Source: Acidobacteriota bacterium
GTDB lineage: Bacteria; Acidobacteriota; UBA6911
DNA: 64,000 nucleotides
Assembly: GCA_963664705.1 (NCBI GenBank)
Contig: OY761556.1
Location: 5,824,001 to 5,888,000 of the forward strand
Direction: 5' to 3'
Part shown: positions 1 through 64,000 of the stretch, piece after piece
Layout of the letters: each line of letters starts with the position of its first letter
How positions within the stretch are numbered: position 1 is the first letter of the stretch
Made by a program: the position numbers and the translations under genes
The notes under the pieces: model-generated
Databases searched by the model: none
What the model was told of the DNA's origin: nothing
Seen by the model: the letters and a program-made list of their open reading frames with translations, nothing else

Positions 1-1131
1 CTCGGCCAGAACTCATCCAGCGAGGCGATTCCACATTTTCAACGCGCAATCGAGCTGGATCCCGACTTCGCCGTCGCACACTTGGAATTGGGCGTGGTGC
101 ATTCAAATACAGGCCAGGCTGTCCTCGGGGAAAAATCGTACGCCAAGGCCTTCGCCTTGATAAACCGCGTTAGTGAGCGTGAACGCCTGGCGATCTTAGG
201 ATCGTACTACAAAAATGTTACGGGTGAATTGAGCAAAGCTATCGCCGTTGACCAAATGCTTGTGCGCGCCTATCCACGCTCGGCGCTCGGGCACAACTGG
301 TTGTTTGGGATTTACCTGGCGACAGGCGAGTATGAGAAGGCGTTGGAGCATGGGCTGGAAGAAGCCCGCATGGAACCTCGGATTCCCATGTTCCAGTTCA
401 ATCTGTGCATTGTATATGTGAAGCTCGACCGTTTTGACGAGGCGAAGGCCGTGCTGGAGAGGATCGCGCAAAAGGAGCCGGGCAATTTACCTCTCCACCT
501 GCACCGTCTGAGCATTGCGCTCATTCAGGAAGACCAGCGAGTGCAGAAGGAAGAGATCCAATGGTTAGAGGGCAAATCCGAGGAATCCATGAGTCTGCAT
601 CTGCAATTCCTCAATGCCATTGTGCACGGGCAGCGTCGCCTGGCAAAGGGACTTTTCCAGCGCGAGTTCGAGATGGCACAGCGGCAACGCCTCGCTCTCG
701 GCGGCAAGCCTTCGCCTTCGATGGTTGATGGGCAGATGGGCGACTGCGAAGCGGCACGCAAAGCGGGGATAAATACTATCCTATGCATGGATGCGTCGGC
801 CTTACGGTTGGCTCAGGAGATGGAGGCAAAGAATCCGCCTTCGAATCCGGACGCAACCAATTTGCTCTACCTGCGGGGCCTGGAGGCTTTGTCGGCGGGC
901 AAAGGACCGGCGGCGGCGGCCGAGTTCCAGAAGATTGTTGATCATAAGGGCCGGAACTGGGGACTCTTCTACTCGCCTGCCCATCTATATCTTGCCCGCG
1001 CGCAAGCAAAAGCGGGTGAGATAGCTAAAGCCCGGGGCGCTTATGAGGACTTTCTTGCCCTCTGGAAAGACGCCGACAGGGACCTCCCCTTTTATATCCA
1101 AGCTAACAAGGAATTGGCGAGGTTGCGCTAG
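1..1131 (+). CDS. TPR-repeat protein, 5'-truncated by window (probably the C-terminal part of an acidobacterial Ser/Thr kinase-TPR or wHTH-TPR protein)
   Basis: The frame is open from base 1 (LGQNSSSEAIPHFQRAIELDPDFAVAH...). It has TPR helices and the family-typical end 'AHLYLARA...ARGAYEDFLALWKDAD.DLP'. Confidence 0.8.
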   Translation, partial: LGQNSSSEAIPHFQRAIELDPDFAVAHLELGVVHSNTGQAVLGEKSYAKAFALINRVSERERLAILGSYYKNVTGELSKAIAVDQMLVRAYPRSALGHNWLFGIYLATGEYEKALEHGLEEARMEPRIPMFQFNLCIVYVKLDRFDEAKAVLERIAQKEPGNLPLHLHRLSIALIQEDQRVQKEEIQWLEGKSEESMSLHLQFLNAIVHGQRRLAKGLFQREFEMAQRQRLALGGKPSPSMVDGQMGDCEAARKAGINTILCMDASALRLAQEMEAKNPPSNPDATNLLYLRGLEALSAGKGPAAAAEFQKIVDHKGRNWGLFYSPAHLYLARAQAKAGEIAKARGAYEDFLALWKDADRDLPFYIQANKELARLR

Positions 1132-1219
1132 CTTCGATCGTCCTTTGCAATAGTGGAAGCTGCAAATGCAAACAAAGGGCGTCAATTCGAAGCTGCGAAA
1201 ACTTGCAGGAATCGAAAGG

Positions 1220-1264
1220 AAAGCAGAATCTGCGGGCAAGTCCTTAATCCGCAGATTCTGCTTT
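1220..1264. terminator. Bidirectional terminator-like hairpin
   Basis: Perfect 16-bp inverted repeat AAAGCAGAATCTGCGG...CCGCAGATTCTGCTTT between convergent genes. Confidence 0.7.
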
Positions 1265-1289
1265 TCATGCAGTTTCCCCAGCGATGGAT

Positions 1290-2282
1290 CTATTCCCAGC
1301 CGGTCGGTGAATTGAAAGGCGCCATGATGCCAATGGCTTCTATATCGTGAATCTGGCCGCCCCATATTTTGTAGATGTGCATGGCCGGCATGTCAAAAGG
1401 CTTTTGATTGGACATATCGGATTCCGGCCGATCCGGGTTGCCCGTGATTTTGAATTTCTTCTGCGTCATCGGATGATGGAAATGTGAAAAACCGATCGCC
1501 AAACCCGTAACGGTGTCGGCGATTTCCACGCGGCGATTCTCGATCGAGGTAATGTACTGGAACGTTCCGGAGTCGATCTGTGTCGTGCAATCCTGCATGC
1601 CCAACAAGCCCGGCTTTGGCGCCGCCGTGCCCGGAATTGTGGCTCCTCCCAGCGAGGGTCCGCCGGACGGGGCCGTGCGCATACCGTTCTCATGCCGCTC
1701 GCAGTCAGAGGCAAAGGGAGCAAGATGGCCATTGTTGTTGTCCAGCGCGTCATAATAGGATTTAGCAATGTAGGTCAACCGGCCGTGCGAGTCCGCATAT
1801 TCATAGGGCACTTCCAAGGCAAAAGACGGACGATGCTTTTTCAGATTTGGATTATCGGGATTCCCCATGGGATTATTTTTATCCAGCACGATAACCAGAT
1901 GCTCGGCTTCAACGATCTTGCCGTTTGCCAGCTTAAGACGGAAACCAACCTGAGCGGGTTTTTGATCGCTCCCCATAACAACCAGGCCACCGACTTCCTG
2001 CGTAATTGGATCCGCGGCCATGATTTTAAAATCGGACGGCAGGGCGGAAGCGGTCTTCCATAAACCCTCGCCGAGTTTAATGCGTTTCACGTTTTCAACT
2101 ATTTTTACGTTACCGGCAAGCGGTACCTGTCCGGGATCATGCGCAACCATCGCTGTCAGATAATTATCGGCAAGCTTTAACAGCGCAGCTCTGTCTAATC
2201 CAGTATCGGCGGCCTGGAGTACTGCCGCTGCAGCAAACACCACAACTGCTCCAACCAATAGATAGCTCAACATTTTCTTCAT
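1290..2282 (-). CDS. Secreted uncharacterised protein, paralogue 1 of 5 (duplicated SnoaL/NTF2-like, DUF8021-like)
   Basis: Signal peptide MKKMLSY...AA. Motifs YLTAMVAHDP, LGEGLW, YYDAL..APFASDCERHENG and C-terminal TGWE are shared with four other ORFs. ATG 2282 has a GGGAG RBS. Confidence 0.8.
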   Translation of the reverse strand: MKKMLSYLLVGAVVVFAAAAVLQAADTGLDRAALLKLADNYLTAMVAHDPGQVPLAGNVKIVENVKRIKLGEGLWKTASALPSDFKIMAADPITQEVGGLVVMGSDQKPAQVGFRLKLANGKIVEAEHLVIVLDKNNPMGNPDNPNLKKHRPSFALEVPYEYADSHGRLTYIAKSYYDALDNNNGHLAPFASDCERHENGMRTAPSGGPSLGGATIPGTAAPKPGLLGMQDCTTQIDSGTFQYITSIENRRVEIADTVTGLAIGFSHFHHPMTQKKFKITGNPDRPESDMSNQKPFDMPAMHIYKIWGGQIHDIEAIGIMAPFNSPTGWE

Positions 2283-2664
2283 AAAATCGGCTCCCAACAA
2301 TACGATTTATTCCAACTAAAGATTCACCATGCGTGCTTTTTGCGGCGACGATCACGATTTGTGTAACGAAACACAGCTTAGCCTAGCGCTGTTTTCCCTA
2401 AACTTGCAACCCCTGAAAAAGGACACCCTCGAAATAAGGGCAAGGGCAAGTCGGGCACAAATTGCCTTAGATAGTGTCACGAAAGTGTGTCAAGTAGAAT
2501 TCTTGCCACAGCCGAAAGAGCTTGCGGTCGCGGGCCCTGCATCTACAAGGGTATGAATCGCTTGTCACCGCATTTATCCGAAGGGATGCCGCTAGAAAAA
2601 CTGGATCGCGTCCGACCCGTGATACGATCCCAAAACCTTGATTATTTGAATATAGGAGGAGTGC

Positions 2665-3528
2665 ATGAAGTGCCTATTGAATGTGATCGCATTGTTGTTT
2701 CTCGTTAGCTCTAATCTTCCTGCGGCTCCGGCCTGCGACCGTGAATGCCTCAAAGGTTTTGTAACAAATTACCTGGATGCCATGGTTGCCCATAAGCCGG
2801 AGTCGGTTCCTGCTGCTTCCAACCTAAAATATACAGAGGACTGCAAGGAGCTGAAACTGGGCGAAGGGGAATGGAAAATAATCACCGGCCTCACCGAATA
2901 TCGCAGAGATGTTCTGGATGTAAAAGAGGGCGTTGCGGTTTCATTCAATATCGTTAAAGAGGGAGCCGATACAAAGGCGCTCTACACCATACGCCTCAAG
3001 GTTATCGATAAGAAGATAACCGAACTTGAAACGCAGGCGGTCCATAATCAGAAGGAAGCGATGCTTTTAGATTTCGAAAATATTAAGACCATCAGCAAGA
3101 CGATGGCCTTCGTTCCGGAAAAAAGGCAGCTTCTTTCAAGGGAAGACCTCATCAAGGCCGGCAGGACATATGCCGAAGGATTGAAGGTCGGCAGCTTTGT
3201 CAAAGTGGACTCGCCCATGGCGCCTGATGCGTACCGCTTTGAAAACGGCAAGCTCATGGCCGGTCCGGGATGCACCTTTTTCAAGGGTTGCGACACCATG
3301 AAAACGCAAACCATTCCAAGGCTGTCCGGGATCACACAGCGTGTCATGGCAGTGGATGAGGAAATGGGGGTTATCGCCATCCGCATGAATTTCGGGCCTG
3401 GATCCACCTTCCAGGGGGGCGGCGAGCTGGATGTCTTTCATTCATTTAAGGTTTATGACGGCTTGATCCGCGCCGCAGAAGCCTTTTTCAAACAGGTTCC
3501 GGCAGGCACCAAATCAGGCTGGGAATAA
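2665..3528 (+). CDS. Secreted uncharacterised protein, paralogue 2 of 5
   Basis: Signal peptide, CDRECL..YLDAMVAHKP, LGEGEW, RFENG, SGWE end; GGGAG RBS. Confidence 0.8.
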   Translation: MKCLLNVIALLFLVSSNLPAAPACDRECLKGFVTNYLDAMVAHKPESVPAASNLKYTEDCKELKLGEGEWKIITGLTEYRRDVLDVKEGVAVSFNIVKEGADTKALYTIRLKVIDKKITELETQAVHNQKEAMLLDFENIKTISKTMAFVPEKRQLLSREDLIKAGRTYAEGLKVGSFVKVDSPMAPDAYRFENGKLMAGPGCTFFKGCDTMKTQTIPRLSGITQRVMAVDEEMGVIAIRMNFGPGSTFQGGGELDVFHSFKVYDGLIRAAEAFFKQVPAGTKSGWE

Positions 3529-3584
3529 ACTGAATAGTCTCGAAGTGAGGCAGTTTGCTGCGGCGCTTATAGGAGGATTCACCC

Positions 3585-5486
3585 GTGCTGAAGACCAAGT
3601 CGTTCCTGACCTTTGCGCTCTTGATAATGGTGAGCTTTTCATTCATCCCCGTCACCTTCGCGCTAAATTACTCCAACAGACTGGGGAACAAGGCCACTTT
3701 CGAGATGCTGGAAGATGCTCGTGTGAGCAGCCCCGCAGCCGCCGCTTCTCAGGCATCGGGCAAGGGGAACTTCAAGTCTCATCCTGTACTTGATGGCTAT
3801 CCCAAAGGAACCACGTATGTGTATCGGTCGGCGAACCTGTGGAGCGGGCGCGCCAACCGCTCCAATACGAATATCATGGTCTTTGCCGAGAAGTCCTTTC
3901 AGGGCAAAGATGCTGCGTTTGCCTACCTGAAAGATCTCGGCCTTATCAACATCATCGATACGGCGATCGGCAGCGTGGTGCTCGTGACGCCCTCCGATCC
4001 CAAAGCCGGTTTCGGCGCCGCCGATCAGAAGCACTATTATTCCCTCCAGACCGCAATGCTTTCGCTGGGAGGCTCTGAAAGATCCAACAATGTCACCACG
4101 ACCTACTCTGACGGCGACTACTTCGGCGGCTTCGGCTTCCTTTATGTCGTCGGCATCGACGGTGGCGCGACTTTCTTCAATAATTACATTGCCAGCACCT
4201 TCGACTACGCCAGCCGTATTGCCGGCGTTCTGCTGATCAACGGCAAGATGGATGAGGTTCGAAATGTGGCCAGTGTCCTGCCCGTCTACCTGGTGAACGC
4301 CACCGAGGCTGTTGCGGCCAAGTACAAGGCCTCGAATAAAACCGACGCCGTCAAGGGCGACGCCAAAACTACTACCTACTTTAGTCAGAATCTTCCGCTT
4401 CAGCAGGTGATTGTAAACAGAGAATCAAGTCCGAACGTGGCCGTCCTCATCAAGAGGGTTTATGATGAGATGTTCTCCAGAACAATGAGAATCCCTGTCG
4501 TCAAACAAGGTTTGCACAGCGCCGGCACGCCTTACCAGGGATATAACTTCGATCAGGCGCCCTATTCCCTGGCCGCGCGGAATGTAGTCGCGAATGGTGT
4601 GGCGCCCGATGGCATTTCCGTGTTCCCGCACCAGGAAGACCGGTTCTCCAGCCTCAAGACTAAAGCGGGTGAGTACCTGCAGACTTGGTGCGAATATGTA
4701 CCCGCCGAAGTTCTCCAAAATAGGGTCGCGCCCGGCACCATCCCACTGATCATCGCTCTCCATGGCGGCGGGGATGACCCACAGGCTTTTGTTGAGGAAG
4801 TCGGCTGGCTGGAGATGGCACGCCAGAATCGATTTATCATCGTCGCCCCGGAACACCAGGGTCTCTATTCAGATCAGGCCGTTCTTGGAGAATCGATCGC
4901 TGCACTGGCCTCTTACATGATGAAGACCTATCCCGCGATTGACTCTTCCCGTATATATGCGTCCGGCTATTCGATGGGCGGAGGGGCGACCCTCACAATT
5001 GCGACCAGCCATCCCCGGATGCTGGCAGCCGTTGTAGACATGGCCGGTGCGATGTTCACTTTCACAGACCAGATGGAGGCGCAGTTCAAAGAAGCGGACC
5101 TGCCATTCATGTACTTAACCAGCGCCTATGACCTGCAGCCCAATATAAACCCGGATGACGGAAGTCTTTCAAATAATTCCCAGGTGCTTCTGAATAAATT
5201 TATGCTTTTCAATAACATGAACCAGATCAGCTATGACTTCAGAGCGCACCCGAAGTGCGGGTTTCAGGCGGATGCCTGGTCTGAGACTTTGTTGAATGAT
5301 GAACACAAAAATTACATATGGTATCTGAATAACAGGCAGGGCGTTCCCATGGTGGCCCTCAACTATACGGCAGATCTGATTCATGCTTTGTATCCACAGT
5401 ACGCCAGGATGGCGTGGGACTACCTGATCCGGTTCTCGCGCGATCAGAAGACCGGCGCAATCAAATACAATCCTTACGCCAGATAG
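3585..5486 (+). CDS. Secreted alpha/beta-hydrolase (PHB depolymerase/LpqC-like esterase) with N-terminal extra domain
   Basis: AGGAGG RBS and GTG start; signal peptide; PLIIALHGGG, nucleophile elbow GYSMGG, C-terminal LIHA His. Confidence 0.75.
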   Translation: MLKTKSFLTFALLIMVSFSFIPVTFALNYSNRLGNKATFEMLEDARVSSPAAAASQASGKGNFKSHPVLDGYPKGTTYVYRSANLWSGRANRSNTNIMVFAEKSFQGKDAAFAYLKDLGLINIIDTAIGSVVLVTPSDPKAGFGAADQKHYYSLQTAMLSLGGSERSNNVTTTYSDGDYFGGFGFLYVVGIDGGATFFNNYIASTFDYASRIAGVLLINGKMDEVRNVASVLPVYLVNATEAVAAKYKASNKTDAVKGDAKTTTYFSQNLPLQQVIVNRESSPNVAVLIKRVYDEMFSRTMRIPVVKQGLHSAGTPYQGYNFDQAPYSLAARNVVANGVAPDGISVFPHQEDRFSSLKTKAGEYLQTWCEYVPAEVLQNRVAPGTIPLIIALHGGGDDPQAFVEEVGWLEMARQNRFIIVAPEHQGLYSDQAVLGESIAALASYMMKTYPAIDSSRIYASGYSMGGGATLTIATSHPRMLAAVVDMAGAMFTFTDQMEAQFKEADLPFMYLTSAYDLQPNINPDDGSLSNNSQVLLNKFMLFNNMNQISYDFRAHPKCGFQADAWSETLLNDEHKNYIWYLNNRQGVPMVALNYTADLIHALYPQYARMAWDYLIRFSRDQKTGAIKYNPYAR

Positions 5487-5646
5487 GTGCGGCAGCACTG
5501 CGCCCGGCGAGGCGTTGCCGGAGCGCGAAAAGTCCTTCCCCGGTGGGTCGGGGCCATAGACCATAGTTATTGAGTAAGAGGGACCGCCCAGCGGCTTGGC
5601 GCTGCTGCTATTGGGGCATACACATTTCCCTGAAAGAAGGGGTCCG

Positions 5647-6918
5647 ATGGTTACAGCAATAACAATTCACGAAGCTGCGCAGGAAACGAAGGTCCTGGCG
5701 GAAACAGATGTTGTCGTTGTAGGAGCCGGGCCGGCCGGTGTTACTGCGGCTATTGCGGCGGCACGCGAAGGTGCCGACACAATTCTGGTGGAAAGGTATG
5801 GCTTTCTGGGCGGCATGGCTACGGGTGGTTTGGTTCTGATGATAAATCAGTACCCTTCAGGCCAATGCCAGGAATGGTTGGACCGGTTGAATAAAGTTGG
5901 CGGCGTGCATGATCTCTCCAAGACCAAAGAGCCTGGTGTTTTGAAACATACTATGATGCTCGATCCTGAACTCCTGAAGTGCATTTTGAACGATATGGTC
6001 CTCGAGGCCGGCGTAAAGCAGCTTCTTCATTCCTGGAGTGCGGCCGCAATTGTGGAAAAGAACGCTGTCAAAGGAGTCATTTTTGAAAGTAAATCCGGGC
6101 GTCAGGCAATCGTCGGCAAAGCGGTCATTGACGCCACCGGCGATGGAGACGTCTTCGCCTCCGCCGGCGCCGAATTTGATGCTGCACTCGACAAAGGCTA
6201 CCGCTCCTCAGATCTTGCCATGGTTTTCCGCATAGGGGGCGTGGATTTTGATGCGTTCGCCGATTTCCGCGCGGCACAGCCCGGGAAATGGGAAGAAATC
6301 AGAAATGAAGCGTTCAAGCTGTCCGGATTTCCTTTAGTACCCGTAGCTGCCCAGCGCAAAGATGTATTCTGGGTCAATAGCTTTATACCCGGCAAGAGCA
6401 GTATTAAGGTTGAGGATCTTACCTGGGTCAACGTTAATGTGCGCAAGGCAATGCTGCCGGTTCACTCCTATTACAAAAAGAATTTGCCCGGCTTTGAAAA
6501 CAGCTACCTTTACGATAGTGCATCGCAAACTGGAACGCGCGGCAGCCGCCGTCTTATCGGCGAATATATCTTGACCGGCGAGGATGCGCGTTCCGGAAAG
6601 AAGTTTGAGGACACGGTGTTGATGTTTCCGCAGGGCGTTCCGCTCAGCTGGCCCGGAGGCGTCCAGCCGCAAAACGTAGGAATGCCTTACCGTTGTCTTG
6701 TGCCAACCAAGCTGGATGGGCTTCTCGCTTCCGGACGCTGTTTTTCATCCGACCAGGCTGCCAACACAATGTTTAATGTCATTCCACACTGTATCCAGAT
6801 GGGTCAGGCCGCGGGGACCGCTGCTGCGCTGGCTGTCCAAAACGGAGTATTGCTGCGGAACATTGATGTCAAGGCACTTCAGAGAAGGCTTATCGCGCAA
6901 GGCGTTGAATTGCCCTAG
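5647..6918 (+). CDS. FAD-dependent oxidoreductase (FAD_oxidored family)
   Basis: DVVVVGAGPAG, ERYGFLGGMATGG, IDATGDGD, PYRCLVP..LLASGRCFS, MGQAAGTAAA. Confidence 0.85.
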   Translation: MVTAITIHEAAQETKVLAETDVVVVGAGPAGVTAAIAAAREGADTILVERYGFLGGMATGGLVLMINQYPSGQCQEWLDRLNKVGGVHDLSKTKEPGVLKHTMMLDPELLKCILNDMVLEAGVKQLLHSWSAAAIVEKNAVKGVIFESKSGRQAIVGKAVIDATGDGDVFASAGAEFDAALDKGYRSSDLAMVFRIGGVDFDAFADFRAAQPGKWEEIRNEAFKLSGFPLVPVAAQRKDVFWVNSFIPGKSSIKVEDLTWVNVNVRKAMLPVHSYYKKNLPGFENSYLYDSASQTGTRGSRRLIGEYILTGEDARSGKKFEDTVLMFPQGVPLSWPGGVQPQNVGMPYRCLVPTKLDGLLASGRCFSSDQAANTMFNVIPHCIQMGQAAGTAAALAVQNGVLLRNIDVKALQRRLIAQGVELP

Positions 6919-6963
6919 AAAACGGGACGAATTTTAGAAAGCAAAAACGAGAATAAACCGGAA

Positions 6964-7752
6964 TTACAGCGCTTTGCTCCCGCCGAGAATTCTCTCGATC
7001 GCATCGCGGCAGAGCGTAAGCACTCGTGCCAATTCAGGTTCTTTTTTCGTAAACCTGACTGTTGGGGTCGGAATGGTGATTGCGGCAATCTCCCCGTCAA
7101 AGCCGATGATCGCAGTTCCGATCGCCGAAATTCCAATCGAATGCTCCTCGCGATCGAATGCAAGCCCGGTTTCCCTAATTGTGAGGAGTTCCTCTTCAAG
7201 TTTTTTCCAGGAGCGGATGGAGTTTTCGGTGAAAGCGGTCAAATGCATGCGCTTTTTAACGCGGCTCAATGCCGCATCATCAAGCGCAGCCAACATCGCT
7301 TTGCCATTTGCCGTGCAGTGCAACGGGAATGAAACTCCGATAGCGGAGACGGCTCGAAGGCGATGGGATCCGGGTATCTGATCCACGAACACCGCCTTAT
7401 CCGCATCCATGACTGCGAGGTCAACGGTCTCACCTGTTTTCTCGGAAAGCTCCCGAAGGTAGGGGGCGGCGGTTTCGGCGAGCGGGAAACGTATGGAATG
7501 GGCAATCCTGACCAAGGCCGGACCGAGTCGCAGTCGGCCGCCGGGAGACGCTGAAACTACGAAATTCTCGGAATCAAGAGCCGAAATAATTCGCTGCACA
7601 GTTGATTTGGGCAAACCGACTTTTCCGGCAAGCTGGCCGAGACTCATACCGTTGCTTCCCTCGAGCGCCCGCAAGATCTCGGCCGCGCGAGCTATGACTT
7701 GGACTCCGTTTCGGTCCCTGGCCTTGGCTTTTGTTTTCAAGCGCTCAACCAT
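6964..7752 (-). CDS. IclR family transcriptional regulator
   Basis: VQVIARAAEIL..GLPKSTVQRI HTH; LHCTANGKAML; AFDREEH. Confidence 0.92.
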   Translation of the reverse strand: MVERLKTKAKARDRNGVQVIARAAEILRALEGSNGMSLGQLAGKVGLPKSTVQRIISALDSENFVVSASPGGRLRLGPALVRIAHSIRFPLAETAAPYLRELSEKTGETVDLAVMDADKAVFVDQIPGSHRLRAVSAIGVSFPLHCTANGKAMLAALDDAALSRVKKRMHLTAFTENSIRSWKKLEEELLTIRETGLAFDREEHSIGISAIGTAIIGFDGEIAAITIPTPTVRFTKKEPELARVLTLCRDAIERILGGSKAL

Positions 7753-8662
7753 CCAGCGGTTCTCCCTTTTGCAATGCTTTCCTCAGGTACTGCGTCAGCC
7801 GATCCCGGACACCTTGTGCTGATTCCGGCGTCCACTCATAAAATCCCTTGCATGATTTCATCCCAAGGCGCTGCTCCCCAATGTAATGCGCCAACAACGG
7901 GCTGGGCTCGGGTGACGCTTCAAGATGCCGAAGGATTACATTGTGAATCGCGAGAGTCAAGTCCAGTCCCACAAGGTCAGCGTTCTCCAGCGGACCCAAT
8001 ATCGGCAGCCGAATGCCGAAGCTGTTTTTGACGACCAGATCTACTGTTTCGGCATCGCAAATACCAGCCGCTACAATTGAAATTGCTTCTCTCCACAAAG
8101 CGTGCTGTAAACGATTGCCGACAAAGCCCGGCACATCGCGTTTGACATGGACCGCCAGTTTTCCCACCCGCTTTAGCAGGTGGATGCACTTCTCGATATA
8201 AACTGGATCAGTTTGAGGCGCTTGGATGACCTCAACCAATGGGATCAAATAGGGAGGATTCCACCAGTGCGTGCCGAGGATGCGCCGCCCGGCGTCCTCG
8301 GCCTTGGCGGCGATCTCCCCAATTGGAATGACCGACGTATTGCTGGCCAGGATACAGCCGGGCTTTGTAACCTTCGATATGTCCGCGAAAATGCCCTGCT
8401 TCAATTCAAGATTCTCGGGCGCAGCCTCGAACACGATATCGGCGTTTTCAACCGCAGCTTTGAGGGCTCGGTGCAGGGTTATTCTCTCAACACTCGATGG
8501 ATCAAAGCCAAGGCTCTGCAGGTTTGCACTCACCCGCTCGGGAACTCGTGCCAGCACTTCCGGGAAAGGATCGTGGATCGCGACATCGTGCCCCATTACT
8601 GCAAAAACCTGCGCTATGCCGTGTCCCATCAACCCGGCGCCGATCACTGCAATTTTTTCCAT
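7745..8662 (-). CDS. 3-hydroxyacyl-CoA dehydrogenase family; candidate 3-hydroxy-5-oxohexanoate dehydrogenase
   Basis: GAGLMGHG, EAAPENLELK, LASNTS, GTHWWNPP, PGFVGNRLQ. The specific function is inferred from context. Confidence 0.85.
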   Translation of the reverse strand: MEKIAVIGAGLMGHGIAQVFAVMGHDVAIHDPFPEVLARVPERVSANLQSLGFDPSSVERITLHRALKAAVENADIVFEAAPENLELKQGIFADISKVTKPGCILASNTSVIPIGEIAAKAEDAGRRILGTHWWNPPYLIPLVEVIQAPQTDPVYIEKCIHLLKRVGKLAVHVKRDVPGFVGNRLQHALWREAISIVAAGICDAETVDLVVKNSFGIRLPILGPLENADLVGLDLTLAIHNVILRHLEASPEPSPLLAHYIGEQRLGMKSCKGFYEWTPESAQGVRDRLTQYLRKALQKGEPLDG

Positions 8663-8680
8663 TTTCAAGCGCCTCCTGTC

Positions 8681-9481
8681 CTATACCACTCCATATTTAT
8701 AAATTCTGGGCGGAACGGGATTGATATCCTTCTCATCAATCAACGCTGCCATCCGGACAATGGATCCATCTCCCATATACCATCGCAATGGAAGTCCCAT
8801 AATCGTAACGCGCTTCCCGACGACCATCGCGATATCGCCGCCTACGTTTTCCCAACCCATGATCCCATTTCTAAGGAGAAGATTGTGACAGGGCTCCCAT
8901 TCGGGGAAATCCGCCAGCACGTCGCGTCCTGTCATCTGCTTATATTCATCACTGAGCGACGGCATGATAGGGCCGGGCCCATGGGGACCAATTGCGGTGT
9001 GCAGAGGGTGATCCAAAGCCTGCTGGTCCACGCCTACCGCTTTTACTCCTTTGGCGACAAACCACTCGCCTGCTTCGCGTCCGAGACCGGGCGAGTAGCA
9101 GAAGTACTCCTTATTGTCTCCCCAATATTTATTCCAGCCCGTGTGGACGATCACGATATCGCCCTTTTCGATCTTAGGCGTTGCCTTTTCCAGGTCGGCG
9201 GCTGTGATCAATTCCCATCTTTTCTTTGGGATGTCCACGACAACGCCCGTCCCATAGTAAAGATCCAGCGGTAATTCATGCGTATACGGGAGTCCTTCGA
9301 CTACATGTCCCGGCGAGTCGGCATGGGTTGAGCAATGCATCACGGTTGTGATCTTCTGTGAAAGGACGCCCGATTTGGCGTGGTAATGCATGCGCTCAAC
9401 TTTGATGTCTTCGAAGTATGGCCAGAGGGGAACGCCGGGGCCAAAGGGGTGACTGAGGTCCACTAATTTCTGATTGCTCAT
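8681..9481 (-). CDS. Cyclase family metal hydrolase; candidate dihydrophloroglucinol cyclohydrolase
   Basis: VDLSHP, HCSTHADSPGH metal motif, VGVD, HNLLL..G..GWEN. Start MSNQK has a GGAG RBS. Confidence 0.85.
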   Translation of the reverse strand: MSNQKLVDLSHPFGPGVPLWPYFEDIKVERMHYHAKSGVLSQKITTVMHCSTHADSPGHVVEGLPYTHELPLDLYYGTGVVVDIPKKRWELITAADLEKATPKIEKGDIVIVHTGWNKYWGDNKEYFCYSPGLGREAGEWFVAKGVKAVGVDQQALDHPLHTAIGPHGPGPIMPSLSDEYKQMTGRDVLADFPEWEPCHNLLLRNGIMGWENVGGDIAMVVGKRVTIMGLPLRWYMGDGSIVRMAALIDEKDINPVPPRIYKYGVV

Positions 9482-9509
9482 TTCAATGTCTCCAATTTGG
9501 GTTGAGTTT

Positions 9510-10301
9510 TTATCCGGCGACTGTACCGCCGTCCACATAAAGGACTTGCCCGGTTACGAAATCGGATGCAGGCGACGCAAGATAAACGGCTGCACCCACA
9601 GAATCCTGAGTTAGGGCGGCCCTGCCCATGGGAATCCTGGACATGAAAACTTTATACAGTTGCTCGTTCTCCAATACCTCCTGTGTGAGAGGCGTCCAGA
9701 AGATGCAGGGAGCAATCGAATTCACATTGATGTTGTACTTTGCCCATTCGGTGGCCAGCTGTTTTGTGAGGAGATTCACTGCGCCTTTGCTTGTTCCATA
9801 AGCGGCATATCCTCCTGGATGCCCGGCAAATGCGCGCACAGAAGAGATTGTGATGATTTTACCCCTTTTCTTTTCTTTGAAAATTTTTGCAGCATGCTTG
9901 CAGCAAAGAAATGTTCCCCGGACATTGATATCCATGACCTGTTGCCAGTCATCAATGGGAAATTCCTCGGCGGGGAAACGCTTCGCGATTCCTGCCGCCG
10001 TGACCAGGATGTCAACAGTTCCGAACACCTTCAGAGTTTCCTGCACCATGGCCTCGACGTCTTTTTCAACGGCAACGTCGCAGCTCAGCGCCAGGGCTTT
10101 TCGGCCGGCCGCCTCAATGTCCTTTACAACGGGTTCCAGTGTCTTCAACGTGCGTCCGGTTATCACAACATTGGCGCCATATAGGGCTAGGCTTTGTGCA
10201 ATCGCTTGTCCCAGGGCGCCCGCACCTCCTGTCAGGATTGCCACCTTGCCTTCGAGACTAAACATGTTTCGGACATAATTCAAATCAACGCGAGATTCCA
10301 T
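9510..10301 (-). CDS. SDR oxidoreductase; candidate phloroglucinol reductase
   Basis: TGGAGALG, catalytic YGTSK, N-terminal 'YVRNMFSLEGKVA'; lies next to cyclase and BKACE genes. Confidence 0.85.
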   Translation of the reverse strand: MESRVDLNYVRNMFSLEGKVAILTGGAGALGQAIAQSLALYGANVVITGRTLKTLEPVVKDIEAAGRKALALSCDVAVEKDVEAMVQETLKVFGTVDILVTAAGIAKRFPAEEFPIDDWQQVMDINVRGTFLCCKHAAKIFKEKKRGKIITISSVRAFAGHPGGYAAYGTSKGAVNLLTKQLATEWAKYNINVNSIAPCIFWTPLTQEVLENEQLYKVFMSRIPMGRAALTQDSVGAAVYLASPASDFVTGQVLYVDGGTVAG

Positions 10302-10333
10302 TGATCCACCGCCTTTCGACGTACTAATCCAGA

Positions 10334-10672
10334 TTATTTATAGGTGATGATCACAAGCATGCTTGCCGGCTTATTCGTGTTGTTGATGATCGCCCTGGCT
10401 TCGTTGGGCCCAACATACAGAGAGTCTGATGCCCTCAGCACGTATGTTTGTTTGTCCGGTGAGGTGACGGTGACCTCTCCCTCGAGCACAAAATAAAGCT
10501 TTTCCGCCGGTGTGGCGTCCATCTCGGCACCCCCATTCGGCAGAAAATGAGAGAGACCCATCCAGAACTGCTGCGTTCCTGTTTCCTCTTTTCCATGCAG
10601 TCTCAACGCGGTCATGTTGAAATGCTTGGGCGGGGCATAGGGTTTTGCATCCTGCAATTCTACCTTTTTCAT
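10334..10672 (-). CDS. Cupin domain protein
   Basis: MKKVELQDAKPY start with AGGAGG RBS; LSHFLPNGG, EKLYFVLEGE, GPNEAR. Confidence 0.85.
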   Translation of the reverse strand: MKKVELQDAKPYAPPKHFNMTALRLHGKEETGTQQFWMGLSHFLPNGGAEMDATPAEKLYFVLEGEVTVTSPDKQTYVLRASDSLYVGPNEARAIINNTNKPASMLVIITYK

Positions 10673-10699
10673 TCCGGCCTCCTTTATTGTTGCTGAGTG

Positions 10700-10735
10700 T
10701 ATCACGATGTGGTATGACAATACCATAATGCGGTA
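10700..10735. promoter_or_regulatory. Paired 15-bp pseudo-palindromes, putative IclR operators
   Basis: TATCACGATGTGGTA (10700-10714) and TACCATAATGCGGTA (10721-10735) start 21 bp apart in the 91-bp divergent intergenic region. Confidence 0.6.
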
Positions 10736-10763
10736 AAACCCAGTACCCTCAAAAGGAGACCAT

Positions 10764-11147
10764 ATGGTGAAATGGGCAAGAGTTCTGCTGTTTGTCTCTG
10801 TTGCGCTTTTTAGTCTGACTCCGGCCTTTGCCGCCGATGTTTCAGGTAAATGGACTACTGCGATACAGACTGGAATCGGGGTCATGAACTATACCTTCGA
10901 ATTTAAGGCCGATGGGGAGAAGCTCACAGGAAAGGCCGTGATGTCCATGGAAGGCGGGTCCAGTGAATCCGCCATAACGGAAGGATTCGTGAAGGGTGAT
11001 CAAATATCCTTTGTCGAAGCGCTGAAGGTTCAAGGCCAGGAACTCAGGAGTGAATACAAGGGCAAAATATCGGGTGATGAGATCCGCTGTTCCCGGCAGG
11101 TGGGCAGCTATGGAACGGAAGAGTTCGTAATAAAGCGCGCCAAATAG
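10764..11147 (+). CDS. Small secreted beta-rich (lipocalin-like) protein
   Basis: AAGGAG RBS, signal peptide ending AFA, ADVSGKW..FKADGEKLTG..GDQISF..YKGKISGDEI. Confidence 0.8.
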   Translation: MVKWARVLLFVSVALFSLTPAFAADVSGKWTTAIQTGIGVMNYTFEFKADGEKLTGKAVMSMEGGSSESAITEGFVKGDQISFVEALKVQGQELRSEYKGKISGDEIRCSRQVGSYGTEEFVIKRAK

Positions 11148-11220
11148 TTTTGCGGCCGCGAAGTCTGTCCTGGAAGAGGTCTTGGCAAACAAGCAGATTG
11201 CTTCAATGAGAGGAGCCGTT

Positions 11221-12156
11221 ATGGCCGACAAGCTGATCATCACAACAGCACTGACGGGCGCAATCACTATCCCAACCCAGACGCCTCACCTGCCCTTTAC
11301 GCCGGAGCACCTCATTGCAGACGCGATCGCATGTGGTCAAGCGGGCACTGCCGCAGTTCACGTGCATGCGCGCGATCCTGTAAACGGACGACCGCTTTCC
11401 GATCCCGACCTCTTTGGGCCGATCCTGAAAGGAATCAAAGCAGGCAGCAATGTTGTGGTAGGGACCACAACCGGAGGAGGTATGGGCATGTCACCTCAGG
11501 ACAGGCTGCGTGTGATTCCACGCTATCGTCCTGAGTTGGCATCGTTCAATCTGGGAAGCATCAATTTTTCTATTCATCCCGTGGCCAGGCGATACAAGGC
11601 CGAGGACTACAAATACGATTGGGAACAGTCGTATGCGGAAGGCACGAAGGATTTTATTTTTCGCAACACCTTCGGCGACATGGAGACCTACGCCAGTACG
11701 TTCGCGGAAAATAATGTGCGGCCCGAATTCGAGGCCTATGATGTGGGACACCTGTACAATTTGCGGTTCATGATGAAGAGCGGCATTGTGAAGCCTCCTT
11801 TTTGGATTCAGTTCGTTTTGGGAGTCCTGGGCGGTCTGGCCGCTACGATTGAAGATTTGATCGTGATGAAGCAAACGGCTGACCGGCTGTTCGGAGGCGA
11901 TAATTATCGATGGTCGGTCATCGGTGTTGGCTATCCCGCCGAGATCAATCTGGCGGCTATGGCAATTATGATGGGAGGACATGTGCGGGTAGGCCTCGAA
12001 GATAATATTTACATCGGCAAAGGCAAGCTCTGCACGAATGTCCAGCTTGTGGAAAAAATCGTGCGCCTGGCGCGAGAGTTTGACCGGGAAATCGCTACCC
12101 CTGATGACATGCGACAAATTCTGGGACTCAAGGGTACTGGAGCGGTTGGCTTTTAA
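11221..12156 (+). CDS. Beta-keto acid cleavage enzyme (BKACE/DUF849); candidate triacetate acetoacetate-lyase
   Basis: IITTALTGA, HVHARDP, TTGG, PEFEAYD, HVRVGLEDN. Confidence 0.9.
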   Translation: MADKLIITTALTGAITIPTQTPHLPFTPEHLIADAIACGQAGTAAVHVHARDPVNGRPLSDPDLFGPILKGIKAGSNVVVGTTTGGGMGMSPQDRLRVIPRYRPELASFNLGSINFSIHPVARRYKAEDYKYDWEQSYAEGTKDFIFRNTFGDMETYASTFAENNVRPEFEAYDVGHLYNLRFMMKSGIVKPPFWIQFVLGVLGGLAATIEDLIVMKQTADRLFGGDNYRWSVIGVGYPAEINLAAMAIMMGGHVRVGLEDNIYIGKGKLCTNVQLVEKIVRLAREFDREIATPDDMRQILGLKGTGAVGF

Positions 12157-12170
12157 AGAGGTACGACGGG

Positions 12171-12836
12171 ATGAGCAAATTCATAACTTGTACTGAAGCG
12201 GTTGAGATGATCCCCGATGGCGCCTCTCTCCTGATCGGAGGATTTATGGGGGTCGGATCGCCACACCGCGTAATCGCCGAAATGGTTCGCCAAGGACGGA
12301 AAGGGCTCACCATTATCGCCAACGATACCGGCACGCCGAATTTCGGGATTGGCCAATTGGTGCAAGCCCGGAGTATCCGCAAATTGATCGCATCTCATAT
12401 CGGGCTAAATCCCGAAACACAGAGGCAGGTAATCGCAGGAGAAATAGAAGCGGAGCTATGCCCGCAAGGTACGCTTGCGGAAAGGATTCGTGCTGGAGGC
12501 TTTGGGCTCGGCGGCGTTCTTACTCAGACAGGAATCGGAACCACCGTTGCCGAAGGGAAACCTGTTATTGACGTAGACGGGAAACAATATTTGCTCGAGA
12601 GACCTTTAACCGCTGATTTTGCACTGATCGCAGCGCATCGATCGGATTACCGAGGCAACCTGGAATATTCTATGACCGCGCGCAATTTCAACATGGTCAT
12701 GGCGACGGCCGGCCGGGTTGTCATTGCTGAACCTGAACACATCGTCCCGACCGGCGGCATACCTCCGGATGCGGTGGCGACTCCCTTCGTTTGCATTCAC
12801 CACATTATCGGGAGGGTTGGAACCAATGGACGATAA
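12171..12836 (+). CDS. atoD: Acetoacetate CoA-transferase subunit A
   Basis: IGGFMGVG, IASHIGLNPE, PQGTLAERIRAGG, ARNFN. Confidence 0.88.
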   Translation: MSKFITCTEAVEMIPDGASLLIGGFMGVGSPHRVIAEMVRQGRKGLTIIANDTGTPNFGIGQLVQARSIRKLIASHIGLNPETQRQVIAGEIEAELCPQGTLAERIRAGGFGLGGVLTQTGIGTTVAEGKPVIDVDGKQYLLERPLTADFALIAAHRSDYRGNLEYSMTARNFNMVMATAGRVVIAEPEHIVPTGGIPPDAVATPFVCIHHIIGRVGTNGR

Positions 12837-13476
12837 GGTCCTGATTGCGAAGCGTGTCGCTCGCGAATTAAGGGACGGGAGCCTCGTTAATCTTGGTATC
12901 GGCTTGCCAACACTGGTTCCCAGGTATTTGCCGCCCGGGATCGAAGTCTATTTCCAATCCGAAAACGGGATAATCGGCATGGCGCCCGTGCCTGGTGTCG
13001 GAATGGAAGAACCCTCGCTTACTGATGCCGGTGGCGGTTTTGTCGGTGCCATTCCCGGAGCCGCAAGCATCGACAGTTGCCTCTCGTTCGGACTGATCCG
13101 AGGCGGCCACCTCGATTTAACTATTCTCGGTGGGCTTGAAGTGGATGAACAGGGACGGTTGGCGAACTGGACCGTGCCGGGCAAGATGTTGCCGGGAATG
13201 GGCGGCGCCATGGATCTTGTGACCGGAGCCAAGCGGGTTATTGTCGCAATGTCCCACACTGCAAGAGGCAAACCAAAAATATTGAAGAATTGCACGCTGC
13301 CTTTGACGTCGGTGCGGCGAGTCAGCCTGATCGTGACGGAAATGGCCGTGATCGAACCAACAGAGGACGGCTTGCTTCTTAAAGAGATAGCCCCGGGATT
13401 GAGCGTGGCTAAGGTCGTTGAATCGACAGAAGCGAATCTGATTGTTTCGAAACCTGTTCTCGAAATGGCGTTATAA
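12826..13476 (+). CDS. atoA: Acetoacetate CoA-transferase subunit B
   Basis: VNLGIGLPT, catalytic QSENG, PGMGGAMDLV. Start MDDK overlaps the end of subunit A. Confidence 0.88.
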   Translation: MDDKVLIAKRVARELRDGSLVNLGIGLPTLVPRYLPPGIEVYFQSENGIIGMAPVPGVGMEEPSLTDAGGGFVGAIPGAASIDSCLSFGLIRGGHLDLTILGGLEVDEQGRLANWTVPGKMLPGMGGAMDLVTGAKRVIVAMSHTARGKPKILKNCTLPLTSVRRVSLIVTEMAVIEPTEDGLLLKEIAPGLSVAKVVESTEANLIVSKPVLEMAL

Positions 13477-13926
13477 CTCCCAACCCGTCCCGCAGATTCG
13501 CAATTCCAGGGATGATGCATTGAGTGCCAATACCATTGAGGTGTGCAAGCATCCGGGAACACGCAAAAATGTGATGCATTGGTACCACCGCTGCCAACGG
13601 GATGAACCTCAGCCGCTGGCATTTCCATGGCGTTAAACTGACGATTCAAGGAAGCTATTTAGAACCAATCCGTATATGGTGCGTTGCTAACTTGCATAGA
13701 ATACTTTCGTAGCTCTACAAGCCAACAGTATCGAATAGATAAAATGAAGCAAGCCGGGCCGGCATGCCATTTCATTTCTTGCTCCGCTGGCATCAAATAT
13801 CATAGATTTCCTGTCACGCTGTTTTGGGCAGTGATAGCAAATGTATATAGTCAATATAGGCAGCGTTCCGCGTTGCGGATTCCTGGTGCCGATACTGTAT
13901 GCAATTCCATAAGGTGAGGACCGGAT

Positions 13927-15597
13927 ATGGCGCGTAAAAGAGGTAATGCGAATGTGAAGGGTTTGTGCTCTTTGATTGCCGTCATTTTGTTGTATTTGTC
14001 TTCCTCGCTGCCCGCAGCTCCTCCCCAAAATAGGGGGGATGTATACTCTGTACTTGATCCACGGGGCATCTGGCCAAAAATCGAACGAATTCCATTGAGT
14101 CCCAGGCTGCCATCACTGAAAGGGAAGCGGATCTATATCATTAATTCCTGGGGCAGCGGCACAGGGTTTGAGACTATTTTTTCAAAAATCTCCGAGGTAA
14201 TACGAGAGCGCCAGCCCGATGCAACCGTAACAATCAAAGGACGCAATACCGGATATTCCTTAGATGACCCGGAGCTTTGGAAGGAAATGAAGACCAAAGC
14301 AGATGCCTTCATCTACGCTGGTGCCCCATCTTCATCCACCACTTCCTATGCGTTCCAGTGGTCGGCCGCGCTGGAAAAAATGGGTTTGCCGGGTGTCGTG
14401 TTGATGTATGACACCTTATTAAGTGTTGCAGACACCACTCGCAAGCGGCAGGGTGCTGAATTGCGCTATGTTGCGGTCCCTTTCCCTGCAGACACGATGA
14501 GCCCATCCCGGGAAAGCAAGGCTATCGATAGTATTTTGCAATGCCTTACTCTTCCGCTGGAGGCTCAAGAACAAAAAACCGGTTTTATCGAAGCACCGGA
14601 AAGACCGCGAATCATGACCAAAGGCAGCTTCGATGAAATTCAACAATATTTCCACACGCAGGGCTTGAGTGACGGCCTGCCGATTATTCCCCCTACGGAA
14701 GCACGAGTGGCGGCCATGCTGCGTGGTACGAGTCAGAAACCGGACACCGTGGTTATCAAAGCCCTAACGCCGGAAGGTCTGGGTGTCACAGTGGAGAAAG
14801 TTGCCATCAATGGCGTCATGGCAGGCTGTAAGCCCCGCCACATGCCGGTGCTTCTGGCTATGCTGGAGGCCTACGATCTGCACAATCGAACCAACTCTCT
14901 TGTGCGGTCCACGAATGCGTTCTCTTTTATGCAGGTTGTAAATGGGCCGATCCGCAAAGAGCTGGATATGAATGCCGGGACGTCTGTGCTGGGTCCGGGG
15001 AATTATGCCAACGCTGCCATGGGCCGTGCACTGCATTTATTTATCACCAATCTGGGTGGAGGAGTGTCCGGCATTAATATGATGTCGGTTGTAGGCAACA
15101 TCAGCACCTGGCCGTTCATGTTTGCCGAGTTTGAAGAGCAAAGCCCCTGGCAATCTTTAAGCGTCTCACAGGGATTTAAGAAAGAGGAAAACACTCTCAC
15201 AATGTTTACCGGTGGCTGGGCACACGCCGGTAACTACGGGCATGTGCGATTTACGCTGCAACATGTGGCTGAAGACATTGCTGAGTTTGAGCTTCCAAGT
15301 GGTGCCGCCATTATCATATCGCCAAAGCGTGCTGAGATATTAAAGGCTCAAGGGTATACCAAGCAGGGAATAGCCGATTACCTGGTTGAACACGCCACAA
15401 AGCCGCTTGGCAAACTGCGGTCCTCCCATTATTTTTCTGATACCGCGGATAGCGCTGGCAAGCCGGACAGCCTTGAATATCGTGTGTTCAAACCCGGCAC
15501 CGTTCATGTCATCGTGGCGGGAGGCGACGCCAGCCCCATGATGCAGGCCTGGCACATGTACAGGCCCATAACCGTTTCCATTGATAAATGGAAGTAA
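13927..15597 (+). CDS. Exported fusion of a UGSC-like domain and its usual partner domain (function unknown)
   Basis: Hydrophobic leader; LSPRLPSLKGKRI..ALEKMGLP; GLSDGLPIIPPTEARVAAML, VEKVAINGVMAGC, ANAAMGRAL. Confidence 0.65.
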   Translation: MARKRGNANVKGLCSLIAVILLYLSSSLPAAPPQNRGDVYSVLDPRGIWPKIERIPLSPRLPSLKGKRIYIINSWGSGTGFETIFSKISEVIRERQPDATVTIKGRNTGYSLDDPELWKEMKTKADAFIYAGAPSSSTTSYAFQWSAALEKMGLPGVVLMYDTLLSVADTTRKRQGAELRYVAVPFPADTMSPSRESKAIDSILQCLTLPLEAQEQKTGFIEAPERPRIMTKGSFDEIQQYFHTQGLSDGLPIIPPTEARVAAMLRGTSQKPDTVVIKALTPEGLGVTVEKVAINGVMAGCKPRHMPVLLAMLEAYDLHNRTNSLVRSTNAFSFMQVVNGPIRKELDMNAGTSVLGPGNYANAAMGRALHLFITNLGGGVSGINMMSVVGNISTWPFMFAEFEEQSPWQSLSVSQGFKKEENTLTMFTGGWAHAGNYGHVRFTLQHVAEDIAEFELPSGAAIIISPKRAEILKAQGYTKQGIADYLVEHATKPLGKLRSSHYFSDTADSAGKPDSLEYRVFKPGTVHVIVAGGDASPMMQAWHMYRPITVSIDKWK

Positions 15598-15905
15598 GCC
15601 TCCGTTGCTTAATGGATGATTTGGCTCATTCAAAATTGAGCGAGATTGGAAACACAAGGCTGTTGCGCGACGCACTCGGTTTTTCTCCTCAACCGATCAA
15701 ATCAGCGGTAAGCAAAGCGCCGAAGGCGCCTCAAGGCTGAGCTGCAGTCTGGGTGGTCGAGTTGTGTTAGGTTCTTTCCCACCCTTTCCTCAGGCCGCAC
15801 CATCTCCCGCATCAATATGGGGTGGTATTTGCGACATTTTTCGTAATAGTATACCGGTTTCGTTTCGCGCGCCTTTATTGATCCTTATCCCCGGTCATAC
15901 CTGAT

Positions 15906-18137
15906 ATGAATAGATGCAGACTCATTACATTGTCGATCATGCTTTATCTCCTGAGCGGTGCTTGTTTCAACCTAACCCTGGCCGCAGGAGATCCCGAAGT
16001 TGCCATCCGGCACACCTCCGGCAAGATTCAAATCGATGGGGTTTTAAATGATGCGGCTTGGCAGGAAGAGCCAAGTCTCACCACTCTGGTGCAGGTTGAG
16101 CCGCATCAGGGGGAACCCTCATCGGAACCCACCCTGGTCTGGCTTGCCTATTCCCGTAATTCGTTATACATCGCGGTGCGCTGCGAAGATCGCGATCCTC
16201 GGAAAATCGTTGCCACTGAAATGCAGCGAGACGCGGATGTAACCAACAACGATAATATTGAATTCATCCTCGACACATACCACGACAATCGAAATGCCTA
16301 CTATTTCGCGACCAATGCGGTAGGGGCTTTGGTGGACGGCCGGGTGACTGAAAATCAGAACCCGGCATTGGAGTGGGATGGGATCTGGAACGTCCGCACA
16401 CATATCGATGATCACGGCTGGTCCGCTGAGTTCGAGATTCCCTTTAAGACGATTGGCTTCAATCCGGGGATATCGAGATGGGGTTTTAATATTTCCCGAT
16501 ATCTTGCGCGAGGCAGAGAAACCTCAAGGTGGGCATCTCCTTCTCTCGACGTCAAACTCTTTCACGTCAGTCAATCCGGACACATCGTTGGGATTGAGGA
16601 CCCGTCTCAAGGCGTGGGCCTCGATATCAAGCCTTATGGATTAATGGGCGTCAGCCGGGATGTCACGCGCCGCGATGTTGTCCGCGCCGATCCGAATGCC
16701 GGAGCGGACATTTTTTATAGAATAACTTCCAATATTGTCTCCAGCACGACAATCAACACCGATTTTGCCGAGACGGAAGCCGACACTCGGCAGGTCAATT
16801 TGACAAGGTTCAAACTGTTTTATCCCGAAAAGCGATCCTTCTTTCTGGAGGACGCCGGAATATTTGAATTTGCTGCGATACCGTTCTATGGGCCGCCCGA
16901 TCTTTATACCGGCGGAGACCTGCTGCCGTTCTTCTCCCGTCGCATAGGATTGGCTGGAGACAACGAAATCCCTCTTCGTGTTGGGGAAAAGCTGACGGGC
17001 AAAGTAGGCAGATTCGACATAGGCTTGCTGGATGTGCAGACTGGCCGGCTTGACGAAGCTGAAACGCCCGGCAGGCCGGCTTTGCACGTAGCCAGCAGAA
17101 ATCTGGCCGTTGGGCGTGTGAAGGCGAATTTTCTCAGTCAGTCGTATGTCGGGGCCATTTTCACCAACGGCGACGCGACCGGGGAGGTCAGCAATCAACT
17201 GGCTGGACTGGACCTGAAACTGGCTACGTCAAATTTTCTAAACCATAGAAAAAACCTGAGCCTGATGCTGTTTGGATCAAGGAGCCGCACAACCGGACTT
17301 ACAAACAAGGATAGCTCCTACGGCGGCGTTATTTCTTACCCCAATGATTTCGTCAAACTTCACTATAAGTGGCTCAAGATCGAGGAGAACTACGATGCTT
17401 CTCTTGGTTTTGTCCCGCGCAGCGGAGTTCGGATATCTTCTGTCAATGCTGAAGTCAGTCCTCGGCCAAAATTCGGGAATATTCGACAAATTTCCTTTGA
17501 ATTCGGATATGAGGATTACTTCAAACTTAATCAGGGCACCTGGGAAACGAAACGGGGTCATATCAATCCGTTTCGCTTCCAGTTCAATACTGGAGATTTT
17601 GTCGGGTATGAGTGGCGGTGGGAAAAGGAGCAGCTCTTTGAACCCTGGCCCATCAGCCCCGCGAATGGGATTGTCCTACCGACGGGCCAATACAGCTTCA
17701 ACTCCCATAATTTCTTTTTGAAAACTTCGGAAAGCAGGCAATTCTCGCTCCGGAATCACTTCACCACCGGATCATTTTACTCTGGAACCATTCGAGGGAA
17801 TGAGAGCGAGTTCGTATGGAGAAAGAGCCGCCACCTGACCGCATCACTGACATGGTCGCAAAACTATATTCATTTGAAAGAAGGAGACTTCAATACCCAG
17901 CTTGTCATCGGCCGCATGGATTACTCCTTTACTCCATTCATCATGCTGTCAAACTTCGTACAGTATGACACGGATTCGCGGAATGTCGGTTTGCAGAGCC
18001 GGTTGCGTTGGATCCTGACGCCCGGAAACGAGTTCTTTGTGGTATTCAACCACAACTGGCAGGAGAATGAGCGGGACCGCTATGAATCCGCTCTCACTCG
18101 GTTCCGAGTGAAGCTGAATTATGCATTTCGATTCTGA
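15906..18137 (+). CDS. DUF5916 / CBM9-like domain outer-membrane protein
   Basis: Signal peptide, IDGVLNDAAW, GWSAEFEIPF, NTDFAETEAD..NLTRF..FYPEKRSFFLE, FFSRRIGL, terminal Y-x-F-x-F. Confidence 0.85.
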   Translation: MNRCRLITLSIMLYLLSGACFNLTLAAGDPEVAIRHTSGKIQIDGVLNDAAWQEEPSLTTLVQVEPHQGEPSSEPTLVWLAYSRNSLYIAVRCEDRDPRKIVATEMQRDADVTNNDNIEFILDTYHDNRNAYYFATNAVGALVDGRVTENQNPALEWDGIWNVRTHIDDHGWSAEFEIPFKTIGFNPGISRWGFNISRYLARGRETSRWASPSLDVKLFHVSQSGHIVGIEDPSQGVGLDIKPYGLMGVSRDVTRRDVVRADPNAGADIFYRITSNIVSSTTINTDFAETEADTRQVNLTRFKLFYPEKRSFFLEDAGIFEFAAIPFYGPPDLYTGGDLLPFFSRRIGLAGDNEIPLRVGEKLTGKVGRFDIGLLDVQTGRLDEAETPGRPALHVASRNLAVGRVKANFLSQSYVGAIFTNGDATGEVSNQLAGLDLKLATSNFLNHRKNLSLMLFGSRSRTTGLTNKDSSYGGVISYPNDFVKLHYKWLKIEENYDASLGFVPRSGVRISSVNAEVSPRPKFGNIRQISFEFGYEDYFKLNQGTWETKRGHINPFRFQFNTGDFVGYEWRWEKEQLFEPWPISPANGIVLPTGQYSFNSHNFFLKTSESRQFSLRNHFTTGSFYSGTIRGNESEFVWRKSRHLTASLTWSQNYIHLKEGDFNTQLVIGRMDYSFTPFIMLSNFVQYDTDSRNVGLQSRLRWILTPGNEFFVVFNHNWQENERDRYESALTRFRVKLNYAFRF

Positions 18138-18369
18138 ACCTTTTCTGGCCTTTTCCGGCTAATCTGAAAACGGACTGAACGTATATCCAACGATTTGGCC
18201 GTCTAACCTAAATCCGTCTCGATCACGCCAGGTTTTGGACAGACTTATATTGAGGCGATAGTACAGTACTGCCCACCGCCTCAGCACGATCTCAAGTCAT
18301 CGGAGGCAGGGGATTCTTTGTGAGTGCGACTGCCGGGTCGCTTCTATTTCTGAAATCCAAAACACTAAC

Positions 18370-18417
18370 TTGACACTCTCGGTTGGAACACAGTAATGTA
18401 AGTCAGCGCAAACTTAC
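18370..18417 (+). promoter_or_regulatory. Sigma70-like promoter and TetR operator
   Basis: TTGACA at 18370, TAATGT at 18394; inverted repeat GTAAGT-N8-ACTTAC at 18398-18417, just upstream of the TetR gene. Confidence 0.6.
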
Positions 18418-18434
18418 TTTATTCCGGAAATCAA

Positions 18435-19142
18435 ATGAAAACTCGTGGGACTCGATCTATTCGCAAGCAACCTGCTCCGCAAAAGAGACGTCTTAAGGCA
18501 CCAGAACGACGAATCCAGCTGCTCCGGATCGCAAAGGAATTCTTTTCAGAACACGGGTTTGAGAACACGACCGCAAAGGAAATCGCGGAAGCCGCGGGGG
18601 TGACCGAAGCAATCGTATTCAGGCACTTTGGTTCCAAACAGGAGCTTTATGCGAACATACTTGACCGCAAGGCAGAGGAAATAGGCATCGATGATTGGGG
18701 GGCCGAACTGGATCGGCTTGCGAAATCTGAAAATGATGAAGCTCTGGTCTTGTCGGTAATCAAACATATTCTGGAAGCTGACCGCCAGGACCCCCAGTTT
18801 CGAAGATTGCTGCTCCAGGCAGCATTAACGGGGCATCCGCTTCGGGAAATAACGGCTCAACGGCTTCTGCCTCTCCACAAATTTCTCTGTGCCTACATCA
18901 AAAAGAGACAGAAGCGAGGAGCCTTTCAGAAGTGCGCCCCGGAACTGGCGGCACACGCTATCGTCAGTATCCCCAGCTATTATGGGTTGGCAAAAATATT
19001 ATTTGGTATAGACATCATGAACCTTCCAGAAGAGCAAATGGCATCCGGCTTTGCGGGAATAATTCTGGATGGATTGCATGCTGTCGATGCACCTTCAGGT
19101 GAGAGCACAAAAGTGAGGCGCAGGCGCAGTGGGGGAAAGTAA
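18435..19142 (+). CDS. TetR/AcrR family regulator
   Basis: FSEHGFENTTAKEIAEAAGVTEAIVFRHFGSKQEL. Confidence 0.92.
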   Translation: MKTRGTRSIRKQPAPQKRRLKAPERRIQLLRIAKEFFSEHGFENTTAKEIAEAAGVTEAIVFRHFGSKQELYANILDRKAEEIGIDDWGAELDRLAKSENDEALVLSVIKHILEADRQDPQFRRLLLQAALTGHPLREITAQRLLPLHKFLCAYIKKRQKRGAFQKCAPELAAHAIVSIPSYYGLAKILFGIDIMNLPEEQMASGFAGIILDGLHAVDAPSGESTKVRRRRSGGK

Positions 19143-19171
19143 ACGATTACAAATGCCTTGGGAGTCCATCC

Positions 19172-20410
19172 ATGAATAAAGTCAGTCGCTTATGCTGCGT
19201 GGTCTTTGCGGGGTTGCTGTTATCCCTTGGTCTGTTCGCACAATCTCCGGGCAAAATCGAAATCGGCAAGATGAATCCGGCCGGCCTGCTGGTGGACAAA
19301 TACAGCTACATGGCACAACCCTACAGCTTCTATTACTTCCATCACATGGACCTCCTTGGCCTGCGCACCGACTGGATACAAAAGGCGAAGGAAGTATATC
19401 CATTGCGTGAGCCCGCCCGGGAGTGGGTGACGGATTATACGTTCCGTAACAGCCGCTATTCTCTGGGTGATTACTTCAAGCGGAATTATGTGACCGGTTT
19501 CCTGGTTCTTCACAAGGATCAGATATTGGTGGAAAAGTACTTTCATGATGCAGATCGACAATCGAGGTTTGTGTCACAGTCGTTATCCAAATCGATTATC
19601 TCCATCCTGGTTGGCGCTGCCGTCGAGGATGGTGCAATAAAAAGCGTCGATGATCCTGTCACAAAATATTTGCCGTTTTTATCCGAAAGCGGTTACCGCA
19701 ATGTTTCGGTGAAGAACGTGCTTCAGATGTCCACCGGCGTGGAATACAGCGAAAACTATCGGGATCCGAAATCCGGAGCCGCCTTGATCGGTGCCGCGCT
19801 GCTCACAGGCAATCCATCCTTCGAAAAGTATGTGCAATCGATTCAGCCGACCAAAATTCCTCCGGGGACCAAGTTTGAATATCAGAGCGTTAACACCCAG
19901 GTTTTGGGCCTTCTCCTCGAAAAAGTTACCGGCAAGCGGCTCAATGCATATGCCCAGGAAAAGCTGTGGAGCAAAATCGGCGCCGAGAGCGATGCATTTT
20001 TCTATGAGTCAAAGAGCCAGCCAAACACCTGCGCATTTGCCTGCTTCAACGCCACAGTACGGGATTACGCGCGGGTTGGACTGATGATGCTTCAAGGAGG
20101 CACTCTGGGTAAACAGCGTGTCGTGTCAAACAAATGGGTGCAAGATTCCACGAGACCCGATGCGCCCTATCTTGAACCGAAACAAGGCGGGCCTGAAGGC
20201 GGCTATGGATATGCATACCAGTGGTGGGTTCCCCCGGGACGTGATCGTGTGTTCATGGGATTGGGCATCTACGGACAATGCATTTACGTAAATCCCGCCC
20301 GTCAGGTTGTTATCGTACAAACGAGCGCCTGGCCGGAACCGGTTTCCCCCATTCTGGAGGAAGAGCAGAATACGTTATTTAACAGGATTGCGAGCGAAAT
20401 TGTGCCGTGA
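19172..20410 (+). CDS. Secreted serine hydrolase (class C beta-lactamase/NylB-like)
   Basis: Signal peptide, SLSK (SxxK), FEYQSVNT, YAYQWW, GIYGQ. Confidence 0.85.
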   Translation: MNKVSRLCCVVFAGLLLSLGLFAQSPGKIEIGKMNPAGLLVDKYSYMAQPYSFYYFHHMDLLGLRTDWIQKAKEVYPLREPAREWVTDYTFRNSRYSLGDYFKRNYVTGFLVLHKDQILVEKYFHDADRQSRFVSQSLSKSIISILVGAAVEDGAIKSVDDPVTKYLPFLSESGYRNVSVKNVLQMSTGVEYSENYRDPKSGAALIGAALLTGNPSFEKYVQSIQPTKIPPGTKFEYQSVNTQVLGLLLEKVTGKRLNAYAQEKLWSKIGAESDAFFYESKSQPNTCAFACFNATVRDYARVGLMMLQGGTLGKQRVVSNKWVQDSTRPDAPYLEPKQGGPEGGYGYAYQWWVPPGRDRVFMGLGIYGQCIYVNPARQVVIVQTSAWPEPVSPILEEEQNTLFNRIASEIVP

Positions 20411-20441
20411 GCTTCGCATTTGATGAAAGAGAAGCGATAAT

Positions 20442-22154
20442 ATGAGAAAGCAAGGGCTTACAATTTTCCTGCTTGTTATCGGTGTTTTAGGCATATCGGG
20501 ATGCAATCACCCAAAGGTTGTCCCTGCCGATATGGTGCTGATCCACGCAAAGATCTATACGGTGAATCCCAAAATGCCTTGGGCCCAGGCTATGGCGGTT
20601 CGTGAAGGGAAAATCATTGCTGTGGACTCTGACAATGCGATAAGCGCGTATCAAGGTCCTTCGACAAAGGTTATCGATGCGAAAGAGCACCTGGTGCTGC
20701 CTGGGTTCATGGATGCTCATGTCCACATCGGGGCGGGCGCTGCCATGCTTGAGCAAATCGCTTTGAATGATGCCAAGACAATCGATGATTTCCAAAAGAT
20801 GATCAAGGACTACGCCACTGCGCACCCGGATAGGAAATGGATCCAGGGCATGGGGTGGTACTACAGCGTTTTCGGCAAAAACGGCGTGCCTGACAAGAAG
20901 TTCATTGACGAAGTCGTCTCCGACCGTCCCGTTTGTCTGGCGGCGTACGACGGCCATAGTTCCCTTGCCAACAGTAAGGCTCTTCAAATTGCAGGAATCA
21001 CCCGGAAGACGCCCGATCCACCCAATGGAATTATCGTGCGCAATCCGGCAACAGGCGAACCCACCGGCTTTTTGAAAGAAGCCGCCGGCTCACTTGTCAG
21101 GAAAAATATTCCGCAGCCGACCCGCGACGAAGAACGGAAGCGGCTGACGAATGCTATCCACTATGCCAGTTCCCTGGGGCTTACCCGATTGATCAGCGCC
21201 GGTGCGGATGCGGAGCGCATTGATTTATTTGACGAGATCCGGCAAAAGGGCGACCTGACTACCCGCCTTTACATGGCACGGTTTGTCACTCCTCCGATAT
21301 CTCCGGATGTTGTTAAAGTTCTGGAGGAAAATCGAAAAAAGTATTCCGATGACTGGCTTGATCTGGCTCCTGTGAAATTCCTGCTTGACGGAGTCATAGA
21401 AGCGCATACGGCGGCTATGCTGGAACCGTATACCAACGATTCCGCCAATAGCGGACAACTCTATTTTGATCCTGGTAAATATAAGGAGGCTGTCATGCAA
21501 CTGGACCGCCTCGGATTTCAGATATTCACCCATGCCATTGGTGATCGGGCCATTCGCCTTGCGCTGGATGCGTATGAGGCTGCCAATAAGGCCAACGGCC
21601 GCACCGATGCCAGGGACAAGATCGAGCACATCGAAGATCCCAGTGCCGAGGACATTCCTCGATTCGGAAAGCTTGGCGTAATCGCCAGCATGCAGCCGTT
21701 GCATACAACTCCGAACGACAACAATTTAAATGTCTGGGCAGGGAACGTAGGTCCCGAGCGCGCTCAACGGGCATGGCCCTGGAGGGACATCCTGTCCGGC
21801 GGCGCGGTGTTGAGCTTCGGCAGTGACTGGTCGGTGGTAACGCTGAATCCCTGGCCGGCCGTACAGATGCTGATGACACGCGAGACCCCGGAGGGAACTC
21901 CGGCGGGAGGATGGATTCCTAAGGAACGTCTCACGCTGGAGGAGGCAATTCGAGGGTACACGATGGGAGTCGCCTTCGCCGCGAGGAGAGAAAAAACAGA
22001 GGGCTCTATCGAAGCCGGAAAGCTTGCGGACGTGATCGTCATATCCCAGGACCTGTTCAAAATTGCGCCGAATCAGATCGGAAAGACGAAGGTACTGATG
22101 ACAATGGTTGGAGGGAAGGCTGTTTATCAGGATTCCTCATGGGAAGGCAAATAA
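20442..22154 (+). CDS. Amidohydrolase 3 (YtcJ-like) lipoprotein
   Basis: Lipobox ISGC; PGFMDAHVH, HAIGDRA, IEHIE, FGSDW, GSIEAGKLAD. Confidence 0.88.
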   Translation: MRKQGLTIFLLVIGVLGISGCNHPKVVPADMVLIHAKIYTVNPKMPWAQAMAVREGKIIAVDSDNAISAYQGPSTKVIDAKEHLVLPGFMDAHVHIGAGAAMLEQIALNDAKTIDDFQKMIKDYATAHPDRKWIQGMGWYYSVFGKNGVPDKKFIDEVVSDRPVCLAAYDGHSSLANSKALQIAGITRKTPDPPNGIIVRNPATGEPTGFLKEAAGSLVRKNIPQPTRDEERKRLTNAIHYASSLGLTRLISAGADAERIDLFDEIRQKGDLTTRLYMARFVTPPISPDVVKVLEENRKKYSDDWLDLAPVKFLLDGVIEAHTAAMLEPYTNDSANSGQLYFDPGKYKEAVMQLDRLGFQIFTHAIGDRAIRLALDAYEAANKANGRTDARDKIEHIEDPSAEDIPRFGKLGVIASMQPLHTTPNDNNLNVWAGNVGPERAQRAWPWRDILSGGAVLSFGSDWSVVTLNPWPAVQMLMTRETPEGTPAGGWIPKERLTLEEAIRGYTMGVAFAARREKTEGSIEAGKLADVIVISQDLFKIAPNQIGKTKVLMTMVGGKAVYQDSSWEGK

Positions 22155-22209
22155 CTGTTTACGCTTCTCGCAAGCGGGAGTCAGGAAACTCCGGGATAAA
22201 GATACTCAA

Positions 22210-23748
22210 ATGAAGCAACTTCGCACTGGGATGGTAGTGGCATGGCTCGCTTTGCTCGCGGCACAATCTTCGGCGCAGATCAGTTCTGTAGAAGGGCCGG
22301 TGCCAACGGGTCCGGGCAGCAGCATTTTTATAGCAGCCGATGTGCCGGGCGCAAGGTTGTCGATTCCTCTGACGCCTTACGGCTATGTTGAAGTGGAATA
22401 TTTTATCAAAGGTACGGCTGCAGCCTACACGCATTCTCCTTCGGGACCGAATGTGTTGCGCGCCAAATTTCCTTACTCGACACGGATCATCGTGCGGAGG
22501 CCTGTCGATCCGAAGCGGTTCAGCGGTGTTGTTCATTTTGAGCCGATCCATCCAACCCAGGGGTATGTGGGGCACTGGCTGGTGCTGGATCGGTACCTGA
22601 TGTCGCGTGGCGATATCTACGTTGCCGCTGGATTGGGAGACGCCGACAAGGGATGGTCGGGGAGCCCCCATTCCTCCGGGGAAACAGCTCCGGTGGGATC
22701 GCACTCGCTGACCAAATGGTTCGATCCCCGGCGCTACAGTGCGCTCCAATGGCCCGAAGAAGAAGGCATCCGCTACGAAGTCATGGCCGATATCGGGCGG
22801 AAGTTGCGCAGCAATGATAAAGACAATCCTCTGCGAGGCCTGTCGGTCAAGGCGATGCTGGTGGGCGGATGGTCCTATACCGGAAGTATCCAGCGCGTAT
22901 TCATCAACGAAGGCTTCCATGATCGCGCACGATTGACCAATGGTCAACCGGTGTTCGATGGTTACCTTATCGGTGTTTCGTCGCAGTGGAATGACCCCGG
23001 CTATTTGCCTCTCTATAATGATGAACCTTTCGTGCCAGTTGGCGACGCGCGGAGGAATCTCAGGAAAACCGATGCGCGCGTCATCGAGTTCCTGACTGAA
23101 TCTGAAGTGGACTTGGGTACCGGGCCGCAGGCTCCGGATAGTGATGAGCGGCTTGGCGGTCATCGCCTTTATGAGCTTGGCGGTGTAATTCACGTGGCGA
23201 ACCTTGCGGATCCCGCCTTGCCTGAGCGCGAAGAACCCGCTGTGACACAACTCCTCCAGCGAGGTTATCCGGCGAAGCAGGTGCCGGACGAGCCGGTCTT
23301 TTCTTGTGCCATCGCGCAGAGCGACATTCCGGAAGGGGCGTTCGTGAGGGCAGCTGTCGATAATCTTCGCCGCTGGGTATTGGGTGGTGAGGCCCCGCCC
23401 AGAGCTGAGACACTCGCGCTAAACGGAAAGAAATTGGCGCGTGATGAAGTGGGCAATCCCAAGGGAGGTATTCGAGCTGCGGAATTTAATGTCCCGCTTG
23501 CGCGTTATGGGCGCTATCAGGGGAGTGACAAGCCGAGTTGCCGTGAAGACCGGCCTTATCCTTTTGTATTCCTGCTACGGAATGAGCTGTCTCGAGAAGA
23601 GCTTAATCGTCGTTATCAATCGCCGAGGCACTACCTCGATCTCTACAATAGTGATATCGATCGCCTCGTCAGACAGCGCTGGCTCCTGCCGGAGGATGGG
23701 CTGAGACTTAAGGCAAAGGCCGTAGAAGATGCTGCGCGGCAATTCTAA
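22210..23748 (+). CDS. Secreted alpha/beta hydrolase domain protein (ABhydrolase_10-like)
   Basis: GYVEVEYFIKGTA, RRPVDPKRFSG, GWSYTG, RDEVGNPKGGIR, WLLPED. Confidence 0.78.
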   Translation: MKQLRTGMVVAWLALLAAQSSAQISSVEGPVPTGPGSSIFIAADVPGARLSIPLTPYGYVEVEYFIKGTAAAYTHSPSGPNVLRAKFPYSTRIIVRRPVDPKRFSGVVHFEPIHPTQGYVGHWLVLDRYLMSRGDIYVAAGLGDADKGWSGSPHSSGETAPVGSHSLTKWFDPRRYSALQWPEEEGIRYEVMADIGRKLRSNDKDNPLRGLSVKAMLVGGWSYTGSIQRVFINEGFHDRARLTNGQPVFDGYLIGVSSQWNDPGYLPLYNDEPFVPVGDARRNLRKTDARVIEFLTESEVDLGTGPQAPDSDERLGGHRLYELGGVIHVANLADPALPEREEPAVTQLLQRGYPAKQVPDEPVFSCAIAQSDIPEGAFVRAAVDNLRRWVLGGEAPPRAETLALNGKKLARDEVGNPKGGIRAAEFNVPLARYGRYQGSDKPSCREDRPYPFVFLLRNELSREELNRRYQSPRHYLDLYNSDIDRLVRQRWLLPEDGLRLKAKAVEDAARQF

Positions 23749-23795
23749 ATCGGACGTGTCCGTCAGTGTTGCCAACATAGAAAGAGAGTGTTTTT

Positions 23796-25445
23796 ATGGC
23801 TTTTATTAAGAATTTGTTTTGTTCGGCCTTCATGGGGGGAGGATTAATCTGCGGGATGATGGCCGCTGCGCTTCCCATTGCAAACACATTCGGCGCAGAT
23901 AGGATTGCGAAAACCTCGAAGTGCGCGGCGCTGGCGGGCCTGGCAGCGCCGGGCTTCGTGATCGAAAAGGCAACAATTATACCCGCCGGACCCGCGCCGG
24001 CGGAAGATGGCAGTGGCGTAGTGGATGGTTCGGGTGCGCCGCTTCCAGAGCATTGCCTGGTTCAGGGCATGCTCAATCCCCGCACAGGCGCAGATGGGCG
24101 CAAACTCGGCCTGGGTTTTGATCTGCGCATGCCGACAAAATGGAACGGCCGGTTTGCTTTCCAGGGTGGAGGCGGACTGGATGGCAGACTTGCGCCCGCC
24201 TTAGGGGATATTTTTGGCTCAGTTCGGCCCCCGGCATTAGCGCGCGGGTTTGCCGTTGTCGGCACGGATGGGGGACATCGTGGCTCATGGCTTGATGGCT
24301 CCTTTGGACTGGACCAGCAAGCCCGTATCGATTACGCCTATAACGCACTGGACAAAGTGACACTGAAGGCCAAAGAACTAGTTGAAAAATATTACGGTGT
24401 TGCGCCGAAGTACTCTTATTTATTGGGGTGCTCAAATGGGGGACGCCAGGGATTGATCGCCTCTCAGCGTTTTCCACTCTATTTCGATGGCATCGTTGCC
24501 GGCGATCCTTCTATTAGATTCTCCAGGGTAACAACTGCCGAAATGTGGAATCTCCAGGTGGCTGCCCGCATTGCTCCAAAGGATAACAACGGGAGGCCTA
24601 TTATTTCGCGGGCATTTTCTGATGGCGATTTGCGTCTGGTAGCTGCCGCCGTCCTTAAGCGTTGCGATGCGCTGGACGGCTTGGCGGACGGCATTATCAA
24701 TGACTGGCGTGGCTGTGACTTTGATCCTGGAGTTCTAACCTGCAAAGCTGAAAAGACAGACAGCTGTCTTTCGAACGAGCAGGTGAGCGCATTGCGGGAT
24801 CTCTACGCTGGACCACGCACGAGTGATGGGAAGCCGCTTTACAGCGCATTTAACTATGACACCGGTATTGCCGATCCAATTTGGCGCGCTATGCACCTTG
24901 GGTCCTCCGGCACTGGAGAATGGGATGCTGCTGACGCGGGACTTGGATTAAGTAATATGCGCTATTATCAACTGACGCCGCCGGATCCGAACCTAGATCC
25001 TCTGAAATTTGATTTTGATCGCGATACACAACGTACTCGCAATACCGCAATGATAAGTGATGCAGACTCCACTTTCCTCGGGACTTTTGCCCATCACGGG
25101 AAAATGATCGTTTATAACGGGCTTTCCGATCAAGGCATGGCCTCCAGTGTGCTTGCCGATTGGTACGATCAGGTAGTCCGTGATAACGGTAAGTCCATTA
25201 GTGAATCTGTGCGGCTGTTCCTTATTCCTGGTATGACTCATTGCGACGGTGGTCAGGCCACAGACCAGTTCGACATGCTCGAAGCAATTATGGGCTGGGT
25301 GGAGGAAGGACGTGCGCCTGATCGAATCAAAGCGACAGGCAAAGCTTTCCCAGGTGCATCACGGCCGATTTGTCCGTACCCTCTTGTCGCGCGTTACAAG
25401 GGTGGCGACGTTAACAACGCTGACAGCTTTATGTGCACTCAATAG
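23796..25445 (+). CDS. Tannase/feruloyl esterase family hydrolase
   Basis: WNGRF..GGGG, TDGGH, GCSNGGRQ, CDALDGLADG, PGMTHCDGG (CS-D-HC motif), RPICPYP. Confidence 0.9.
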   Translation: MAFIKNLFCSAFMGGGLICGMMAAALPIANTFGADRIAKTSKCAALAGLAAPGFVIEKATIIPAGPAPAEDGSGVVDGSGAPLPEHCLVQGMLNPRTGADGRKLGLGFDLRMPTKWNGRFAFQGGGGLDGRLAPALGDIFGSVRPPALARGFAVVGTDGGHRGSWLDGSFGLDQQARIDYAYNALDKVTLKAKELVEKYYGVAPKYSYLLGCSNGGRQGLIASQRFPLYFDGIVAGDPSIRFSRVTTAEMWNLQVAARIAPKDNNGRPIISRAFSDGDLRLVAAAVLKRCDALDGLADGIINDWRGCDFDPGVLTCKAEKTDSCLSNEQVSALRDLYAGPRTSDGKPLYSAFNYDTGIADPIWRAMHLGSSGTGEWDAADAGLGLSNMRYYQLTPPDPNLDPLKFDFDRDTQRTRNTAMISDADSTFLGTFAHHGKMIVYNGLSDQGMASSVLADWYDQVVRDNGKSISESVRLFLIPGMTHCDGGQATDQFDMLEAIMGWVEEGRAPDRIKATGKAFPGASRPICPYPLVARYKGGDVNNADSFMCTQ

Positions 25446-25516
25446 ACGCAATTCACGCAGATAACATTCGGCAGAAATAGAAAACTGTTTAACCTATGTA
25501 ATAAAAGGGAGAAGCA

Positions 25517-26524
25517 TTGATGCGAACTAGAATTTTGGCAGTTGTATTCATTTCATTATTACTTCCCTGCCTTGCTCAGGCTCAAGTAAAGAGCAAATCC
25601 TGCGACCGCGCCTGTCTGGAGAATTATGTCGACAGATACATGGACGCAATGCTCAAGCATGATCCAAGCCTTGAGCTTCTTTCCAGGGACTGCAAATTAA
25701 CTGAAAACGGCGTGCAGCTTCCATTGGGAAATGACGGCCTGTGGTTAAACATGTCTGGAAAGGGAAACTATAAGTTTTATATTCCTGATGTTGAGACACA
25801 ACAGGTTGCTTTTCTCGGGACGGCCCGGGAGGGTGCGGCCAACAAGCAGGGTGAGGCCCCACTCGTAGCTGTCGCTATTCGATTGAAAATAGTAAACAGC
25901 CGGATTACCGAGGCGGAACAGCTTGTCCTTCGTTCCGACAGCGATACGATGGGCATGACCGGGAAACTCTCGGTGGGCGCAAGCGTTGAAAAAATGGGAA
26001 AGCCTCACGAAATTTACCGGGAAGCGATCCCGGAAGCAGAACGGTCTTCCCGCGAGGAATTGATCAAGACCGCAAATTATTACTTTTCCGGATTGCAGAA
26101 GAATGATCACGGGAAAGGTTATTATCCGTTCACGGACGACTGCCACCGCATCGAAAACGGCACGCCGGCTACCAACATTCCCGTCCCGGAAGGACAGAAA
26201 AGACCGGATCCCAAAACGTCGACTGTGTATTCCTCTCATTGGGGCTGCAAGGAACAGTTTGAGGCCGGACTTATGGGCTTTATTTCGCGGGTACGAGACC
26301 GGCGCTTTGTGGCCGTGGACCGCGAGCGCGGCATAGCATTTGCGTTCGGTTTCTTCGACCATGATAAATTGAACTGGACCTGGCAGATCGCAGAATTGTT
26401 CAGGATAGAAAAGGGCAATATTCGCAGGATTGAGGCCATCTTTCATCGATGCCCCTATGGGATGAACTCCGGCTGGAGCACCTATGAACAGGGGATGTCG
26501 GACCAGATACAGAGTATTCGATAG
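25517..26524 (+). CDS. Secreted uncharacterised protein, paralogue 3 of 5
   Basis: CDRACLENYVDRYMDAM, TENG, YYFSGL..PFTDDCHRIENG, RDRRF.AVD, SGW. Confidence 0.8.
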   Translation: MMRTRILAVVFISLLLPCLAQAQVKSKSCDRACLENYVDRYMDAMLKHDPSLELLSRDCKLTENGVQLPLGNDGLWLNMSGKGNYKFYIPDVETQQVAFLGTAREGAANKQGEAPLVAVAIRLKIVNSRITEAEQLVLRSDSDTMGMTGKLSVGASVEKMGKPHEIYREAIPEAERSSREELIKTANYYFSGLQKNDHGKGYYPFTDDCHRIENGTPATNIPVPEGQKRPDPKTSTVYSSHWGCKEQFEAGLMGFISRVRDRRFVAVDRERGIAFAFGFFDHDKLNWTWQIAELFRIEKGNIRRIEAIFHRCPYGMNSGWSTYEQGMSDQIQSIR

Positions 26525-26575
26525 CAGCCATTAGTCGCAGTGCTGACCAAATACAAACATATCAAAGGGAGATAA

Positions 26576-27580
26576 GTGAATATGAAACGCCTCGGGATTG
26601 CGTTGATACTATGGACATCATTAATGGCTCCTTCCTTCCTGCAAGCAGCGCAGACTTGTGACCGGCAGTGCCTGGTCACCGTAATGAAAGATTACCTGGC
26701 GGCACTGGTCGCTCACAATCCGTCAGCGGTGCCATTTGATCAGTATGTCAAATTCACTCAAAACACAGCCAATATCCCTGTTGGATACGGTTTATGGGAA
26801 ACGGCCTCCGGTGGACCATCGGAATTTCAGGTATATGCCGCGGATCCTGTGAATCAGCAGGTGGCAGGACTTTTCATGATGAAAGAGAACAAAAAAAACA
26901 TACTGCTTGGAGTTCGTCTGGCTCTCAAACGCGGAAAAATCGCGGAAGCCGAACATCACATAGTTCCGGAGAATGAAATACATCTACAGAACTTGGTTAA
27001 GCCTCGACCCGGGCTTGTGGAAGATATCTCGCCCGAAGAGAGGACGCCCAGGGAACAGATGTTCGATATCGGGCTCTCCTACTATGACGCTTTGACTGGT
27101 GAGGACGGGACGCTCGCACCATTTGCCCCGGAATGTCAACGCCGCGAGAATGGGGGCATTTCGGTAGGTGGAAAGAAAGAGGCGCCTGAAGCAACGCCGG
27201 CGAAGAGAGACTTTGCCCCACCCGAGGCAGTGGACCCGGAAATGATGAAACTGGGCAAAGCTCTTTCGCTTGTGCCCAATACGTGTGAGGGACAGATTAC
27301 GGCGGGAGTATGGGCCTATATCTCCGAAATCCGAAATCGACGTTTGCTTGTAATAGATGAACAGAAAGGACTGGCTGTTGGATTTTCCAATCTTTATCAC
27401 GACAGCAAACTAAAAACAATGAAGCTCAAGGGAATCCCGGGAGTGGAGAGCGTGCCGGCTTACCAGGGAACCTTCAATATGCCCGCCATTCACTTTTTCA
27501 AAATCAGAAAAGGCAAGATTTACGATATTGAAGCAACCGGTCTTGTACTGCCCTACGGAACCAAAACCGGCTGGGAATAG
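26576..27580 (+). CDS. Secreted uncharacterised protein, paralogue 4 of 5
   Basis: CDRQCL..YLAALVAHNP, YYDAL..APFAPECQRRENG, MPAIHFFKI, TGWE; most similar to 1290-2282. Confidence 0.8.
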   Translation: MNMKRLGIALILWTSLMAPSFLQAAQTCDRQCLVTVMKDYLAALVAHNPSAVPFDQYVKFTQNTANIPVGYGLWETASGGPSEFQVYAADPVNQQVAGLFMMKENKKNILLGVRLALKRGKIAEAEHHIVPENEIHLQNLVKPRPGLVEDISPEERTPREQMFDIGLSYYDALTGEDGTLAPFAPECQRRENGGISVGGKKEAPEATPAKRDFAPPEAVDPEMMKLGKALSLVPNTCEGQITAGVWAYISEIRNRRLLVIDEQKGLAVGFSNLYHDSKLKTMKLKGIPGVESVPAYQGTFNMPAIHFFKIRKGKIYDIEATGLVLPYGTKTGWE

Positions 27581-27588
27581 AACCATCC

Positions 27589-27679
27589 AAAAACGCCACT
27601 AATTCCACGAATGGTCACGAATGGCTTCCCGCCCCGCCCCGCAACATTCGGATTCATTCGTGTAATTAGTGGCGTTTTT
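27589..27679. repeat. Long intergenic inverted repeat (REP-like hairpin)
   Basis: AAAAACGCCACTAATTCCACGAATG ... CATTCGTGTAATTAGTGGCGTTTTT with internal CACGAATG repeats. Confidence 0.75.
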
Positions 27680-27735
27680 CAAGCTGGTTTCATGACACAT
27701 GCTTTGGCGAAGTGCTTTATTCAGGAGACGAGCGA

Positions 27736-29526
27736 ATGAATACTCCCATGCATCGATTTAAGTACACAAAACTCACCAAAGAACAAATCGCCTCAAGGCT
27801 TGTCCGGACTGAGACCGGTCCGGAATGTGTTTCCGGATTCTCGGATATTCTGGTAGGGAAATCGCTCAAAATCGTAACCGACGACGGACCTGTTTTGAGC
27901 TACAGCTTTAAAGATAAAAACAGGCTCACGTTCTCCGAAAACGGCGGTGCATCGATCGAAGCGGGCTATGGATCGCTGACGCTGAAGCAGATGGTTTTCT
28001 TTTCCCACATGGTGCCTAAAACTCTGAAGGGGTACAACGTCTTTGTCGATCTCGACAGCAACTTGGTCACGATATTTGAAGTATGGTTCGGCGGAGGCAA
28101 AGACGGCCAGGGCCAGGTTCTGGACGACAGGGAGGTTCAGCGCCAGTTATATTTCGGCTACGTTGAGGTGGCCGGCAAGGAGATTCCAAAAGCGCGCCAT
28201 CACACGACCAACAGGATTGAAGGCAAAGGCATATACTGGAAGCAGGACACAGGCATCGAGACGCTGGAATTCTACCCTTCGGTTATATCATCAAATTTCG
28301 TTGAACTGACACGGCAGATTGACGACCTCAGCTACTGCAGCCCGTCGGACTACATTCTTATAGACGACAACCTGTTTATTTACGACAGGACTGAATGTGA
28401 ACTTTCCGGAATTATGACGATGTATGCGGTGGATCTATTCACCGAAACCCAGGTAGGCATGCGGCTCGGTTTTAATGAGAAGGACAAGCTTGAATACTAT
28501 ATGTTCCGGGGGACAGGCAAAGTTGTCGGGCATCTGACACGGCTCGAGCCATTTAATGAACATGGCAAAAAGATCAATCTTGGCATGGGCCCCAAACCCC
28601 AGGCGAATATGGCCGCACCGACTCCGAAAGGCCAGAGAACTGCATACAGGCCGGCGAGGACTTTTCCGAAAATGAATGAAGAAGAAATGCATCAGGCCGC
28701 GGAAAAAGCCACCATCGCTTTTCCGTGGGATCCCGACTCCTCGAAAGCGCCATTAAGCGTAATGTCGCCCAACACTCCGCCGCTGAGCCATCTCCTGGCA
28801 GGCAAGGAATTCACGCTCCGCTATGACAACGATGGCCCGGTCTGGGAATATAGGGTGGTCGATAAAAAGACTCTCCATTGGCGGAATAAGGGCGATTCAC
28901 AGTGGCACCAGGAAACCTACCGTGCGTTTGAAGCCGATGAAAAGCTGGTGTTTTTTGCCCACATGCACGGCGGAAGCAGGCCCCGCGCCAGTGTGAAAAT
29001 CGCCCTGGACTTGCTCAACGGGCTTACTACTTGCGTTCTCTCGAGAATGGGTACGGAGTATTACGGGAACGAGGTTTCCTATCGAGCCCTCTTCGGTACC
29101 GCCGAAATGGATGGGCTGGAAGTGCCGAAGTACATACGCCATGAATTTACGGACGAACTGGTGGGTCGCGGGTTTACCAGATCCTGGTCGGACATTACGA
29201 CATCCATGCATCTGTACACCACGCCCCATTCCGCCGCGTGGACAATCTACACGGAAGACCAGACCCTCGGTTTGCAATGGTGCGCCCCGTGCATTTACGT
29301 AAAGCTCCGGGATGGCGTATTCATTTTCAACCTGATGGAGGAAGCCTGCGACGGCATTGAGACCTGTATCGTAATAAACGAGAAAACGATGCGTGTCTGC
29401 GGATTCGAGTACGAAGGCGGCAGCCGCGGGGTGGAGCTCACCGTGGTCGGGTCTATTGCGCGCCCTATCGGATCCTATGACGTAAAACATTTCTTTGGGC
29501 CGGGGGCGAAGAGATACGGAGCATAG
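27736..29526 (+). CDS. Tandem-duplicated MoaF-like (calycin/PAD fold) protein
   Basis: Two repeats: LVGKSLKIVTDDG..HHTTNRIEGK and LAGKEFTLRYDNDG..HEFTDELVGR; CAGGAG RBS. Confidence 0.65.
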   Translation: MNTPMHRFKYTKLTKEQIASRLVRTETGPECVSGFSDILVGKSLKIVTDDGPVLSYSFKDKNRLTFSENGGASIEAGYGSLTLKQMVFFSHMVPKTLKGYNVFVDLDSNLVTIFEVWFGGGKDGQGQVLDDREVQRQLYFGYVEVAGKEIPKARHHTTNRIEGKGIYWKQDTGIETLEFYPSVISSNFVELTRQIDDLSYCSPSDYILIDDNLFIYDRTECELSGIMTMYAVDLFTETQVGMRLGFNEKDKLEYYMFRGTGKVVGHLTRLEPFNEHGKKINLGMGPKPQANMAAPTPKGQRTAYRPARTFPKMNEEEMHQAAEKATIAFPWDPDSSKAPLSVMSPNTPPLSHLLAGKEFTLRYDNDGPVWEYRVVDKKTLHWRNKGDSQWHQETYRAFEADEKLVFFAHMHGGSRPRASVKIALDLLNGLTTCVLSRMGTEYYGNEVSYRALFGTAEMDGLEVPKYIRHEFTDELVGRGFTRSWSDITTSMHLYTTPHSAAWTIYTEDQTLGLQWCAPCIYVKLRDGVFIFNLMEEACDGIETCIVINEKTMRVCGFEYEGGSRGVELTVVGSIARPIGSYDVKHFFGPGAKRYGA

Positions 29527-29599
29527 TTCTCCATATCCGGAGGGCTGACTCTAGGGCTGCAGTTTCTGTTCATGCATCTATTTTCTGGAGGATTCAAAG

Positions 29600-30652
29600 A
29601 TGAAGCGATTTGCACTCTATTTACTGACGGCTGGCTTTGCGGCATTGATATGTGCTGCGGCTGCAAATGCTCAGGCAGGAGAAGGCGGTTGCACCCGCAA
29701 AGATCTTTCCCAAATATCGGACAGGTACTTTGTGTCCATTCGGGAACACAACACATCCGATCTGCCACTCGCTTCCACCGCGAAATTCACCGAAAACGGC
29801 GTCAAAATGGACGTTGGAAAAGGCTTTTGGGAAACAGCAGGCAACCCTTTGCTCAGACGAACGTTGATCGATACAAAGAAATGTGTTGTCGCTACCATCG
29901 GGGTAATAGAAGAGCCATTCAGCTCCAAAACTGTTGGAGGATCCTCCCAAGGCGCTAGAGGTGGCCCCGCCAGCGCCGGTATGACGGGCGGAGGCGGCGG
30001 AAGATCAGGCGCGGGAGCCCCCGGCGGTCCCGGCGGCGGACTCGGTGCTATGTTTGGTGGACCGAAAACATTGCCCGCAGAAGGCGCCATCCGGCCGATC
30101 CTGTTCTCTGCTCGGCTTAAAGTCGAAAAAGGCAAAATCACCGAAATTGAAACGATTGTGGCGCGCGAGCGCGACTTTGCCTTCAACGCAGAAAATGTGC
30201 TGAAAACAAAGGACCAGGACTGGGAGACGATTCTTCCGACCGAGAAACGAGCATCGCGCAAGGTGCTGGCAGATGCAGCCAATCATTATTTTGATCTGTT
30301 CGCAAGTAACTCGACAGTCAGCGTCCCATTTGCAGAAGTGTGTGATCGCTGGGAAAACGGCCTGCAAACGACAGCATCAAATCACGATTGTTCGCCGGTG
30401 ACTTTCAGGAATCAAACCAAGACCAGCATTAACCATGGGCCGCGGCGCGTATGGGTCGATACTGAAAAAGGCCTTGCCATCGCATTCATGACTTTTGGCG
30501 GCGGCGCGTCCGCGAATGAGGAAAATCCTACAGGGAGAGGTCTGGTCGATTGCCACATATTCAGGATGAGAGACGGCAAAGTGGATCTGATATTGGCAAC
30601 CGTCGGACCCAATGCCGCCTCCATGGGCTGGCCTCTTGAGCCGATCGATTAG
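29600..30652 (+). CDS. Secreted uncharacterised protein, paralogue 5 of 5, with Gly-rich insert
   Basis: CTRKDL..YF, KFTENG..GFW, RLKVEKGKITEIE, YFD..PFAEVCDRWENG, MGW; Gly/Pro insert at about 29930-30070. Confidence 0.8.
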   Translation: MKRFALYLLTAGFAALICAAAANAQAGEGGCTRKDLSQISDRYFVSIREHNTSDLPLASTAKFTENGVKMDVGKGFWETAGNPLLRRTLIDTKKCVVATIGVIEEPFSSKTVGGSSQGARGGPASAGMTGGGGGRSGAGAPGGPGGGLGAMFGGPKTLPAEGAIRPILFSARLKVEKGKITEIETIVARERDFAFNAENVLKTKDQDWETILPTEKRASRKVLADAANHYFDLFASNSTVSVPFAEVCDRWENGLQTTASNHDCSPVTFRNQTKTSINHGPRRVWVDTEKGLAIAFMTFGGGASANEENPTGRGLVDCHIFRMRDGKVDLILATVGPNAASMGWPLEPID

Positions 30653-30895
30653 CAGGGAACCGCGAGGCGGACCCTTGGGGTGTCAAATCCAGAGGCTACA
30701 TCTCGCGAAGCCTTGAGGGTCTCCTTTTATTTTGAGTTTTTGGTTCCATATTAGGATCCATAGCAAATTGGTATCGATAACTTGATGTCCTTTAAAAGTT
30801 GGCATCGATGAGGTGACTGGCGTCTTTGGGGGACACATTGCCTCATTATCACCCTCCCTTTCTCAAAAAGCTAAAGCCCAAAAAGGAATACATAA

Positions 30896-32179
30896 ATGAC
30901 GACGGACTCAACCAACCCTGGCTTTACATCAGATTACCTTGCTCGTGAGAAGCGCGTTAGTGATGCCTTTGCACTGAAAAAACCCGACCGCGTGCCGGTC
31001 GTGCCGTTGATTATTCATTTCTATCCAAACCGAGTTACGGGAGTCAGCAACAAGGAAGCCATGTACGACCCTGCCAAGGCCCACGCGGCCAGAAAGGAGG
31101 TTACGGTCCGCCACAATTGGGATGGCACCACCGCTGGTGAACTTTTTCCGGGCAAAATACTTGAGCTTTTGGGCGACAAACAGCTTGCCTGGCCCGGAGG
31201 CACCCTTGCGGACCATCTTCCCTTTCAATTTGTCGAAGGGGAGTACATGAAACCGAATGAATATGATGAGATGCTTGCCGATCCCAATATATTTGCTTTA
31301 ACAAAACTATTGCCCCAGGTATCAACGACGCTGGTACCTCTTCTGGATCTCGCACAGACGCTTAAAATGATTCCCCTTATTACTCAGATCAATGGTCAAG
31401 GGCTTCCTTTCCTGGCAGGAATGCTTTGTGCCCAACCACCGGTCTTGGATGCACTTGAGAAACTTGTCGCGGTTGGCAAAGAATTTGGAAAAGTAATGCA
31501 CGCCAATAGATCCTATGCGCAGGAAATGGCCCAACTCGGGTTCCCTCTGCTGTGGTCTGCCGTCACGTACTGCGCCTACGACATGGTTTCTGATTATCTG
31601 AGAGGCATGAAAGGCTCCATGCTCGACATGTTTAGAGCGCCCGATAAATTGCTTAAAGCCGTTGAGGCCATTATTCCACTGACAATTCAAAGTTCTATCG
31701 CCCAAGCCCAAATGAGCGGCAATAAAAGGGTCTTCATCCCGCTGCACCGTGGGGCCGGCGGCTTCATGAATGATAAGCAGTTCGAAAAATTCTATTGGCC
31801 TGGCCTAAAGGCGCTCCTTCTGGGTCTGGTCAACGCAGGTCTCACTCCTATTCCTTTCTTTGAAGGCAACTACACACCGCGAGTGAAATTTTTGAAAGAA
31901 CTTCCTCCAGGAAAAGTTGTCGGCAAATTCGACATTATGGACCGCAAGCTCTTTAAGAAGGAATTAGCCGATGTCATGTGTTTCTGGGGCAATGTCCCCT
32001 CTTCCGTGCTCTGTACGGGTACGCCGGAGCAGGTGAAGGCTGATGTGAAGGAATTGATCGACCTCTTCAAAGATACGGGCGGCCTGATCATAGATGCCAC
32101 GAATGGAGTGCCTGACGAGGCTCGTCCCGAGAATGTTCAGGCGATGACGGACGCGGTCATGGAATACGGCGCCTACTAA
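30896..32179 (+). CDS. Uroporphyrinogen decarboxylase / MtaA-CmuA methyltransferase family protein
   Basis: KKPDRVPV, LRGMKGSMLDM, FIPLHRG, QFEKFYWP, CFWGNVP..GTPEQVK. Confidence 0.85.
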   Translation: MTTDSTNPGFTSDYLAREKRVSDAFALKKPDRVPVVPLIIHFYPNRVTGVSNKEAMYDPAKAHAARKEVTVRHNWDGTTAGELFPGKILELLGDKQLAWPGGTLADHLPFQFVEGEYMKPNEYDEMLADPNIFALTKLLPQVSTTLVPLLDLAQTLKMIPLITQINGQGLPFLAGMLCAQPPVLDALEKLVAVGKEFGKVMHANRSYAQEMAQLGFPLLWSAVTYCAYDMVSDYLRGMKGSMLDMFRAPDKLLKAVEAIIPLTIQSSIAQAQMSGNKRVFIPLHRGAGGFMNDKQFEKFYWPGLKALLLGLVNAGLTPIPFFEGNYTPRVKFLKELPPGKVVGKFDIMDRKLFKKELADVMCFWGNVPSSVLCTGTPEQVKADVKELIDLFKDTGGLIIDATNGVPDEARPENVQAMTDAVMEYGAY

Positions 32180-32211
32180 GAAGATAAGAAATATTTGCCT
32201 TATCGGTTTCG

Positions 32212-32462
32212 ACTTATCCTGCGAAATGTTGTTGGCCGCATCGAGGCTGGCGAAGGCATTAGGCTCGTACCAGACTGTGAATCAACTGCTCCGAGAGCGG
32301 CGCGCTGTTACACCGGAGATGGCTATTCGACTTGCTCGCTCGTTTGGCAACACGCCTGAGTTCTGGCTCAAAGCTCAGCGAGCAGTCGACCTCCGGGACG
32401 CCGAGGGAATTCTCAAGAAAAGCATCCATCATCTAACCGTTATCTTTCCGAAAGCAACGTAA
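32212..32462 (+). pseudogene. higA: HigA-family antitoxin remnant
   Basis: RRAVTPEMAIRLARSFGNTPEFWL. A frameshifted remnant of THPGEML lies upstream, the helix region is shortened, and there is no higB. Confidence 0.7.
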
Positions 32463-32621
32463 GAAATACGGTTCCAGGTCCAAGGCTTTCCAGTTTTTCG
32501 TCCATCTCTTAGGTGGATCGGCCATGGTTCAGCCATCAACAGGAGCCGGTTTACGACGCCACAATTCCTGTTCGGGAAATGCGGAGATAATAGTAAAGTG
32601 AAGATACTTCAAAGGGGGACT

Positions 32622-33827
32622 ATGTCGCGCTGTGCCATTGTCGGCTTCACTCTGCTGGTCCTGACATTGACAGGATGCGGCTTTTTTCCCCGCCGCGAGG
32701 CGGCGGCCGTGCATCCCGAACGCCGGGAGCTTGTAGAGTATGTGGTTGCTAGCGGGCAACTGCGGTCGGTACGCCAGAGCGATATCGGCGCTGAAACCGC
32801 GGGCACGGTTGACCGTGTGCTTGCCGATGAAGGAGACCGTGTCCGTGCCGGCCAGATCCTGATCGTGCTGCGCCAGGGCGAGATGGCGCGACAGGTCGAG
32901 CAGGCCAGGCTTGCGCTGGAAACAACCCGCCGGCAGCTGGAGCAGGTTCGTCGGGGAGCCCTTCCCGATGAAATCAGTCGCGAGCGTGCGGAATTGGATC
33001 GAAGGCGCAGCGCGCGCGAACTGGAAGAACAGAATCTCGAGCGTGCCAGCAAGTTGTTTGAGAAAAACCTGGTGGCAAAGGCGGATTTGGACCGCGCACG
33101 AAGCTCTCTTGATCAAGCGCGTGCCTCGGAACAGTCCGGCCAGCACAACCTGCAGGTCCTGCTGGCCCAGCCGAGACCCGAGGATCTTGCTGTCGCCGAA
33201 GCCCGTGTCCGGGAATCCGAGGCCATGCTCAGAGTCTATCAGGAACAGCTTCAAAAGAGGATCATCCCTTCCCCCTCGGATGCGTTGATATTGAAACGAA
33301 AGGTCGAGCCGGGACAGAGCGTCATCCCGGGAAACTCCCTCATGGTGCTGTCCATCACTGACAAATCCGAAGTGTATGTGGAAACGGACGAGAATAATCT
33401 CCGCAAACTGCGTGTCGGGCAGAAAGCAATCGTCGTTGCCCCTTCCTTTCCGGACAGGCCTTTTCAGGCTGTCCTGACCCAGATTGAGCCTCAGGTCGAT
33501 TACGCGAGAGGCGTAGTTGGCCTGCGGTTTCGCCCGGAATCTCTGCCCGATTTTGCGCGTGTGGATATGACGCTGGATGTCAGTATTGAAGTAGCCCGGA
33601 TCCGGGACGCGCTAACCCTCCCGGCCACGGCAGTGCTTCAACAGGACGGAAAGGCTTCCGTGCTGAAATTCCGCAATGATAGTCTGGAGGCGACTCCAGT
33701 GCACCTCATCGGAAAAGGCTCCGAACGTGTCGCGGTTTCAGGCCTGGCCGAAGGCGATCTGGTGGCGCTCCGGGCTGTGGAAGTCAAAGCAGGAGATTCG
33801 GTCCGGCCCAAGGAGAACCCGCAATAA
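32622..33827 (+). CDS. Efflux periplasmic adaptor (HlyD/MacA) lipoprotein
   Basis: Lipobox LTGC, ADEGDRVRAGQ, long coiled coil, VEPGQSVIPG. Confidence 0.9.
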   Translation: MSRCAIVGFTLLVLTLTGCGFFPRREAAAVHPERRELVEYVVASGQLRSVRQSDIGAETAGTVDRVLADEGDRVRAGQILIVLRQGEMARQVEQARLALETTRRQLEQVRRGALPDEISRERAELDRRRSARELEEQNLERASKLFEKNLVAKADLDRARSSLDQARASEQSGQHNLQVLLAQPRPEDLAVAEARVRESEAMLRVYQEQLQKRIIPSPSDALILKRKVEPGQSVIPGNSLMVLSITDKSEVYVETDENNLRKLRVGQKAIVVAPSFPDRPFQAVLTQIEPQVDYARGVVGLRFRPESLPDFARVDMTLDVSIEVARIRDALTLPATAVLQQDGKASVLKFRNDSLEATPVHLIGKGSERVAVSGLAEGDLVALRAVEVKAGDSVRPKENPQ

Positions 33828-33828
33828 T

Positions 33829-35085
33829 ATGCTCGATTTTTTCACTCTGTCCTTTGCGGAACGCAATCTTCGCTACAATTTTCGTCAAAGTCTTCTCACG
33901 GTCAGCATTGTTACAATCAGCGTGACGCTTATCATTTTTCTTACGGCACTAATTTCGGGTCTGCAGCGACGGCTCGTCTCCGATGTGACGGATGCGGTCG
34001 CCCACATTGTAGTCCGGCCGGCCGAAAGGCTGCCGATTGCAGCATGGAAGCTCGGACCGAGCGATGAGAAAAATTCAATCTCTGTCGGGGAGACTGTCCG
34101 GCTCGAGCAGCGCAAGAGAAAGATCGAAGACTGGCAGATCTGGGCTCCAAAGCTTGAAAATTTCGATCCCAGGGTGCTTGCAGTTTCTCCGGTGGCGGAA
34201 GGACAGGGAATTCTTTCGCGAGGCGAGAAGCGCCAGGGAGTGCTGATTTCCGGAGGCATTCCCGAAAAATATAATCGTGTAGTAGAGCTTCAGTCCAAGC
34301 TGGTGAAGGGGAGATTTTTCGGGCTCAACGCAGGGGAACTTGTACTCGGGTGGAAACTGGCCGAGGACTTTGCGGTCCAGATCGGCGACCGAGTCCGGCT
34401 GGTCAGTTCCGACGACAATTCCGGTTCCTACGTGGTTGCCGGAATTTTCGACTCGGGATTCTCCGGGCTGGACGGCAACACGGTTATCCTTGCGCTGCGC
34501 GACGCACAGTCGCTTTTCGGTCTGGGAAATGCCGTGACCAGCATCGGCCTGAAGATCGGGAATGTTTTTCAGGCAGAGGACATCGCATCTAAAATTGCTC
34601 TGCAGGTGCCATACGAAGCGCGTCCGTGGACGCTGGATAATAAATCTCTGCTGTCCGGCCTAAACGCTCAAAGCCAATCGTCTTACCTGATTATCGCCTT
34701 CACTGTGGTGGCATCCGGTATGGCGGTTGCCGCCATTCTGGTCATGATGGTAATAGGAAAAATGCGCGAGCTGGGAATATTAAAGGCTATGGGTGCTACC
34801 CGCAGGCAGATCCTGGGCGTATTCGCGATTCAGGGTACACTCCTGGCCTTGACCGGTGGAGTGTTTGGATCGGTAATTGGCACAGGCTTCTGCCTTTTCC
34901 TGGGAAAATTTACGAATACGGCTAGCGCCACCGGAAGACAGGTGCAGCTTTTCCCGATGGAGCTGAGCGCCGGTACGGTTCTGGGGGCGATTGGGCTGGC
35001 CGCTGTGACCGGTCTTGCAGCATCTCTCCTGCCGGCATGGCGCGCGGCACGGATCAATCCGATCGAAGTGATACGGCCATCATGA
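33829..35085 (+). CDS. ABC permease (MacB/LolE/FtsX-like)
   Basis: RELGILKAMGATRRQI, LPAWRAARINPIEVIR. Confidence 0.9.
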   Translation: MLDFFTLSFAERNLRYNFRQSLLTVSIVTISVTLIIFLTALISGLQRRLVSDVTDAVAHIVVRPAERLPIAAWKLGPSDEKNSISVGETVRLEQRKRKIEDWQIWAPKLENFDPRVLAVSPVAEGQGILSRGEKRQGVLISGGIPEKYNRVVELQSKLVKGRFFGLNAGELVLGWKLAEDFAVQIGDRVRLVSSDDNSGSYVVAGIFDSGFSGLDGNTVILALRDAQSLFGLGNAVTSIGLKIGNVFQAEDIASKIALQVPYEARPWTLDNKSLLSGLNAQSQSSYLIIAFTVVASGMAVAAILVMMVIGKMRELGILKAMGATRRQILGVFAIQGTLLALTGGVFGSVIGTGFCLFLGKFTNTASATGRQVQLFPMELSAGTVLGAIGLAAVTGLAASLLPAWRAARINPIEVIRPS

Positions 35086-35759
35086 TGGAATCTTCCCCGA
35101 TCGAGCTTCATGGTATTTACAAAACCTATTATGGAGAAGTTCCCACTCCGGTCTTGTTCGATATCAATCTGCAGGTGCGCGCGGGCGAGTTCGTGGCCAT
35201 CGTCGGCGCTTCCGGTTCGGGGAAAACGACACTGCTGAACATCATCGGGCTGCTTGATTCTCCAACTTCCGGGGAAATCCGGCTGGGTGGCCGTGACGTG
35301 TCGAAGATGACGGAAACCGAGCGATCGCTGCTTCGCCGCGATTACCTTGGATTCATTTTCCAGTTTCATTATCTTCTGCTTGAATTCAATGTGCTCGAAA
35401 ATGCGTTGATGCCATGCAGGCTGCGCGGGAGAAGCTACAGGGACTTGCGCAGATCCTATATGTCGGATCTGCTGACGCGCGTTGGTCTGGGCCAACGTCT
35501 GAAATACCGGCCTTCGCAGCTTTCAGGCGGCCAGCAGCAAAGAGTTGCCATTGTGCGGGCCATGGCCAATGATCCCGTTATCATACTGGCCGATGAGCCC
35601 ACGGGAAACCTGGACAGCAAAAATGGCAGCGAAGTTTTTTCTCTCATGCGCGAGCTGAATCGGCTGACCGGAAAGGCCTTCCTGGTGGTTACGCACGATG
35701 AGCATTTTGCAGGCGAAGCTGACCGGATTGTACGCCTCCGAGACGGGCGAATAGAATAG
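35082..35759 (+). CDS. ABC ATP-binding protein (LolD/MacB-like)
   Basis: GASGSGKT, LSGGQQQR, ILADEPTGNLD. Confidence 0.92.
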   Translation: MMESSPIELHGIYKTYYGEVPTPVLFDINLQVRAGEFVAIVGASGSGKTTLLNIIGLLDSPTSGEIRLGGRDVSKMTETERSLLRRDYLGFIFQFHYLLLEFNVLENALMPCRLRGRSYRDLRRSYMSDLLTRVGLGQRLKYRPSQLSGGQQQRVAIVRAMANDPVIILADEPTGNLDSKNGSEVFSLMRELNRLTGKAFLVVTHDEHFAGEADRIVRLRDGRIE

Positions 35760-35884
35760 TGACAATGGATGCAGATTCCCTGGGTTTGAGTCCCAAGGAG
35801 AAGAAATGAATCAAAGAATCTGCGGACAAGAGCCGTATAAAAAAGATGGCCACTCCTCTCGGGTTTCAGGTGCCGGCATCCGCA

Positions 35885-36667
35885 TCACTTGCGCTGCCAC
35901 TGCTCCTCGCCAGGCAGGCAGTACCGAGTCAGAGCGGCTGACCAGGGACGTCCACCAATTGCCAGGGCCTGTTTCTCCTTCAGGCTCAACATAAGCCGCT
36001 CTAATTTCTTTCGGTTTTTCCCATCGACGTACAGCAGATAAGTCTCGTATCCGATGAAGGTCCTCGTGGAGGCATCGGTCAGGTCAGGCCATCCTTTGGG
36101 CCAGGGCAGTGGTTTCCCATCGGATTCTACGGATGGGAAGATCCGAACCTCTACACGGAGCGGCTCCCAAACCTTGGAGCCCGTGGGTGCAAACGACACC
36201 ATACGATCGAATAGCTCGACAAATGTTTTTGGAGCTCTCGCCCGATCCTTGTTCTCACGCATCGGGCCGCTCACGGCTATTCTCCGTATGTCTCCATCAT
36301 GTCGGTATTTGATGACGCTAATCGGTTGCTCTAACCTCATATTGAGAGAATAGGATTCACTAAGATCCCAAAACCCGCTTTGTTCGATCAAGCCGATCCA
36401 CTCCTCAATTTCTACTCTCGTCAGCCGGCTTGAGCGCACCTCTGTTGAGTTCCGTGCCGTCCGGAAGAGCACAAGCCCGTCGTCGTATAATACAAAGGTC
36501 GGCAGGATGATGTTCTCCTGCCAGAATCTACTTTGAGGAAGCTCTCGCTGGGGACTCGCCTCCTGCAAGACCAGCAGTGGCGTACCGGCAAGAAGCCCCA
36601 GGGGCATCAGCCACAGCATGGTTCCAACGACGGCCATCGATGCGACTCTCTTTTTGGGCGTATGCAT
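35885..36667 (-). CDS. Hypothetical secreted protein
   Basis: 260-aa ORF with a hydrophobic leader; PTFVLYDDGLV. Confidence 0.65.
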   Translation of the reverse strand: MHTPKKRVASMAVVGTMLWLMPLGLLAGTPLLVLQEASPQRELPQSRFWQENIILPTFVLYDDGLVLFRTARNSTEVRSSRLTRVEIEEWIGLIEQSGFWDLSESYSLNMRLEQPISVIKYRHDGDIRRIAVSGPMRENKDRARAPKTFVELFDRMVSFAPTGSKVWEPLRVEVRIFPSVESDGKPLPWPKGWPDLTDASTRTFIGYETYLLYVDGKNRKKLERLMLSLKEKQALAIGGRPWSAALTRYCLPGEEQWQRK

Positions 36668-36781
36668 ACCAACTTCTCCGATCAGTGCGTTTTACGTCCA
36701 ACTGGCAGGTAGCCGATCAGCCTACAAAAGGCTGCAAATGTGCAGCGGGAATAAAAAAAGGAAATACCGGACATCGCATCA

Positions 36782-37333
36782 TTATGAGGCGACGCCCTGT
36801 TTGTTTTGCGCAGGCTCAATGCTGCCCTTTTTTCTGATAGGCCGCCATAGCTCCATTTCAGCGTTGGTAGAGATGTTCGGGTAAACTTCGTATTCACCTA
36901 TCGCGGCCTCCCAGTCTTGTGATTCTTTTATCCATTGCTCCAAACGCGTGTATGCGATGCCGATTGTTGCTCCTGCATCAGGAGAGGTGACCTTGATGCA
37001 GGCATAATCCCCTGCTGGTATTGAATAGCATTTCGTTGATTCAGGCATCCTGCTTTCGTCAGCCGGTCCATATATCTGAACACCTGTGATATAGGTAAAT
37101 TCGATGATATTGTCGTAATAAATATGTCCAATACATAATCCGAAACGTATGACGGGTTCTTTTTTGTTTCCTATTTTTGATGAGATATCTTCCGCGTTGA
37201 ATTTGGCGATTAACGCATTGATAGCCGGGAAGCATTCGGGGGTGCCATGCTTGACTCTCACCTCCCGGCCTGCGATATAAACAGGCATGTCCAGCTTCAT
37301 TCGCTCGATATCATAAACCGTTTTGTTATCCAA
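36782..37333 (-). CDS. GyrI-like/Cass2 small-molecule-binding protein
   Basis: IPAGDYA, AY..LEQWIKES, YEVY, ELWRPI; TTG start with GGGAG RBS. Confidence 0.75.
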   Translation of the reverse strand: MDNKTVYDIERMKLDMPVYIAGREVRVKHGTPECFPAINALIAKFNAEDISSKIGNKKEPVIRFGLCIGHIYYDNIIEFTYITGVQIYGPADESRMPESTKCYSIPAGDYACIKVTSPDAGATIGIAYTRLEQWIKESQDWEAAIGEYEVYPNISTNAEMELWRPIRKKGSIEPAQNKQGVAS

Positions 37334-37570
37334 TATTCAGTCTCCCTGCGAATTTCGTTATATTCACGTCCTGAGAATTCATAAGCTAACATATAGCTCA
37401 CTTTTTGGCATTCGGATGAGTTGCGCCAGGCACAGGACCTGTATCCGCGCTTCAAATACATGCCGAAGGCCGGAAGGGAAGAGTCTAGTTTTACGATCCG
37501 ATAGGTTCGGAAAACTGGACGCTCCAACTGCTGCATAATTACCGAACCATAGCCTTTGCCCTGGTAGGTA
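37297..37570 (-). pseudogene. GNAT acetyltransferase C-terminal remnant
   Basis: Reads TYQGKGYGSVIMQQLE..LDSSLPAFGMYLKRGY (acetyl-CoA motif A and B). The 5' half is absent. Confidence 0.65.
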
Positions 37571-37588
37571 GTATAATAGAGATGCTAA

Positions 37589-37626
37589 CCGCATATTCTG
37601 AGAACGCCCGCATATTCTGAGAACGC
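37589..37626. repeat. Perfect 19-bp tandem duplication
   Basis: CCGCATATTCTGAGAACGC x2. Confidence 0.9.
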
Positions 37627-37653
37627 GTCCCCATTATCAAAAAGGAGGACGTT

Positions 37654-38367
37654 ATGAAACAATTTCAAAGCCTATTGATACGTATTGTCCATTCCGTTTT
37701 TCTGGCCGGGATTACTTTGCCGCTTTTCCTCGTTTCTTTTTTACTTCAAACAGGTTTTGCGGAATCAAAACCCGCTGCGGTCAATGATTCTCCGAAGGAA
37801 ATGAGTTCTTCCGCAGTACTTCCTGAACCTGTGTCAACAAACGGGCCCTGCAAAAAGGCGCCAGCGCATTGCAGCTCGCTTTGCGAAGAAAATCTCTTGG
37901 CTCAAGCTCAAGCCGCAGAGCTTGACAAATCCTCCCAAAAAGCTCGTAAAGAAGCAGATAAAGCTGCAAAAAAAGCAGCATCTATGGAAAAAAAGGTAAA
38001 CAAGAACCTCGGGAAAAAGGATTCATCAACAAATGCGAGCAACTCTGGAGTTGCAAATCCTGAGGACAAACCCATCTGGAAAGTGGCCGGAGCGATTCCG
38101 CGACTGTTTGTCTCTCACGAAGCCAGAACTCGCGCGAATGAGCAGGAAAAACAAGCCAGAAAATCTGGTGTGAATTCGAGTCCCGGGCATGTAAGTCAAG
38201 AGCCCTGGGCATTGCTGCTGATGGCGGCTAAAACGGCGGAGGATACACAAAAGGTTGCGGCTGATGCCAAGACCTGGGCTGACCAGGCACGCGCCTATGC
38301 CGACAACTTGCGGCAATCCTATAAACGCTGCTTGAGTGAAGGGGAGTCCCAATCCAACTCTCGATGA
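37654..38367 (+). CDS. Hypothetical exported, Ala/Lys-rich coiled-coil protein
   Basis: AGGAGG RBS, N-terminal hydrophobic segment, 4 Cys. Confidence 0.65.
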   Translation: MKQFQSLLIRIVHSVFLAGITLPLFLVSFLLQTGFAESKPAAVNDSPKEMSSSAVLPEPVSTNGPCKKAPAHCSSLCEENLLAQAQAAELDKSSQKARKEADKAAKKAASMEKKVNKNLGKKDSSTNASNSGVANPEDKPIWKVAGAIPRLFVSHEARTRANEQEKQARKSGVNSSPGHVSQEPWALLLMAAKTAEDTQKVAADAKTWADQARAYADNLRQSYKRCLSEGESQSNSR

Positions 38368-38390
38368 TGAAAAGGGCGACATCCCCATTT

Positions 38391-39233
38391 TCACCTGGAG
38401 GCGGCAAGTGTAGAAGGAAATATCCAAAACAGGATACCGACACGACCTTCCTGTTCTGCTTCGTCAGTGAAAACTTTAATATTGAAGCCCGTGATCTTTT
38501 TAAGTCGGTCAGCCTCATGCTTGAGGTCCTCAGGCATGAAGAGAAGATTAGGTCTTATAGAGCCTTTGGCGAGTTCTGTTTTCAGCCATTCCTGCTGGGT
38601 TTGATCGCCTCCTACGAAGGCCACATACGAAATAAAATGATAATACCCCGGGTCAATGGTGACAGATAGAGACATCGTTCTTTGCTGTTCATCAAAAACT
38701 TGCTCTGGAAGGCACGACACCTGAAGGTACCCACTGTTCTCATATATCTGCTTGACCTTATCGAGACCCGACTTAATTTTGTTAAGATTCACAATGTCTC
38801 CTGGGCGAATGTCGAACGCATTTGCCAGATTTACCGCCCTGAATGGTCCATCGGGAAGAACTTTTATATTCAGACTATTACCTTTAAAAGCGAGAGATCC
38901 AAGACGATATTGCGGCCCCTCTGATACGGCTATGTGCAGGTCAACAACTTGTGCGGTACGGGGGATCTCTTTGAATGTGACAATGCAATGAAGGAACCCG
39001 TGTTCTTTCAGAAACCCCTTTAGGTTCACCTCAATATCCCACTCAATTATCGCTGTGGTAAGGCTCATACCCTCCCGAACCCTTTTTAATTGTGCTTTTA
39101 GAATTTGCGAATCAAAGACTTTATTCCCAATAATCTCTATCGAGTTTACTCTGCTTGCCGTTAGGTCCTGAGCGAGTGAGGGGTGCCCAAACGTAAGCGC
39201 AAACAGGACTGTTGCTTTTAGTAAGTTCCGCAT
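38391..39233 (-). CDS. POTRA-domain protein without beta-barrel
   Basis: Signal peptide; IEIIGN..F, VSEGPQYRLG..FKGN, YENSGY, IDPG; GGAGG RBS. Confidence 0.7.
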   Translation of the reverse strand: MRNLLKATVLFALTFGHPSLAQDLTASRVNSIEIIGNKVFDSQILKAQLKRVREGMSLTTAIIEWDIEVNLKGFLKEHGFLHCIVTFKEIPRTAQVVDLHIAVSEGPQYRLGSLAFKGNSLNIKVLPDGPFRAVNLANAFDIRPGDIVNLNKIKSGLDKVKQIYENSGYLQVSCLPEQVFDEQQRTMSLSVTIDPGYYHFISYVAFVGGDQTQQEWLKTELAKGSIRPNLLFMPEDLKHEADRLKKITGFNIKVFTDEAEQEGRVGILFWIFPSTLAASR

Positions 39234-39494
39234 AATCCGCCTCCAAATGGGGGTTAATTTGATATTAATACGACAGACCGAGCGTACTAGATGCAAGAAA
39301 GTTCGATCCTGGAAATGCAGATAGACGGTAGAATTCACGATTGATGGAGGGAATTGCCACGAAAACAAACGCTAGTAACAAAAAGTTTAGGCAGCGTCAA
39401 TATTCACTCTCATCTTAGACCTGCTTCATCAATAAGTTCCTGGAGTGAAAGGCGCACGAATTGCTCCGGTGTAATTGTCCTTCAAATGGCCTTG

Positions 39495-39522
39495 GGGGAA
39501 GTACGCGCTCCAGTTAAATCTA
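39495..39522 (-). repeat. Degenerate array-site copy in opposite orientation
   Basis: Minus strand reads TAGATTTAAC-TGGAGCGC-GTACTTCCCC then ...GAAGGACAATTACACCGGA, 26 bp after the cobQ stop. Confidence 0.45.
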
Positions 39523-39548
39523 TGCTCGACGCCGGCTGGGGTCTATGA

Positions 39549-41099
39549 CTAACCCTTAGGCAGGAGCGCCGGAGTTCCTAAAGCAATTTCCAACAGTTTC
39601 GGCATATTCAGGTGCATCCTGAAATGCTCGGCCAGAAGGTTGTACTGACGCTCTTTGAAAGACGCCTCATCTTCCTGATAGCGGATATCCTGTTCCAGCC
39701 GCAGTTCCGGCTTCAGCGCATTAAGAAATGTCAGCCGGAAATCGGAAAGATCGAAGAGGCCGTGAAAGTAAGAACCCCAGATTGAGCCGTCAATGGAAAA
39801 AGCGCCATCCACATCATGGACAGCCTGGCCGTTCCTGCCGGTCACGCGGAGGACAGGCCGCGAATTATCCATTCCTTCGGTCGTGCCCATATGAATTTCA
39901 TAGCCTTCCACCTTTTTGTTATAGGCTGTCCAGACACCTGTCGAGCGCGAGAGCATCTTTTCCCGCGAGAGCGTTGTCTGTACATTCAGGAAACCAAGCC
40001 CAGGCGTCTCGCCGGGCGCACCTTCCATCCCGTAAGGATCGCGTATCAGGCGACCCAGCATCTGATATCCTCCGCAAATCCCGCCGATTTTACCTTTCCC
40101 AGCGGCGTACGCCTCAATGTGTGCGGTCCAACCGACATTGCGCAGCCATTCAAGATCACTTCGGACGTTCTTGGATCCCGGCAGAAATACGATATCGTAC
40201 CCTTCAAGAGAACGAGGGCGTGCCAGATAATGCAGGGCGACAACATGCTCGCGAGCCAGGGGAGCGAAATCGGTAAAATTAGAAATGTGTGGGGAACGTA
40301 TTACGGCAACATTAATTTTGTCAGGCGAAGGCTTGGATTGAGGATCGATAACAACGTCCAGCGGCATCCCGTCTTCTGAGTCGATTTCGATGTGCCGATA
40401 ATAAGGAATCAATCCCAATACGGGCAGTCCCGTTCGCTTCTCCAGGTATTCGATCCCATCCGCAAAAAGGCGCGCATCGCCACGGAAGCGATTGATCAGA
40501 ATCCCCCGGATGCGTTTTCGATCCTCCGGCGGAATTACCTCCATGGTTCCGACAACCTGGGCGAATACACCGCCTCGATCGATATCCGCGGCCAGAATTA
40601 CGGGAGCATCTGCTGCATGTGCCATCCTGAAATTGACAAAATCGCGATCCCGCAGATTCACCTCCGCGCAAGATCCGGCTCCTTCCATGACAATGAGATC
40701 ATAGTCCGTGCGCAACCGCTCCAGGCTGATCATCGCCTGCTGGAATAAGTAGGAGGTGTCTGAAAAATATGTCGAGGCTTCGCTATTTCCTATCGCCTTT
40801 CCGTGCAGGACCACCTGGGCGCCGGTATCCGTACATGGCTTTAGAAGCACCGGGTTCATATCCACATGGACCGGGATGCGCGCCGCCTCGGCCTGGACCA
40901 CCTGGGCCCTCCCCACTTCTCCGCCCAGCATCGTGACGTAGGAATTGTTGGACATATTTTGGGCTTTGAAAGGCGCGACCCGCATCCCCAGATTGCTGAA
41001 GATCCGGCAGAGCGCGGCGACAATAACGCTCTTGCCCACATCGGATCCCGTTCCCAGAATGGCCAGGCATTTAGCCGCAGGCCCAGGCGTTGATGCCAT
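39549..41099 (-). CDS. cobQ: Cobyric acid synthase
   Basis: GTGSDVGKS, PFKAQNMSNN, EGAGS, DIDRGGVFA, HISNFTDF, GICGGYQMLG, YEIH. Confidence 0.96.
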   Translation of the reverse strand: MASTPGPAAKCLAILGTGSDVGKSVIVAALCRIFSNLGMRVAPFKAQNMSNNSYVTMLGGEVGRAQVVQAEAARIPVHVDMNPVLLKPCTDTGAQVVLHGKAIGNSEASTYFSDTSYLFQQAMISLERLRTDYDLIVMEGAGSCAEVNLRDRDFVNFRMAHAADAPVILAADIDRGGVFAQVVGTMEVIPPEDRKRIRGILINRFRGDARLFADGIEYLEKRTGLPVLGLIPYYRHIEIDSEDGMPLDVVIDPQSKPSPDKINVAVIRSPHISNFTDFAPLAREHVVALHYLARPRSLEGYDIVFLPGSKNVRSDLEWLRNVGWTAHIEAYAAGKGKIGGICGGYQMLGRLIRDPYGMEGAPGETPGLGFLNVQTTLSREKMLSRSTGVWTAYNKKVEGYEIHMGTTEGMDNSRPVLRVTGRNGQAVHDVDGAFSIDGSIWGSYFHGLFDLSDFRLTFLNALKPELRLEQDIRYQEDEASFKERQYNLLAEHFRMHLNMPKLLEIALGTPALLPKG

Positions 41100-41129
41100 A
41101 AGTAAACCTCTCGATGGATATGTGAGAAG

Positions 41130-41155
41130 GCGGTCCGGCGCAGCCGCCGGACCGC
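41130..41155. terminator. GC-rich hairpin between btuB and cobQ
   Basis: GCGGTCCGGCG-cagc-CGCCGGACCGC. The U-tail on the coding (minus) strand is weak, so it may be a partial terminator or mRNA stabiliser. Confidence 0.55.
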
Positions 41156-41168
41156 TTTTGTCCTCATA

Positions 41169-43118
41169 CTAAAACAAGACCTTAAGACCACCAAAGGCAG
41201 ATGCTCCGGCGGTGCCGTATCCTTTGGCCTCTTCATATTTCTGATTGAGCAGGTTTTCGACCCTCACAAATAATTGAAGATGTTCGGCAATCGGATAGGA
41301 TATTGCACAACGAACGAGAGTGTAGAGGTCCAGCGTCACCGGGATGGCAGGATATGTCGAGGAATCGTTATCCGGCCTTTCGCCTGTGAATACAAGGCCG
41401 AAAGTCGCATTGCCTTTGAGCAGACGGGAGCTCAGGTCGAACCCGACCTTGTTTTTCGGCCTTCTCACAAGCTGTCTGCCCGTGGTTTGATCCTTGGAAC
41501 TGGTATAGGTATAACTGGCACGCAGATCAAGGCCATCCTTCAGCTGCATGGATCCAAACATTTCGACCCCTTTGGCTTTAGCTTGGGAAACATTGTTGTA
41601 CTTCATAGCCCAGAGATCGAAATCGATCATATTGCCAAATTCGTTATTGAAATAGGTAGCGCCCAGGGAAAGCCGCTCGCCCTTCAGGAATTGTTCTAGC
41701 CCGAGCTCCCACCCGGTGCTTGTCTCCGGGCTCAGGTTCTTATCGCCGTAGTCGGAATAAAGCTGGTACAGGGATGGAGCCTTGAAACCTGTTCCATAGC
41801 TCCCCTTTATTTTCGTGGCAGTCTGTTTGAAAACAAAGGAAGAGGCGATGTGGTATGTGCCTTCCATTCCAAATGTGCTGTGATTGTCTCCGCGAAGGCC
41901 GACAGTGGTGATCCAGGAGTCGATTGGCTCCATCTGGCCTTGTATATACAATCCGGTGGATCGCGCCGACCTGCTGGGAAAGCTGGAAGTGTAGGAGCCG
42001 TAGGCGCTTTTGGAATAGGTAACCGAATCGCCCTTTTCTACTTCCGTTTCGATCCCGAATGTTATCGCATGCCTCTTTTTTATGCGGAGATTATTTTGCC
42101 AATCAACTTTCAGCTGCTGAGAGTCGAAATTGTACCAGCTGCTGTCGTTTGGATGCGCACTATCCGTATCGTTGCGGCTGTCCCGGATATGCTTGGCTGC
42201 GGTAAATCCGAGTTTCTGCTCCCATATATTGTCAAACAGCATCAGCCGCCCTTGCGTTCTGAAGAACACCTGTTTCGTTTCCGTAGTATAGTTGGGATCA
42301 TCCCCTCCGACGCCTGCTCTATTATCGAGATCTGCCTTGGCGTTTACGTAACGTATCGTGGAGTCGAGATCGAAATACCGGGCAGGGGTGATTCCCAGTC
42401 TTCCGGATATGGAGGTATTTTCATAACCGTCCCTCTCCATGTTTCCATATTTTGCTCCGGCCGCGGATATTCCATCCGAGTTCTCATGGCTGAATCCCAG
42501 CGAATAGCGGAACAGCTTGTTGCCTCCGCTCGCACCTGCGCGCTCTTCGGCGGTATTGAAAGAGCCTCCTCCCAAAGAGGCAAAACCCGTGGTTCTGCCT
42601 TCTCCACTTTTTGTGATGATATTGATGACACCCCCGATGGCGTCTGAGCCATACAGCGTGCTTTGAGGTCCGCGCATCACTTCGACGCGCTCGATGTTGT
42701 CGCTGGTCAAGTTGGCGAAATCAAAATATCGGCCGGTGGCCATAGGATCATTCATCTCAATGCCGTCGATCAAAACGAGTGTATGTTCCGATTTTGCACC
42801 GCGAATAAAAACCGACGTCGGGCTTCCGGGACTGCCCGCCTGAACAATATCCAGCCCCGGAATAGTCCGGAGGATTTCAAACACCGTGGTTTTCTGCATC
42901 TTTTCGATTTCGTCGCTTGTGACGACTGTAATCGAGCTGTTCGCTTCCTTGAGCGGCATTTCCAGGCGCGTGGAGGTAACAATAACTTCATTGTAAATCC
43001 TGATTTGGTCTTTATCCGCCGCTGTTCCATCCGAGGGGTTCTGGTTGTCCGAAGCAAAAACAGATGACGCCGTCAACAGCGCCAGCGCCTGAACTGCAGC
43101 AAGCAATATCTTTTTCAT
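41169..43118 (-). CDS. btuB: TonB-dependent cobalamin receptor
   Basis: TonB box EVIVTSTR, plug LVLIDG..IERVEVMRGPQSTLYGSDAIGGVINIITK, terminal F; B12 riboswitches upstream. Confidence 0.9.
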   Translation of the reverse strand: MKKILLAAVQALALLTASSVFASDNQNPSDGTAADKDQIRIYNEVIVTSTRLEMPLKEANSSITVVTSDEIEKMQKTTVFEILRTIPGLDIVQAGSPGSPTSVFIRGAKSEHTLVLIDGIEMNDPMATGRYFDFANLTSDNIERVEVMRGPQSTLYGSDAIGGVINIITKSGEGRTTGFASLGGGSFNTAEERAGASGGNKLFRYSLGFSHENSDGISAAGAKYGNMERDGYENTSISGRLGITPARYFDLDSTIRYVNAKADLDNRAGVGGDDPNYTTETKQVFFRTQGRLMLFDNIWEQKLGFTAAKHIRDSRNDTDSAHPNDSSWYNFDSQQLKVDWQNNLRIKKRHAITFGIETEVEKGDSVTYSKSAYGSYTSSFPSRSARSTGLYIQGQMEPIDSWITTVGLRGDNHSTFGMEGTYHIASSFVFKQTATKIKGSYGTGFKAPSLYQLYSDYGDKNLSPETSTGWELGLEQFLKGERLSLGATYFNNEFGNMIDFDLWAMKYNNVSQAKAKGVEMFGSMQLKDGLDLRASYTYTSSKDQTTGRQLVRRPKNKVGFDLSSRLLKGNATFGLVFTGERPDNDSSTYPAIPVTLDLYTLVRCAISYPIAEHLQLFVRVENLLNQKYEEAKGYGTAGASAFGGLKVLF

Positions 43119-43167
43119 GCAACTGCTCTCCTATCCTCCCAAGAGGATTAATGGATTAAATACCCGT

Positions 43168-43320
43168 GGAGCAGGTCTCCTGGCTTCCGGTTCCGTCTAC
43201 CAGCCGCGCCTTCCCATCCAAACGGACAGTGGCATGTTGCGGCTTTCGTCCCGATTACAGTCGCTGGGCGGCGGGAGCTTTACACCCCCTTCTCTTTTCC
43301 AGGGCAACGTTAGATTATTA
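43168..43320 (-). promoter_or_regulatory. Cobalamin riboswitch (proximal copy)
   Basis: Minus strand has ACTGTAA..GCCACTG..GGGAAGGC..AGCCAGGAGACCTGC (B12 box). The 5' part deviates from consensus. Confidence 0.8.
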
Positions 43321-43355
43321 AGTTTCCATGCTTCCTTCCGAATCAGGCAGTGGGC

Positions 43356-43387
43356 AAAAAAAACCCGGACCTGATTGCAAGCCCGGG
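43356..43387 (-). terminator. Intrinsic terminator of the distal riboswitch
   Basis: CCCGGGCTTG-caat-CAGGTCCGGG followed by T8. Confidence 0.8.
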
Positions 43388-43456
43388 GATTCCGTTTTTA
43401 TCCTCGATGTAATAGTCGTCGTCCCTAGTCCACGAGCGCGCGACTATGCTTTATCG

Positions 43457-43612
43457 AGCAGGTCTTCCGGCTTCCGGATCAATCTACTTGCCGCGCCTTC
43501 CCATCCAAACGGACAGTGGCATTGATTTCGACTTTCGTCCCCGGTTACGGCGGCGGGACCGCGACGGCTTTTCACCGTCTTCCCTATTAAGGCCCAAGGG
43601 CCGCTCAAGAAG
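43457..43612 (-). promoter_or_regulatory. Cobalamin riboswitch (distal copy)
   Basis: AATAGGGAAGACGGTGAAAAGCCG..CCCGCCGCCGTAA..GCCACTG..GGGAAGGC..AGCCGGAAGACCTGC. Confidence 0.9.
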
Positions 43613-43617
43613 GCCTC

Positions 43618-43646
43618 ATGCTACTTAGGATTCAACAGAGCGTCAA
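43618..43646 (-). promoter_or_regulatory. Sigma70 promoter of the btuB leader
   Basis: TTGACG-N17-TAGCAT directly upstream of the distal aptamer. Confidence 0.65.
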
Positions 43647-43954
43647 GAGATAATCGGAACGAGAAAGAGGTATTTATTCCTAAAGCCATCGTGAACGAAT
43701 TAGTTTGCGGCCCATTATTGTAATTCACGAGATATCTGAAAAACTGTCAAGCCGGCCACCTGCATCAGAGACGCTATTGCATTTTGGCACAATCGTCTCT
43801 TTCGACTCGGTGGGAGTAATCGAACTTAATCTCCGCGGACACCAAGCTCCAGCAACGACCTGATTTCAACTGCAAGGCCCAGCTTTTGGGAACTTCTTTC
43901 TCTGAAAGGTGTCCATACGAAATATCGTCCCAATCATCGATTCTCGGAGGAACT

Positions 43955-45874
43955 ATGCCGCGCTGCGTCCTCGCTATTTTTCTCTTAGTGGCAACTGGTG
44001 GTGCACAAGATATCTCCCGAATGGACAAGGCGGTACAATCGGTTGTGGCAAACAAGCAGTTCATGGGATCCGTACTGGTGGCTCGAGGGGATCAGGTTCT
44101 TTTCAGCAAAGGCTATGGCTTCGCCAATCTCGAATGGAATATTCCGAACACTCCGGATACCAAATATCGGATCGGCTCCATGACCAAGCAATTCACAGCT
44201 GCGGCGATTCTTTTGCTTGAACAACAAGGCAAAATAAAGGTTGGAGACCCCATCAGGAAGTACCTGCCCGATGATCCGCCAACTTGGGACAAAATCACCA
44301 TCTACCACTTGCTGACCCACACCTCGGGAATTGTGGATCTTCTCAATACGCCTGGCATACAGAATATGATCCCGCTCCCGCAGACTCCGGAACAGCTGTT
44401 GGCTTTAGTGCGCGATAAGCCGCTACAATTCGAGCCCGGAACGAAATTTCTGTACAGCAGCTCCGGCTACAATCTTCTTGGCCGTTTGATAGAGAAGATC
44501 ACTGGTCAGCGCTATCAGGATTACATGCAGAAGAATATCTTCATGCCGCTTGGAATGAAAGACTCCGGGTACGACACAAACATTGACATCCTCCCAAAGC
44601 GGGCATCCGGCTACACGCCTGGCCCCAAAGGACCGGAGAATGCGCAATATGTTCACATGAGCAATACGTACTCAGCCGGTGGCTTATACTCTACTAGTGA
44701 AGACCTGCTGCGCTGGGAACAAGGTCTTTTTGGCGGGAAGATTCTATCCACGGAGTCTCTTTCAAAAATGACTACTCCGAATTTGAATGGATATGCATTC
44801 GGATTATATGTTGGAACGGCAAAGGGGCGCAGGCGCATCATACATGAAGGCGGAGTGCCCGGTTTTAACTCCTGCATGGTTTACTTTCCTGAAACTAAGG
44901 TCACGATCGCAGTTTTATCAAACATGTTCCGTCCTGAAGTTGCTGGAGAGATAGTTGCTCTGCTTTCAGATCTCGCCTACGGGGATAAAGTAATTCTCAC
45001 ATCGGAACTTAACGCAATTGCCGTCTCGCCAAAGATTCTATCGAGCTATGTTGGTACGTACAATTTTCCGTCAAGAGGCAACGTGAGAATTAGCCTGGAG
45101 AACGGAAATCTGCTTTTGAGGACCGGGCAGCTGATGGGGTATGTGAATACAACTGCACTGTCTGCCAGTTCCGAAACTTACTTTTTTTCGAAAGAAACGG
45201 GCATTCAGCTGGAATTCACCAAAGATAGAGGAACCACAACGCATATTGTCCAGCACCGGATTGGTGATGATGATCTCAAAGGTATGAGAGTCAGCGATAC
45301 CGTTTCAGAGCCACCACATGTTCCCCGTGACGTCCTTGAGCAATACGCAGGTGTCTACAAATTACCCCCGGGTTTTGAGTTAGTGTTCTCAGTTGAAAAC
45401 AATGAACTGATTCTCCATCGGACATGGCAATTCCTTCGATATCGGGCAGTGCCTGAGTCGGAGAGCAGGTTTTCTCTAGGGGAGTTGGATGACACATTTG
45501 AATTCATAAAGGATGCGGGCGGTACTGTAACGCATCTTATTCTTCGGAACGGCAATTCGGAAATTATAGCTCCCCGCACTCGTGAAATTGCCGAAGTCGA
45601 CGGTGCGTGGACTGGCAATGAACTATTTTATATTTTCAAGGCAGAAGGAAATACACTTGCTGGAAACTTTGCGTCGAAAGCAGGGGAAGGATGGATATCG
45701 GAGGGCAAGATTGATGGACAAAGGATTTCTTTCATCTTGAACATTGGGTCATCGGCCATTAGAACCGACGCCCGCCTCTCCGGCGATCTGATCACCATAA
45801 CCCAGACAAATGGTAACGGGACAAGCACATCTACAGTTCGCCGGGTTAGGCCAAAGATGACGACAATGCGCTAG
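43955..45874 (+). CDS. Serine hydrolase (AmpC-like) with C-terminal DUF3471-like repeats
   Basis: IGSMTKQF, LLTHTSG, YSSSGY, HEGGVPGF; repeats L..YVG.Y and LEQYAGVY. Confidence 0.88.
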   Translation: MPRCVLAIFLLVATGGAQDISRMDKAVQSVVANKQFMGSVLVARGDQVLFSKGYGFANLEWNIPNTPDTKYRIGSMTKQFTAAAILLLEQQGKIKVGDPIRKYLPDDPPTWDKITIYHLLTHTSGIVDLLNTPGIQNMIPLPQTPEQLLALVRDKPLQFEPGTKFLYSSSGYNLLGRLIEKITGQRYQDYMQKNIFMPLGMKDSGYDTNIDILPKRASGYTPGPKGPENAQYVHMSNTYSAGGLYSTSEDLLRWEQGLFGGKILSTESLSKMTTPNLNGYAFGLYVGTAKGRRRIIHEGGVPGFNSCMVYFPETKVTIAVLSNMFRPEVAGEIVALLSDLAYGDKVILTSELNAIAVSPKILSSYVGTYNFPSRGNVRISLENGNLLLRTGQLMGYVNTTALSASSETYFFSKETGIQLEFTKDRGTTTHIVQHRIGDDDLKGMRVSDTVSEPPHVPRDVLEQYAGVYKLPPGFELVFSVENNELILHRTWQFLRYRAVPESESRFSLGELDDTFEFIKDAGGTVTHLILRNGNSEIIAPRTREIAEVDGAWTGNELFYIFKAEGNTLAGNFASKAGEGWISEGKIDGQRISFILNIGSSAIRTDARLSGDLITITQTNGNGTSTSTVRRVRPKMTTMR

Positions 45875-46146
45875 CTCCTAATTATGCTGTTTTCTCTGAC
45901 GATGATCCGAACATAAGATAATTTATTATCAGTCCTATACGGCAACAAACCCGGACCATTTCATCCAAAACGGTCATCAAAGAAGAAAAAGGCAGGCGCA
46001 GGAATACAGTCCGAATGCAGCAATTTACCTTTTGGCGTTATCTCTCCGAACGCGACCTAGAACGATCATCCTGGCCGTTGCCATCCTCCTGAGGGTAGTG
46101 GTAGGCTCAGGAGGATTCCAATCTTATCTCTTGGGAGAAAGTTACA

Positions 46147-46812
46147 ATGCTTTTCTTCCGTGTCCACAAATGCTCAGGTTTCCAGCCAATCATTTGGGGA
46201 TGCCTAATAGTGGCCCTTCTGTGTTCTGCCTTTTTGCTGCAATCGGTGGCACAAACAGATAGAGATTCGACGTTTAAGCCATTTATTGCCGAAATCAAAC
46301 GGGGACAGATATTTCGTAGATCATTGACCCCGCAGATCAGCTTTGAAGTTAAACCGCTCGACGCTAAACATGATGGTCGGATAGGAGTACATATTTCTGT
46401 CCTTAACCGCAGGAATCCAAAAGGTTACAAATTCGTCGTACTCCCCAAGGTGGATAATGGTGGAGACGCTAATTGGGTTGGTATCGACGTAAGCAGGACG
46501 AAAGAAAGGCCAGGTGCAGATAGCTTGCGCTCTGCCCTTGACCACTATTCCGGTATTGGTCTTTGCGTAACCTATTTCACAGATAATTTAAGCCGTTCTG
46601 AGCTTGAAAATGTCCGTGGGGCTTGGGCGATGCTGCATCGCCGCGGAGGCAAAGAAGAAGAGTATCAGCAAGCCGATGAGGTATTAAACAGCCTCCACCG
46701 TGTAAGCGGGCTTTTTTCGGTACTGGAATACAAAATTGCCGATAATCCTTTGCGAATTGAGCATCTGAAATTTTCTTTTGATCCTTGCGATCCACGAACT
46801 TGTGATGAGTGA
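46147..46812 (+). CDS. Hypothetical secreted protein
   Basis: 221-aa ORF with a signal-like segment; start uncertain. Confidence 0.6.
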   Translation: MLFFRVHKCSGFQPIIWGCLIVALLCSAFLLQSVAQTDRDSTFKPFIAEIKRGQIFRRSLTPQISFEVKPLDAKHDGRIGVHISVLNRRNPKGYKFVVLPKVDNGGDANWVGIDVSRTKERPGADSLRSALDHYSGIGLCVTYFTDNLSRSELENVRGAWAMLHRRGGKEEEYQQADEVLNSLHRVSGLFSVLEYKIADNPLRIEHLKFSFDPCDPRTCDE

Positions 46813-47103
46813 AGCGAATTTAGGAAGATGATTGGGATGCTCCCCCTCTCGTTCTCCTTTGTTTTTTTGCAGTTAGCGCTGGGCAGGCGCAAGGGCAAAG
46901 GTACTCGACCAACACCGGGAACGTGGATAGGCGCAGAATGCAGTACTGATGCCGGATTTGACATTTTGGCGTAACTCCCCGCACCGCGACTTCGGGGGAA
47001 CCTGACTGGACGTGCCCGCCAAAGCGGTAAATATCAATACAATAATCGAAATCAGATTTGTCGAAATATTCCGCAACATCCTTGATGGAGTAAGAACGAT
47101 TGC

Positions 47104-47132
47104 TTGAATATAATACTATATAGTAATATCCT
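47104..47132 (+). promoter_or_regulatory. Promoter with MarR operator in spacer
   Basis: TTGAAT-N17-TATCCT enclosing the palindrome TACTATATAGTA (47114-47125). Confidence 0.6.
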
Positions 47133-47153
47133 ACATAGAAGGAGGAGCTTCAT

Positions 47154-47600
47154 CTGATAAAAAAAACGAACGGTGGCTTCTTGATTAGCAAGATAAAGCA
47201 AATCCAAGGCAGGGTTTTTGAAAAACTTCTCGCCGCCCACGGCATCGACCAATTCAACGGGGCGCAGGGAAGGATTCTCTTTGTGCTTTGGGAGGAGGAC
47301 GGCATCCCCATCCGCAGTCTCTCGGAGCGGACGGGCCTAGCCACCACGACCTTGACCAGTATGCTGGACCGCCTGGAGGCCTCAGGCCACATCGAGCGGA
47401 TCTTGGATCCGACCGACCGCCGCAAGATCCGGATCCGGCTCACGCAAAACGCACTGGGGCTGAAGGACGATTATCAAGCCGTATCCCGGCAAATGAACGG
47501 CATCTTTTACGAGGGCTTCACGGATTCTGAGATCAAGGTCTTTGAAGGCGCGCTCCGCCGAATTCTTGAAAACCTCACGGGAAAGGTAAAAACGCAATGA
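47154..47600 (+). CDS. MarR family regulator
   Basis: QGRILFVLW..LSERTGLATTTLTSMLDRLE..DPTDRR. The RBS points to a start at 47154/47157 rather than the TTG at 47181. Confidence 0.88.
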   Translation: MIKKTNGGFLISKIKQIQGRVFEKLLAAHGIDQFNGAQGRILFVLWEEDGIPIRSLSERTGLATTTLTSMLDRLEASGHIERILDPTDRRKIRIRLTQNALGLKDDYQAVSRQMNGIFYEGFTDSEIKVFEGALRRILENLTGKVKTQ

Positions 47601-48031
47601 ATGAAGCGATCGCATCCGAAGTCCGCGCATTGCGCGAAAACAGCGCAGTGGCCTATGTGGCATCCATTAACGAGCAGGGTTTCCCCCAGGTCAAAGCCAT
47701 GCTTGTATTGGAACATGAAAGTTCGCGAACGCAGCTTTTTTCAACAACTCTCAGTTCTAAGCGGGCGCAGCAGTTTCTAAAAAACCCAAAAGCCTCTGTC
47801 TATTACTGCGACGGCCCGCACTTCAAGGGAGCGCTGTTCACCGGGACCATGGAGGTCCGCAGGGACCGCGAGACCAAGGTCCAGCTCTGGCGCGAAGGAT
47901 TTGAGATTTATTATCCCAAAGGTGTGGATGACCCGGATTATTGCGTGCTCGCATTTACCGCCGACACGGTCAACTATTACCACGGCCTGAGCAATACAAC
48001 CCTGTCTGTGGAGGAGCTTCTAGTTAGCTGA
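47597..48031 (+). CDS. Pyridoxamine 5'-phosphate oxidase family (general stress protein 26-like)
   Basis: ASINEQGFP, KNPKASVY, YYPKGVDDPDY; ATGA coupling to MarR. Confidence 0.85.
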   Translation: MNEAIASEVRALRENSAVAYVASINEQGFPQVKAMLVLEHESSRTQLFSTTLSSKRAQQFLKNPKASVYYCDGPHFKGALFTGTMEVRRDRETKVQLWREGFEIYYPKGVDDPDYCVLAFTADTVNYYHGLSNTTLSVEELLVS

Positions 48032-48248
48032 ATTATACAATCCATTTATTTTATTCACTTCAGTAAGCATAAATCGGCGTAGCACGCACCGTATTGATGA
48101 CGGCAATTGACAAGTTGGCGGTATCTCCGCGAGCGCGACTTCTGGACAGTCATCGACTATGCTAGACCCATTAATGACTTTGGAAGGGAAATGAACTGGT
48201 CACTCCCGGAAGACAGCCGCTTAAAGCGCCATGCCGCGCTCAGCGGAA

Positions 48249-48794
48249 CTATCTCTTGGTGTACTTCTGTCGCCAATACTTGGGTGTGCCGCCATCGCTC
48301 GTGATCAAGCGCTGCTTGATGAGCCAGCGGCCGTCGCGCTTCACGAGCTTCGTGGAGTCTCGACCCTGCTCTTGGAACTGCGGCAGCTTTTCTATGCTTT
48401 CGTTGAGGACTTTCGTATAGATCAACGAACAGCTCGCCTCGTTGCCGTTGACGTCGATAAGCACATTCGTCACGAGCGTATGGACTGTGCCTTTGTGAGC
48501 TTCGCCCGTCTTCTCGGCGGTCAAGCTGTAGACTTTTTCGATCTCGTTGCGGCCCTTGTACACCATGCCATTGACGTCGAGGACGCCGTCTTCGGTGTAG
48601 TGCCGAGCCATTTTCTCGCCGCTCGTCTTACCGAGGTCGGCATAGTATCGAACCATCATGTCCTGGATCCGAATCTGGTCGAGCAGAGCTTGGTCGGTAG
48701 CGGGCTTGTCCTGGGCAAAGGTCGTGCCCGGCAGCAGAAACAGCAGAACGGCGGCGACGCCAACGATGCAATGAACGGCGATGCGCATCTTCAT
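48249..48794 (-). CDS. Secreted SnoaL/NTF2-like protein
   Basis: Signal peptide; IQDMMVRY, YTEDG, GRNEI, H..TN..IDVNG, LVKRDGRWLI. Confidence 0.8.
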   Translation of the reverse strand: MKMRIAVHCIVGVAAVLLFLLPGTTFAQDKPATDQALLDQIRIQDMMVRYYADLGKTSGEKMARHYTEDGVLDVNGMVYKGRNEIEKVYSLTAEKTGEAHKGTVHTLVTNVLIDVNGNEASCSLIYTKVLNESIEKLPQFQEQGRDSTKLVKRDGRWLIKQRLITSDGGTPKYWRQKYTKR

Positions 48795-49249
48795 GATATC
48801 TCCCTGGTGCTCGAAGTTCGTCGAAGGTTTCTTTGAGTTGCTCGAGGTTGTCAATCCTCGCCTCAACCGACGTATAAGTGGAATAGATGGCGTCTTTACG
48901 GTTCGCCATCCTTCCCCGGGTTCATCGAGCTTCCGATAAGGTTTCGTTTATGTCATCTGGTTCGGACCCTTCAAGGCAATAGACTTGATTTTAAAGCGGG
49001 ATTGGAGAAAAGAGATACTTAATTTCGAGAAACAAAAGCAAATTTACTTTTTCAAACCGAAATCCCTGCATAGGATCGGATTGCTTTCTACGGATCGAAG
49101 GGGCGACTCAGTACTGAAAATTTCTTGATCGGCGAAGGGGCCCAATCGCTCTTTTTCTCAATTATTCGTCTGCGCTTCTGCCAGGCGGCTTTCGGAATGC
49201 CTCGCATTCATTTGAATTCGCGGGCGAGTGTGTGATTCACTAAGATCAG

Positions 49250-49942
49250 GTGACGACAATGGATAAAGTTAAGGACCACTTTGAGAGTGAAGCACAGGAA
49301 TTCGAGCGGATCATTCTGGCGCTGATACCGCATTATTCAACCATGGTGCGGGCACTAGCTGAAGCAATTCCGTTTGGGAGAGACGATTCTATACGCGTCA
49401 TTGACCTGGGCTGTGGCACAGGGACGATCTCGGCACAGATTCTGGAGCTCTTTCCTAAGGCACAAATTACATGCCTCGATTTTGCTGAAAACATGATCGC
49501 GCATGCCCGGGCAAAGTTGGCTCGATATCCACACGTCAAATATTTAACGGCCGATTTCCGTGCCTTCGATTGGTGCGGGCAATTTGACGTGGTGATCTCA
49601 TCCCTGGCTCTGCACCATATAGTCACGAATGAGGAAAAGCAAAAGTTTTATTGCCGCATATACGAGAGCCTCAGCTCAGGCGGCGTCTTCTACAATGCCG
49701 ATGTGGTGTTGGCCTCCAGCGGCTATTTGCAGAACTTCTATATGCGTGAGTGGCGACGTTTCATGTCGCTGAGAGTGCCCCATGAGGAAATCGAGGGCAA
49801 GTGGATTCCCAAGTACCACGAAGAGGATAATCCGGCGAAATTGCTTGATCATTTTGATTGGATGAAGGACGCCGGATTTTCTGATATAGACGTGGTCTGG
49901 AAGTATTTCAATTTTGCGGTTTATGGCGGGGTCCGCCGATAA
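49250..49942 (+). CDS. Class I SAM-dependent methyltransferase (CmoA-like)
   Basis: IDLGCGTG, FDVVISSLALHH, GGVFYNAD. Confidence 0.88.
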   Translation: MTTMDKVKDHFESEAQEFERIILALIPHYSTMVRALAEAIPFGRDDSIRVIDLGCGTGTISAQILELFPKAQITCLDFAENMIAHARAKLARYPHVKYLTADFRAFDWCGQFDVVISSLALHHIVTNEEKQKFYCRIYESLSSGGVFYNADVVLASSGYLQNFYMREWRRFMSLRVPHEEIEGKWIPKYHEEDNPAKLLDHFDWMKDAGFSDIDVVWKYFNFAVYGGVRR

Positions 49943-50121
49943 CCCGGCATTGCAAACTGGATTGACATTGTGGCGCAATGTCGCGAATGGGACTTCTTAG
50001 GAGTTATCTATTCAATGGTAAATATAAATAGGCTCTGACAGCCGTCGATCAATAATGCAGATTAGAAACAAAATGCAAGACGCACTTTTGCCCTGAGTAC
50101 CTGAGAGCTATTCCCTTTCCA

Positions 50122-51693
50122 TTAGCGTGAAACCTCAAAAGCACCGATATCACACCTACTGGATCGACTAAGCCCGCGCTGGTCGGTAGAGATAAGCACA
50201 CCATCATGATCTGTGCAGCCTGCGGGATTGCCGCCATTTATTGCGGGACTGGATGGCAGCAAGGCATGAGTGCAAGTATCACCACCATTTTGTCTAAGCG
50301 ATCCCAGTTTAGGGTTAACCTTTGATATGTCTCCTGGTCCGGCTAGGCCACAGCTTTCGTCAGAATCTAGATTATAGCCTCCTGAAACCAATGGAGCGTC
50401 ACAGTTTGCGCCAGAAGAACTGTCGCTTAGTATTGTGTTCTTAATTGTAATCACTGTGGATTTGTTGACATCCAAAGTCTTTCCGCGGGGCAAGAGGACG
50501 GGGCGATAGATTGCCCCACCTGAACCAATCGCTCGGCTCTTTCCTCGTATCATTCCGCCCGGTGAACCCCCCTGTGCCGCATTGCCGTAATACGTGCAGT
50601 TGCTTATCCATGCATCATTCACAAAATAGCTTGCCCCGCCCTGTCCATTACCACCATCTCCCGCACAATCAGCATAAACGGGAGCGTACATGTAATTTCC
50701 AGAGACACAAACACCCCCTGCGCCGCCTTTAGCCCGGTTCTGTGAAAAAGTGCTGTTGACTAAACTGACCGCAGCACTGGCGTACAGCGCTCCTCCAATC
50801 CCATCGCCTCCTTTTTGCAACTGGTCTCTTCCTGCTGCTCCTATAGCTGCGTTCTTATAGAAAGTGCAATTTGAAACAGCGCCTGCACCGGCTAAATACA
50901 GTGCGCCTCCCATCCCATTGCCCCCGGGGCCCCTTGGAATTCCATTTTGCACGGTATCACCGGGATTCCCTCCGATTGCCTGATTTTCTGCAAACGTGCT
51001 GTCCGTCAATACAATAGACCCACTGCTGAATATTGCCCCGCCGAACGCAGTGCCGCCAACTCCGGGTGCTACCGGCATTAAAGTGTGGTCGGGCCATGCG
51101 CCAAATCCGCCTGATCCTCCAATGGCGCGGTTAGTTGAAAATGTGCTGTTGATAATGGTTACAATGCCTTTATCGTTATATAGTCCGCCACCCTTAGCCG
51201 GACCGCCCGCTTGTCCGCTTACGCTTAGTTGTTGAGTGCCGCTTGCTCCCTGGGTTCCGATTGTATAGCCCTTCGTGACAATGAGGTTTCTCAATATAAA
51301 ATGAACTTCGGGGTTAACATAGAATACGCGTACGGCATCGTTGCCGCTGATCGTAATAGATTTGGTTCCCGGGCCACTGATAGCTATATTCTTGATAATG
51401 TTCAGGGTGCTGCTCAGAGTAATTGTGCCGACTAATCCGGGTGCGAAATCAATGACATCGTCGGAGACGGCTGCCCCAAGCGCTTCGCGCAATGAGCAGT
51501 CAGAATCGCATGCCCCGTCATTGGTATCAGCCAGCTTGGTTACAGTGTGTGGAGTTGGCGATGCCAGTGTTGAAAAAGACAATCGAAATAAGAACACGGC
51601 CAAGACAACCGCGCGTAAAAACTGTCGTTCGATTATTGACGCAATCGAACGACCCTGTTTATTGTCAAGGCGTCTGAGCATTTTGTCGATCAT
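50122..51693 (-). CDS. CSLREA / choice-of-anchor Q secreted Gly-rich protein
   Basis: DCSLREA, GGAI/GGGL repeats, NGG.T.THALLPSSPAI, DQRG..CDIGAFE; AGGAGG RBS. Confidence 0.85.
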   Translation of the reverse strand: MIDKMLRRLDNKQGRSIASIIERQFLRAVVLAVFLFRLSFSTLASPTPHTVTKLADTNDGACDSDCSLREALGAAVSDDVIDFAPGLVGTITLSSTLNIIKNIAISGPGTKSITISGNDAVRVFYVNPEVHFILRNLIVTKGYTIGTQGASGTQQLSVSGQAGGPAKGGGLYNDKGIVTIINSTFSTNRAIGGSGGFGAWPDHTLMPVAPGVGGTAFGGAIFSSGSIVLTDSTFAENQAIGGNPGDTVQNGIPRGPGGNGMGGALYLAGAGAVSNCTFYKNAAIGAAGRDQLQKGGDGIGGALYASAAVSLVNSTFSQNRAKGGAGGVCVSGNYMYAPVYADCAGDGGNGQGGASYFVNDAWISNCTYYGNAAQGGSPGGMIRGKSRAIGSGGAIYRPVLLPRGKTLDVNKSTVITIKNTILSDSSSGANCDAPLVSGGYNLDSDESCGLAGPGDISKVNPKLGSLRQNGGDTCTHALLPSSPAINGGNPAGCTDHDGVLISTDQRGLSRSSRCDIGAFEVSR

Positions 51694-52560
51694 GAGAAGT
51701 CCTCCTCGACATCGAACACCAGTGCCATGCAGTTGGAGCATTCTAGAAGTTGCTTGATTATAACGATATACAATCAAAAGGAGCAACGGTGATTAGGAGA
51801 GACTCCAGCATTTAGAAATCCACTGATTACTCGTGGCAACAACTCGAATTACAATGCTGTTATCCTTAGGATCGGCGGAAAATCTTCATAGGATAATTGT
51901 TCGCCTGCACAAAGGATGGTGGTCTGGCAGTTGAGCGGGAAGCTATAAATAGTCAGAGCAGGCATAATCAAAGATAATGCTCTCAATGTTCGAACTGAGT
52001 GGACTCTTTTCAGGGCCACAATCAAACTCCTAGCGGGATACAGATTCCTCGGTATGAGAGCGCGGTGAACATTCGTAAGTCCAATCGAGTCTAAGGCAAT
52101 CATGTATTGAAAAATTCAATACGGATCCTTTATGTCATAGGGAGAAAATGAGGGCTTTGATTGCGCTGCATCGGGAGAAAGAAGCTTTATCGCATTGCGT
52201 AATTGCTGAAAAGATAACATCAGATCTTATAAAACAATATAAGAAGAAGCTTGATAGCGGCCCAAACGAACTGACCAAGTCTCGTTTATGTCTGGTTAGC
52301 GCTGCTAGGATGTATTTGTTCCGAGTCTGTCCGCCAAAGTAGACAATATTTATCTGACTCTGATGTGATTTACATTTTGGCGTTATCTCCCAGATTTGGA
52401 CATCAGGACAATTGCGATTACTTTTCCCTGGTAATATGCTGACTTTTAAGTGGCTGAGGAGATTCTCTTGAAGGAAAAGCCTTTTCAAATGCTATTCTGC
52501 GGCTGAAGAGTCTCTTTAGAATCAGATGTCAATTGAAGCGAAACGAGAGTGGAAAAAAAC

Positions 52561-53211
52561 ATGCGACATTTATTAAGAACAGCAGTTGTTGTCGTTTTGA
52601 TTTATGCCATTTTCATTGGTAATGTTTTGGCCCAGGGGGTTCCAAGGCCTACGGCTAAAATTCCCCGAGGATTGATGATTTTAGTGCCCGAAAATTATGA
52701 ACTCCAATCGCCCAGCACTTTTGCTTCAGGCACTAATGGAAGTGTTAGCTTTATTGCCAGCAAGCATATTGCCGGCCGTCGTGATGTCTACACCAGCGAA
52801 TACCATTTTGACCTGAGCATGATGGACAAGCCGCAGGTATTGGTTCAATCGCAAGGCCCGATTTATCGGAATAAAGTGGAGCAGGATTCCCAAAATGCCT
52901 TTAACAACGGCAACCAGAAAACTGAAATTGTCAATCCGGCTGTCGGTTATGACAAGCCTCAACTGACGAAGTATCCTTGGGGGAACGGAGTTACCCAGCG
53001 AGTGGTTCACAAATATATGGGTGCCGGCAAAGGCCAGGATGAGATCGAGTTCAGTTGCAGTTACTTTGGATTGATTATTAGCGGCAATAATTTCAAATTG
53101 TTTAAATTATCTGTCTCGGGAGTGGATAGCCGCGAGATAGCCGATCAATGGGCGGATAAGGCTGCAACAAGCATTGCCAAGATAACGCCGGGAGATCTCA
53201 ACGCTAAATAG
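52561..53211 (+). CDS. Hypothetical secreted protein
   Basis: Signal peptide ending VLA-Q; 216 aa. Confidence 0.7.
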   Translation: MRHLLRTAVVVVLIYAIFIGNVLAQGVPRPTAKIPRGLMILVPENYELQSPSTFASGTNGSVSFIASKHIAGRRDVYTSEYHFDLSMMDKPQVLVQSQGPIYRNKVEQDSQNAFNNGNQKTEIVNPAVGYDKPQLTKYPWGNGVTQRVVHKYMGAGKGQDEIEFSCSYFGLIISGNNFKLFKLSVSGVDSREIADQWADKAATSIAKITPGDLNAK

Positions 53212-53493
53212 GAAGCGGTGGCTCCGGTTGTTTGGACAGCTTCCCAAAGGACTTCGTTATCTCCTGGAGTGTAGAGGGTTTCACACGAACAGATCCTGCG
53301 GTGCTGGGCTGCGACACCGGGCGAAGGAGATATCACTACAGACGGTGATGGTAGCGCTCCGCCAGCAGCTTTATGGTATCAATACTGGCCGCGTCGATTC
53401 ACTCTCATGGCTCATCAGAGTTGCACTGACCATACTCCCTTCCCCCAGCAATATCTCGCATTGAATGAGAAGCAGTCGAGACGGACGCCGTGG

Positions 53494-54930
53494 CTAATCA
53501 ATGACCCGTCGAGTTCTTTCTATCGACCAAAGAATAATCGCGAAGGCAAAAAGATAGAATCCAACGGCCGGGAGAATCAGATCGGAACCCCGCATGTGCC
53601 ATGGTGACTGCCCGGTCCACCTTTCCCAACGCAGGTAAAGGACCGTCAGGATGAGAGGGAATTGGATTAACATGATCGCGTAGAACAGCTGATTTGCCTT
53701 TTCCTGTTTCTGGAGAAGAACCTGTCTGCTAAGGAGGAAGGCAGTTAGTACAATTGCGAAAATGGAAGAAGCAGCCATTGAGTCATGCGCTTTCGCTGCA
53801 TATACGGAAAGGTAGGCAAATGGATTGCCGAAGGTTGAGCCCAATAGCCATGCATATACATTCCACTTGAATCCCTTCGAATTCGGATCACCAAATGGCC
53901 GTTTGGTATCAGCCTTCTCTTGAACTTGCCCTTGCTCATTTTGAATCTTCCGACGGAGGCGTTTTGTCAAAATAATGCCGGCCGCAAGTACCAAAAGGCC
54001 GCCGACGAATTGAATAAAAAAGATGCGTTCATCCTTGCCGAACCAATGATAGGCCGCCAATCCACTGACAACAATAAAGAGGAATGCCGCCTCTGTAAGT
54101 ATCCAAAGCTTTCTCTCGCGCAGTGAACGGGCGCTGTTTATGGTGCCTATCATGGAAAGGAATCCGGCAAGCGTTGCAAGAATCGGCGTCAGCATGCCGG
54201 CAAGGAAGCCCAACAAAGAACCGGACTTTGCCGCTGCGGAACCCTTCGCGGCTGCAACACCGATCGCCGACGTTCCCGTCGGTAAAGTCAGTATCGGCAA
54301 TCCGGCCAAAACAGCCAATGTAAATCGCTTTCCGGGAACAGACTGCCTGAGTGCAGTTTCAACAAAAGATTCTACCTCCATCTTCAGGAGTTTGCGCCCG
54401 CGTGATAGTCGCTGCTTCACCACCTCCTCCGATAGCTCTAGCGACCCCGCCACACTTTCGATGGATTTCCCTTCGCGATAAAACAATATGATCGGTTCGC
54501 GATAAATTTGCGGGATGTGCTCCAGGGAACGCCAAAGAATGGATTCTTCTTCGTTGCTGATGGCGTAGTCCTCGGGCAACGCTTCCGCCGAAGGAAGATA
54601 GGCCGCCTCATCGAGCGGTTCGGAGTGATATGCCGGTTCCTGCTTCCGGCTTCGCACGGCATCGGCGATAATATTGCGTGCGATGCTGCACAGCCAGGAC
54701 CGGAGTTTCTCCGGGTCCCGCAGCGTTTGCAATCCCTTCCACGCTGCAATGAATGTTTCCTGTGCAAGATCTTCACTTTGGCTCAAACTGCCGGTAGCGC
54801 TATAGGCCAACGAACATACCAGCGACTGATAGCGCGTAACAATTTGAGCAAAGGCATCCCGCTGGCCGGCTACGGCTTGAGCTGTCAGTTCGGAATCCGT
54901 GGAGTTTGAATCTTTCAAGATATTGACCAT
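53494..54930 (-). CDS. ECF sigma factor with fused multi-pass membrane C-terminus
   Basis: SEDLAQETF..WLCSIARN (region 2), VKQRLSRGR (region 4), then about 6-7 hydrophobic helices. Confidence 0.88.
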   Translation of the reverse strand: MVNILKDSNSTDSELTAQAVAGQRDAFAQIVTRYQSLVCSLAYSATGSLSQSEDLAQETFIAAWKGLQTLRDPEKLRSWLCSIARNIIADAVRSRKQEPAYHSEPLDEAAYLPSAEALPEDYAISNEEESILWRSLEHIPQIYREPIILFYREGKSIESVAGSLELSEEVVKQRLSRGRKLLKMEVESFVETALRQSVPGKRFTLAVLAGLPILTLPTGTSAIGVAAAKGSAAAKSGSLLGFLAGMLTPILATLAGFLSMIGTINSARSLRERKLWILTEAAFLFIVVSGLAAYHWFGKDERIFFIQFVGGLLVLAAGIILTKRLRRKIQNEQGQVQEKADTKRPFGDPNSKGFKWNVYAWLLGSTFGNPFAYLSVYAAKAHDSMAASSIFAIVLTAFLLSRQVLLQKQEKANQLFYAIMLIQFPLILTVLYLRWERWTGQSPWHMRGSDLILPAVGFYLFAFAIILWSIERTRRVID

Positions 54931-55016
54931 GGTAGAGTGCCTCTGGCTAAATGTCTATAAAGCAGTGAACCCGCCGGGTTATTGAGATTTCATCTACTCT
55001 TTCAGACAACGTATAG

Positions 55017-55042
55017 GTCGCAACCTCAAAAGAAAAGGTGAC
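55017..55042 (-). promoter_or_regulatory. Putative ECF-type autoregulatory promoter
   Basis: GTCACC-N16-CGAC about 90 bp upstream of the ECF start. Confidence 0.4.
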
Positions 55043-55293
55043 GGAAATTCTTTGGTGGATTCAATAATTGATGCAGGAGATTCGAACTTTCCTGCCCTTA
55101 TAAACCAGTATCGCAGCCCTTGTCGCAGGATTCGGTCAACGCCGCGAGGATCCGTAATTGCGGAGTATTCTGGTAGGAAAAAGGGGAATTGCCATTTTGG
55201 CGCAATGTCCCTGATTCGCAGGACCTATCTGGTCCATGATGGAATGCCGCCGTGTTTCCAGCACAAATCTGATGGCTCAAAGGAGACGCTATC

Positions 55294-55456
55294 GTGAAGA
55301 CATTGGCTCTGATGCTGGCGCTATTTTCATACTCCAGTCTTGCCCAAGAATCATCCCAATACCGTGCCTGCAATCAGAAGGCAAAGACTCCGGCAGAGAT
55401 GAGCATTTGTGCCAGCAGCGAAGGCTGATGCGCGTCTGAACGAAATCAAGGATTAG
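55294..55456 (+). pseudogene. LprI/DUF1311 lysozyme-inhibitor remnant
   Basis: AGGAG RBS, GTG start, MKTLALMLALF..ACNQKAKTPAEMSICASSE, then out-of-frame ADARLNE. Confidence 0.6.
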
Positions 55457-55525
55457 GCTGCAGGATTTGGGCTGCCGGTATCAGGGAATTTCTGGAAAAT
55501 CAAACTAATGAATGGCCTCACTAGA

Positions 55526-56536
55526 TCAGTTTTCGGTCGGCTTTTTCTCAATGTGATCGATGATGAGCTTCTCCACGGGCGCTTTTCGCGATTCCAGCTT
55601 CAAGCCCAGTTTCTCGACTGCTCGAAAGACTACCCCACTGGAGGGATCTGAGGCGGCCATCCCCGCATCCGTGGCGGGAGCAGGTGTGGGTGGTGCGCCA
55701 AAGGGGTTGGACATCGAGCCGAGTGCCGGATTCCGAGGCAGACTCCGCATGGTGTCCTTCATAAGTGCCTCAAATGGAACCTCCATTGTCACGTGGTAAA
55801 AACCCTTCAATCTGGTTTGATTAATGACTGGCCGATCCGGCACCATTCCCGCAAGCGTCTCTTCGGCGAAAGCATCCATGGTAACCCTGACTAAATCCAT
55901 CCGCATGCTGCCATTTGCGCCGTATTTGGTGCGCACGGTGCCCTCGGGCCCGCCAGTTCTAACTGACGTTCCATCAGGTTCCCGGCTGGTAGTGATCTGC
56001 TGTCCATCCCTTCTGTAGAGCGCCGTTTCGCTTGCGCTACCACTACTGTTCAATTCTGGGGACGTAGAAGGAGCCGCGGGCTCAACGGCCTTCTGCAACT
56101 TCGGGCCATTCTTGGCCACAACAAGCGCATATACCGGCTGGTCTCTTTTTTCTCTGTGAATTGCTATCTTGAACCTGTCCGCCAGAAGCGACTGAAGCAT
56201 CTGTGGAATCTGATCCTTCGTTGCACCATCAGGCATTTGTGCCTGAATTTCAAACCGCTCGGAATCCAGCCAATCAGGCCCGGCAATTTGAAGTGGAGTT
56301 TTGAGACGATATGCAGTTGCGACCCAATCAATTAGCCGCAGAGTGCCATCGACTCGATTGCCCACAATTTTCATCCCGGGTAGTCGCGGTGTTCCAGGCG
56401 GGATCTCCCTAACCGATGCAACCACAAAGGCTGGGTGGCGATCAGTTGTGGCTTGAGAGGCAATGGGCATCGCTGTAGCACCAATTGCCGGAAGGAGCGT
56501 AGCTAAGAAAATGCCATAGATAACAGATGTCTTCAT
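55526..56536 (-). CDS. TIGR03435/DUF3738 family acidobacterial protein
   Basis: FVVASVR, GPDWLDSERFEI, MLQSLLADRF, RPVINQT, KLGLKLESRKAPVE..IDHIEK.PTEN. Confidence 0.9.
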   Translation of the reverse strand: MKTSVIYGIFLATLLPAIGATAMPIASQATTDRHPAFVVASVREIPPGTPRLPGMKIVGNRVDGTLRLIDWVATAYRLKTPLQIAGPDWLDSERFEIQAQMPDGATKDQIPQMLQSLLADRFKIAIHREKRDQPVYALVVAKNGPKLQKAVEPAAPSTSPELNSSGSASETALYRRDGQQITTSREPDGTSVRTGGPEGTVRTKYGANGSMRMDLVRVTMDAFAEETLAGMVPDRPVINQTRLKGFYHVTMEVPFEALMKDTMRSLPRNPALGSMSNPFGAPPTPAPATDAGMAASDPSSGVVFRAVEKLGLKLESRKAPVEKLIIDHIEKKPTEN

Positions 56537-56803
56537 TGCACCCTCGTTTCTTGTCAGACGCAGCGATTTGCAAACCATTGGCTTAGATAAAGCAAAATCG
56601 TCGAGCTTTCATTATCATAGATGCAAGAAGCGATGGATTAGTCTATGCAATGTGCTAAAAACTAAAAATAATCGCTGAATGACATTATCTGGAAAGGGCA
56701 ATCCCACCCAGGATCCAAACCGCTTTTTATTGTAGGATCTAAGGAGCGCCAGTAATCGCAAGCTGGCACTGCTGCCCCGAGACGGCGAACGAAGTGGATT
56801 GAA

Positions 56804-57526
56804 CTATGAGGCTGCAGCTGCTTTTCGCTTGGCCGTATAGTTCACGACTACGCTGCCCAGAATTCCGGCGCCGAGAAGGAAGTAGAAATCGCGCACCCGC
56901 AGGGTGATGGCAAAAACCGTGGAAGCCGAAGCGAACCCCCACATCATGCATTCGGTGACGAAGCCCTGCAGCCAGCGTGGGGGCACATTCCCCTGCGGAA
57001 GACGGGGCGTCAATGCAGGCAACAGCCGTGGGACCAAGTTCACATACTGGCGGTAAGAATCGCCCTGCGTGCCCAGCAGCCCGGCTTCTTCCCGCTCTAT
57101 CAACCGCAGCAGGAACAGCGCGTTTCCGATAATCAGCACAACGGCACCGACCCGGCTTGCCATAAAAGCAAAGCCGATAGCGAGCAGAATATTCCCCAGG
57201 TACAGCGGATTGCGGCAGTAGCGGTATGGACCATCCGCGATCAGGCGGTTGGTCTGCATTCCTGGCTGGTGAACGACTATGCCACCAAGATAAGCTGAAG
57301 CCCAGCTCCGCAGCAACGCGTTGAGAATGGTCAATGCCGCGCCGATCGCAAACGCCCAGTGAAAGACCGTGTCCGAAGCCCACTGATTGCCGTGACGCTG
57401 TGCGATCCAGTGCAGCACGCTGGCAACACTGTTCCGGTCGTGGAAGGCATAGAGAAAGAAGCTGAAATTATAAATGACGGCAATCAACCACCAGCGATTG
57501 CGGAATTCAAACTCGGTTGCCTTCAT
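56804..57526 (-). CDS. Isoprenylcysteine carboxyl methyltransferase family membrane protein
   Basis: LIADGPYRYCRNPLYLG, REE, Y...VPRLLP. Confidence 0.85.
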   Translation of the reverse strand: MKATEFEFRNRWWLIAVIYNFSFFLYAFHDRNSVASVLHWIAQRHGNQWASDTVFHWAFAIGAALTILNALLRSWASAYLGGIVVHQPGMQTNRLIADGPYRYCRNPLYLGNILLAIGFAFMASRVGAVVLIIGNALFLLRLIEREEAGLLGTQGDSYRQYVNLVPRLLPALTPRLPQGNVPPRWLQGFVTECMMWGFASASTVFAITLRVRDFYFLLGAGILGSVVVNYTAKRKAAAAS

Positions 57527-57792
57527 CGCGAGTTTCCTTTGATTGCATAATGGGATTGAATATGGCGACTCCATACCGTGTTCCCATCATCGCAGATAGT
57601 CGCAACGCCCTCAAGTTCCAATTCTCACATCGGACTTCATCGCTTCGGCAAGCGCCATCTCCGCCTCGCCTGCCAACCCCTGGGGTGCGTCTCTGCTCAC
57701 GGGAGGCGGGGGGTAACTTCTCCGATGGCGATTTATGGAAAACCATGACAAGGAGCAGTTATAGTTAACAGCATTACCGGAGCTGCCATAGG

Positions 57793-58295
57793 ATGAATTC
57801 ATCTCGCATACTTCGCACAATTCTTGTCTTGCTAATTCTGATTTGCACGGCAGGGTGCGATCAGGTTACAAAGCATATTGCCCGATCCGAGCTTTGTAAA
57901 ACGGGTCCGGTCATGCTGCCTGGTCGATTCATCGAGTTCACACTTGCCGATAACCCAGGTGCCTTTCTTAGCCTGGGCGCCTCATTGCCCCAAATTGCTC
58001 GAGTTGTCCTTACAATCTTTTTAGGTGTTGGCCTTGCATTCTGTTCGTTTTTCTCATTCGAACGTCCGGACTGCAATGGATCTCCTTTTTAGGGCTGGCG
58101 TTTACATTTTCTGGAGGAATGAGCAATCTCTTTGACCGTCTGGTTCGCCATGGGTTCGTCACAGATTTTATGGTTGTGCAGGTCGGTCCATTTCACACGG
58201 GCATTTTTAACGCCGCAGACTTCAACATTCTGCTCGGTATGCTTATGTTCTTTATGTCCACGGTGCTGACTCGGCAAAAGTCGAAGGTTAACTAA
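57793..58295 (+). pseudogene. lspA: Signal peptidase II, frameshifted
   Basis: DQVTK and NPGAFLS are in frame 1. GGMSNLFDR, VTDF and GIFNAAD are in the shifted frame. One base is missing near 58041. Confidence 0.85.
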
Positions 58296-58413
58296 GGGTG
58301 TTATCCGGTTCCTTTTATATGCGATCGAAAGGACATTGGGCTAAAATCCTCTCTTTAGATCGGGCAAAAGCAACAATTCGTGGCTGCGCCCATAGTATCG
58401 CAAGGTAGCGAGA

Positions 58414-59052
58414 ATGCAAGGATCTGAGACCATATACCTTATTCGTCACGCTCAGAGCATGCCGCGCAAATCCGAATTGTTTTCACAATGGAATCTGAGC
58501 GCGCTAGGTATGCAGCAGGCTGCTGCATTGGCAGCGTTGCTCGCACCGTTGGGAATTACGCGCATTTACTCCAGTCCTTTTATTCGAAGCATGGAAACCG
58601 CTAAGCCACTGAGCCATAGGATTGGAGCGGATGTACAGATTGTCGATGGTCTTCGGGAGCGACAGCCGCTGATTGACAAGGGACTGCCGCTCGGTGCGGA
58701 ATGGTATCAGGCATGGTGCCGCGCATGGGAAGATTTCAATTTCGCTCCGCCCGGCTGCGAGTCATCGTTTGCGGCGCAGGAGAGAGTTGTTAAGGCTATT
58801 GAAGATATCGCGAGGAAGAATACAGACGTAACGGCTGTATTCACGCACGGACATGTCATGGCTCTATTCCTTAACGCAGTCACGAGGGGTATGTTTGATC
58901 GGAAAGACGCGGAGGCGCTGACCAATCCTGATGTGATGAGGATCGAGTGGAAAGATCCGGCGTTTATATGGGACCAGCATTTTCGGCTCCCAGGACTTGA
59001 GAAAATCACGACGCAGCACGAGGAGACGCCTCTAGAGAAAACCACATCCTGA
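58414..59052 (+). CDS. Histidine phosphatase family protein
   Basis: LIRHAQS, YSSPFIRSMETA, LRE, FTHG. Confidence 0.88.
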   Translation: MQGSETIYLIRHAQSMPRKSELFSQWNLSALGMQQAAALAALLAPLGITRIYSSPFIRSMETAKPLSHRIGADVQIVDGLRERQPLIDKGLPLGAEWYQAWCRAWEDFNFAPPGCESSFAAQERVVKAIEDIARKNTDVTAVFTHGHVMALFLNAVTRGMFDRKDAEALTNPDVMRIEWKDPAFIWDQHFRLPGLEKITTQHEETPLEKTTS

Positions 59053-59365
59053 ATAGTCCAGGCGATGACAGCAATAGGCGTTTTTTGTTTTGCCCCCCCC
59101 AAACGGATGTTGTCTCGACTGTTAGGAGAAACCAATCATGATGAACCGCGGCCCCGGAGTCGTGGTCCCTAAGCGGCAAGCCTGGAAATGTCATTGCATA
59201 GAATGCAAATATTGAAGGCGGCAATTTACATGTTCGCGTTATCTCCCCCAAGGCGACTTCGCACAAGCTTGCTAGTTCGAATCGTGCAGATGCCTCCACA
59301 GCATTACCATCATGTTGAGTTAGAAAGCTGAAAAAGGGGATGTTTTGCAGCTGAAACCTTGATAT

Positions 59366-59830
59366 ATGCTAGTACGTATTCAGGGCCATGAGTTCGTTTT
59401 CGGAGTGATTGTGTTCGACCCAAATGCTCGGCTCAATGCACAATTATTGGATAAATTTCAGCAACTGGTAGAACGATTGGAGTTCCCAGGGAAAAATGGG
59501 CTCCGGTTTATAACTACCATCGTGGCAATTATTGCAACCCTTGCCATATGGTTCATTCATCTCAATCGGCCATTATCGCTGGGCAGATATGGTGTCGATG
59601 TGTGGATTTTAGGCTTTATTGTAGCGTTCATTCCTCCCTTTCTGGCCTTTTTGTGCATCGGATTTTCCATATTCCCGCCCAAAAGAAAGGATCAGGATGT
59701 TATATTGCCGATATCATCTAGCATTGAAAATCCATCTGCTGATAGGCGCCAGAGAATAATGCTTATCGCAGGAGTTTTAGGCACTGTTAATTACCTATTG
59801 ATGCTGGCCACGAGCCACATCGGACTGTGA
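59366..59830 (+). CDS. Hypothetical membrane protein
   Basis: Three hydrophobic segments; start uncertain. Confidence 0.5.
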   Translation: MLVRIQGHEFVFGVIVFDPNARLNAQLLDKFQQLVERLEFPGKNGLRFITTIVAIIATLAIWFIHLNRPLSLGRYGVDVWILGFIVAFIPPFLAFLCIGFSIFPPKRKDQDVILPISSSIENPSADRRQRIMLIAGVLGTVNYLLMLATSHIGL

Positions 59831-60149
59831 TCGAAAGATCCATGGATTCGGTCCAGCCCTGCTGGCGCAGTCACGACATAGATAATCAAGACACCTCATG
59901 GCCAAAATGTCAGACATGAAAAGGCTTATTCAAATCAGAGATCGGTCGCAATGCCGTAAGGAACGGGAAACGGCAGATATCTGTCGGGAAGCTTCACAAC
60001 CGATGACCAGCACTGACGGGCAATTAACATTTTGGCGTTATCTCCCAGAACTTCAGGACAGCATCGTTCGTTTCATCGAATGCCAGAGCGGAAAGAGAAC
60101 ACTATTATGCTCGGTTTTCAGTTATCACTTAGAAAACATAGGGGAAGCA

Positions 60150-60479
60150 ATGTCTCTGTGGATTCGGCATAGGAACAAATCAGGCAGGCATTTGTGGTTG
60201 ATCGATACGCATCCGGTTTTGCTGTTATTTGTGATAGCTGCATTAATGATTGCCGCAGTAAGGTATGCGGAATTATTTGCGAAGACGACGCTGGTCATCA
60301 TGGGGAGCGGCCTAATATGTCTTACTGTCGCTAAAGTTTCGCTTTTTAGACGAGGGATTTGGATCTCGTAGAGGTCTCATTATATGACGAGAATGAATGC
60401 CGTGATCTATAAAACGGGATACGCATTGTTGGGCAGTGGCGCGGTCCTCCTATTGCTGGTGAGCTTCACGATAAAATAG
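60150..60479 (+). pseudogene. Small membrane protein with in-frame TAG
   Basis: GGGGA RBS and ATG 60150. After TAG 60369-60371 the frame continues for 35 codons with a further TM helix (YKTGYALLGSGAVLLLLV). Confidence 0.55.
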
Positions 60480-60581
60480 ATTGTGATAATCGCAAAAGGC
60501 GCGCTGTAGCAATTTGGCCGCAGAGCAACTTCCTCGAATCAGACTGCAGGACAATTGCATTCGGATTTCGGGGAAACTGGA

Positions 60582-60844
60582 CTTCGAGTGGAACTCGAAC
60601 AAGAATCCGATGGGCGTTGGATTGCGGAAGTAACCGAATTGCCCGGTGTACTTGCTTACGGCGAAACTCCTGGAGATGCGCGTGCAAAAGCGCAGGCCCT
60701 CGCACTCCGAGTGGTTGCCGATCGCCTCGAACACGGCGAGGCTGGCCGGACTTTGTTTTCGCATTCCATGATGGAGAGGAAATCGGTCCACACATGCTGG
60801 CACGAATTGCCAAAGAGACAGGTCTTCATTCTAAGGATCTCTAA
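60582..60844 (+). pseudogene. hicB: HicB-HicA toxin-antitoxin remnant fused by internal deletion
   Basis: ELEQESDGRWIAEV.ELPGVLAYGET (HicB) joins GWPDFVFAFHDGEEIGPHMLARIAK (HicA C-terminal half) at about 60740. Confidence 0.75.
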
Positions 60845-60909
60845 AACGCACGCTGAAAAATTGTGAAATCATACGAGCCTAATTTCAAAGCTGCCCAGGC
60901 GCAGTTTCA

Positions 60910-62283
60910 TTACAAGGCGCTGACAGCCTCTTTACGTGAACCGATTTCCTCCTGCATTTGAAGAACCTGCTTGTCCTCCAACCGGTATCCAAAGTAGAAG
61001 ACGATTGCTGCAATACAGCACGTAGCCGCCGGGATGATCGTTATCAGGGATTTGATACCGCTGACCACGCCCGGAGTCGGGGCAGTGTTGGCCACAAATC
61101 CTATTGCCACCAGGCCAACACTCAAAAGAACGCTTCTCAGGAATACGCCCACTTTGATAGGCAAATTGATCAAAGCCATGGTAAAGGCTCGTATGTTTTT
61201 CCCTGTCTTCCATTCTCCATAAATGACCGTATCTGAAAACAGCGCCGTGATCATTGATCCTGAGACTGAGAAAGCCATCATGGCCAGCGAGATCATAAGG
61301 GTAAAACCCCAGGAGGTTCCGCTCGTAAGCCTGGCAAGCAAGAACAGGAATGCGGCAACAAGCAGAAATATCCAATAGCAGCCCCGTTTGCCGATTCTGA
61401 TGCCTATCCAGCTTGCCACCAAGGTCCCGGCAAACCGTCCGACGCTGATGATCAGTATAAACATGGAAACAAAGGATGGATTGTTCTGCACATACGTGAA
61501 GTAATAGATCGCAAGCGCTGTAACCATAAAAAGGCTGGTGAGGTTGAACGTCTGAGCAATAATCAGACCCAGCAGCGGAGGGTTTTTAAATACCAGCCCG
61601 ACAATTTCACGGAGCGAAGGTCCTCTGGCTCCGGAAACGGCGGGTGATTCGTCGTACGGGTCTTTGCCAGCCGTGAGCCGGTAAATGTACAGATACCCCG
61701 CGACGGTGGCTATTCCGTAGATGGCCGTTGCGAGGGAAAACCCGGTTATCCGATCAGTCAGTTTGCCGAAATAAATAATGAGCGGCATTCCGGTGACCGA
61801 AAAGAGCAGTCCGGCAGCGGCCATGCCCTGAGCGCGACTGCTGGACAGAATCGTGCGCTCATCCGGCAACCGGCTCAGTCTGCCGATCATGGAACCGTTT
61901 GCCGCCGCCACCACATTCCAGAGGAGATGGCTCGTCACGAATCCAAACATAATGATTGCCACCGCAGTCACGTCGGTGCCTATTTTGGTAAACTGCAGCA
62001 CCGCCAGGGGAAAAAACATTAGCGGCCCGACCAGGAACCACGACCGGTATTTGCCGCCGAACCTGAGGGCAATTTTTTGCAGTATGATTCCCCCGGTCAG
62101 GGCACAGACTATGTCTCCCAAGCTGGTGATGATAAGAATGTTGCCGACGATCGCGAGCGAAAATGCAGCATAATCGGTTAGGAATGCTGTAAAAAAATAA
62201 AGCTCCATGCTGGTCAGCATGACGAAAAACATGTCGGCAATTCCATAAGTGTAAAGCAACGGCTTGGCTAATCGTTCAGCCAT
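60910..62283 (-). CDS. MFS transporter, GPH (MelB-like) family
   Basis: GKYRSW, KNPPL, DTVIYGEWKTG; about 12 TM segments; AAGGAG RBS. Confidence 0.88.
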   Translation of the reverse strand: MAERLAKPLLYTYGIADMFFVMLTSMELYFFTAFLTDYAAFSLAIVGNILIITSLGDIVCALTGGIILQKIALRFGGKYRSWFLVGPLMFFPLAVLQFTKIGTDVTAVAIIMFGFVTSHLLWNVVAAANGSMIGRLSRLPDERTILSSSRAQGMAAAGLLFSVTGMPLIIYFGKLTDRITGFSLATAIYGIATVAGYLYIYRLTAGKDPYDESPAVSGARGPSLREIVGLVFKNPPLLGLIIAQTFNLTSLFMVTALAIYYFTYVQNNPSFVSMFILIISVGRFAGTLVASWIGIRIGKRGCYWIFLLVAAFLFLLARLTSGTSWGFTLMISLAMMAFSVSGSMITALFSDTVIYGEWKTGKNIRAFTMALINLPIKVGVFLRSVLLSVGLVAIGFVANTAPTPGVVSGIKSLITIIPAATCCIAAIVFYFGYRLEDKQVLQMQEEIGSRKEAVSAL

Positions 62284-62762
62284 TTACAGACACTCCTTTT
62301 CAAAATGGTGCTGTTTGAAAGATCAACCATCATTATTCATAGCTGTACTCCCGAGGACAACATGATTGATCGTGACTTGGCGGCAGTGGTTGCTGTCAAA
62401 GCCTCTGGAGGAGGTCCAGAAATCCTACTTGGCAGCAAGTAACCCAAAGGATGTCGAAGCCCATCTGGGCAAGCATTTCGATCAGATGAAATACCATGAT
62501 TTCCTAGTCTCCCACATGCTGTCATTCGATTTGCTTCGTAAGTCTGTTATGGATGATTTCGTCAAACGGTCGAGATAGATTGTTAAGGAATAAGTAATGT
62601 CACTGGAAACGCTAAAGTCAGCCGCGAGAACAGCATTGGCTCCTTTATTTAGCAATTTAGCGCATTTCTCAGATCGGGACTACAGGACAATTGCATTCGG
62701 ACCTTTGGGGAGTTGCGGTAAAACCAATGCCAGGAAATTCTTTTGAGGGCATACTAGAAGGC

Positions 62763-63782
62763 ATGAAAATTAGACGCTTTTTTTTGCTGCTGGCGTGCAT
62801 CTTTGGGCTTGTTCCCTTATTCGCACAACAATCACCCCGCGTCGGCTTTGAGGTAAAGGAACCAAAGCTACTTAAAACGGTTGCAATAGAATATCCGGAG
62901 GAGGCAAAGATTCTCGGATTGCAAGGTCCCGTAACTATTAAATTACTGATTAATAAAAAGGGACAAGTAGAAGACATCGATCCAGTGTTCTCTATTCCCT
63001 TGTTACTCGAACCCACAGTTGCTGCGGCAAAACACTTTCAGTTTGCGCCCACGGTTCAGAATGGTAAACCTATTGCAGTAACAGCGATCATGACAGTGCA
63101 CTTCGTTCTACGTCAAACGCCAGGGTTTCTGAAATTTCAGGATGGAAGTGGAATGCCGGGTGGATTATTGGTTGGATTAAGCCAGAAGGGATTGTCTCCC
63201 ATAATCGCCAGAATCGATCAGGATGGAAATTACATATCAGTTAGGGGGGAACGGAGCAACGCAAATCAACCATTGAGAATCATTCCAGCCCCACACATGG
63301 CGCTTTCCTTGCTGGAAGAAAGACTCAAAACAGCTCAGGATCGTTTCTCGCCTCCACACGAGCTATGGAGTCCTGAGTTTCGATTCCCGGACGGCAATAT
63401 ATCGTACTTTATGCAAAGGAAAGGGCTTCAGCAGCTTTATCATTCCACAATACTGGTAACGAATGGTTCTCATCTCATTCAACTTGCAGGTAACGATCCC
63501 GACGTGAAGCCTCCGCAGCTAGACCTCGACTTAACGAAACTTGGAGAGCAAGCCTTCGATCTTACATATCAAGGCGGATCTGCCTATTTCTGCACGTTGT
63601 TTGTTGATAAAGACGGCTCTATTCTCGGATTAGAACACCAGGGTTATCCCCTGGATCCTATTTATAAAGCACTTGCCAATGCGCATGTCATTAAGCCAGG
63701 TATGCGGCACGGAATTCCTGTACCGACTGCCGTTTTGGTGGCTATTCAAGTTCCTATTGTTTGGGCCAAGATCCAACACTAA
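62763..63782 (+). CDS. Secreted TonB C-terminal domain protein
   Basis: Signal peptide; EYPEEAK..LQGPV..LINKKGQV..FAPTVQNGKP; a second degenerate TonB_C-like end PGMRHGIPV. Confidence 0.78.
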   Translation: MKIRRFFLLLACIFGLVPLFAQQSPRVGFEVKEPKLLKTVAIEYPEEAKILGLQGPVTIKLLINKKGQVEDIDPVFSIPLLLEPTVAAAKHFQFAPTVQNGKPIAVTAIMTVHFVLRQTPGFLKFQDGSGMPGGLLVGLSQKGLSPIIARIDQDGNYISVRGERSNANQPLRIIPAPHMALSLLEERLKTAQDRFSPPHELWSPEFRFPDGNISYFMQRKGLQQLYHSTILVTNGSHLIQLAGNDPDVKPPQLDLDLTKLGEQAFDLTYQGGSAYFCTLFVDKDGSILGLEHQGYPLDPIYKALANAHVIKPGMRHGIPVPTAVLVAIQVPIVWAKIQH

Positions 63783-64000
63783 AAGTGGCAATTAACAATT
63801 TGGCGTTATCTCCTACAACTTCGGGGGATTGTCGAATATTTCACATCTTCGAGTAGTGCGCATTTCGAACAAGTAAGCCTGCAAAAGGCTGTGGGATCAG
63901 CAATCCCGGCAGCCCTGTTCTTTCCGCGTACGGGCGTGTTCAACTTTCAGTCCGACTGGCTCAATATCAACCTCGGCTTAGATGATGTTTGAAAATAGTG

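Follow-up and report, generated by a model that had tools for sequence, protein, structure and literature searches.

Plant flavonoids and tannins, when broken down, leave phloroglucinol as their residual ring. A pathway for its degradation has been characterised and is predicted in thousands of genomes. The Clostridium scatologenes cluster, encoding phloroglucinol reductase (PGR), dihydrophloroglucinol cyclohydrolase (DPGC), (S)-3-hydroxy-5-oxohexanoate dehydrogenase (TfD) and the triacetate-cleaving enzyme TAL, was characterised by Zhou et al. 2023 (PMC10470551), whose supplement (Supplementary data 2) also contains Holophaga foetida and Acidobacteria contigs near-identical to the locus described here (L005, L007). 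Rubrivivax gelatinosus degrades phloroglucinol as well (PMC10470551), and its predicted cluster (L066) has the order atoD-atoA-cupin-SDR-cyclase-BKACE. In mycobacteria, Rv1714-Rv1716 are ~40% identical to a Clostridium polyphenol cluster, and the cupin Rv1717 is reported as a cell-wall beta-galactosidase (PMC5894108, PMC7873859). For BKACE15 of Paracoccus denitrificans (PDB 8RIO), 3,5-dioxohexanoate is confirmed as a substrate in vitro; BKACE15-type enzymes take several substrates, and the paper on BKACE15 calls its physiological role unknown.

The window analysed here is a 64,000-nucleotide stretch of an Acidobacteriota genome, in which nine genes form two divergent arms, cupin-SDR-cyclase-3HCDH-IclR on the minus strand and 127-aa ORF-BKACE-atoDA on the plus strand:

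6964 to 7752, minus strand: IclR-family regulator (PF01614 and PF09339), last gene of the minus-strand operon
7745 to 8662, minus strand: 3HCDH family protein (PF02737 and PF00725), likely TfD
8681 to 9481, minus strand: cyclase-family hydrolase (PF04199), short 266-aa type, likely DPGC
9510 to 10301, minus strand: SDR (PF13561) of a Rubrivivax-type clade, likely NADPH-dependent PGR
10334 to 10672, minus strand: single-domain cupin of 112 aa (PF07883)
10700 to 10735, no strand: a pair of imperfect 15-bp palindromes in tandem between the divergent arms, a candidate operator for IclR
10764 to 11147, plus strand: 127-aa ORF with a signal-peptide-like N-terminus and no Pfam family
11221 to 12156, plus strand: BKACE (PF05853), long G-A-I subfamily, likely triacetate:acetyl-CoA cleavage
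12171 to 12836, plus strand: 3-oxoacid CoA-transferase subunit A, AtoD-like (PF01144; TIGR02429)
12826 to 13476, plus strand: 3-oxoacid CoA-transferase subunit B, AtoA-like (PF01144; TIGR02428)

The gene order and divergence given in a preliminary description of this DNA agree with our analysis, and all eight genes that it named are in place on their strands and pass the Pfam cut-offs; it had missed the ninth, the ORF between the divergent gap and BKACE. The GC content of the cluster (0.51-0.56) is close to that of the genome (0.53), and there is thus no sign of recent transfer. The adjacent FAD oxidoreductase gene (5596-6918) was rejected as a member, being convergent, having seven paralogues in the genome and occurring in 6/80 loci (best 80 of 137 cyclase relatives).

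The domain content and marker residues of these genes suggest that the cluster likely serves an oxygen-independent breakdown of phloroglucinol to acetyl-CoA and acetate. Specifically, the SDR would use NADPH to turn phloroglucinol into dihydrophloroglucinol, whose ring the cyclase, a metal-dependent enzyme, would open hydrolytically to (S)-3-hydroxy-5-oxohexanoate, and 3HCDH would oxidise that free acid to triacetate, probably with NAD+ (Asp31). BKACE, which is BKACE15-like and would take the place of the clostridial TAL, would then convert triacetate and acetyl-CoA to acetoacetate and acetoacetyl-CoA, AtoDA would activate acetoacetate, and a thiolase encoded elsewhere would complete the route, for a net two acetyl-CoA and one acetate. 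The phloroglucinol pathway proposed in the preliminary description is supported by the DPGC residues, the TfD pattern, the SDR clade and the BKACE subfamily, and two of its adjectives need tempering. "Complete" is slightly too strong because the cluster genes include no thiolase and no transporter, although all steps to acetoacetyl-CoA are present; "anaerobic" fits the chemistry but not necessarily the host, whose genome carries a haem-copper oxidase subunit I gene alongside [FeFe]-hydrogenase-family genes. Thiolase candidates lie elsewhere in the genome, in which no acetate kinase was found.

We compared the locus with the C. scatologenes enzymes through the identity tables of PMC10470551 and a proxy cluster (L163, L165). 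The two systems share the four enzyme families and an acetoacetate CoA-transferase, and the DPGC and TfD marker residues are kept. However, near-identical relatives of the window's proteins are only 38% (PGR), 43% (DPGC) and 45-48% (TfD) identical to the clostridial ones, the cyclase has 266 aa rather than 312 aa, the BKACE belongs to another clade, and here there are two divergent arms with a cupin and an IclR gene but without the thiolase and MFS transporter. The R. gelatinosus cluster is closer, with the cupin-SDR-cyclase order in common and identities to the window of 63% (SDR), 71% (cyclase), 55% (TfD) and 46% (cupin); it differs in having a Trp-type TAL (34% identical to the window BKACE), all genes on one strand and TfD on another contig. 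The earlier view that this is the clostridial route therefore holds for the route but not for the enzymes, which are Rubrivivax-type (63-71%) and only ~38-48% identical to the clostridial ones. The literature search found no assayed member of the short-cyclase/Rubrivivax-SDR clade. The cluster is of an ordinary, already predicted kind, except for its BKACE subfamily and cupin, and in itself adds little.

The cyclase is likely a dihydrophloroglucinol cyclohydrolase, to judge from its active-site residues. Matched by motif and numbering, it keeps the DPGC substrate residues Trp20 and Tyr22, found in 91/92 and 88/92 aligned cyclase homologues, respectively, together with a His-x3-His-x-Asp site (His49/His53/Asp55), which we take to be the metal ligands. 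Similarly, 3HCDH is likely the (S)-3-hydroxy-5-oxohexanoate dehydrogenase. Compared with C. butyricum HBD, it keeps the catalytic Ser110/His132/Asn183, while the CoA-binding Lys56 falls in a gap and Asn221 is replaced by Arg218, matching the free-acid (TfD) pattern in which the catalytic triad is kept and CoA-binding residues are lost. Both subunits of the CoA-transferase score above cut-off (TIGR02429 for A, TIGR02428 for B; NF007394 is below), and subunit B has a SENG motif at 45.

BKACE lacks the Trp of TAL (position of Kce Glu14) and has Ile15 there, in TGAIT; it falls in a clade separate from Trp-type TAL and is 33-36% identical to Trp-type proteins. It keeps the Zn histidines His47/His49, the catalytic Glu171 and Arg256, and shares with BKACE15 the G-A-I motif, a length of ~310 aa, the Zn histidines, Glu171 and a counterpart of Arg254. 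Its score is 292 bits against 8RIO (BKACE15) and 153 bits against Kce 2Y7D, and NF053538 (3,5-dioxohexanoate:acetyl-CoA acetone transferase) is the best of four BKACE models, at 392 bits under a cut-off of 430. BKACE is thus likely a triacetate:acetyl-CoA cleavage enzyme but not an orthologue of C. scatologenes TAL: the triacetate-cleaving role proposed earlier accords with the in vitro activity of the BKACE15-like subfamily, though the protein lies outside the TAL clade. In the tree, mycobacterial BKACE forms a third clade. Long G-A-I (BKACE15-like) proteins are the commonest BKACE clade beside this cyclase type (best 80 of 137 loci), and annotation by the clostridial TAL will miss them. Whereas the role of BKACE15 was left unassigned, the gene context here would supply one.

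The BKACE subfamily bears on whether the same chemistry acts instead on a different ring, either a phloroglucinol bearing a methyl, acyl or carboxy group or some other cyclic 1,3-diketone. Such a substrate would account for both the swapped BKACE and the extra cupin. The subfamily has broader specificity, the SDR and cyclase are only ~40% identical to assayed enzymes, and related clusters adjoin dihydroxybenzoate/hydroxyquinol genes in R. wittichii RW1. However, the cyclase keeps Trp20/Tyr22, Trp-type TAL accompanies the same SDR/cyclase clade in Rubrivivax and Bacillota, and only an opened ring with the 3-hydroxyl of dihydrophloroglucinol would call for a 3-hydroxy-acid dehydrogenase plus BKACE. 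We therefore consider a substituted ring improbable and retain phloroglucinol as the substrate.

Conservation was assessed in cyclase-centred loci, the best 80 of 137 cyclase relatives, many of which end at contig ends. Within this sample, the cyclase is accompanied by SDR in 72/80 loci, cupin in 69/80, 3HCDH in 51/80, BKACE in 41/80 and IclR in 22/80, and all four pathway enzymes occur together in 33/80 at the chosen identity thresholds; these counts place the grouping far beyond chance. The nearest eight loci have cyclases 93-96% identical to that of the window. Cyclase, cupin and BKACE are each single-copy in the genome (E<=1e-10). The cyclase is present in 9/29 same-genus genomes and in 0/300 other sampled Acidobacteriota genomes (E<=1e-50); homologues at 33-35% identity in three other Acidobacteriota were dropped for their different gene context, and the cyclase tree, being long-branched, was left out of any direction-of-transfer inference. 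One Acidobacteriota genus (10/30 genomes) is thus a likely opener of polyphenol rings, the cyclase type being otherwise rare in the phylum sample.

This patchy presence and the lack of a transporter in the cluster could also indicate genes that mainly detoxify phloroglucinol, or are seldom used, in a host that does not grow on it, as the literature proposes for PGR-only genomes. That literature case lacks the cyclohydrolase, however, and here all steps to acetoacetyl-CoA are intact and a candidate operator is conserved, making this alternative very unlikely compared with a working phloroglucinol pathway.

The SDR, on the evidence of its clade and residues, is likely an NADPH-dependent phloroglucinol reductase. 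It has Ser154/Tyr168/Lys172, Arg50 and a clade-specific Arg156, present in 56/56 clade rows versus 1/31 other rows. Together with the canonical PGR proxy (the L163 sequence, 401 bits to 5G4L; 39% identical), it falls in one 56-row clade (SH-aLRT 95) and, in a careful tree, one 16-row clade (support 98/97), as a member of a sister clade rather than of the same subclade. Its NADPH-motif region, T48-G-R50-T51, keeps the Arg of the T-G-R-N in 5G4K/5G4L, with Thr51 for Ser/Asn; the PGR motif TR(S/N) binds the 2'-phosphate of NADPH (Zhou et al. 2023, PMC10470551). In three Rubrivivax genomes, no PGR candidate comes closer to canonical PGR than the SDR beside the cyclase (35-38%). The trees separate the SDR from E. 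coli KduD/IdnO, which speaks against the grouping with gluconate/KduD enzymes against which the preliminary description had cautioned; the tree joining them is rejected at p-AU 0.041, a borderline value obtained with a thin outgroup that lacks the top PDB match of the SDR, a gluconate 5-dehydrogenase (197 bits, vs 163 bits for PGR). That match and the best NCBIfam matches of the SDR (KduD/gluconate 5-dehydrogenase) and the cupin (the Mycobacterium beta-D-galactosidase model NF050094) could be read as a sugar-acid pathway, a most unlikely one given that all the NCBIfam matches stay under cut-off (254.8<279, 215.8<338.85 and 87.3<175 bits), trees and Arg156 place the SDR with PGR, none of the nine genes encodes a sugar kinase, an aldolase or a sugar transporter, and the cupin lacks a signal peptide and co-occurs with ring-cleavage genes.

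The cupin is a conserved companion of the phloroglucinol pathway genes. Its only histidines are His17, His26 and His42, none of them in the two cupin motif regions, and TM1459-like metal ligands are therefore absent; the invariant residues are Tyr12, His17, Trp37, Lys58, Tyr60, Arg93 and Asn97, of which Lys58 and Arg93 lie in the motif regions. A structure model has the cupin fold (pLDDT 83.7); a single-sequence fold was discarded (pLDDT 38). Fold searching returned generic cupins only, at 13-28% identity, a sequence search of the PDB gave no match, and matches in the ESM Atlas are unnamed cupin clusters. In M. riyadhense, SDR, cyclase, cupin, BKACE and IclR also stand together, and its cupin is 32% identical to that of the window. 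The literature, searched outside subscription journals, contained no report joining phloroglucinol, cyclohydrolase and cupin, and no title naming a tautomerase in the pathway. Most likely, the cupin is a metal-free accessory enzyme acting on an enolisable intermediate; keto-enol tautomerase, with which the residues are compatible, is our single best guess, tentatively held. It is conceivable, if doubtful as a whole, that the cupin is a fifth pathway enzyme of this kind, that the mycobacterial galactosidase label reflects a side activity and that triacetate cleavage was recruited from three BKACE clades. The cupin might then, with similar reserve, supply the reductase with phloroglucinol in its keto form or re-equilibrate dihydrophloroglucinol or triacetate, and the orphan BKACE15-like subfamily would gain a physiological role. 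A conserved metal-free cupin may be a missing piece of the pathway, and its sole assayed relative carries a conflicting label.

Phloroglucinol would be supplied by the medium or by a phloretin-hydrolase-type (PhlG-type) operon, which includes a PF18089 hydrolase and lies 29 kb from the cluster in the same genome. In a same-genus genome (G019), this operon directly follows atoA; its occurrence in 26/29 same-genus genomes, versus 9/29 for the cyclase, indicates that it is independent of the cluster. Genes that would yield phloroglucinol recur next to this cyclase clade, in favour of the proposed route: transhydroxylase-like genes adjoin the cyclase in 11/80 loci and a PhlG-type hydrolase in 7/80 (best 80 of 137). 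Pyrogallol was rejected as an entry because no pyrogallol transhydroxylase was found in the genome (best 27%). The analogy with Holophaga foetida drawn earlier therefore fails upstream and is weak overall: phylum and the four enzyme families are the same, but the Holophaga enzymes are clostridial-type (PGR 84%, DPGC 70-73% and TAL 55-56% identical to C. scatologenes). The genome also has two UbiD-family genes.

IclR, whose first 8 nt overlap the end of the 3HCDH gene, is likely a local regulator. Its candidate operator is the double palindrome (10700-10714 and 10721-10735) in the 91-bp divergent gap, through which it would govern the two arms. The palindrome core positions are conserved in the window and seven close loci, with a perfect 36-bp palindrome in L001; no such element was seen in L009, a more distant locus. 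An Rfam scan of window positions 1-26000 gave no match, and scans of 5400-14000 for sigma-70 promoters and for terminators gave counts not above shuffles (4 vs 6.5 and 7 vs 9.4). The 127-aa ORF is kept in the eight closest loci only (best 80 of 137) and is probably a passenger from an Acidobacteriota-typical family, with five paralogues in the genome and unnamed Acidobacteriota clusters as its ESM Atlas matches.

The region consists of nine ORFs, all intact, with starts picked by ribosome-binding-like sequences:

6964–7752, minus strand, IclR
7745–8662, minus strand, 3HCDH
8681–9481, minus strand, cyclase
9510–10301, minus strand, SDR
10334–10672, minus strand, cupin
10764–11147, plus strand, 127-aa ORF
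11221–12156, plus strand, BKACE
12171–12836 and 12826–13476, plus strand, two CoA-transferase subunits

The eight genes of the preliminary description are all present; the 127-aa ORF had been overlooked. Intergenic gaps in the minus-strand arm are <35 nt, with an 8-nt overlap at its end. The 91-bp divergent gap contains two 15-bp imperfect palindromes, 10700–10714 and 10721–10735, whose cores are kept in seven close loci and which could constitute a candidate IclR operator. An FAD-dependent oxidoreductase gene (PF12831; 5596–6918; seven paralogues in the genome) lies convergent with IclR; two Chloroflexota loci (L019, L022) likewise have a homologue of it, at 70–73%, 7 kb away from the cyclase.

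The proposal of a phloroglucinol pathway is supported by SDR trees, cyclase residues, the 3HCDH residue pattern and gene co-occurrence; judged from sequence, the region is very probably a real catabolic cluster and likely a functional one. The main point against reading the SDR as phloroglucinol reductase (PGR) is that its best database matches are gluconate 5-dehydrogenase and KduD, all below their cut-offs. However, the window SDR falls within a 56-row clade (SH-aLRT 95) containing L163, a canonical PGR proxy standing in for Clostridium scatologenes sequences (401 bits to PDB 5G4L), in a tree of 87 rows, of which 64 are from a hand-chosen subset of loci, 20 are genome paralogues and the rest are Escherichia coli KduD and IdnO and the query. 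A careful 26-row tree gives 98/97 for the group uniting the window's clade with the canonical one. A tree forcing the SDR with KduD/IdnO, the grouping that would have told against a PGR, was rejected, borderline and with few outgroups (p-AU 0.041). In addition, Arg156, two positions past the catalytic Ser and present in 5G4K, occurs in 56/56 clade rows and 1/31 other rows. In three Rubrivivax genomes no SDR is nearer to canonical PGR than the cyclase-adjacent one, which is 63% identical to the window SDR; R. gelatinosus is said to degrade phloroglucinol in a passage of PMC10470551.

The cyclase, the candidate dihydrophloroglucinol cyclohydrolase (DPGC), keeps Trp20, Tyr22 and His49/His53/Asp55 and, at 266 aa, resembles R. 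gelatinosus I0HKD8, unlike the clostridial 312-aa form. The 3HCDH keeps Ser110, His132 and Asn183 and lacks the two CoA-binding residues of butyryl-CoA enzymes, a pattern that matches the definition of 3-hydroxy-5-oxohexanoate dehydrogenase (TfD) by Zhou et al. (PMC10470551).

The BKACE had been taken for the triacetate lyase (TAL), an assignment that holds for the likely reaction and not for the clade. Specifically, Ile15 occupies the site of the Trp of TAL, and this residue and a separate clade rule out membership of the TAL clade. Of the 47 BKACEs near these cyclases, 11 make up the Trp clade, drawn from Rubrivivax, Bacillota and the proxies. A second clade has 34 members, the window's enzyme among them, and carries Ile or Val in each of the 32 rows in which the pattern could read the site; the remaining two make up a third. 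The top NCBIfam model is NF053538 (392 bits, below the cut-off of 430), and the top PDB matches are 3LOT, 3E02 and 8RIO. 3LOT, the best structural-database match, is entered as uncharacterised; we take it to be an Archaeoglobus fulgidus protein, and an A. fulgidus cyclase is presumably in the list of Zhou et al. 8RIO is BKACE15, whose confirmed substrates, in the portion available of PMC11961710, include 3,5-dioxohexanoate (triacetate), with no physiological role assigned there; the window BKACE, being closest to the NF053538/BKACE15 type, likely carries out the same reaction as TAL. Phloroglucinol is not mentioned in the available portion of the NetSyn preprint. The cluster reads as a mosaic, its SDR nearest to clusters using the Trp enzyme and its BKACE nearest to Dehalococcoidia and Syntrophorhabdales proteins.

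A cyclase-based genome scan returned 137 relatives, the best 80 of which were used for locus counts, many loci ending at contig ends. Within 8 kb of the cyclase, these best 80 of 137 contain the SDR in 72, cupin in 69, 3HCDH in 51, BKACE in 41, IclR in 22 and each CoA-transferase subunit in 13; with identity thresholds, 33/80 contain all four enzymes, 29 of these with the cupin. The eight nearest loci are labelled Acidobacteria/Acidobacteriota (cyclase identity 93–96%). The cyclase distribution is patchy and centred on this genus: it occurs in 9/29 other same-genus genomes (92–96% identity), in none of 7 other same-family or 24 same-class genomes above E 1e-33, and, at E ≤ 1e-50, in 0/300 further genomes drawn from the phylum.

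A close relative, L003 (3665–8481), yielded no cupin and has a short BKACE ORF, through either a deletion or an assembly fault. Five cyclase homologues occur in one Bacillota-like genome (L161, L162, L164). Four are divergent and neighbour pairs of molybdoenzymes, one molybdoenzyme being verified as transhydroxylase-like; several of the cyclase homologues lack Tyr22. An aerobe, R. wittichii RW1, carries an IclR-cyclase-cupin-SDR-3HCDH-BKACE cluster (pSWIT02, Swit_5054-5059; L187), which directly adjoins hydroxyquinol dioxygenase and 3-oxoacid CoA-transferase genes.

The cupin, unexplained in the preliminary description, is the part of the cluster most worth bench work. Its model is a plain cupin barrel (pLDDT 83.7), and its motif regions lack histidine, which excludes a typical His-ligated dioxygenase. 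Across 75 aligned sequences Tyr12, His17, Trp37, Tyr60, Arg93 and Asn97 are invariant and Lys58 is present in 74, residues that would fit an acid-base or anion-binding role on an enolisable substrate. The form that PGR reduces is believed to be a keto tautomer, so a tautomerase would be useful; the four enzymes function in vitro without the cupin (PMC10470551). Searching metagenomes with the cupin alignment gave at least one core gene in 69/80 loci (best 80 of 574) and, at loci of at least 6 kb, in 40/45, with the cyclase in 32/45, values biased upward because the query consisted of cyclase-adjacent cupins. Its only named profile match, below cut-off, is a Mycobacterium beta-D-galactosidase model, which we infer was built on Rv1717; the available part of PMC7873859 reports Rv1717 as a galactosidase, and that of PMC5894108 notes the adjoining Rv1714–Rv1716 as similar to the Clostridium cluster. 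None of the literature searched joins phloroglucinol, cyclohydrolase and cupin.

The search table of Zhou et al. includes contigs JAFGTD010000031.1 (L007) and JAFGIY010000011.1 (L005), whose identities to C. scatologenes are given as 38% for PGR, 43% for DPGC and 45–48% for TfD, while a row for TAL is absent (PMC10470551). In SDR and cyclase both loci share 85–95% identity with the window, and both contain a BKACE despite the absent row. The window's cluster belongs to a known, already predicted kind, set apart by its non-orthologous BKACE. In peat microcosms, phloroglucinol genes were expressed by 57 MAGs from 13 phyla, according to the portion available of PMC12203004. The likeness to Holophaga foetida extends to the pathway, listed for it in the same table, but not to the enzymes, which are clostridial-type there. 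Probing the window's genome with a transhydroxylase homologue, itself verified at 836 bits to 4V4C, gave nothing above 27%.

One further block may bear on carbon entry:

G000:C1:5800675-5805125 (the window's own genome and contig; outside the window, 29 kb from the cluster), LysR / PF18089 (PhlG/phloretin hydrolase-type) / 73-aa ferredoxin / 748-aa flavoprotein (L159)

The flavoprotein is AprA/FrdA-like and fused to a C-terminal PhlG-like domain, and the block is possibly a chalcone-type reductase plus hydrolase, a type with no description in the literature searched. In a same-genus genome (G019) it directly follows atoA, and flavoprotein relatives, some partial, lie near the cyclase in 18/80 loci (best 80 of 137). 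The block nevertheless occurs in 26/29 same-genus genomes, most without the cyclase, and its hydrolase scores 96, far below the PhlG cut-off of 600, so any particular substrate would be tentative. For carbon exit, thiolase candidates outside the cluster share 48% and 40% identity with that of the proxy cluster, and a search of the genome, which is 98% complete, found no acetate kinase. A facultative or micro-aerobic anaerobe is suggested by a COX1 of full length together with seven matches to the [FeFe]-hydrogenase family.

Many exported esterase-like genes surround the cluster, including an alpha/beta hydrolase (22108–23748) and a Tannase/feruloyl esterase family protein (23796–25445; 13 matches in the genome), which could free aromatic acids from plant esters. 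A UGSC-family protein with a signal-like N-terminus (13927–15597) belongs to a large expansion (35 tblastn matches in the genome). Five exported-looking proteins have no Pfam family (1290–2300, 2665–3528, 25517–26524, 26576–27580, 29600–30652); four of them, with a 'CDR.CL'-like or similar cysteine-pair motif at the N-terminus, appear paralogous. At 39549–43118, the pairing of a CobQ-like amidotransferase with an adjoining TonB-dependent receptor suggests that corrinoids are taken up and salvaged.

Follow-up and report, generated by a model that had tools for sequence, protein, structure and literature searches.

What separates the unrelated genes that follow one another near the right end of the window, the 64,000-nucleotide stretch of DNA from an uncultured member of the Acidobacteriota analysed here? 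A first-pass annotation had noticed a 28-bp motif at nearly every junction and had proposed an integron-like array driven by a recombinase encoded outside the window. Integrons and the dif modules of Acinetobacter are established routes by which cassettes are stocked and shuffled through site-specific recombination. The system described here fails defining tests of both, yet its blocks were exchanged between genomes with base-exact borders, in a major phylum of soils and sediments. This suggests a means of shuffling genes that belongs neither to the integrons nor to the known dif modules. In our main reading, to which we assign a probability of roughly 60%, the window carries a largely decayed array of gene blocks bordered by 28-bp dif-like sites at which blocks have passed from genome to genome, the likely agent being a dedicated Xer-like tyrosine recombinase of a family not found in this genome.

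The motif and the recombination site

All 11 motif strings that had been quoted are present on the + strand where they had been placed. A matrix built from the ten listed copies recovered nine of them with 20.4-41.8 bits in leave-one-out scoring. The tenth, at 62644, is a motif copy, but its register was off by one, and it therefore scored only 1.1 bits; 62643 fits. The string at 43771 was also present, but it is degenerate and gave no match at ≥9 bits in the matrix scan. In the whole genome (G000), 32 matches reached at least 20 bits (permuted-matrix controls: 0, 0, 1, 0 and 0). The motif is clustered and not dispersed, as had been suggested: 30 of the 32 matches fell into five clusters, mostly with a single orientation per run and not scattered in both orientations as for repeats of the REP, MITE or transcription factor type.

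The view of the repeat as a recombination site was upheld, but the proposed 10-8-10 28-mer is not the unit that recombines, as the crossover lies 10 bp beyond its 3' end. The 10-8-10 reading was rejected because conservation and breakpoints centre 21-49 bp into the motif. The true site is a 28-bp dif-like 11-6-11 core, offset by 21 bp in the 3' direction, in which a 6-bp spacer separates 11-bp left and right arms that are roughly mirror images of each other. Its definition rests on 206 unique sites. Bases 1-3 of the spacer are variable and the last three are fixed, either GAC or CGT; G, A and C were present in 204, 204 and 201 of the 206 sites, a set whose selection favours GAC. When only the arms were used for searching, 156 GAC spacers, 12 spacers read in reverse as GTC and 46 others were retrieved, and 30 of these 46 end in CGT or TGT.

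The notion of a single motif in the same orientation throughout had to be given up, because a second class of sites exists, which has the same arms, a spacer ending in CGT and the opposite orientation to the GAC class. Adjacent GAC and CGT sites were opposed in 82 of 85 pairs. An opposed CGT site was found upstream of 51 of 234 GAC sites, most often at a distance of 85-89 bp (controls: 2/234 and 0/226); in the window, a CGT partner was recognisable at 8 bits for 2 of 12 GAC sites. The original motif is part of a linker of about 85 bp that joins a CGT and a GAC site placed back to back. The left arms lie in the linkers, two per linker and facing outward, and the right arms in the cargo blocks. 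Adjacent GAC pairs were co-oriented in 134 of 151 cases, divergent in 12 and convergent in 5, and no site was detected between 116 co-oriented GAC neighbours. The median array unit is 1.2 kb long, and the cargo genes have the same orientation as the sites in 68 cases and the opposite one in 34.

Several other readings were rejected. The chromosomal dif is a separate site at the terminus (G000 2036985). The flank was dropped as the N-terminus of a minus-strand protein because its alignment has single-base gaps, and inspection for a promoter gave no consistent -10. A hairpin was discarded, there being neither a folding signal nor strong complementary covariation.

Array content and exchange breakpoints

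The window array comprises 13 co-oriented GAC sites and no inverted one (Table 1). Two of its sites, 57716 and 60528, had been absent from the first list, and most are decayed; an array at 2.93 Mb of this genome is better preserved. No core site scoring at least 12 was detected in positions 1-43000; the first-pass annotation had not noticed the motif in the island at 1-32 kb. The array continues for about 12 kb past the window: beyond the 63808 core it runs to G000 5900603, and the CGT-class sites there face back.

Table 1. Sites, linker and cargo genes of the array (window coordinates)
Position	Strand	Feature	Remark
43790..43817	+	GAC-class site, degenerate, first of the array	short left arm; left edge of array; downstream of two cobalamin riboswitches and a btuB-like gene
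43886..45874	+	cargo: beta-lactamase-family serine hydrolase with DUF3471	profile match
45959..45987	-	CGT-class site, decayed	8.2 bits; left edge of linker
45970..46056	.	linker joining a CGT and a GAC site back to back	holds the motif listed at 46019
46040..46067	+	GAC-class core	damage to right arm; crossover falls after 46056
46974..47001	+	GAC-class core	15.5 bits; damage to left arm
47181..48031	+	cargo: MarR and pyridoxamine-oxidase-like pair	profile match
48123..48150	+	GAC-class core	unit from 48140 recurs in G017
48249..49942	.	cargo: SnoaL-like gene (-) and methyltransferase (+)	profile match
49978..50004	+	GAC-class core	left arm one base short
50122..51786	-	cargo: CSLREA / choice-of-anchor Q protein	profile match
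52385..52412	+	GAC-class core	
53494..54930	-	cargo: ECF sigma factor with membrane extension	profile match
55205..55232	+	decayed site	GAC no longer present
55526..57574	-	cargo: TIGR03435-family gene and isoprenylcysteine-methyltransferase-like gene	profile match
57716..57743	+	core without first-pass flank	spacer ends GAT
57793..59052	+	cargo: frameshifted lspA and histidine-phosphatase-family gene	profile match
59162..59189	-	CGT-class site, decayed	8.2 bits; left edge of linker
59241..59268	+	GAC-class core	best preserved in window; 30.3 bits
60040..60062	+	core	5-bp spacer deletion
60528..60555	+	core without first-pass flank	
60910..62283	-	cargo: MFS sugar-transporter family	profile match
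62664..62691	+	GAC-class core	motif listed at 62644, register 62643
62691..63782	+	cargo: TonB C-terminal-domain protein	profile match
63808..63830	+	core	5-bp spacer deletion

Pfam and NCBIfam backed the gene calls for the serine hydrolase, the MarR and pyridoxamine-oxidase-like pair, SnoaL, two methyltransferases, the ECF sigma factor, lspA (which is split across frames), the phosphatase, the MFS transporter and TonB. The toxin-antitoxin call found no match in either collection; we take the candidate pair to be HicB/HicA-like. Rfam matches in the window were confined to the two cobalamin riboswitches. Contigs from run X1, which may be the source sample, tile positions 43700-63699 without a difference, and thus the array is not an assembly artefact. 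Run X5 yielded patchy near-identical pieces of the region, run X9 contributed no reads to it, and a wetland contig joins at window position 48136. The flank to the left of the array was found in none of the five relatives searched, so that no empty insertion site was obtained; neither an excised circle nor an empty site was seen, and the joints in X1 have sides of 24-36 bp that fit other site copies.

Blocks common to different genomes start exactly at GAC|TT, which bears out the expectation that breakpoints fall at the sites. The window unit at 48140 begins at the same GAC|TTC in the genome G017, behind a different left arm. Upstream of the 52385 core, 260 bp match the flank of the G000 2930899 site with 86% identity, which stops just beyond the core. 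The MarR and pyridoxamine-oxidase-like cargo has a 91% identical copy in another array (G000 5611013-5611919). In 15 pairs that share only downstream DNA (ten are copies of one element and five are cargo blocks), identity reached 0.93-1.0 at positions 39-52; over the variable positions 28-35 it was 0.27-0.60, with a background of 0.41-0.57. Blocks shared downstream retain only the last three spacer bases, not identical 6-bp spacers. Exchange also took place at CGT sites, e.g. between L014 and G000 5890208 and between L054 and L057. Positions 28-35 often differ even among closely related upstream blocks, which a single fixed crossover does not explain.

Candidate recombinases and elements at the sites

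The driver had been sought in a tyrosine recombinase beyond the window. The tyrosine type is likely, but a location just beyond 64 kb was not borne out. The best candidate is P0001, an Xer-like tyrosine recombinase encoded in relatives of this genome; in the assembly of this genome no gene of its family was detected, and the best tblastn match was XerC with 30%. In the relatives, the nearest GAC sites pointed away from the recombinase gene in 25 of 28 cases, on both sides of the gene, as did 26 of 29 sites at loci chosen mostly by P0001. In G017 the gene is followed by seven co-oriented sites. Among same-genus genomes, the motif occurred in 8 of 8 with P0001 and in 8 of 21 without it, although these are kin and not independent. 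Five of 26 recombinase loci had no site on either side, and sites were absent beside several homologues outside the family (G167, G166, G220, G145, L131, L133 and Acidisarcina pACPOL2). At points of divergence found by the motif, the gene or a remnant was present in only 3 of 8, by our own split. At least 7,983 sequence clusters belong to the family, and their annotations go no further than integrase or XerD. The motif had 0 matches in viral contigs, and four viral recombinase loci had no convincing sites. A pattern search across the phylum matched in 2 of 301 cases with a pattern so strict that this genome was also missed, so that it gives no measure of absence, and an exact-pattern scan of a collection of genome contigs returned one locus only.

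We infer both the enzyme assignment and the following mechanism. A single recombinase would bind both arms and would cut between the triplet and the right arm. Exchange would require a match of 3 bp only, so that partners should come from the same class and not from different ones. If two co-oriented sites of the same class recombined, a circle of cargo plus linker would be excised or inserted, and circle insertion would build runs that extend outward from the recombinase gene. The first exchange may, at a guess, be resolved by replication, a route known for integrons and the CTX phage. At about even odds, this would constitute a third independent cassette system beside integrons and dif modules, with a dedicated and very abundant Xer-like recombinase family, palindromic sites, a 3-bp identity code (GAC or CGT) and cargo-plus-linker arrays that grow outward on both sides of the gene, common across Acidobacteriota and parasitised by at least two mobile elements.

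Could the host enzymes act on these sites instead? The 11-6-11 geometry would also fit xrs/pdif-like sites used by XerC with or without XerD, the P0001 gene being a frequent passenger in a module bounded by left arms. We consider this unlikely. The left arms do resemble the XerC arm of this genome's dif (mostly 5-7 of 11 matches; that arm scores 7.5 bits on the left-arm matrix, the median site 14.2), and arrays and recent insertions occur in a genome without P0001. Furthermore, modules arranged back to back and face to face are reminiscent of the C and D modules of PMC13141974, and three unrelated elements with recombinase genes share these sites, in the way that IS1202-family elements converge on xrs (10.1101/2022.12.17.520857). 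According to both sources, Acinetobacter dif modules and xrs cassettes, which depend on pdif sites and host XerC/XerD, also have 11-6-11 sites as module borders, like arms facing inward, shuffling between replicons and insertion elements that home in on the sites. However, the sites described here have mirror-like arms and no XerD arm: of 11 positions, the right arms most often share 5 with the dif XerD arm and never more than 8 (205 sites), and this arm scores 2.0 bits versus a median of 9.3 for the site right arms. Only three spacer bases are fixed, in two classes, whereas the published pdif reactions needed identical or nearly identical, matched 6-bp spacers, and long co-oriented runs seem to replace the strict alternation of C and D modules. 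The arrays lie in chromosomal islands with a separate recombinase gene at their centres, and the sites point away from that gene.

The crossover used by the cargo blocks is also the insertion point of two mobile elements that encode recombinases. Four full copies of a 3.47-kb element with two recombinase genes occupy the GAC crossover, and one CGT site carries a 250-bp derivative of it; the copies in this genome are 99.7% identical, and this recent use indicates that an enzyme other than P0001 can act there. Of 17 IS91-linked elements with a resolved left end, 7 lay in GAC sites, a share that rises to 7 of 10 for close copies; none of 495 random GAC contexts scored as high. In every such element, the far end has the triplet of the target. 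These tenants of the array, and not the array itself, resemble RIT-like and IS91-family elements, which have several recombinase genes with terminal inverted repeats, or a recombinase plus a Y2 transposase; in PMC8138268 and PMC13181058, RIT elements have three recombinase genes instead of two, and CTTG/GTTC tetranucleotides dominate as IS91 targets, whereas the IS91-linked element here inserts behind a GAC or CGT triplet. That the blocks are non-autonomous passengers of one of these elements' recombinases seems rather improbable, even though no candidate other than the two-recombinase element is present in this genome. The ends of both elements are their own and unlike the cargo arms, and both elements also occur outside the sites. 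Among 29 same-genus genomes, the two-recombinase protein was detected in just 2 and the motif in 16, and neither element was seen where arrays diverge.

The recombinase of the genus is often flanked on both sides by inverted GAC sites, which would allow inversion. A mainly shufflon-like inversion system around this gene, with co-oriented runs as by-products, is nevertheless highly improbable, because the same blocks were found in different islands and genomes with new neighbours, which needs transfer, and because the window array lacks inverted GAC sites. A dispersed MITE/REP-like or regulatory repeat without a role in recombination would fit the linker, which recurs as a small unit (36 of 92 flanks), and a TTGACA-like hexamer in the flank. 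It is hardly credible, since the sites are clustered and oriented, the breakpoints are base-exact and cargo genes occur in both orientations.

Comparison with integrons and a cultured host

The arrays were compared with integrons on the basis of IntI, attI and attC. The boxes of attC follow the pattern RYYYAAC ... GTTRRRY. They occurred in none of the 13 window sites, in 1 of the 231 sites overall and in 3 of 2000 random stretches, in line with the earlier statement that the site is not attC. In this genome no protein exceeded the TIGR02249 cut-off for IntI (265 bits), the best match being XerD with 87.6; P0001 scored 41. Folding of single strands gave mean z values of -0.42 (top) and -0.27 (bottom) for 60 sites with a simple shuffle. 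As in integrons and CALINs, unrelated accessory genes form co-oriented arrays, the site next to the recombinase gene is directed away from this gene, a fixed triplet marks the crossover and arrays persist without the recombinase. In contrast to them, IntI, attC boxes and the hairpin are missing, the core is palindromic as double-stranded DNA, arrays flank the recombinase on both sides, two site classes and linkers exist, and cargo lies in either orientation. For insertion by IntI, the comparison draws on PMC8138268.

No published description of such a system was found in literature searched by listings and the openings of abstracts, with few subscription papers covered. If confirmed, it would account for part of the hypervariable islands of Acidobacteriota and would provide a new recombination tool. 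Because the sites are short and the two classes are apparently orthogonal under the 3-bp rule, the system lends itself to direct testing. Among cultured bacteria, Granulicella tundricola is a host: its plasmid pACIX905 carries both site classes around a 62% identical recombinase, WP_013573308.1.

Repeated sites and their common core

The copies of a repeated 28-mer that the first-pass annotation had quoted were found at the positions it reported. The assembly is a single contig of 6.89 Mb (contig C1 of the studied genome, G000), of which the window represents positions 5824001-5888000. A matrix built from these copies yielded 32 sites of at least 20 bits in G000, compared with 0-1 for permuted columns, and 30 of the 32 were grouped in five clusters (table). 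A tRNA gene is located within about 30 kb of every cluster and single site, with the exception of the window's cluster. Contigs of sequencing run X1 tile the window array with zero differences.

The spread of the motif was analyzed with a pattern consisting of the 28-mer and a downstream GAC. Within the genus, 16 of the 29 other genomes gave a match, and so did 26 loci from metagenomes, including several multi-site arrays; there was no match in the 21 other family genomes outside the genus or in any viral contig. The 3' half alone was found in other genera, also in arrays (e.g. six co-oriented sites in genome G056). The 28-mer therefore represents a genus-level flank, and the common unit lies further to the right. 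The 28-mer marks real repeated sites, as had been proposed, but it is not their shared unit.

The site anatomy could be demonstrated with 206 unique sites. The core begins at position 22 of the 28-mer and consists of the left arm RYYTCCNMSAW, the spacer NSSGAC, and the right arm TT(C/A)N1-2GGGAGT or GGACAAT. G000 was scanned with a core model whose training set of 170 sites came entirely from other genomes; without tail bonus, 34 sites of at least 19 bits were obtained, and permuted models gave 0, 0 and 3 (one strand). Including the tail bonus, seven window sites reached 19 bits, and the others comprised two with a 5-bp spacer deletion, one that was a base short, one without GAC, and two weak or degenerate sites. 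A strict intactness pattern was present in only 3 of the 15 sites of the window array, in 7 of 13 sites of the 2.93-Mb array, in 6 of 7 sites beside the recombinase in genome G017, and also in 5 of 5 sites of metagenome locus L047, where the fetched stretch holds no recombinase. The 5-bp spacer deletion is identical in three sites (table) and may reflect misregistered exchange at AAC instead of GAC. A minor third spacer class with the same arms ends in AAC (L030 1541, L037 1577, L154 6417).

Coordinates of sites, elements and neighbouring features (G000, whole contig; window, window numbering)
Feature	Frame	Position	Remark
Motif cluster	G000	2.91-2.94 Mb	7 sites
Motif cluster	G000	5.02-5.03 Mb	2 sites
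Motif cluster	G000	5.61-5.63 Mb	8 sites
Motif cluster	G000	5.87-5.90 Mb	11 sites; window array
Motif cluster	G000	6.71 Mb	2 sites
Two-recombinase element, 3.47 kb	G000	2926841-2930284	
Two-recombinase element, 3.47 kb	G000	5024300-5027742	
Two-recombinase element, 3.47 kb	G000	5618149-5621577	
Two-recombinase element, 3.47 kb	G000	5622486-5625914	
Site with 5-bp spacer deletion	window	60040	
Site with 5-bp spacer deletion	window	63808	
Site with 5-bp spacer deletion	G000	5894128	
CGT partner	window	45959-45987	
CGT partner	window	59162-59189	
Closing CGT site	G000	5899708	past window end
Closing CGT site	G000	5900603	past window end
Tyrosyl-tRNA-synthetase-like ORF	G000	5895444-5896601	
Chromosomal dif	G000	2036985-2037012	
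Tandem cobalamin riboswitches	window	43153-43623	minus strand

Two opposed classes and exchange at the triplet

A search with the arms only gave 46 non-GAC matches, 30 of which had a spacer ending in CGT or TGT. Adjacent GAC/CGT pairs were opposed in 82 of 85 cases (52 face to face, 30 back to back), demonstrating two opposed classes. An opposed CGT site was found 45-115 bp upstream of 51 of 234 GAC sites, most commonly at 85-89 bp, and in 2 of 234 and 0 of 226 controls. The conserved flank (36 of 92 sites) stops at the position of this CGT site, and therefore the 28-mer is part of a linker that has an outward-facing left arm at either end. Only two recognisable CGT partners are left in the window, and two CGT sites past its end face back and close the array. 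The cargo of this continuation includes an ORF that resembles a tyrosyl-tRNA synthetase by inspection.

Homology between loci repeatedly starts or stops at sites. In 15 pairs that share DNA on the downstream side alone (ten copies of one element and five cargo blocks), identity was 0.93-1.0 over positions 39-52, and the variable positions 28-35 did not exceed background. In 21 upstream-only pairs, identity was raised left of position 28 and had reached background by position 43. A single fixed crossover does not account for the frequent differences at positions 28-35 between closely related upstream blocks, though one 99% identical duplicate retains these positions. The window unit at 48140 is present in G017 from the same GAC-TTC junction, behind a different left arm, and in a wetland contig the junction with window sequence falls at 48136. 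Blocks were exchanged at CGT-TT as well. These comparisons demonstrate exchange at the triplet.

A candidate recombinase and its rivals

Metagenome array L026 diverges from the gene of a 324-aa Xer-like recombinase, P0001, whose catalytic motif is intact by inspection and which scores under all NCBIfam cut-offs (nearest, XerC). Its family comprises at least 7,983 sequence clusters. Within the taxonomic family, 18 of 50 other genomes have a member, as do 5 of 150 genomes sampled across the phylum; a search of G000 found none. In loci fetched mostly by P0001, the recombinase gene lies behind 26 of the 29 sites, which face away from it. When only the closest site to either side of the gene was counted at 26 recombinase loci, five of which have none, 25 of 28 GAC sites faced away, demonstrating the orientation around the gene. 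In several copies, a site precedes the start codon by 131-134 bp. The gene is found in 6 of 12 divergence points, versus 2 co-oriented units, and in 3 of 8 divergence points among motif-found loci. The divergence point of the 5.62-Mb array of G000 holds an ORF that by eye resembles the gene next after the recombinase in genome G058. Outside the taxonomic family, G. tundricola pACIX905 contains a back-to-back GAC/CGT pair and two further sites around WP_013573308.1 (three shuffles gave 0), and genome G144 carries a single palindromic GAC site, located 146 bp beyond the recombinase gene; no sites were found around the homologues of G167, G166, G220, G145 and Acidisarcina pACPOL2.

In the proposed mechanism, the P0001 family would catalyse recombination at the sites, probably restricted to within one class (GAC or CGT). 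The lower strand would be cut after AA and three bases swapped, a geometry that accords with general tyrosine-recombinase chemistry. Circles would be excised and inserted at sites, and arrays would grow outward.

Alternatively, the blocks might be moved by recombinases of elements inserted at the sites. One such element of 3.47 kb, which has inverted ends and encodes two tyrosine recombinases along with two small ORFs, occupies the GAC crossover of four G000 sites, as two pairs that are each 99.7% identical. Of 50 other family genomes, 7 contain relatives of this element, which is possibly an undescribed RIT-like type; a 250-bp derivative is inserted in a CGT site. Among elements that combine a recombinase with an IS91-family transposase, 7 of the 17 resolved cases occupy GAC sites, and others are inserted in CGT sites. 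Those of L019, L051, L044 and L186-L214 start with TTGAAC after the GAC/CGT triplet, a target unlike the usual IS91 target. In every case checked, the far end bears the target's triplet, as would be expected from either a 3-bp homology rule or the duplication of 3 bp. The insertions confirm where the crossover lies and show that enzymes other than the P0001 family use the sites. In L051, an internal transposase fragment with a long palindrome as cap is also inserted in a site.

Host XerC and XerD could likewise act at the sites. Among 27 tyrosine-recombinase matches in G000, both exceed their cut-offs, and none passes the integron-integrase cut-off. The chromosomal dif lies near the skew maximum, 2.5 kb from xerD, and its XerD arm is Bacillus-like. 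A shufflon would be a further explanation of the sites.

Relation to known systems and neighbouring features

The arrays resemble integrons in function, but they did not pass the IntI and attC tests. They also resemble dif-module arrays in function, but they did not pass the XerD-arm and spacer-match tests, which follow definitions in PMC13141974. Literature searches found no paper describing the site system. We regard the arrays as a variant of recombinase-built cassette systems, and the chance that they are a separate system in their own right is about one half.

Directly left of the window array, two tandem cobalamin riboswitches are located upstream of a btuB-like receptor and a cobQ-like gene. 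An 80-bp piece at window 39389-39469 matches the end of an HTH gene of the 2.93-Mb array (G000 2938228-2938307) with 99% identity and is also present in genomes G024 and G064. An abundant dispersed repeat family of about 220 bp, present at G000 4126054-4126457 and at over 100 further positions, is unrelated to the sites. The island at window 1-30700 encodes many secreted hypothetical proteins that belong to a single repeated family, which is also cargo between sites in L028, L042, L056 and L063.

Follow-up and report, generated by a model that had tools for sequence, protein, structure and literature searches.

Candidate recombination sites of two oppositely oriented classes at gene-module joints in Acidobacteriota

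Acidobacteriota are abundant in soil and peat. In a 64,000-nucleotide stretch of an acidobacterial genome (contig OY761556.1; hereafter, the window), a repeat occurs nine times, every copy on the plus strand, and the copy at 60019 raises the question of what kind of site this is, where DNA is exchanged within it, and which enzyme may act on it. The initial annotation had taken it for a tyrosine recombinase core, with two inverted 10-bp arms around an 8-bp spacer (60019-60046). We numbered the repeat such that position 1 is window 60019 in this copy; the extended site comprises positions 1-49. A matrix scan of the source genome (G000; 6.89 Mb, replicon C1) detected 32 copies scoring above 20, as compared with one in each of three shuffles, and the strong copies were grouped into seven regions. 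The array in the window continues beyond it to about position 5900619 of the genome. Its features are as follows, where GAC and CGT are the spacer ends of two site classes, and "matrix" marks sites found with the matrix.

45959..45986, minus strand, inverted CGT-class site, weak (score 8.0), separated by the usual gap of 32 nt
46019..46067, plus strand, extended GAC-class site, core at 46040-46067 (matrix)
46953..47001, plus strand, extended GAC-class site (matrix)
47181..48031, plus strand, cargo: MarR regulator and PNPOx-like gene, with a 91% identical copy at 5611013-5611919 of the source genome
48102..48150, plus strand, extended GAC-class site (matrix)
49957..50004, plus strand, extended GAC-class site whose accessory block lacks 1 nt (matrix)
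52364..52412, plus strand, extended GAC-class site; the preceding ~300 nt recur at 86% before the site at 2930899 of the source genome
55184..55232, plus strand, extended site, both spacer and right arm aberrant (the copy earlier described as covarying)
57716..57743, plus strand, core-only GAC-class site, spacer ending in GAT (matrix)
59162..59189, minus strand, inverted CGT-class site; a gene-free linker separates it from 59220, to which it stands back-to-back (matrix)
59220..59268, plus strand, extended GAC-class site (matrix)
59366..59830, plus strand, cargo ORF of 154 aa, no Pfam match, in the module ending at copy 60019
59968..59992, minus strand, inverted CGT-class site, probably decayed and interrupted by 6 inserted nt, lying 26 nt ahead of the accessory block (by eye; matrix score -6.9 or lower)
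60019..60039, plus strand, accessory 21-nt block of copy 60019 (positions 1-21)
60040..60050, plus strand, left arm of the copy 60019 core (positions 22-32)
60051..60051, plus strand, collapsed spacer of copy 60019, 1 nt as compared with 6 in the family
60052..60062, plus strand, right arm of the copy 60019 core and start of the next module
60150..60371, plus strand, probable cargo ORF of 73 aa, hydrophobic, no Pfam match, in the module starting at copy 60019
60528..60555, plus strand, core-only GAC-class site (matrix)
62664..62691, plus strand, core-only GAC-class site (matrix)
63787..63830, plus strand, extended site whose spacer is likewise collapsed to 1 nt (matrix)

Just left of the array, tandem cobalamin riboswitches (43153-43623, minus strand) precede a TonB-dependent receptor gene and cobQ; an Rfam scan of the window returned these two riboswitches only, and the window holds no tRNA. 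A stretch at 43770-43820 may, as judged by eye, be a decayed first array site. Inside the modules, a signal peptidase II gene lies in two pieces (57793-58295), and the core-only site at 60528 is followed by overlapping short ORFs (60555-60866) resembling a broken HicB/HicA-type toxin-antitoxin module (weak UPF0150 match), the HicA member of which is presumed by eye. PADLOC found no convincing defence cargo among 16 window proteins. Tyrosine recombinases occur at tRNA-Arg genes near two clusters, and an abundant repeat of 100-230 nt, unrelated to the sites, is dispersed over C1:4126050-4126460 and about 150 other places.

The letters and coordinates given initially for the copy at 60019 were correct, as 60019-60028 matches the reverse complement of 60037-60046 at 7 of 10 positions with the inner four perfect, and the letters of copy 55184 were also as given. 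This symmetry is not a family trait. Among 84 unique copies, 2-8 of the 10 positions are paired (median 5), and only five copies reach 7 or more. The arms of 55184 had been seen to vary together, but none of the ten pairs covaries over the 84 copies or beats column shuffles (lowest p 0.15). The supposed spacer (positions 11-18) is indeed among the best conserved parts of the repeat; however, it is missing altogether from 129 of 307 GAC sites, and it is not the crossover region, since module boundaries map about 20 nt downstream.

Module junctions were mapped with 198 unique sites, including 16 pairs that share upstream but not downstream DNA; these pairs are not all independent, some sharing members. 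Four pairs with the same downstream DNA were displayed, and seven pairs involving elements were set aside. In the 16 same-upstream pairs, identity was between 0.88 and 1.0 up to position 27, was mixed over positions 28-35, and had fallen to background by position 41. Positions 20, 21 and 24 stayed with the upstream DNA in 16, 16 and 15 of the 16 pairs, as compared with a sharing of 0.22 at positions 20-24 in random pairs. Since these positions are polymorphic and yet kept with upstream DNA, a crossover in the 8-bp block is excluded, and a 10-8-10 core at 60019-60046, despite the 7/10 symmetry of that copy and the strong conservation of its block, is a highly improbable reading of the family.

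Instead, the core is a 28-bp unit at positions 22-49, in which an 11-bp left arm (22-32) and an 11-bp right arm (39-49) flank a 6-bp spacer (33-38); the former "right arm" is mostly the left arm of this core. Positions 1-21, in which the formerly proposed left arm and 8-bp spacer lie, form an accessory block, which travels with the upstream module and is absent from core-only sites. Conservation runs on to GAC-TT at positions 36-40, beyond the 10-8-10 model, and GAC-TT is carried by 11 of 14 independent contig-database matches, though it lay outside the search pattern. The core arms are roughly inverted (pairing 6.1 vs 3.9 for unrelated DNA), which is what one enzyme would need, and they do not covary, which favors protein binding to double-stranded DNA over a hairpin. 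A hairpin or attC reading was rejected, covariation being absent in both the 10-8-10 and 11-6-11 registers. As in a tyrosine recombinase core, the arms flank an asymmetric spacer that holds the junction, an exception being copy 60019 with its 1-nt spacer. Positions 28-30 and 41-44 vary between near-identical modules more than one clean crossover predicts. Taken together, these comparisons locate the boundary between modules in the spacer region (positions 33-40).

Inserted elements point to the same junction, at 38/39. A 3.4-kb element, containing two tyrosine recombinases (373 and 378 aa), ORFs with weak HTH_36 and zinc-finger-like matches, and 13-bp terminal inverted repeats, begins right after position 38 and restores GAC-TT at its far end. 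Its four copies in the source genome (approximately C1:2926841-2930291, 5024300-5027749, 5618149-5621584 and 5622486-5625921; L001, L003, L004) all lie at GAC sites and are 99.7% identical within pairs, and the right-end spacer was constant in five of five copies. Short non-coding relatives of about 260 nt are also found at sites (2937480-2937729 of the source genome; L053, L056, L131, L236). The triplets match: at GAC sites, the spacer with which the two-recombinase element ends is GAC-matched, and at CGT sites that of its short relatives is CGT-matched. A repeated empty target for the element, sought in G299, gave no matches. Homologues numbered 4,157 among 7,999 scored.

IS91-family elements with an upstream tyrosine recombinase (L109, L148, L235-L238, L038; a remnant at C1:5018325, minus strand) likewise begin exactly at the spacer/right-arm border, in both site classes, and five such elements chosen by their transposase all begin at a core (four strong, one weak). 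When the junction of their predicted circle is folded (-23.2 kcal/mol), it shows an arm like the dif XerC arm, a 6-bp spacer carrying a bulge of 4 nt, and TT, resembling a folded phage or attC substrate, and this model suggests that integration may be carried out by the recombinase rather than by the Y2 transposase. By analogy with IS1202-family elements at pdif, both kinds of element look like parasites that hunt for the sites; the targeting of pdif by that family is described in the available text of PMC10132070, and site-hunting insertion sequences also in 10.1101/2022.12.17.520857.

An arms-only scan revealed a second class of sites, with spacers ending in CGT instead of GAC and in the opposite orientation. 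The initial annotation had regarded the copies as direct repeats only and contrasted them with pdif on this ground; it had overlooked this inverted class as well as the core-only sites at 57716, 60528 and 62664, and the contrast was mistaken because inverted partner sites exist. The arrays of the source genome (213 kb) hold 38 GAC and 18 CGT sites at a loose threshold, at which 128 and 146 are found genome-wide; outside the arrays no GAC site scored above 12. Loci of relatives hold 269 GAC and 122 CGT sites. Same-class neighbors were direct in 127 of 146 cases and different-class neighbors inverted in 140 of 150, although 111 direct GAC-GAC neighbors show that strict alternation of the classes does not hold. 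Modules recur at different places: the MarR-PNPOx unit is 91% identical in another array of the source genome, and units longer than 1 kb follow different sites in different genomes at 92-97%. Contigs of four sequencing runs, which are silent on activity, held no clean site-to-site joint, and a joint of 52392 with 63791 matches another genomic copy.

These data indicate that the sites are, in all probability, the recombination junctions of a two-class module system. The kind of site first suggested, namely a directional site of the tyrosine recombinase type used in module exchange, thus appears to be right. The anatomy, the boundary, the two classes, the orientation rule, the recurring modules, the triplet-matched elements and a recombinase gene flanked by outward-pointing sites were all read from the sequences. 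As to mechanism, we lean slightly toward two oppositely oriented 11-6-11 classes at module joints being recombined by a dedicated Xer-like enzyme of ~300 residues, which was likely lost from the source genome. Strand exchange would require that the spacer triplet adjoining the right arm be the same in both partners, such that each class, GAC or CGT, would recombine with its own kind alone; the top strand would be cut at 32/33 and the bottom strand at 38/39. Between two direct GAC sites a circle could be excised or inserted, two crossovers could replace a module flanked by a GAC site and an inverted CGT site, and inversion between the classes would be blocked. Part of the basis for this matched-triplet rule is general tyrosine recombinase chemistry. 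The class restriction is also modeled on the pdif spacer rule, as given in the available text of PMC13141974.

Copy 60019 itself keeps both arms and has lost five of six spacer bases. This collapsed form is found in 4 of 187 extended sites, three of them in the array of the window, and the same 5-nt loss occurs with four different downstream modules (window 60019 and 63787; C1:5894128; L067). Judging from its spacer, copy 60019 is likely a dead, inactive recombination scar.

An inverted CGT site lies upstream of 57 of 188 extended sites, in 55 cases at a gap of 25-35 nt, as compared with 3 of 188 in the control orientation. This short gap places the 21-nt block within a conserved gene-free linker between back-to-back sites, where positions 1-21 likely serve, we infer, as an accessory protein-binding segment. 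A promoter reading of the block, kept as weak, was examined and set aside: a -35-like hexamer averages 4.7/6, but the -10 only 2.9/6 vs 3.1 at core-only sites; the next ORF, by a crude ORF caller, was in the same orientation, opposite or lacking in 63, 45 and 12 cases vs 54, 46 and 21; and a promoter scan listed none of the copies.

Which enzyme recombines the sites is the remaining part of the question. A search of site loci in relatives showed a simple tyrosine recombinase of ~300 aa inside such arrays, with the full R-K-H-R-H-Y catalytic set and scores below the XerC, XerD and IntI cut-offs. Among 28 family loci of this gene (30 returned, two duplicates dropped), 20 had a strong site within about 1.5 kb (null 0.3), and the nearest site pointed away from the gene 22 times and toward it three times. 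In Terriglobia, a strong site lay beside 8 of 30 loci (null 0.5). The gene was present in 8 of 16 motif-positive and in none of 13 motif-negative genus genomes (Fisher p 0.003, an overstatement because related genomes are not independent). On plasmid pACIX905 of Granulicella tundricola, a 62% homologue is surrounded by ten strong sites, both classes being represented (null 0.33); the scoring matrices had been trained on sites from the other family. From these associations, the chance that the ~300-aa enzyme recombines the sites seems to us about even. Against it, the window array contains no recombinase, and tblastn found no homologue in the source genome (best match, host XerC at 28%), yet more than 50 sites occur there. 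Eight of the 16 motif-positive genus genomes, most of them fragmented, lack the gene, and no strong site was found at 22 of 30 Terriglobia loci or at four of four more distant plasmid homologues (41-51% identity). The gene could also be a passenger, as other recombinase elements lie within the arrays too. The family is very common, with 7,848 of 8,000 scored candidates at E<=1e-60.

A less probable, though serious, alternative is that the same sites and module logic are served by host XerC and XerD, both intact in the source genome, with the small recombinase as a passenger or activator. In Acidobacteriota the arrays would then possibly correspond to the dif modules of Acinetobacter, their XerD arm being degenerate as it is at the attachment site of TLC phage. 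Host dif lies at 2036985 of the source genome, 3 kb from xerD and near the skew maximum, and is conserved across the genus; dif arms vary little across the phylum. The sites are not chromosomal dif, being clustered elsewhere rather than single at the terminus, and none lies near host dif (L105). With an arms-only matrix built from extended sites alone, dif fits well, ranking in the top 1.5-2.2e-4 of genome positions, and only 3-4e-4 of arm shuffles equal its score; however, plain match counts to either dif arm were not above shuffled arms (211 and 131 of 500). The loose likeness to dif noticed initially may reflect some relation in the 11-6-11 register, and not in the proposed register with a 5-nt gap, which shuffles did not support. 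Furthermore, T39 and T40 are kept at 91-95% and G43 at 51% across sites, comparable to the needs of a degenerate XerD arm, in which T1, T2 and G5 are enough according to the available text of PMC9226527. The IS91-type elements at these sites have, in a hairpin end, a 10/11 match to a dif XerC arm that occurs in the genus, and one lone site (L088, in G022) pairs a GAC-class spacer with a near-perfect XerD arm. On the other hand, a match to the XerD arm of 8/11 or better is seen in only 5 of 444 sites, and the right arm is as like the XerC arm as the XerD arm. pdif sites keep the XerD arm and an inner palindrome (PMC6449649, as far as its available text goes), unlike the sites here, which keep neither, and the association of recombinase and sites would be left unexplained. 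Should host XerCD nevertheless act on the sites, dif modules would reach into a distant phylum, where the sites follow another grammar. The lone dif-like sites (L088, L082, L093 and L097) lie away from the main dif and have no array beside them; in addition to the one with the GAC-class spacer, they comprise a conserved one in G014 and twice in G002.

The inserted elements are unlikely to move the modules in trans with their recombinases, either those of the 3.4-kb element or the IS91-linked recombinase with a rolling-circle transposase. The source genome carries four two-recombinase elements, each at a site, and the five transposase-picked IS91-type elements each begin at a core. The two-recombinase element is, however, present in just 2 of 29 genus genomes, its 48% homologue inserts elsewhere, the source genome lacks an intact Y2 transposase, and the ends of each element are particular to it and differ from those of modules. 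IS91 ends as module ends were rejected separately, no conserved inverted partner lying upstream in the source genome and no intact Y2 being found there.

Of 29 genus genomes, 16 carry the motif; arrays whose cargo modules are bounded by the sites occur at several chromosomal places and on a plasmid of Granulicella tundricola. By pattern, the extended form with its 21-nt block was seen only in the genus, with none in 16 genomes of other families; the exact CGT-class pattern matched 18 genomes of the family out of 42, and 6 out of 73 elsewhere in the class (control 2). Ten of the 14 contig-database matches were titled Acidobacteriota, and a metagenome scan returned 119 stretches; viral contigs gave no match to the site pattern and no relative of the 373-aa recombinase. 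Full extended sites also occur in contigs titled Methanoregulaceae and Desulfomonilaceae (L020, L022), reflecting either transfer beyond the phylum or mis-binning. In its widest form, for which we see the chances as evenly balanced, the proposal is a phylum-wide gene-shuffling system with one dedicated recombinase, two fixed spacer channels that would permit cassette exchange without inversion, chromosomal and conjugative-plasmid arrays, and at least two parasite families: the two-recombinase transposon in GAC- and CGT-matched variants, and the IS91 type, whose single-stranded circle would fold into a matching site.

If true, integrons and XerCD dif modules would be joined by a third way of building cassette arrays. 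A very common, so far nameless family of recombinases would gain a function, accessory-gene islands would gain a mechanism missed by integron and pdif searches, and a natural pair of non-interchangeable sites would offer a ready cassette-exchange tool. Acidobacteriota carry many integrase genes, which the available text of PMC3469429 reads as phage relics. Searches of mostly open-access literature, main texts only, found no account of such sites in this phylum, and the two-site module system is apparently undescribed.

Among known systems, compared here on the available parts of the cited sources, integrons and CALINs (PMC4889954) resemble the arrays in having direct sites between one- or two-gene units, small ORFs, toxin-antitoxin cargo, enzyme-less clusters and a conserved triplet at the crossover. 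Unlike integrons, the arrays have a second, inverted class, genes in both orientations, and neither IntI nor an attC-type fold. The best IntI score in the source genome was 87.6 bits, as compared with the TIGR02249 cut-off of 265; the candidate recombinase scored 41.6 bits against TIGR02249 and has no long insertion against XerD; and attC-type pairing was 6.02 for own cassettes vs 6.01 for shuffled ones (31 modules). The 3.4-kb element shares two simple tyrosine recombinases, terminal inverted repeats, target specificity and the absence of target duplication with SE, GInt, Tn554 and RIT (PMC10214605, PMC8138268, PMC3414803), and differs from them in that its enzymes are both 373-378 aa and preceded by HTH and zinc-finger-like ORFs, and in that its right-end spacer is constant, not a footprint of the previous site. 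IMEX/TLC phage attP sites (PMC9226527) similarly keep a XerC-like arm with the other arm degenerate, an inner TT and a G near position 5-6; IMEXs integrate at dif (PMC9226527), whereas the sites here are megabases from dif, have other spacers and recombine, as it appears, among themselves.

By analogy, the sites may function most like Acinetobacter dif modules, although they do not pass the test for a conserved XerD arm, nor those for integrons. In common with pdif are 28-bp 11-6-11 sites, inverted partners, C-type and D-type modules and fused modules between direct sites (PMC13141974, PMC6449649), two spacer clusters (PMC6449649), and, presumably, spacer identity governing exchange (PMC13141974); linear multi-module chromosomal islands (PMC12907356) and site-hunting insertion elements (PMC10132070) are further shared with Acinetobacter dif modules. 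In contrast to pdif, the sites described here belong to another phylum, lack a conserved XerD arm and inner palindrome, form long runs of direct sites, have many C-type modules that are gene-free linkers of about 20-55 nt, carry a 21-nt accessory block, and include their own recombinase gene inside the arrays.
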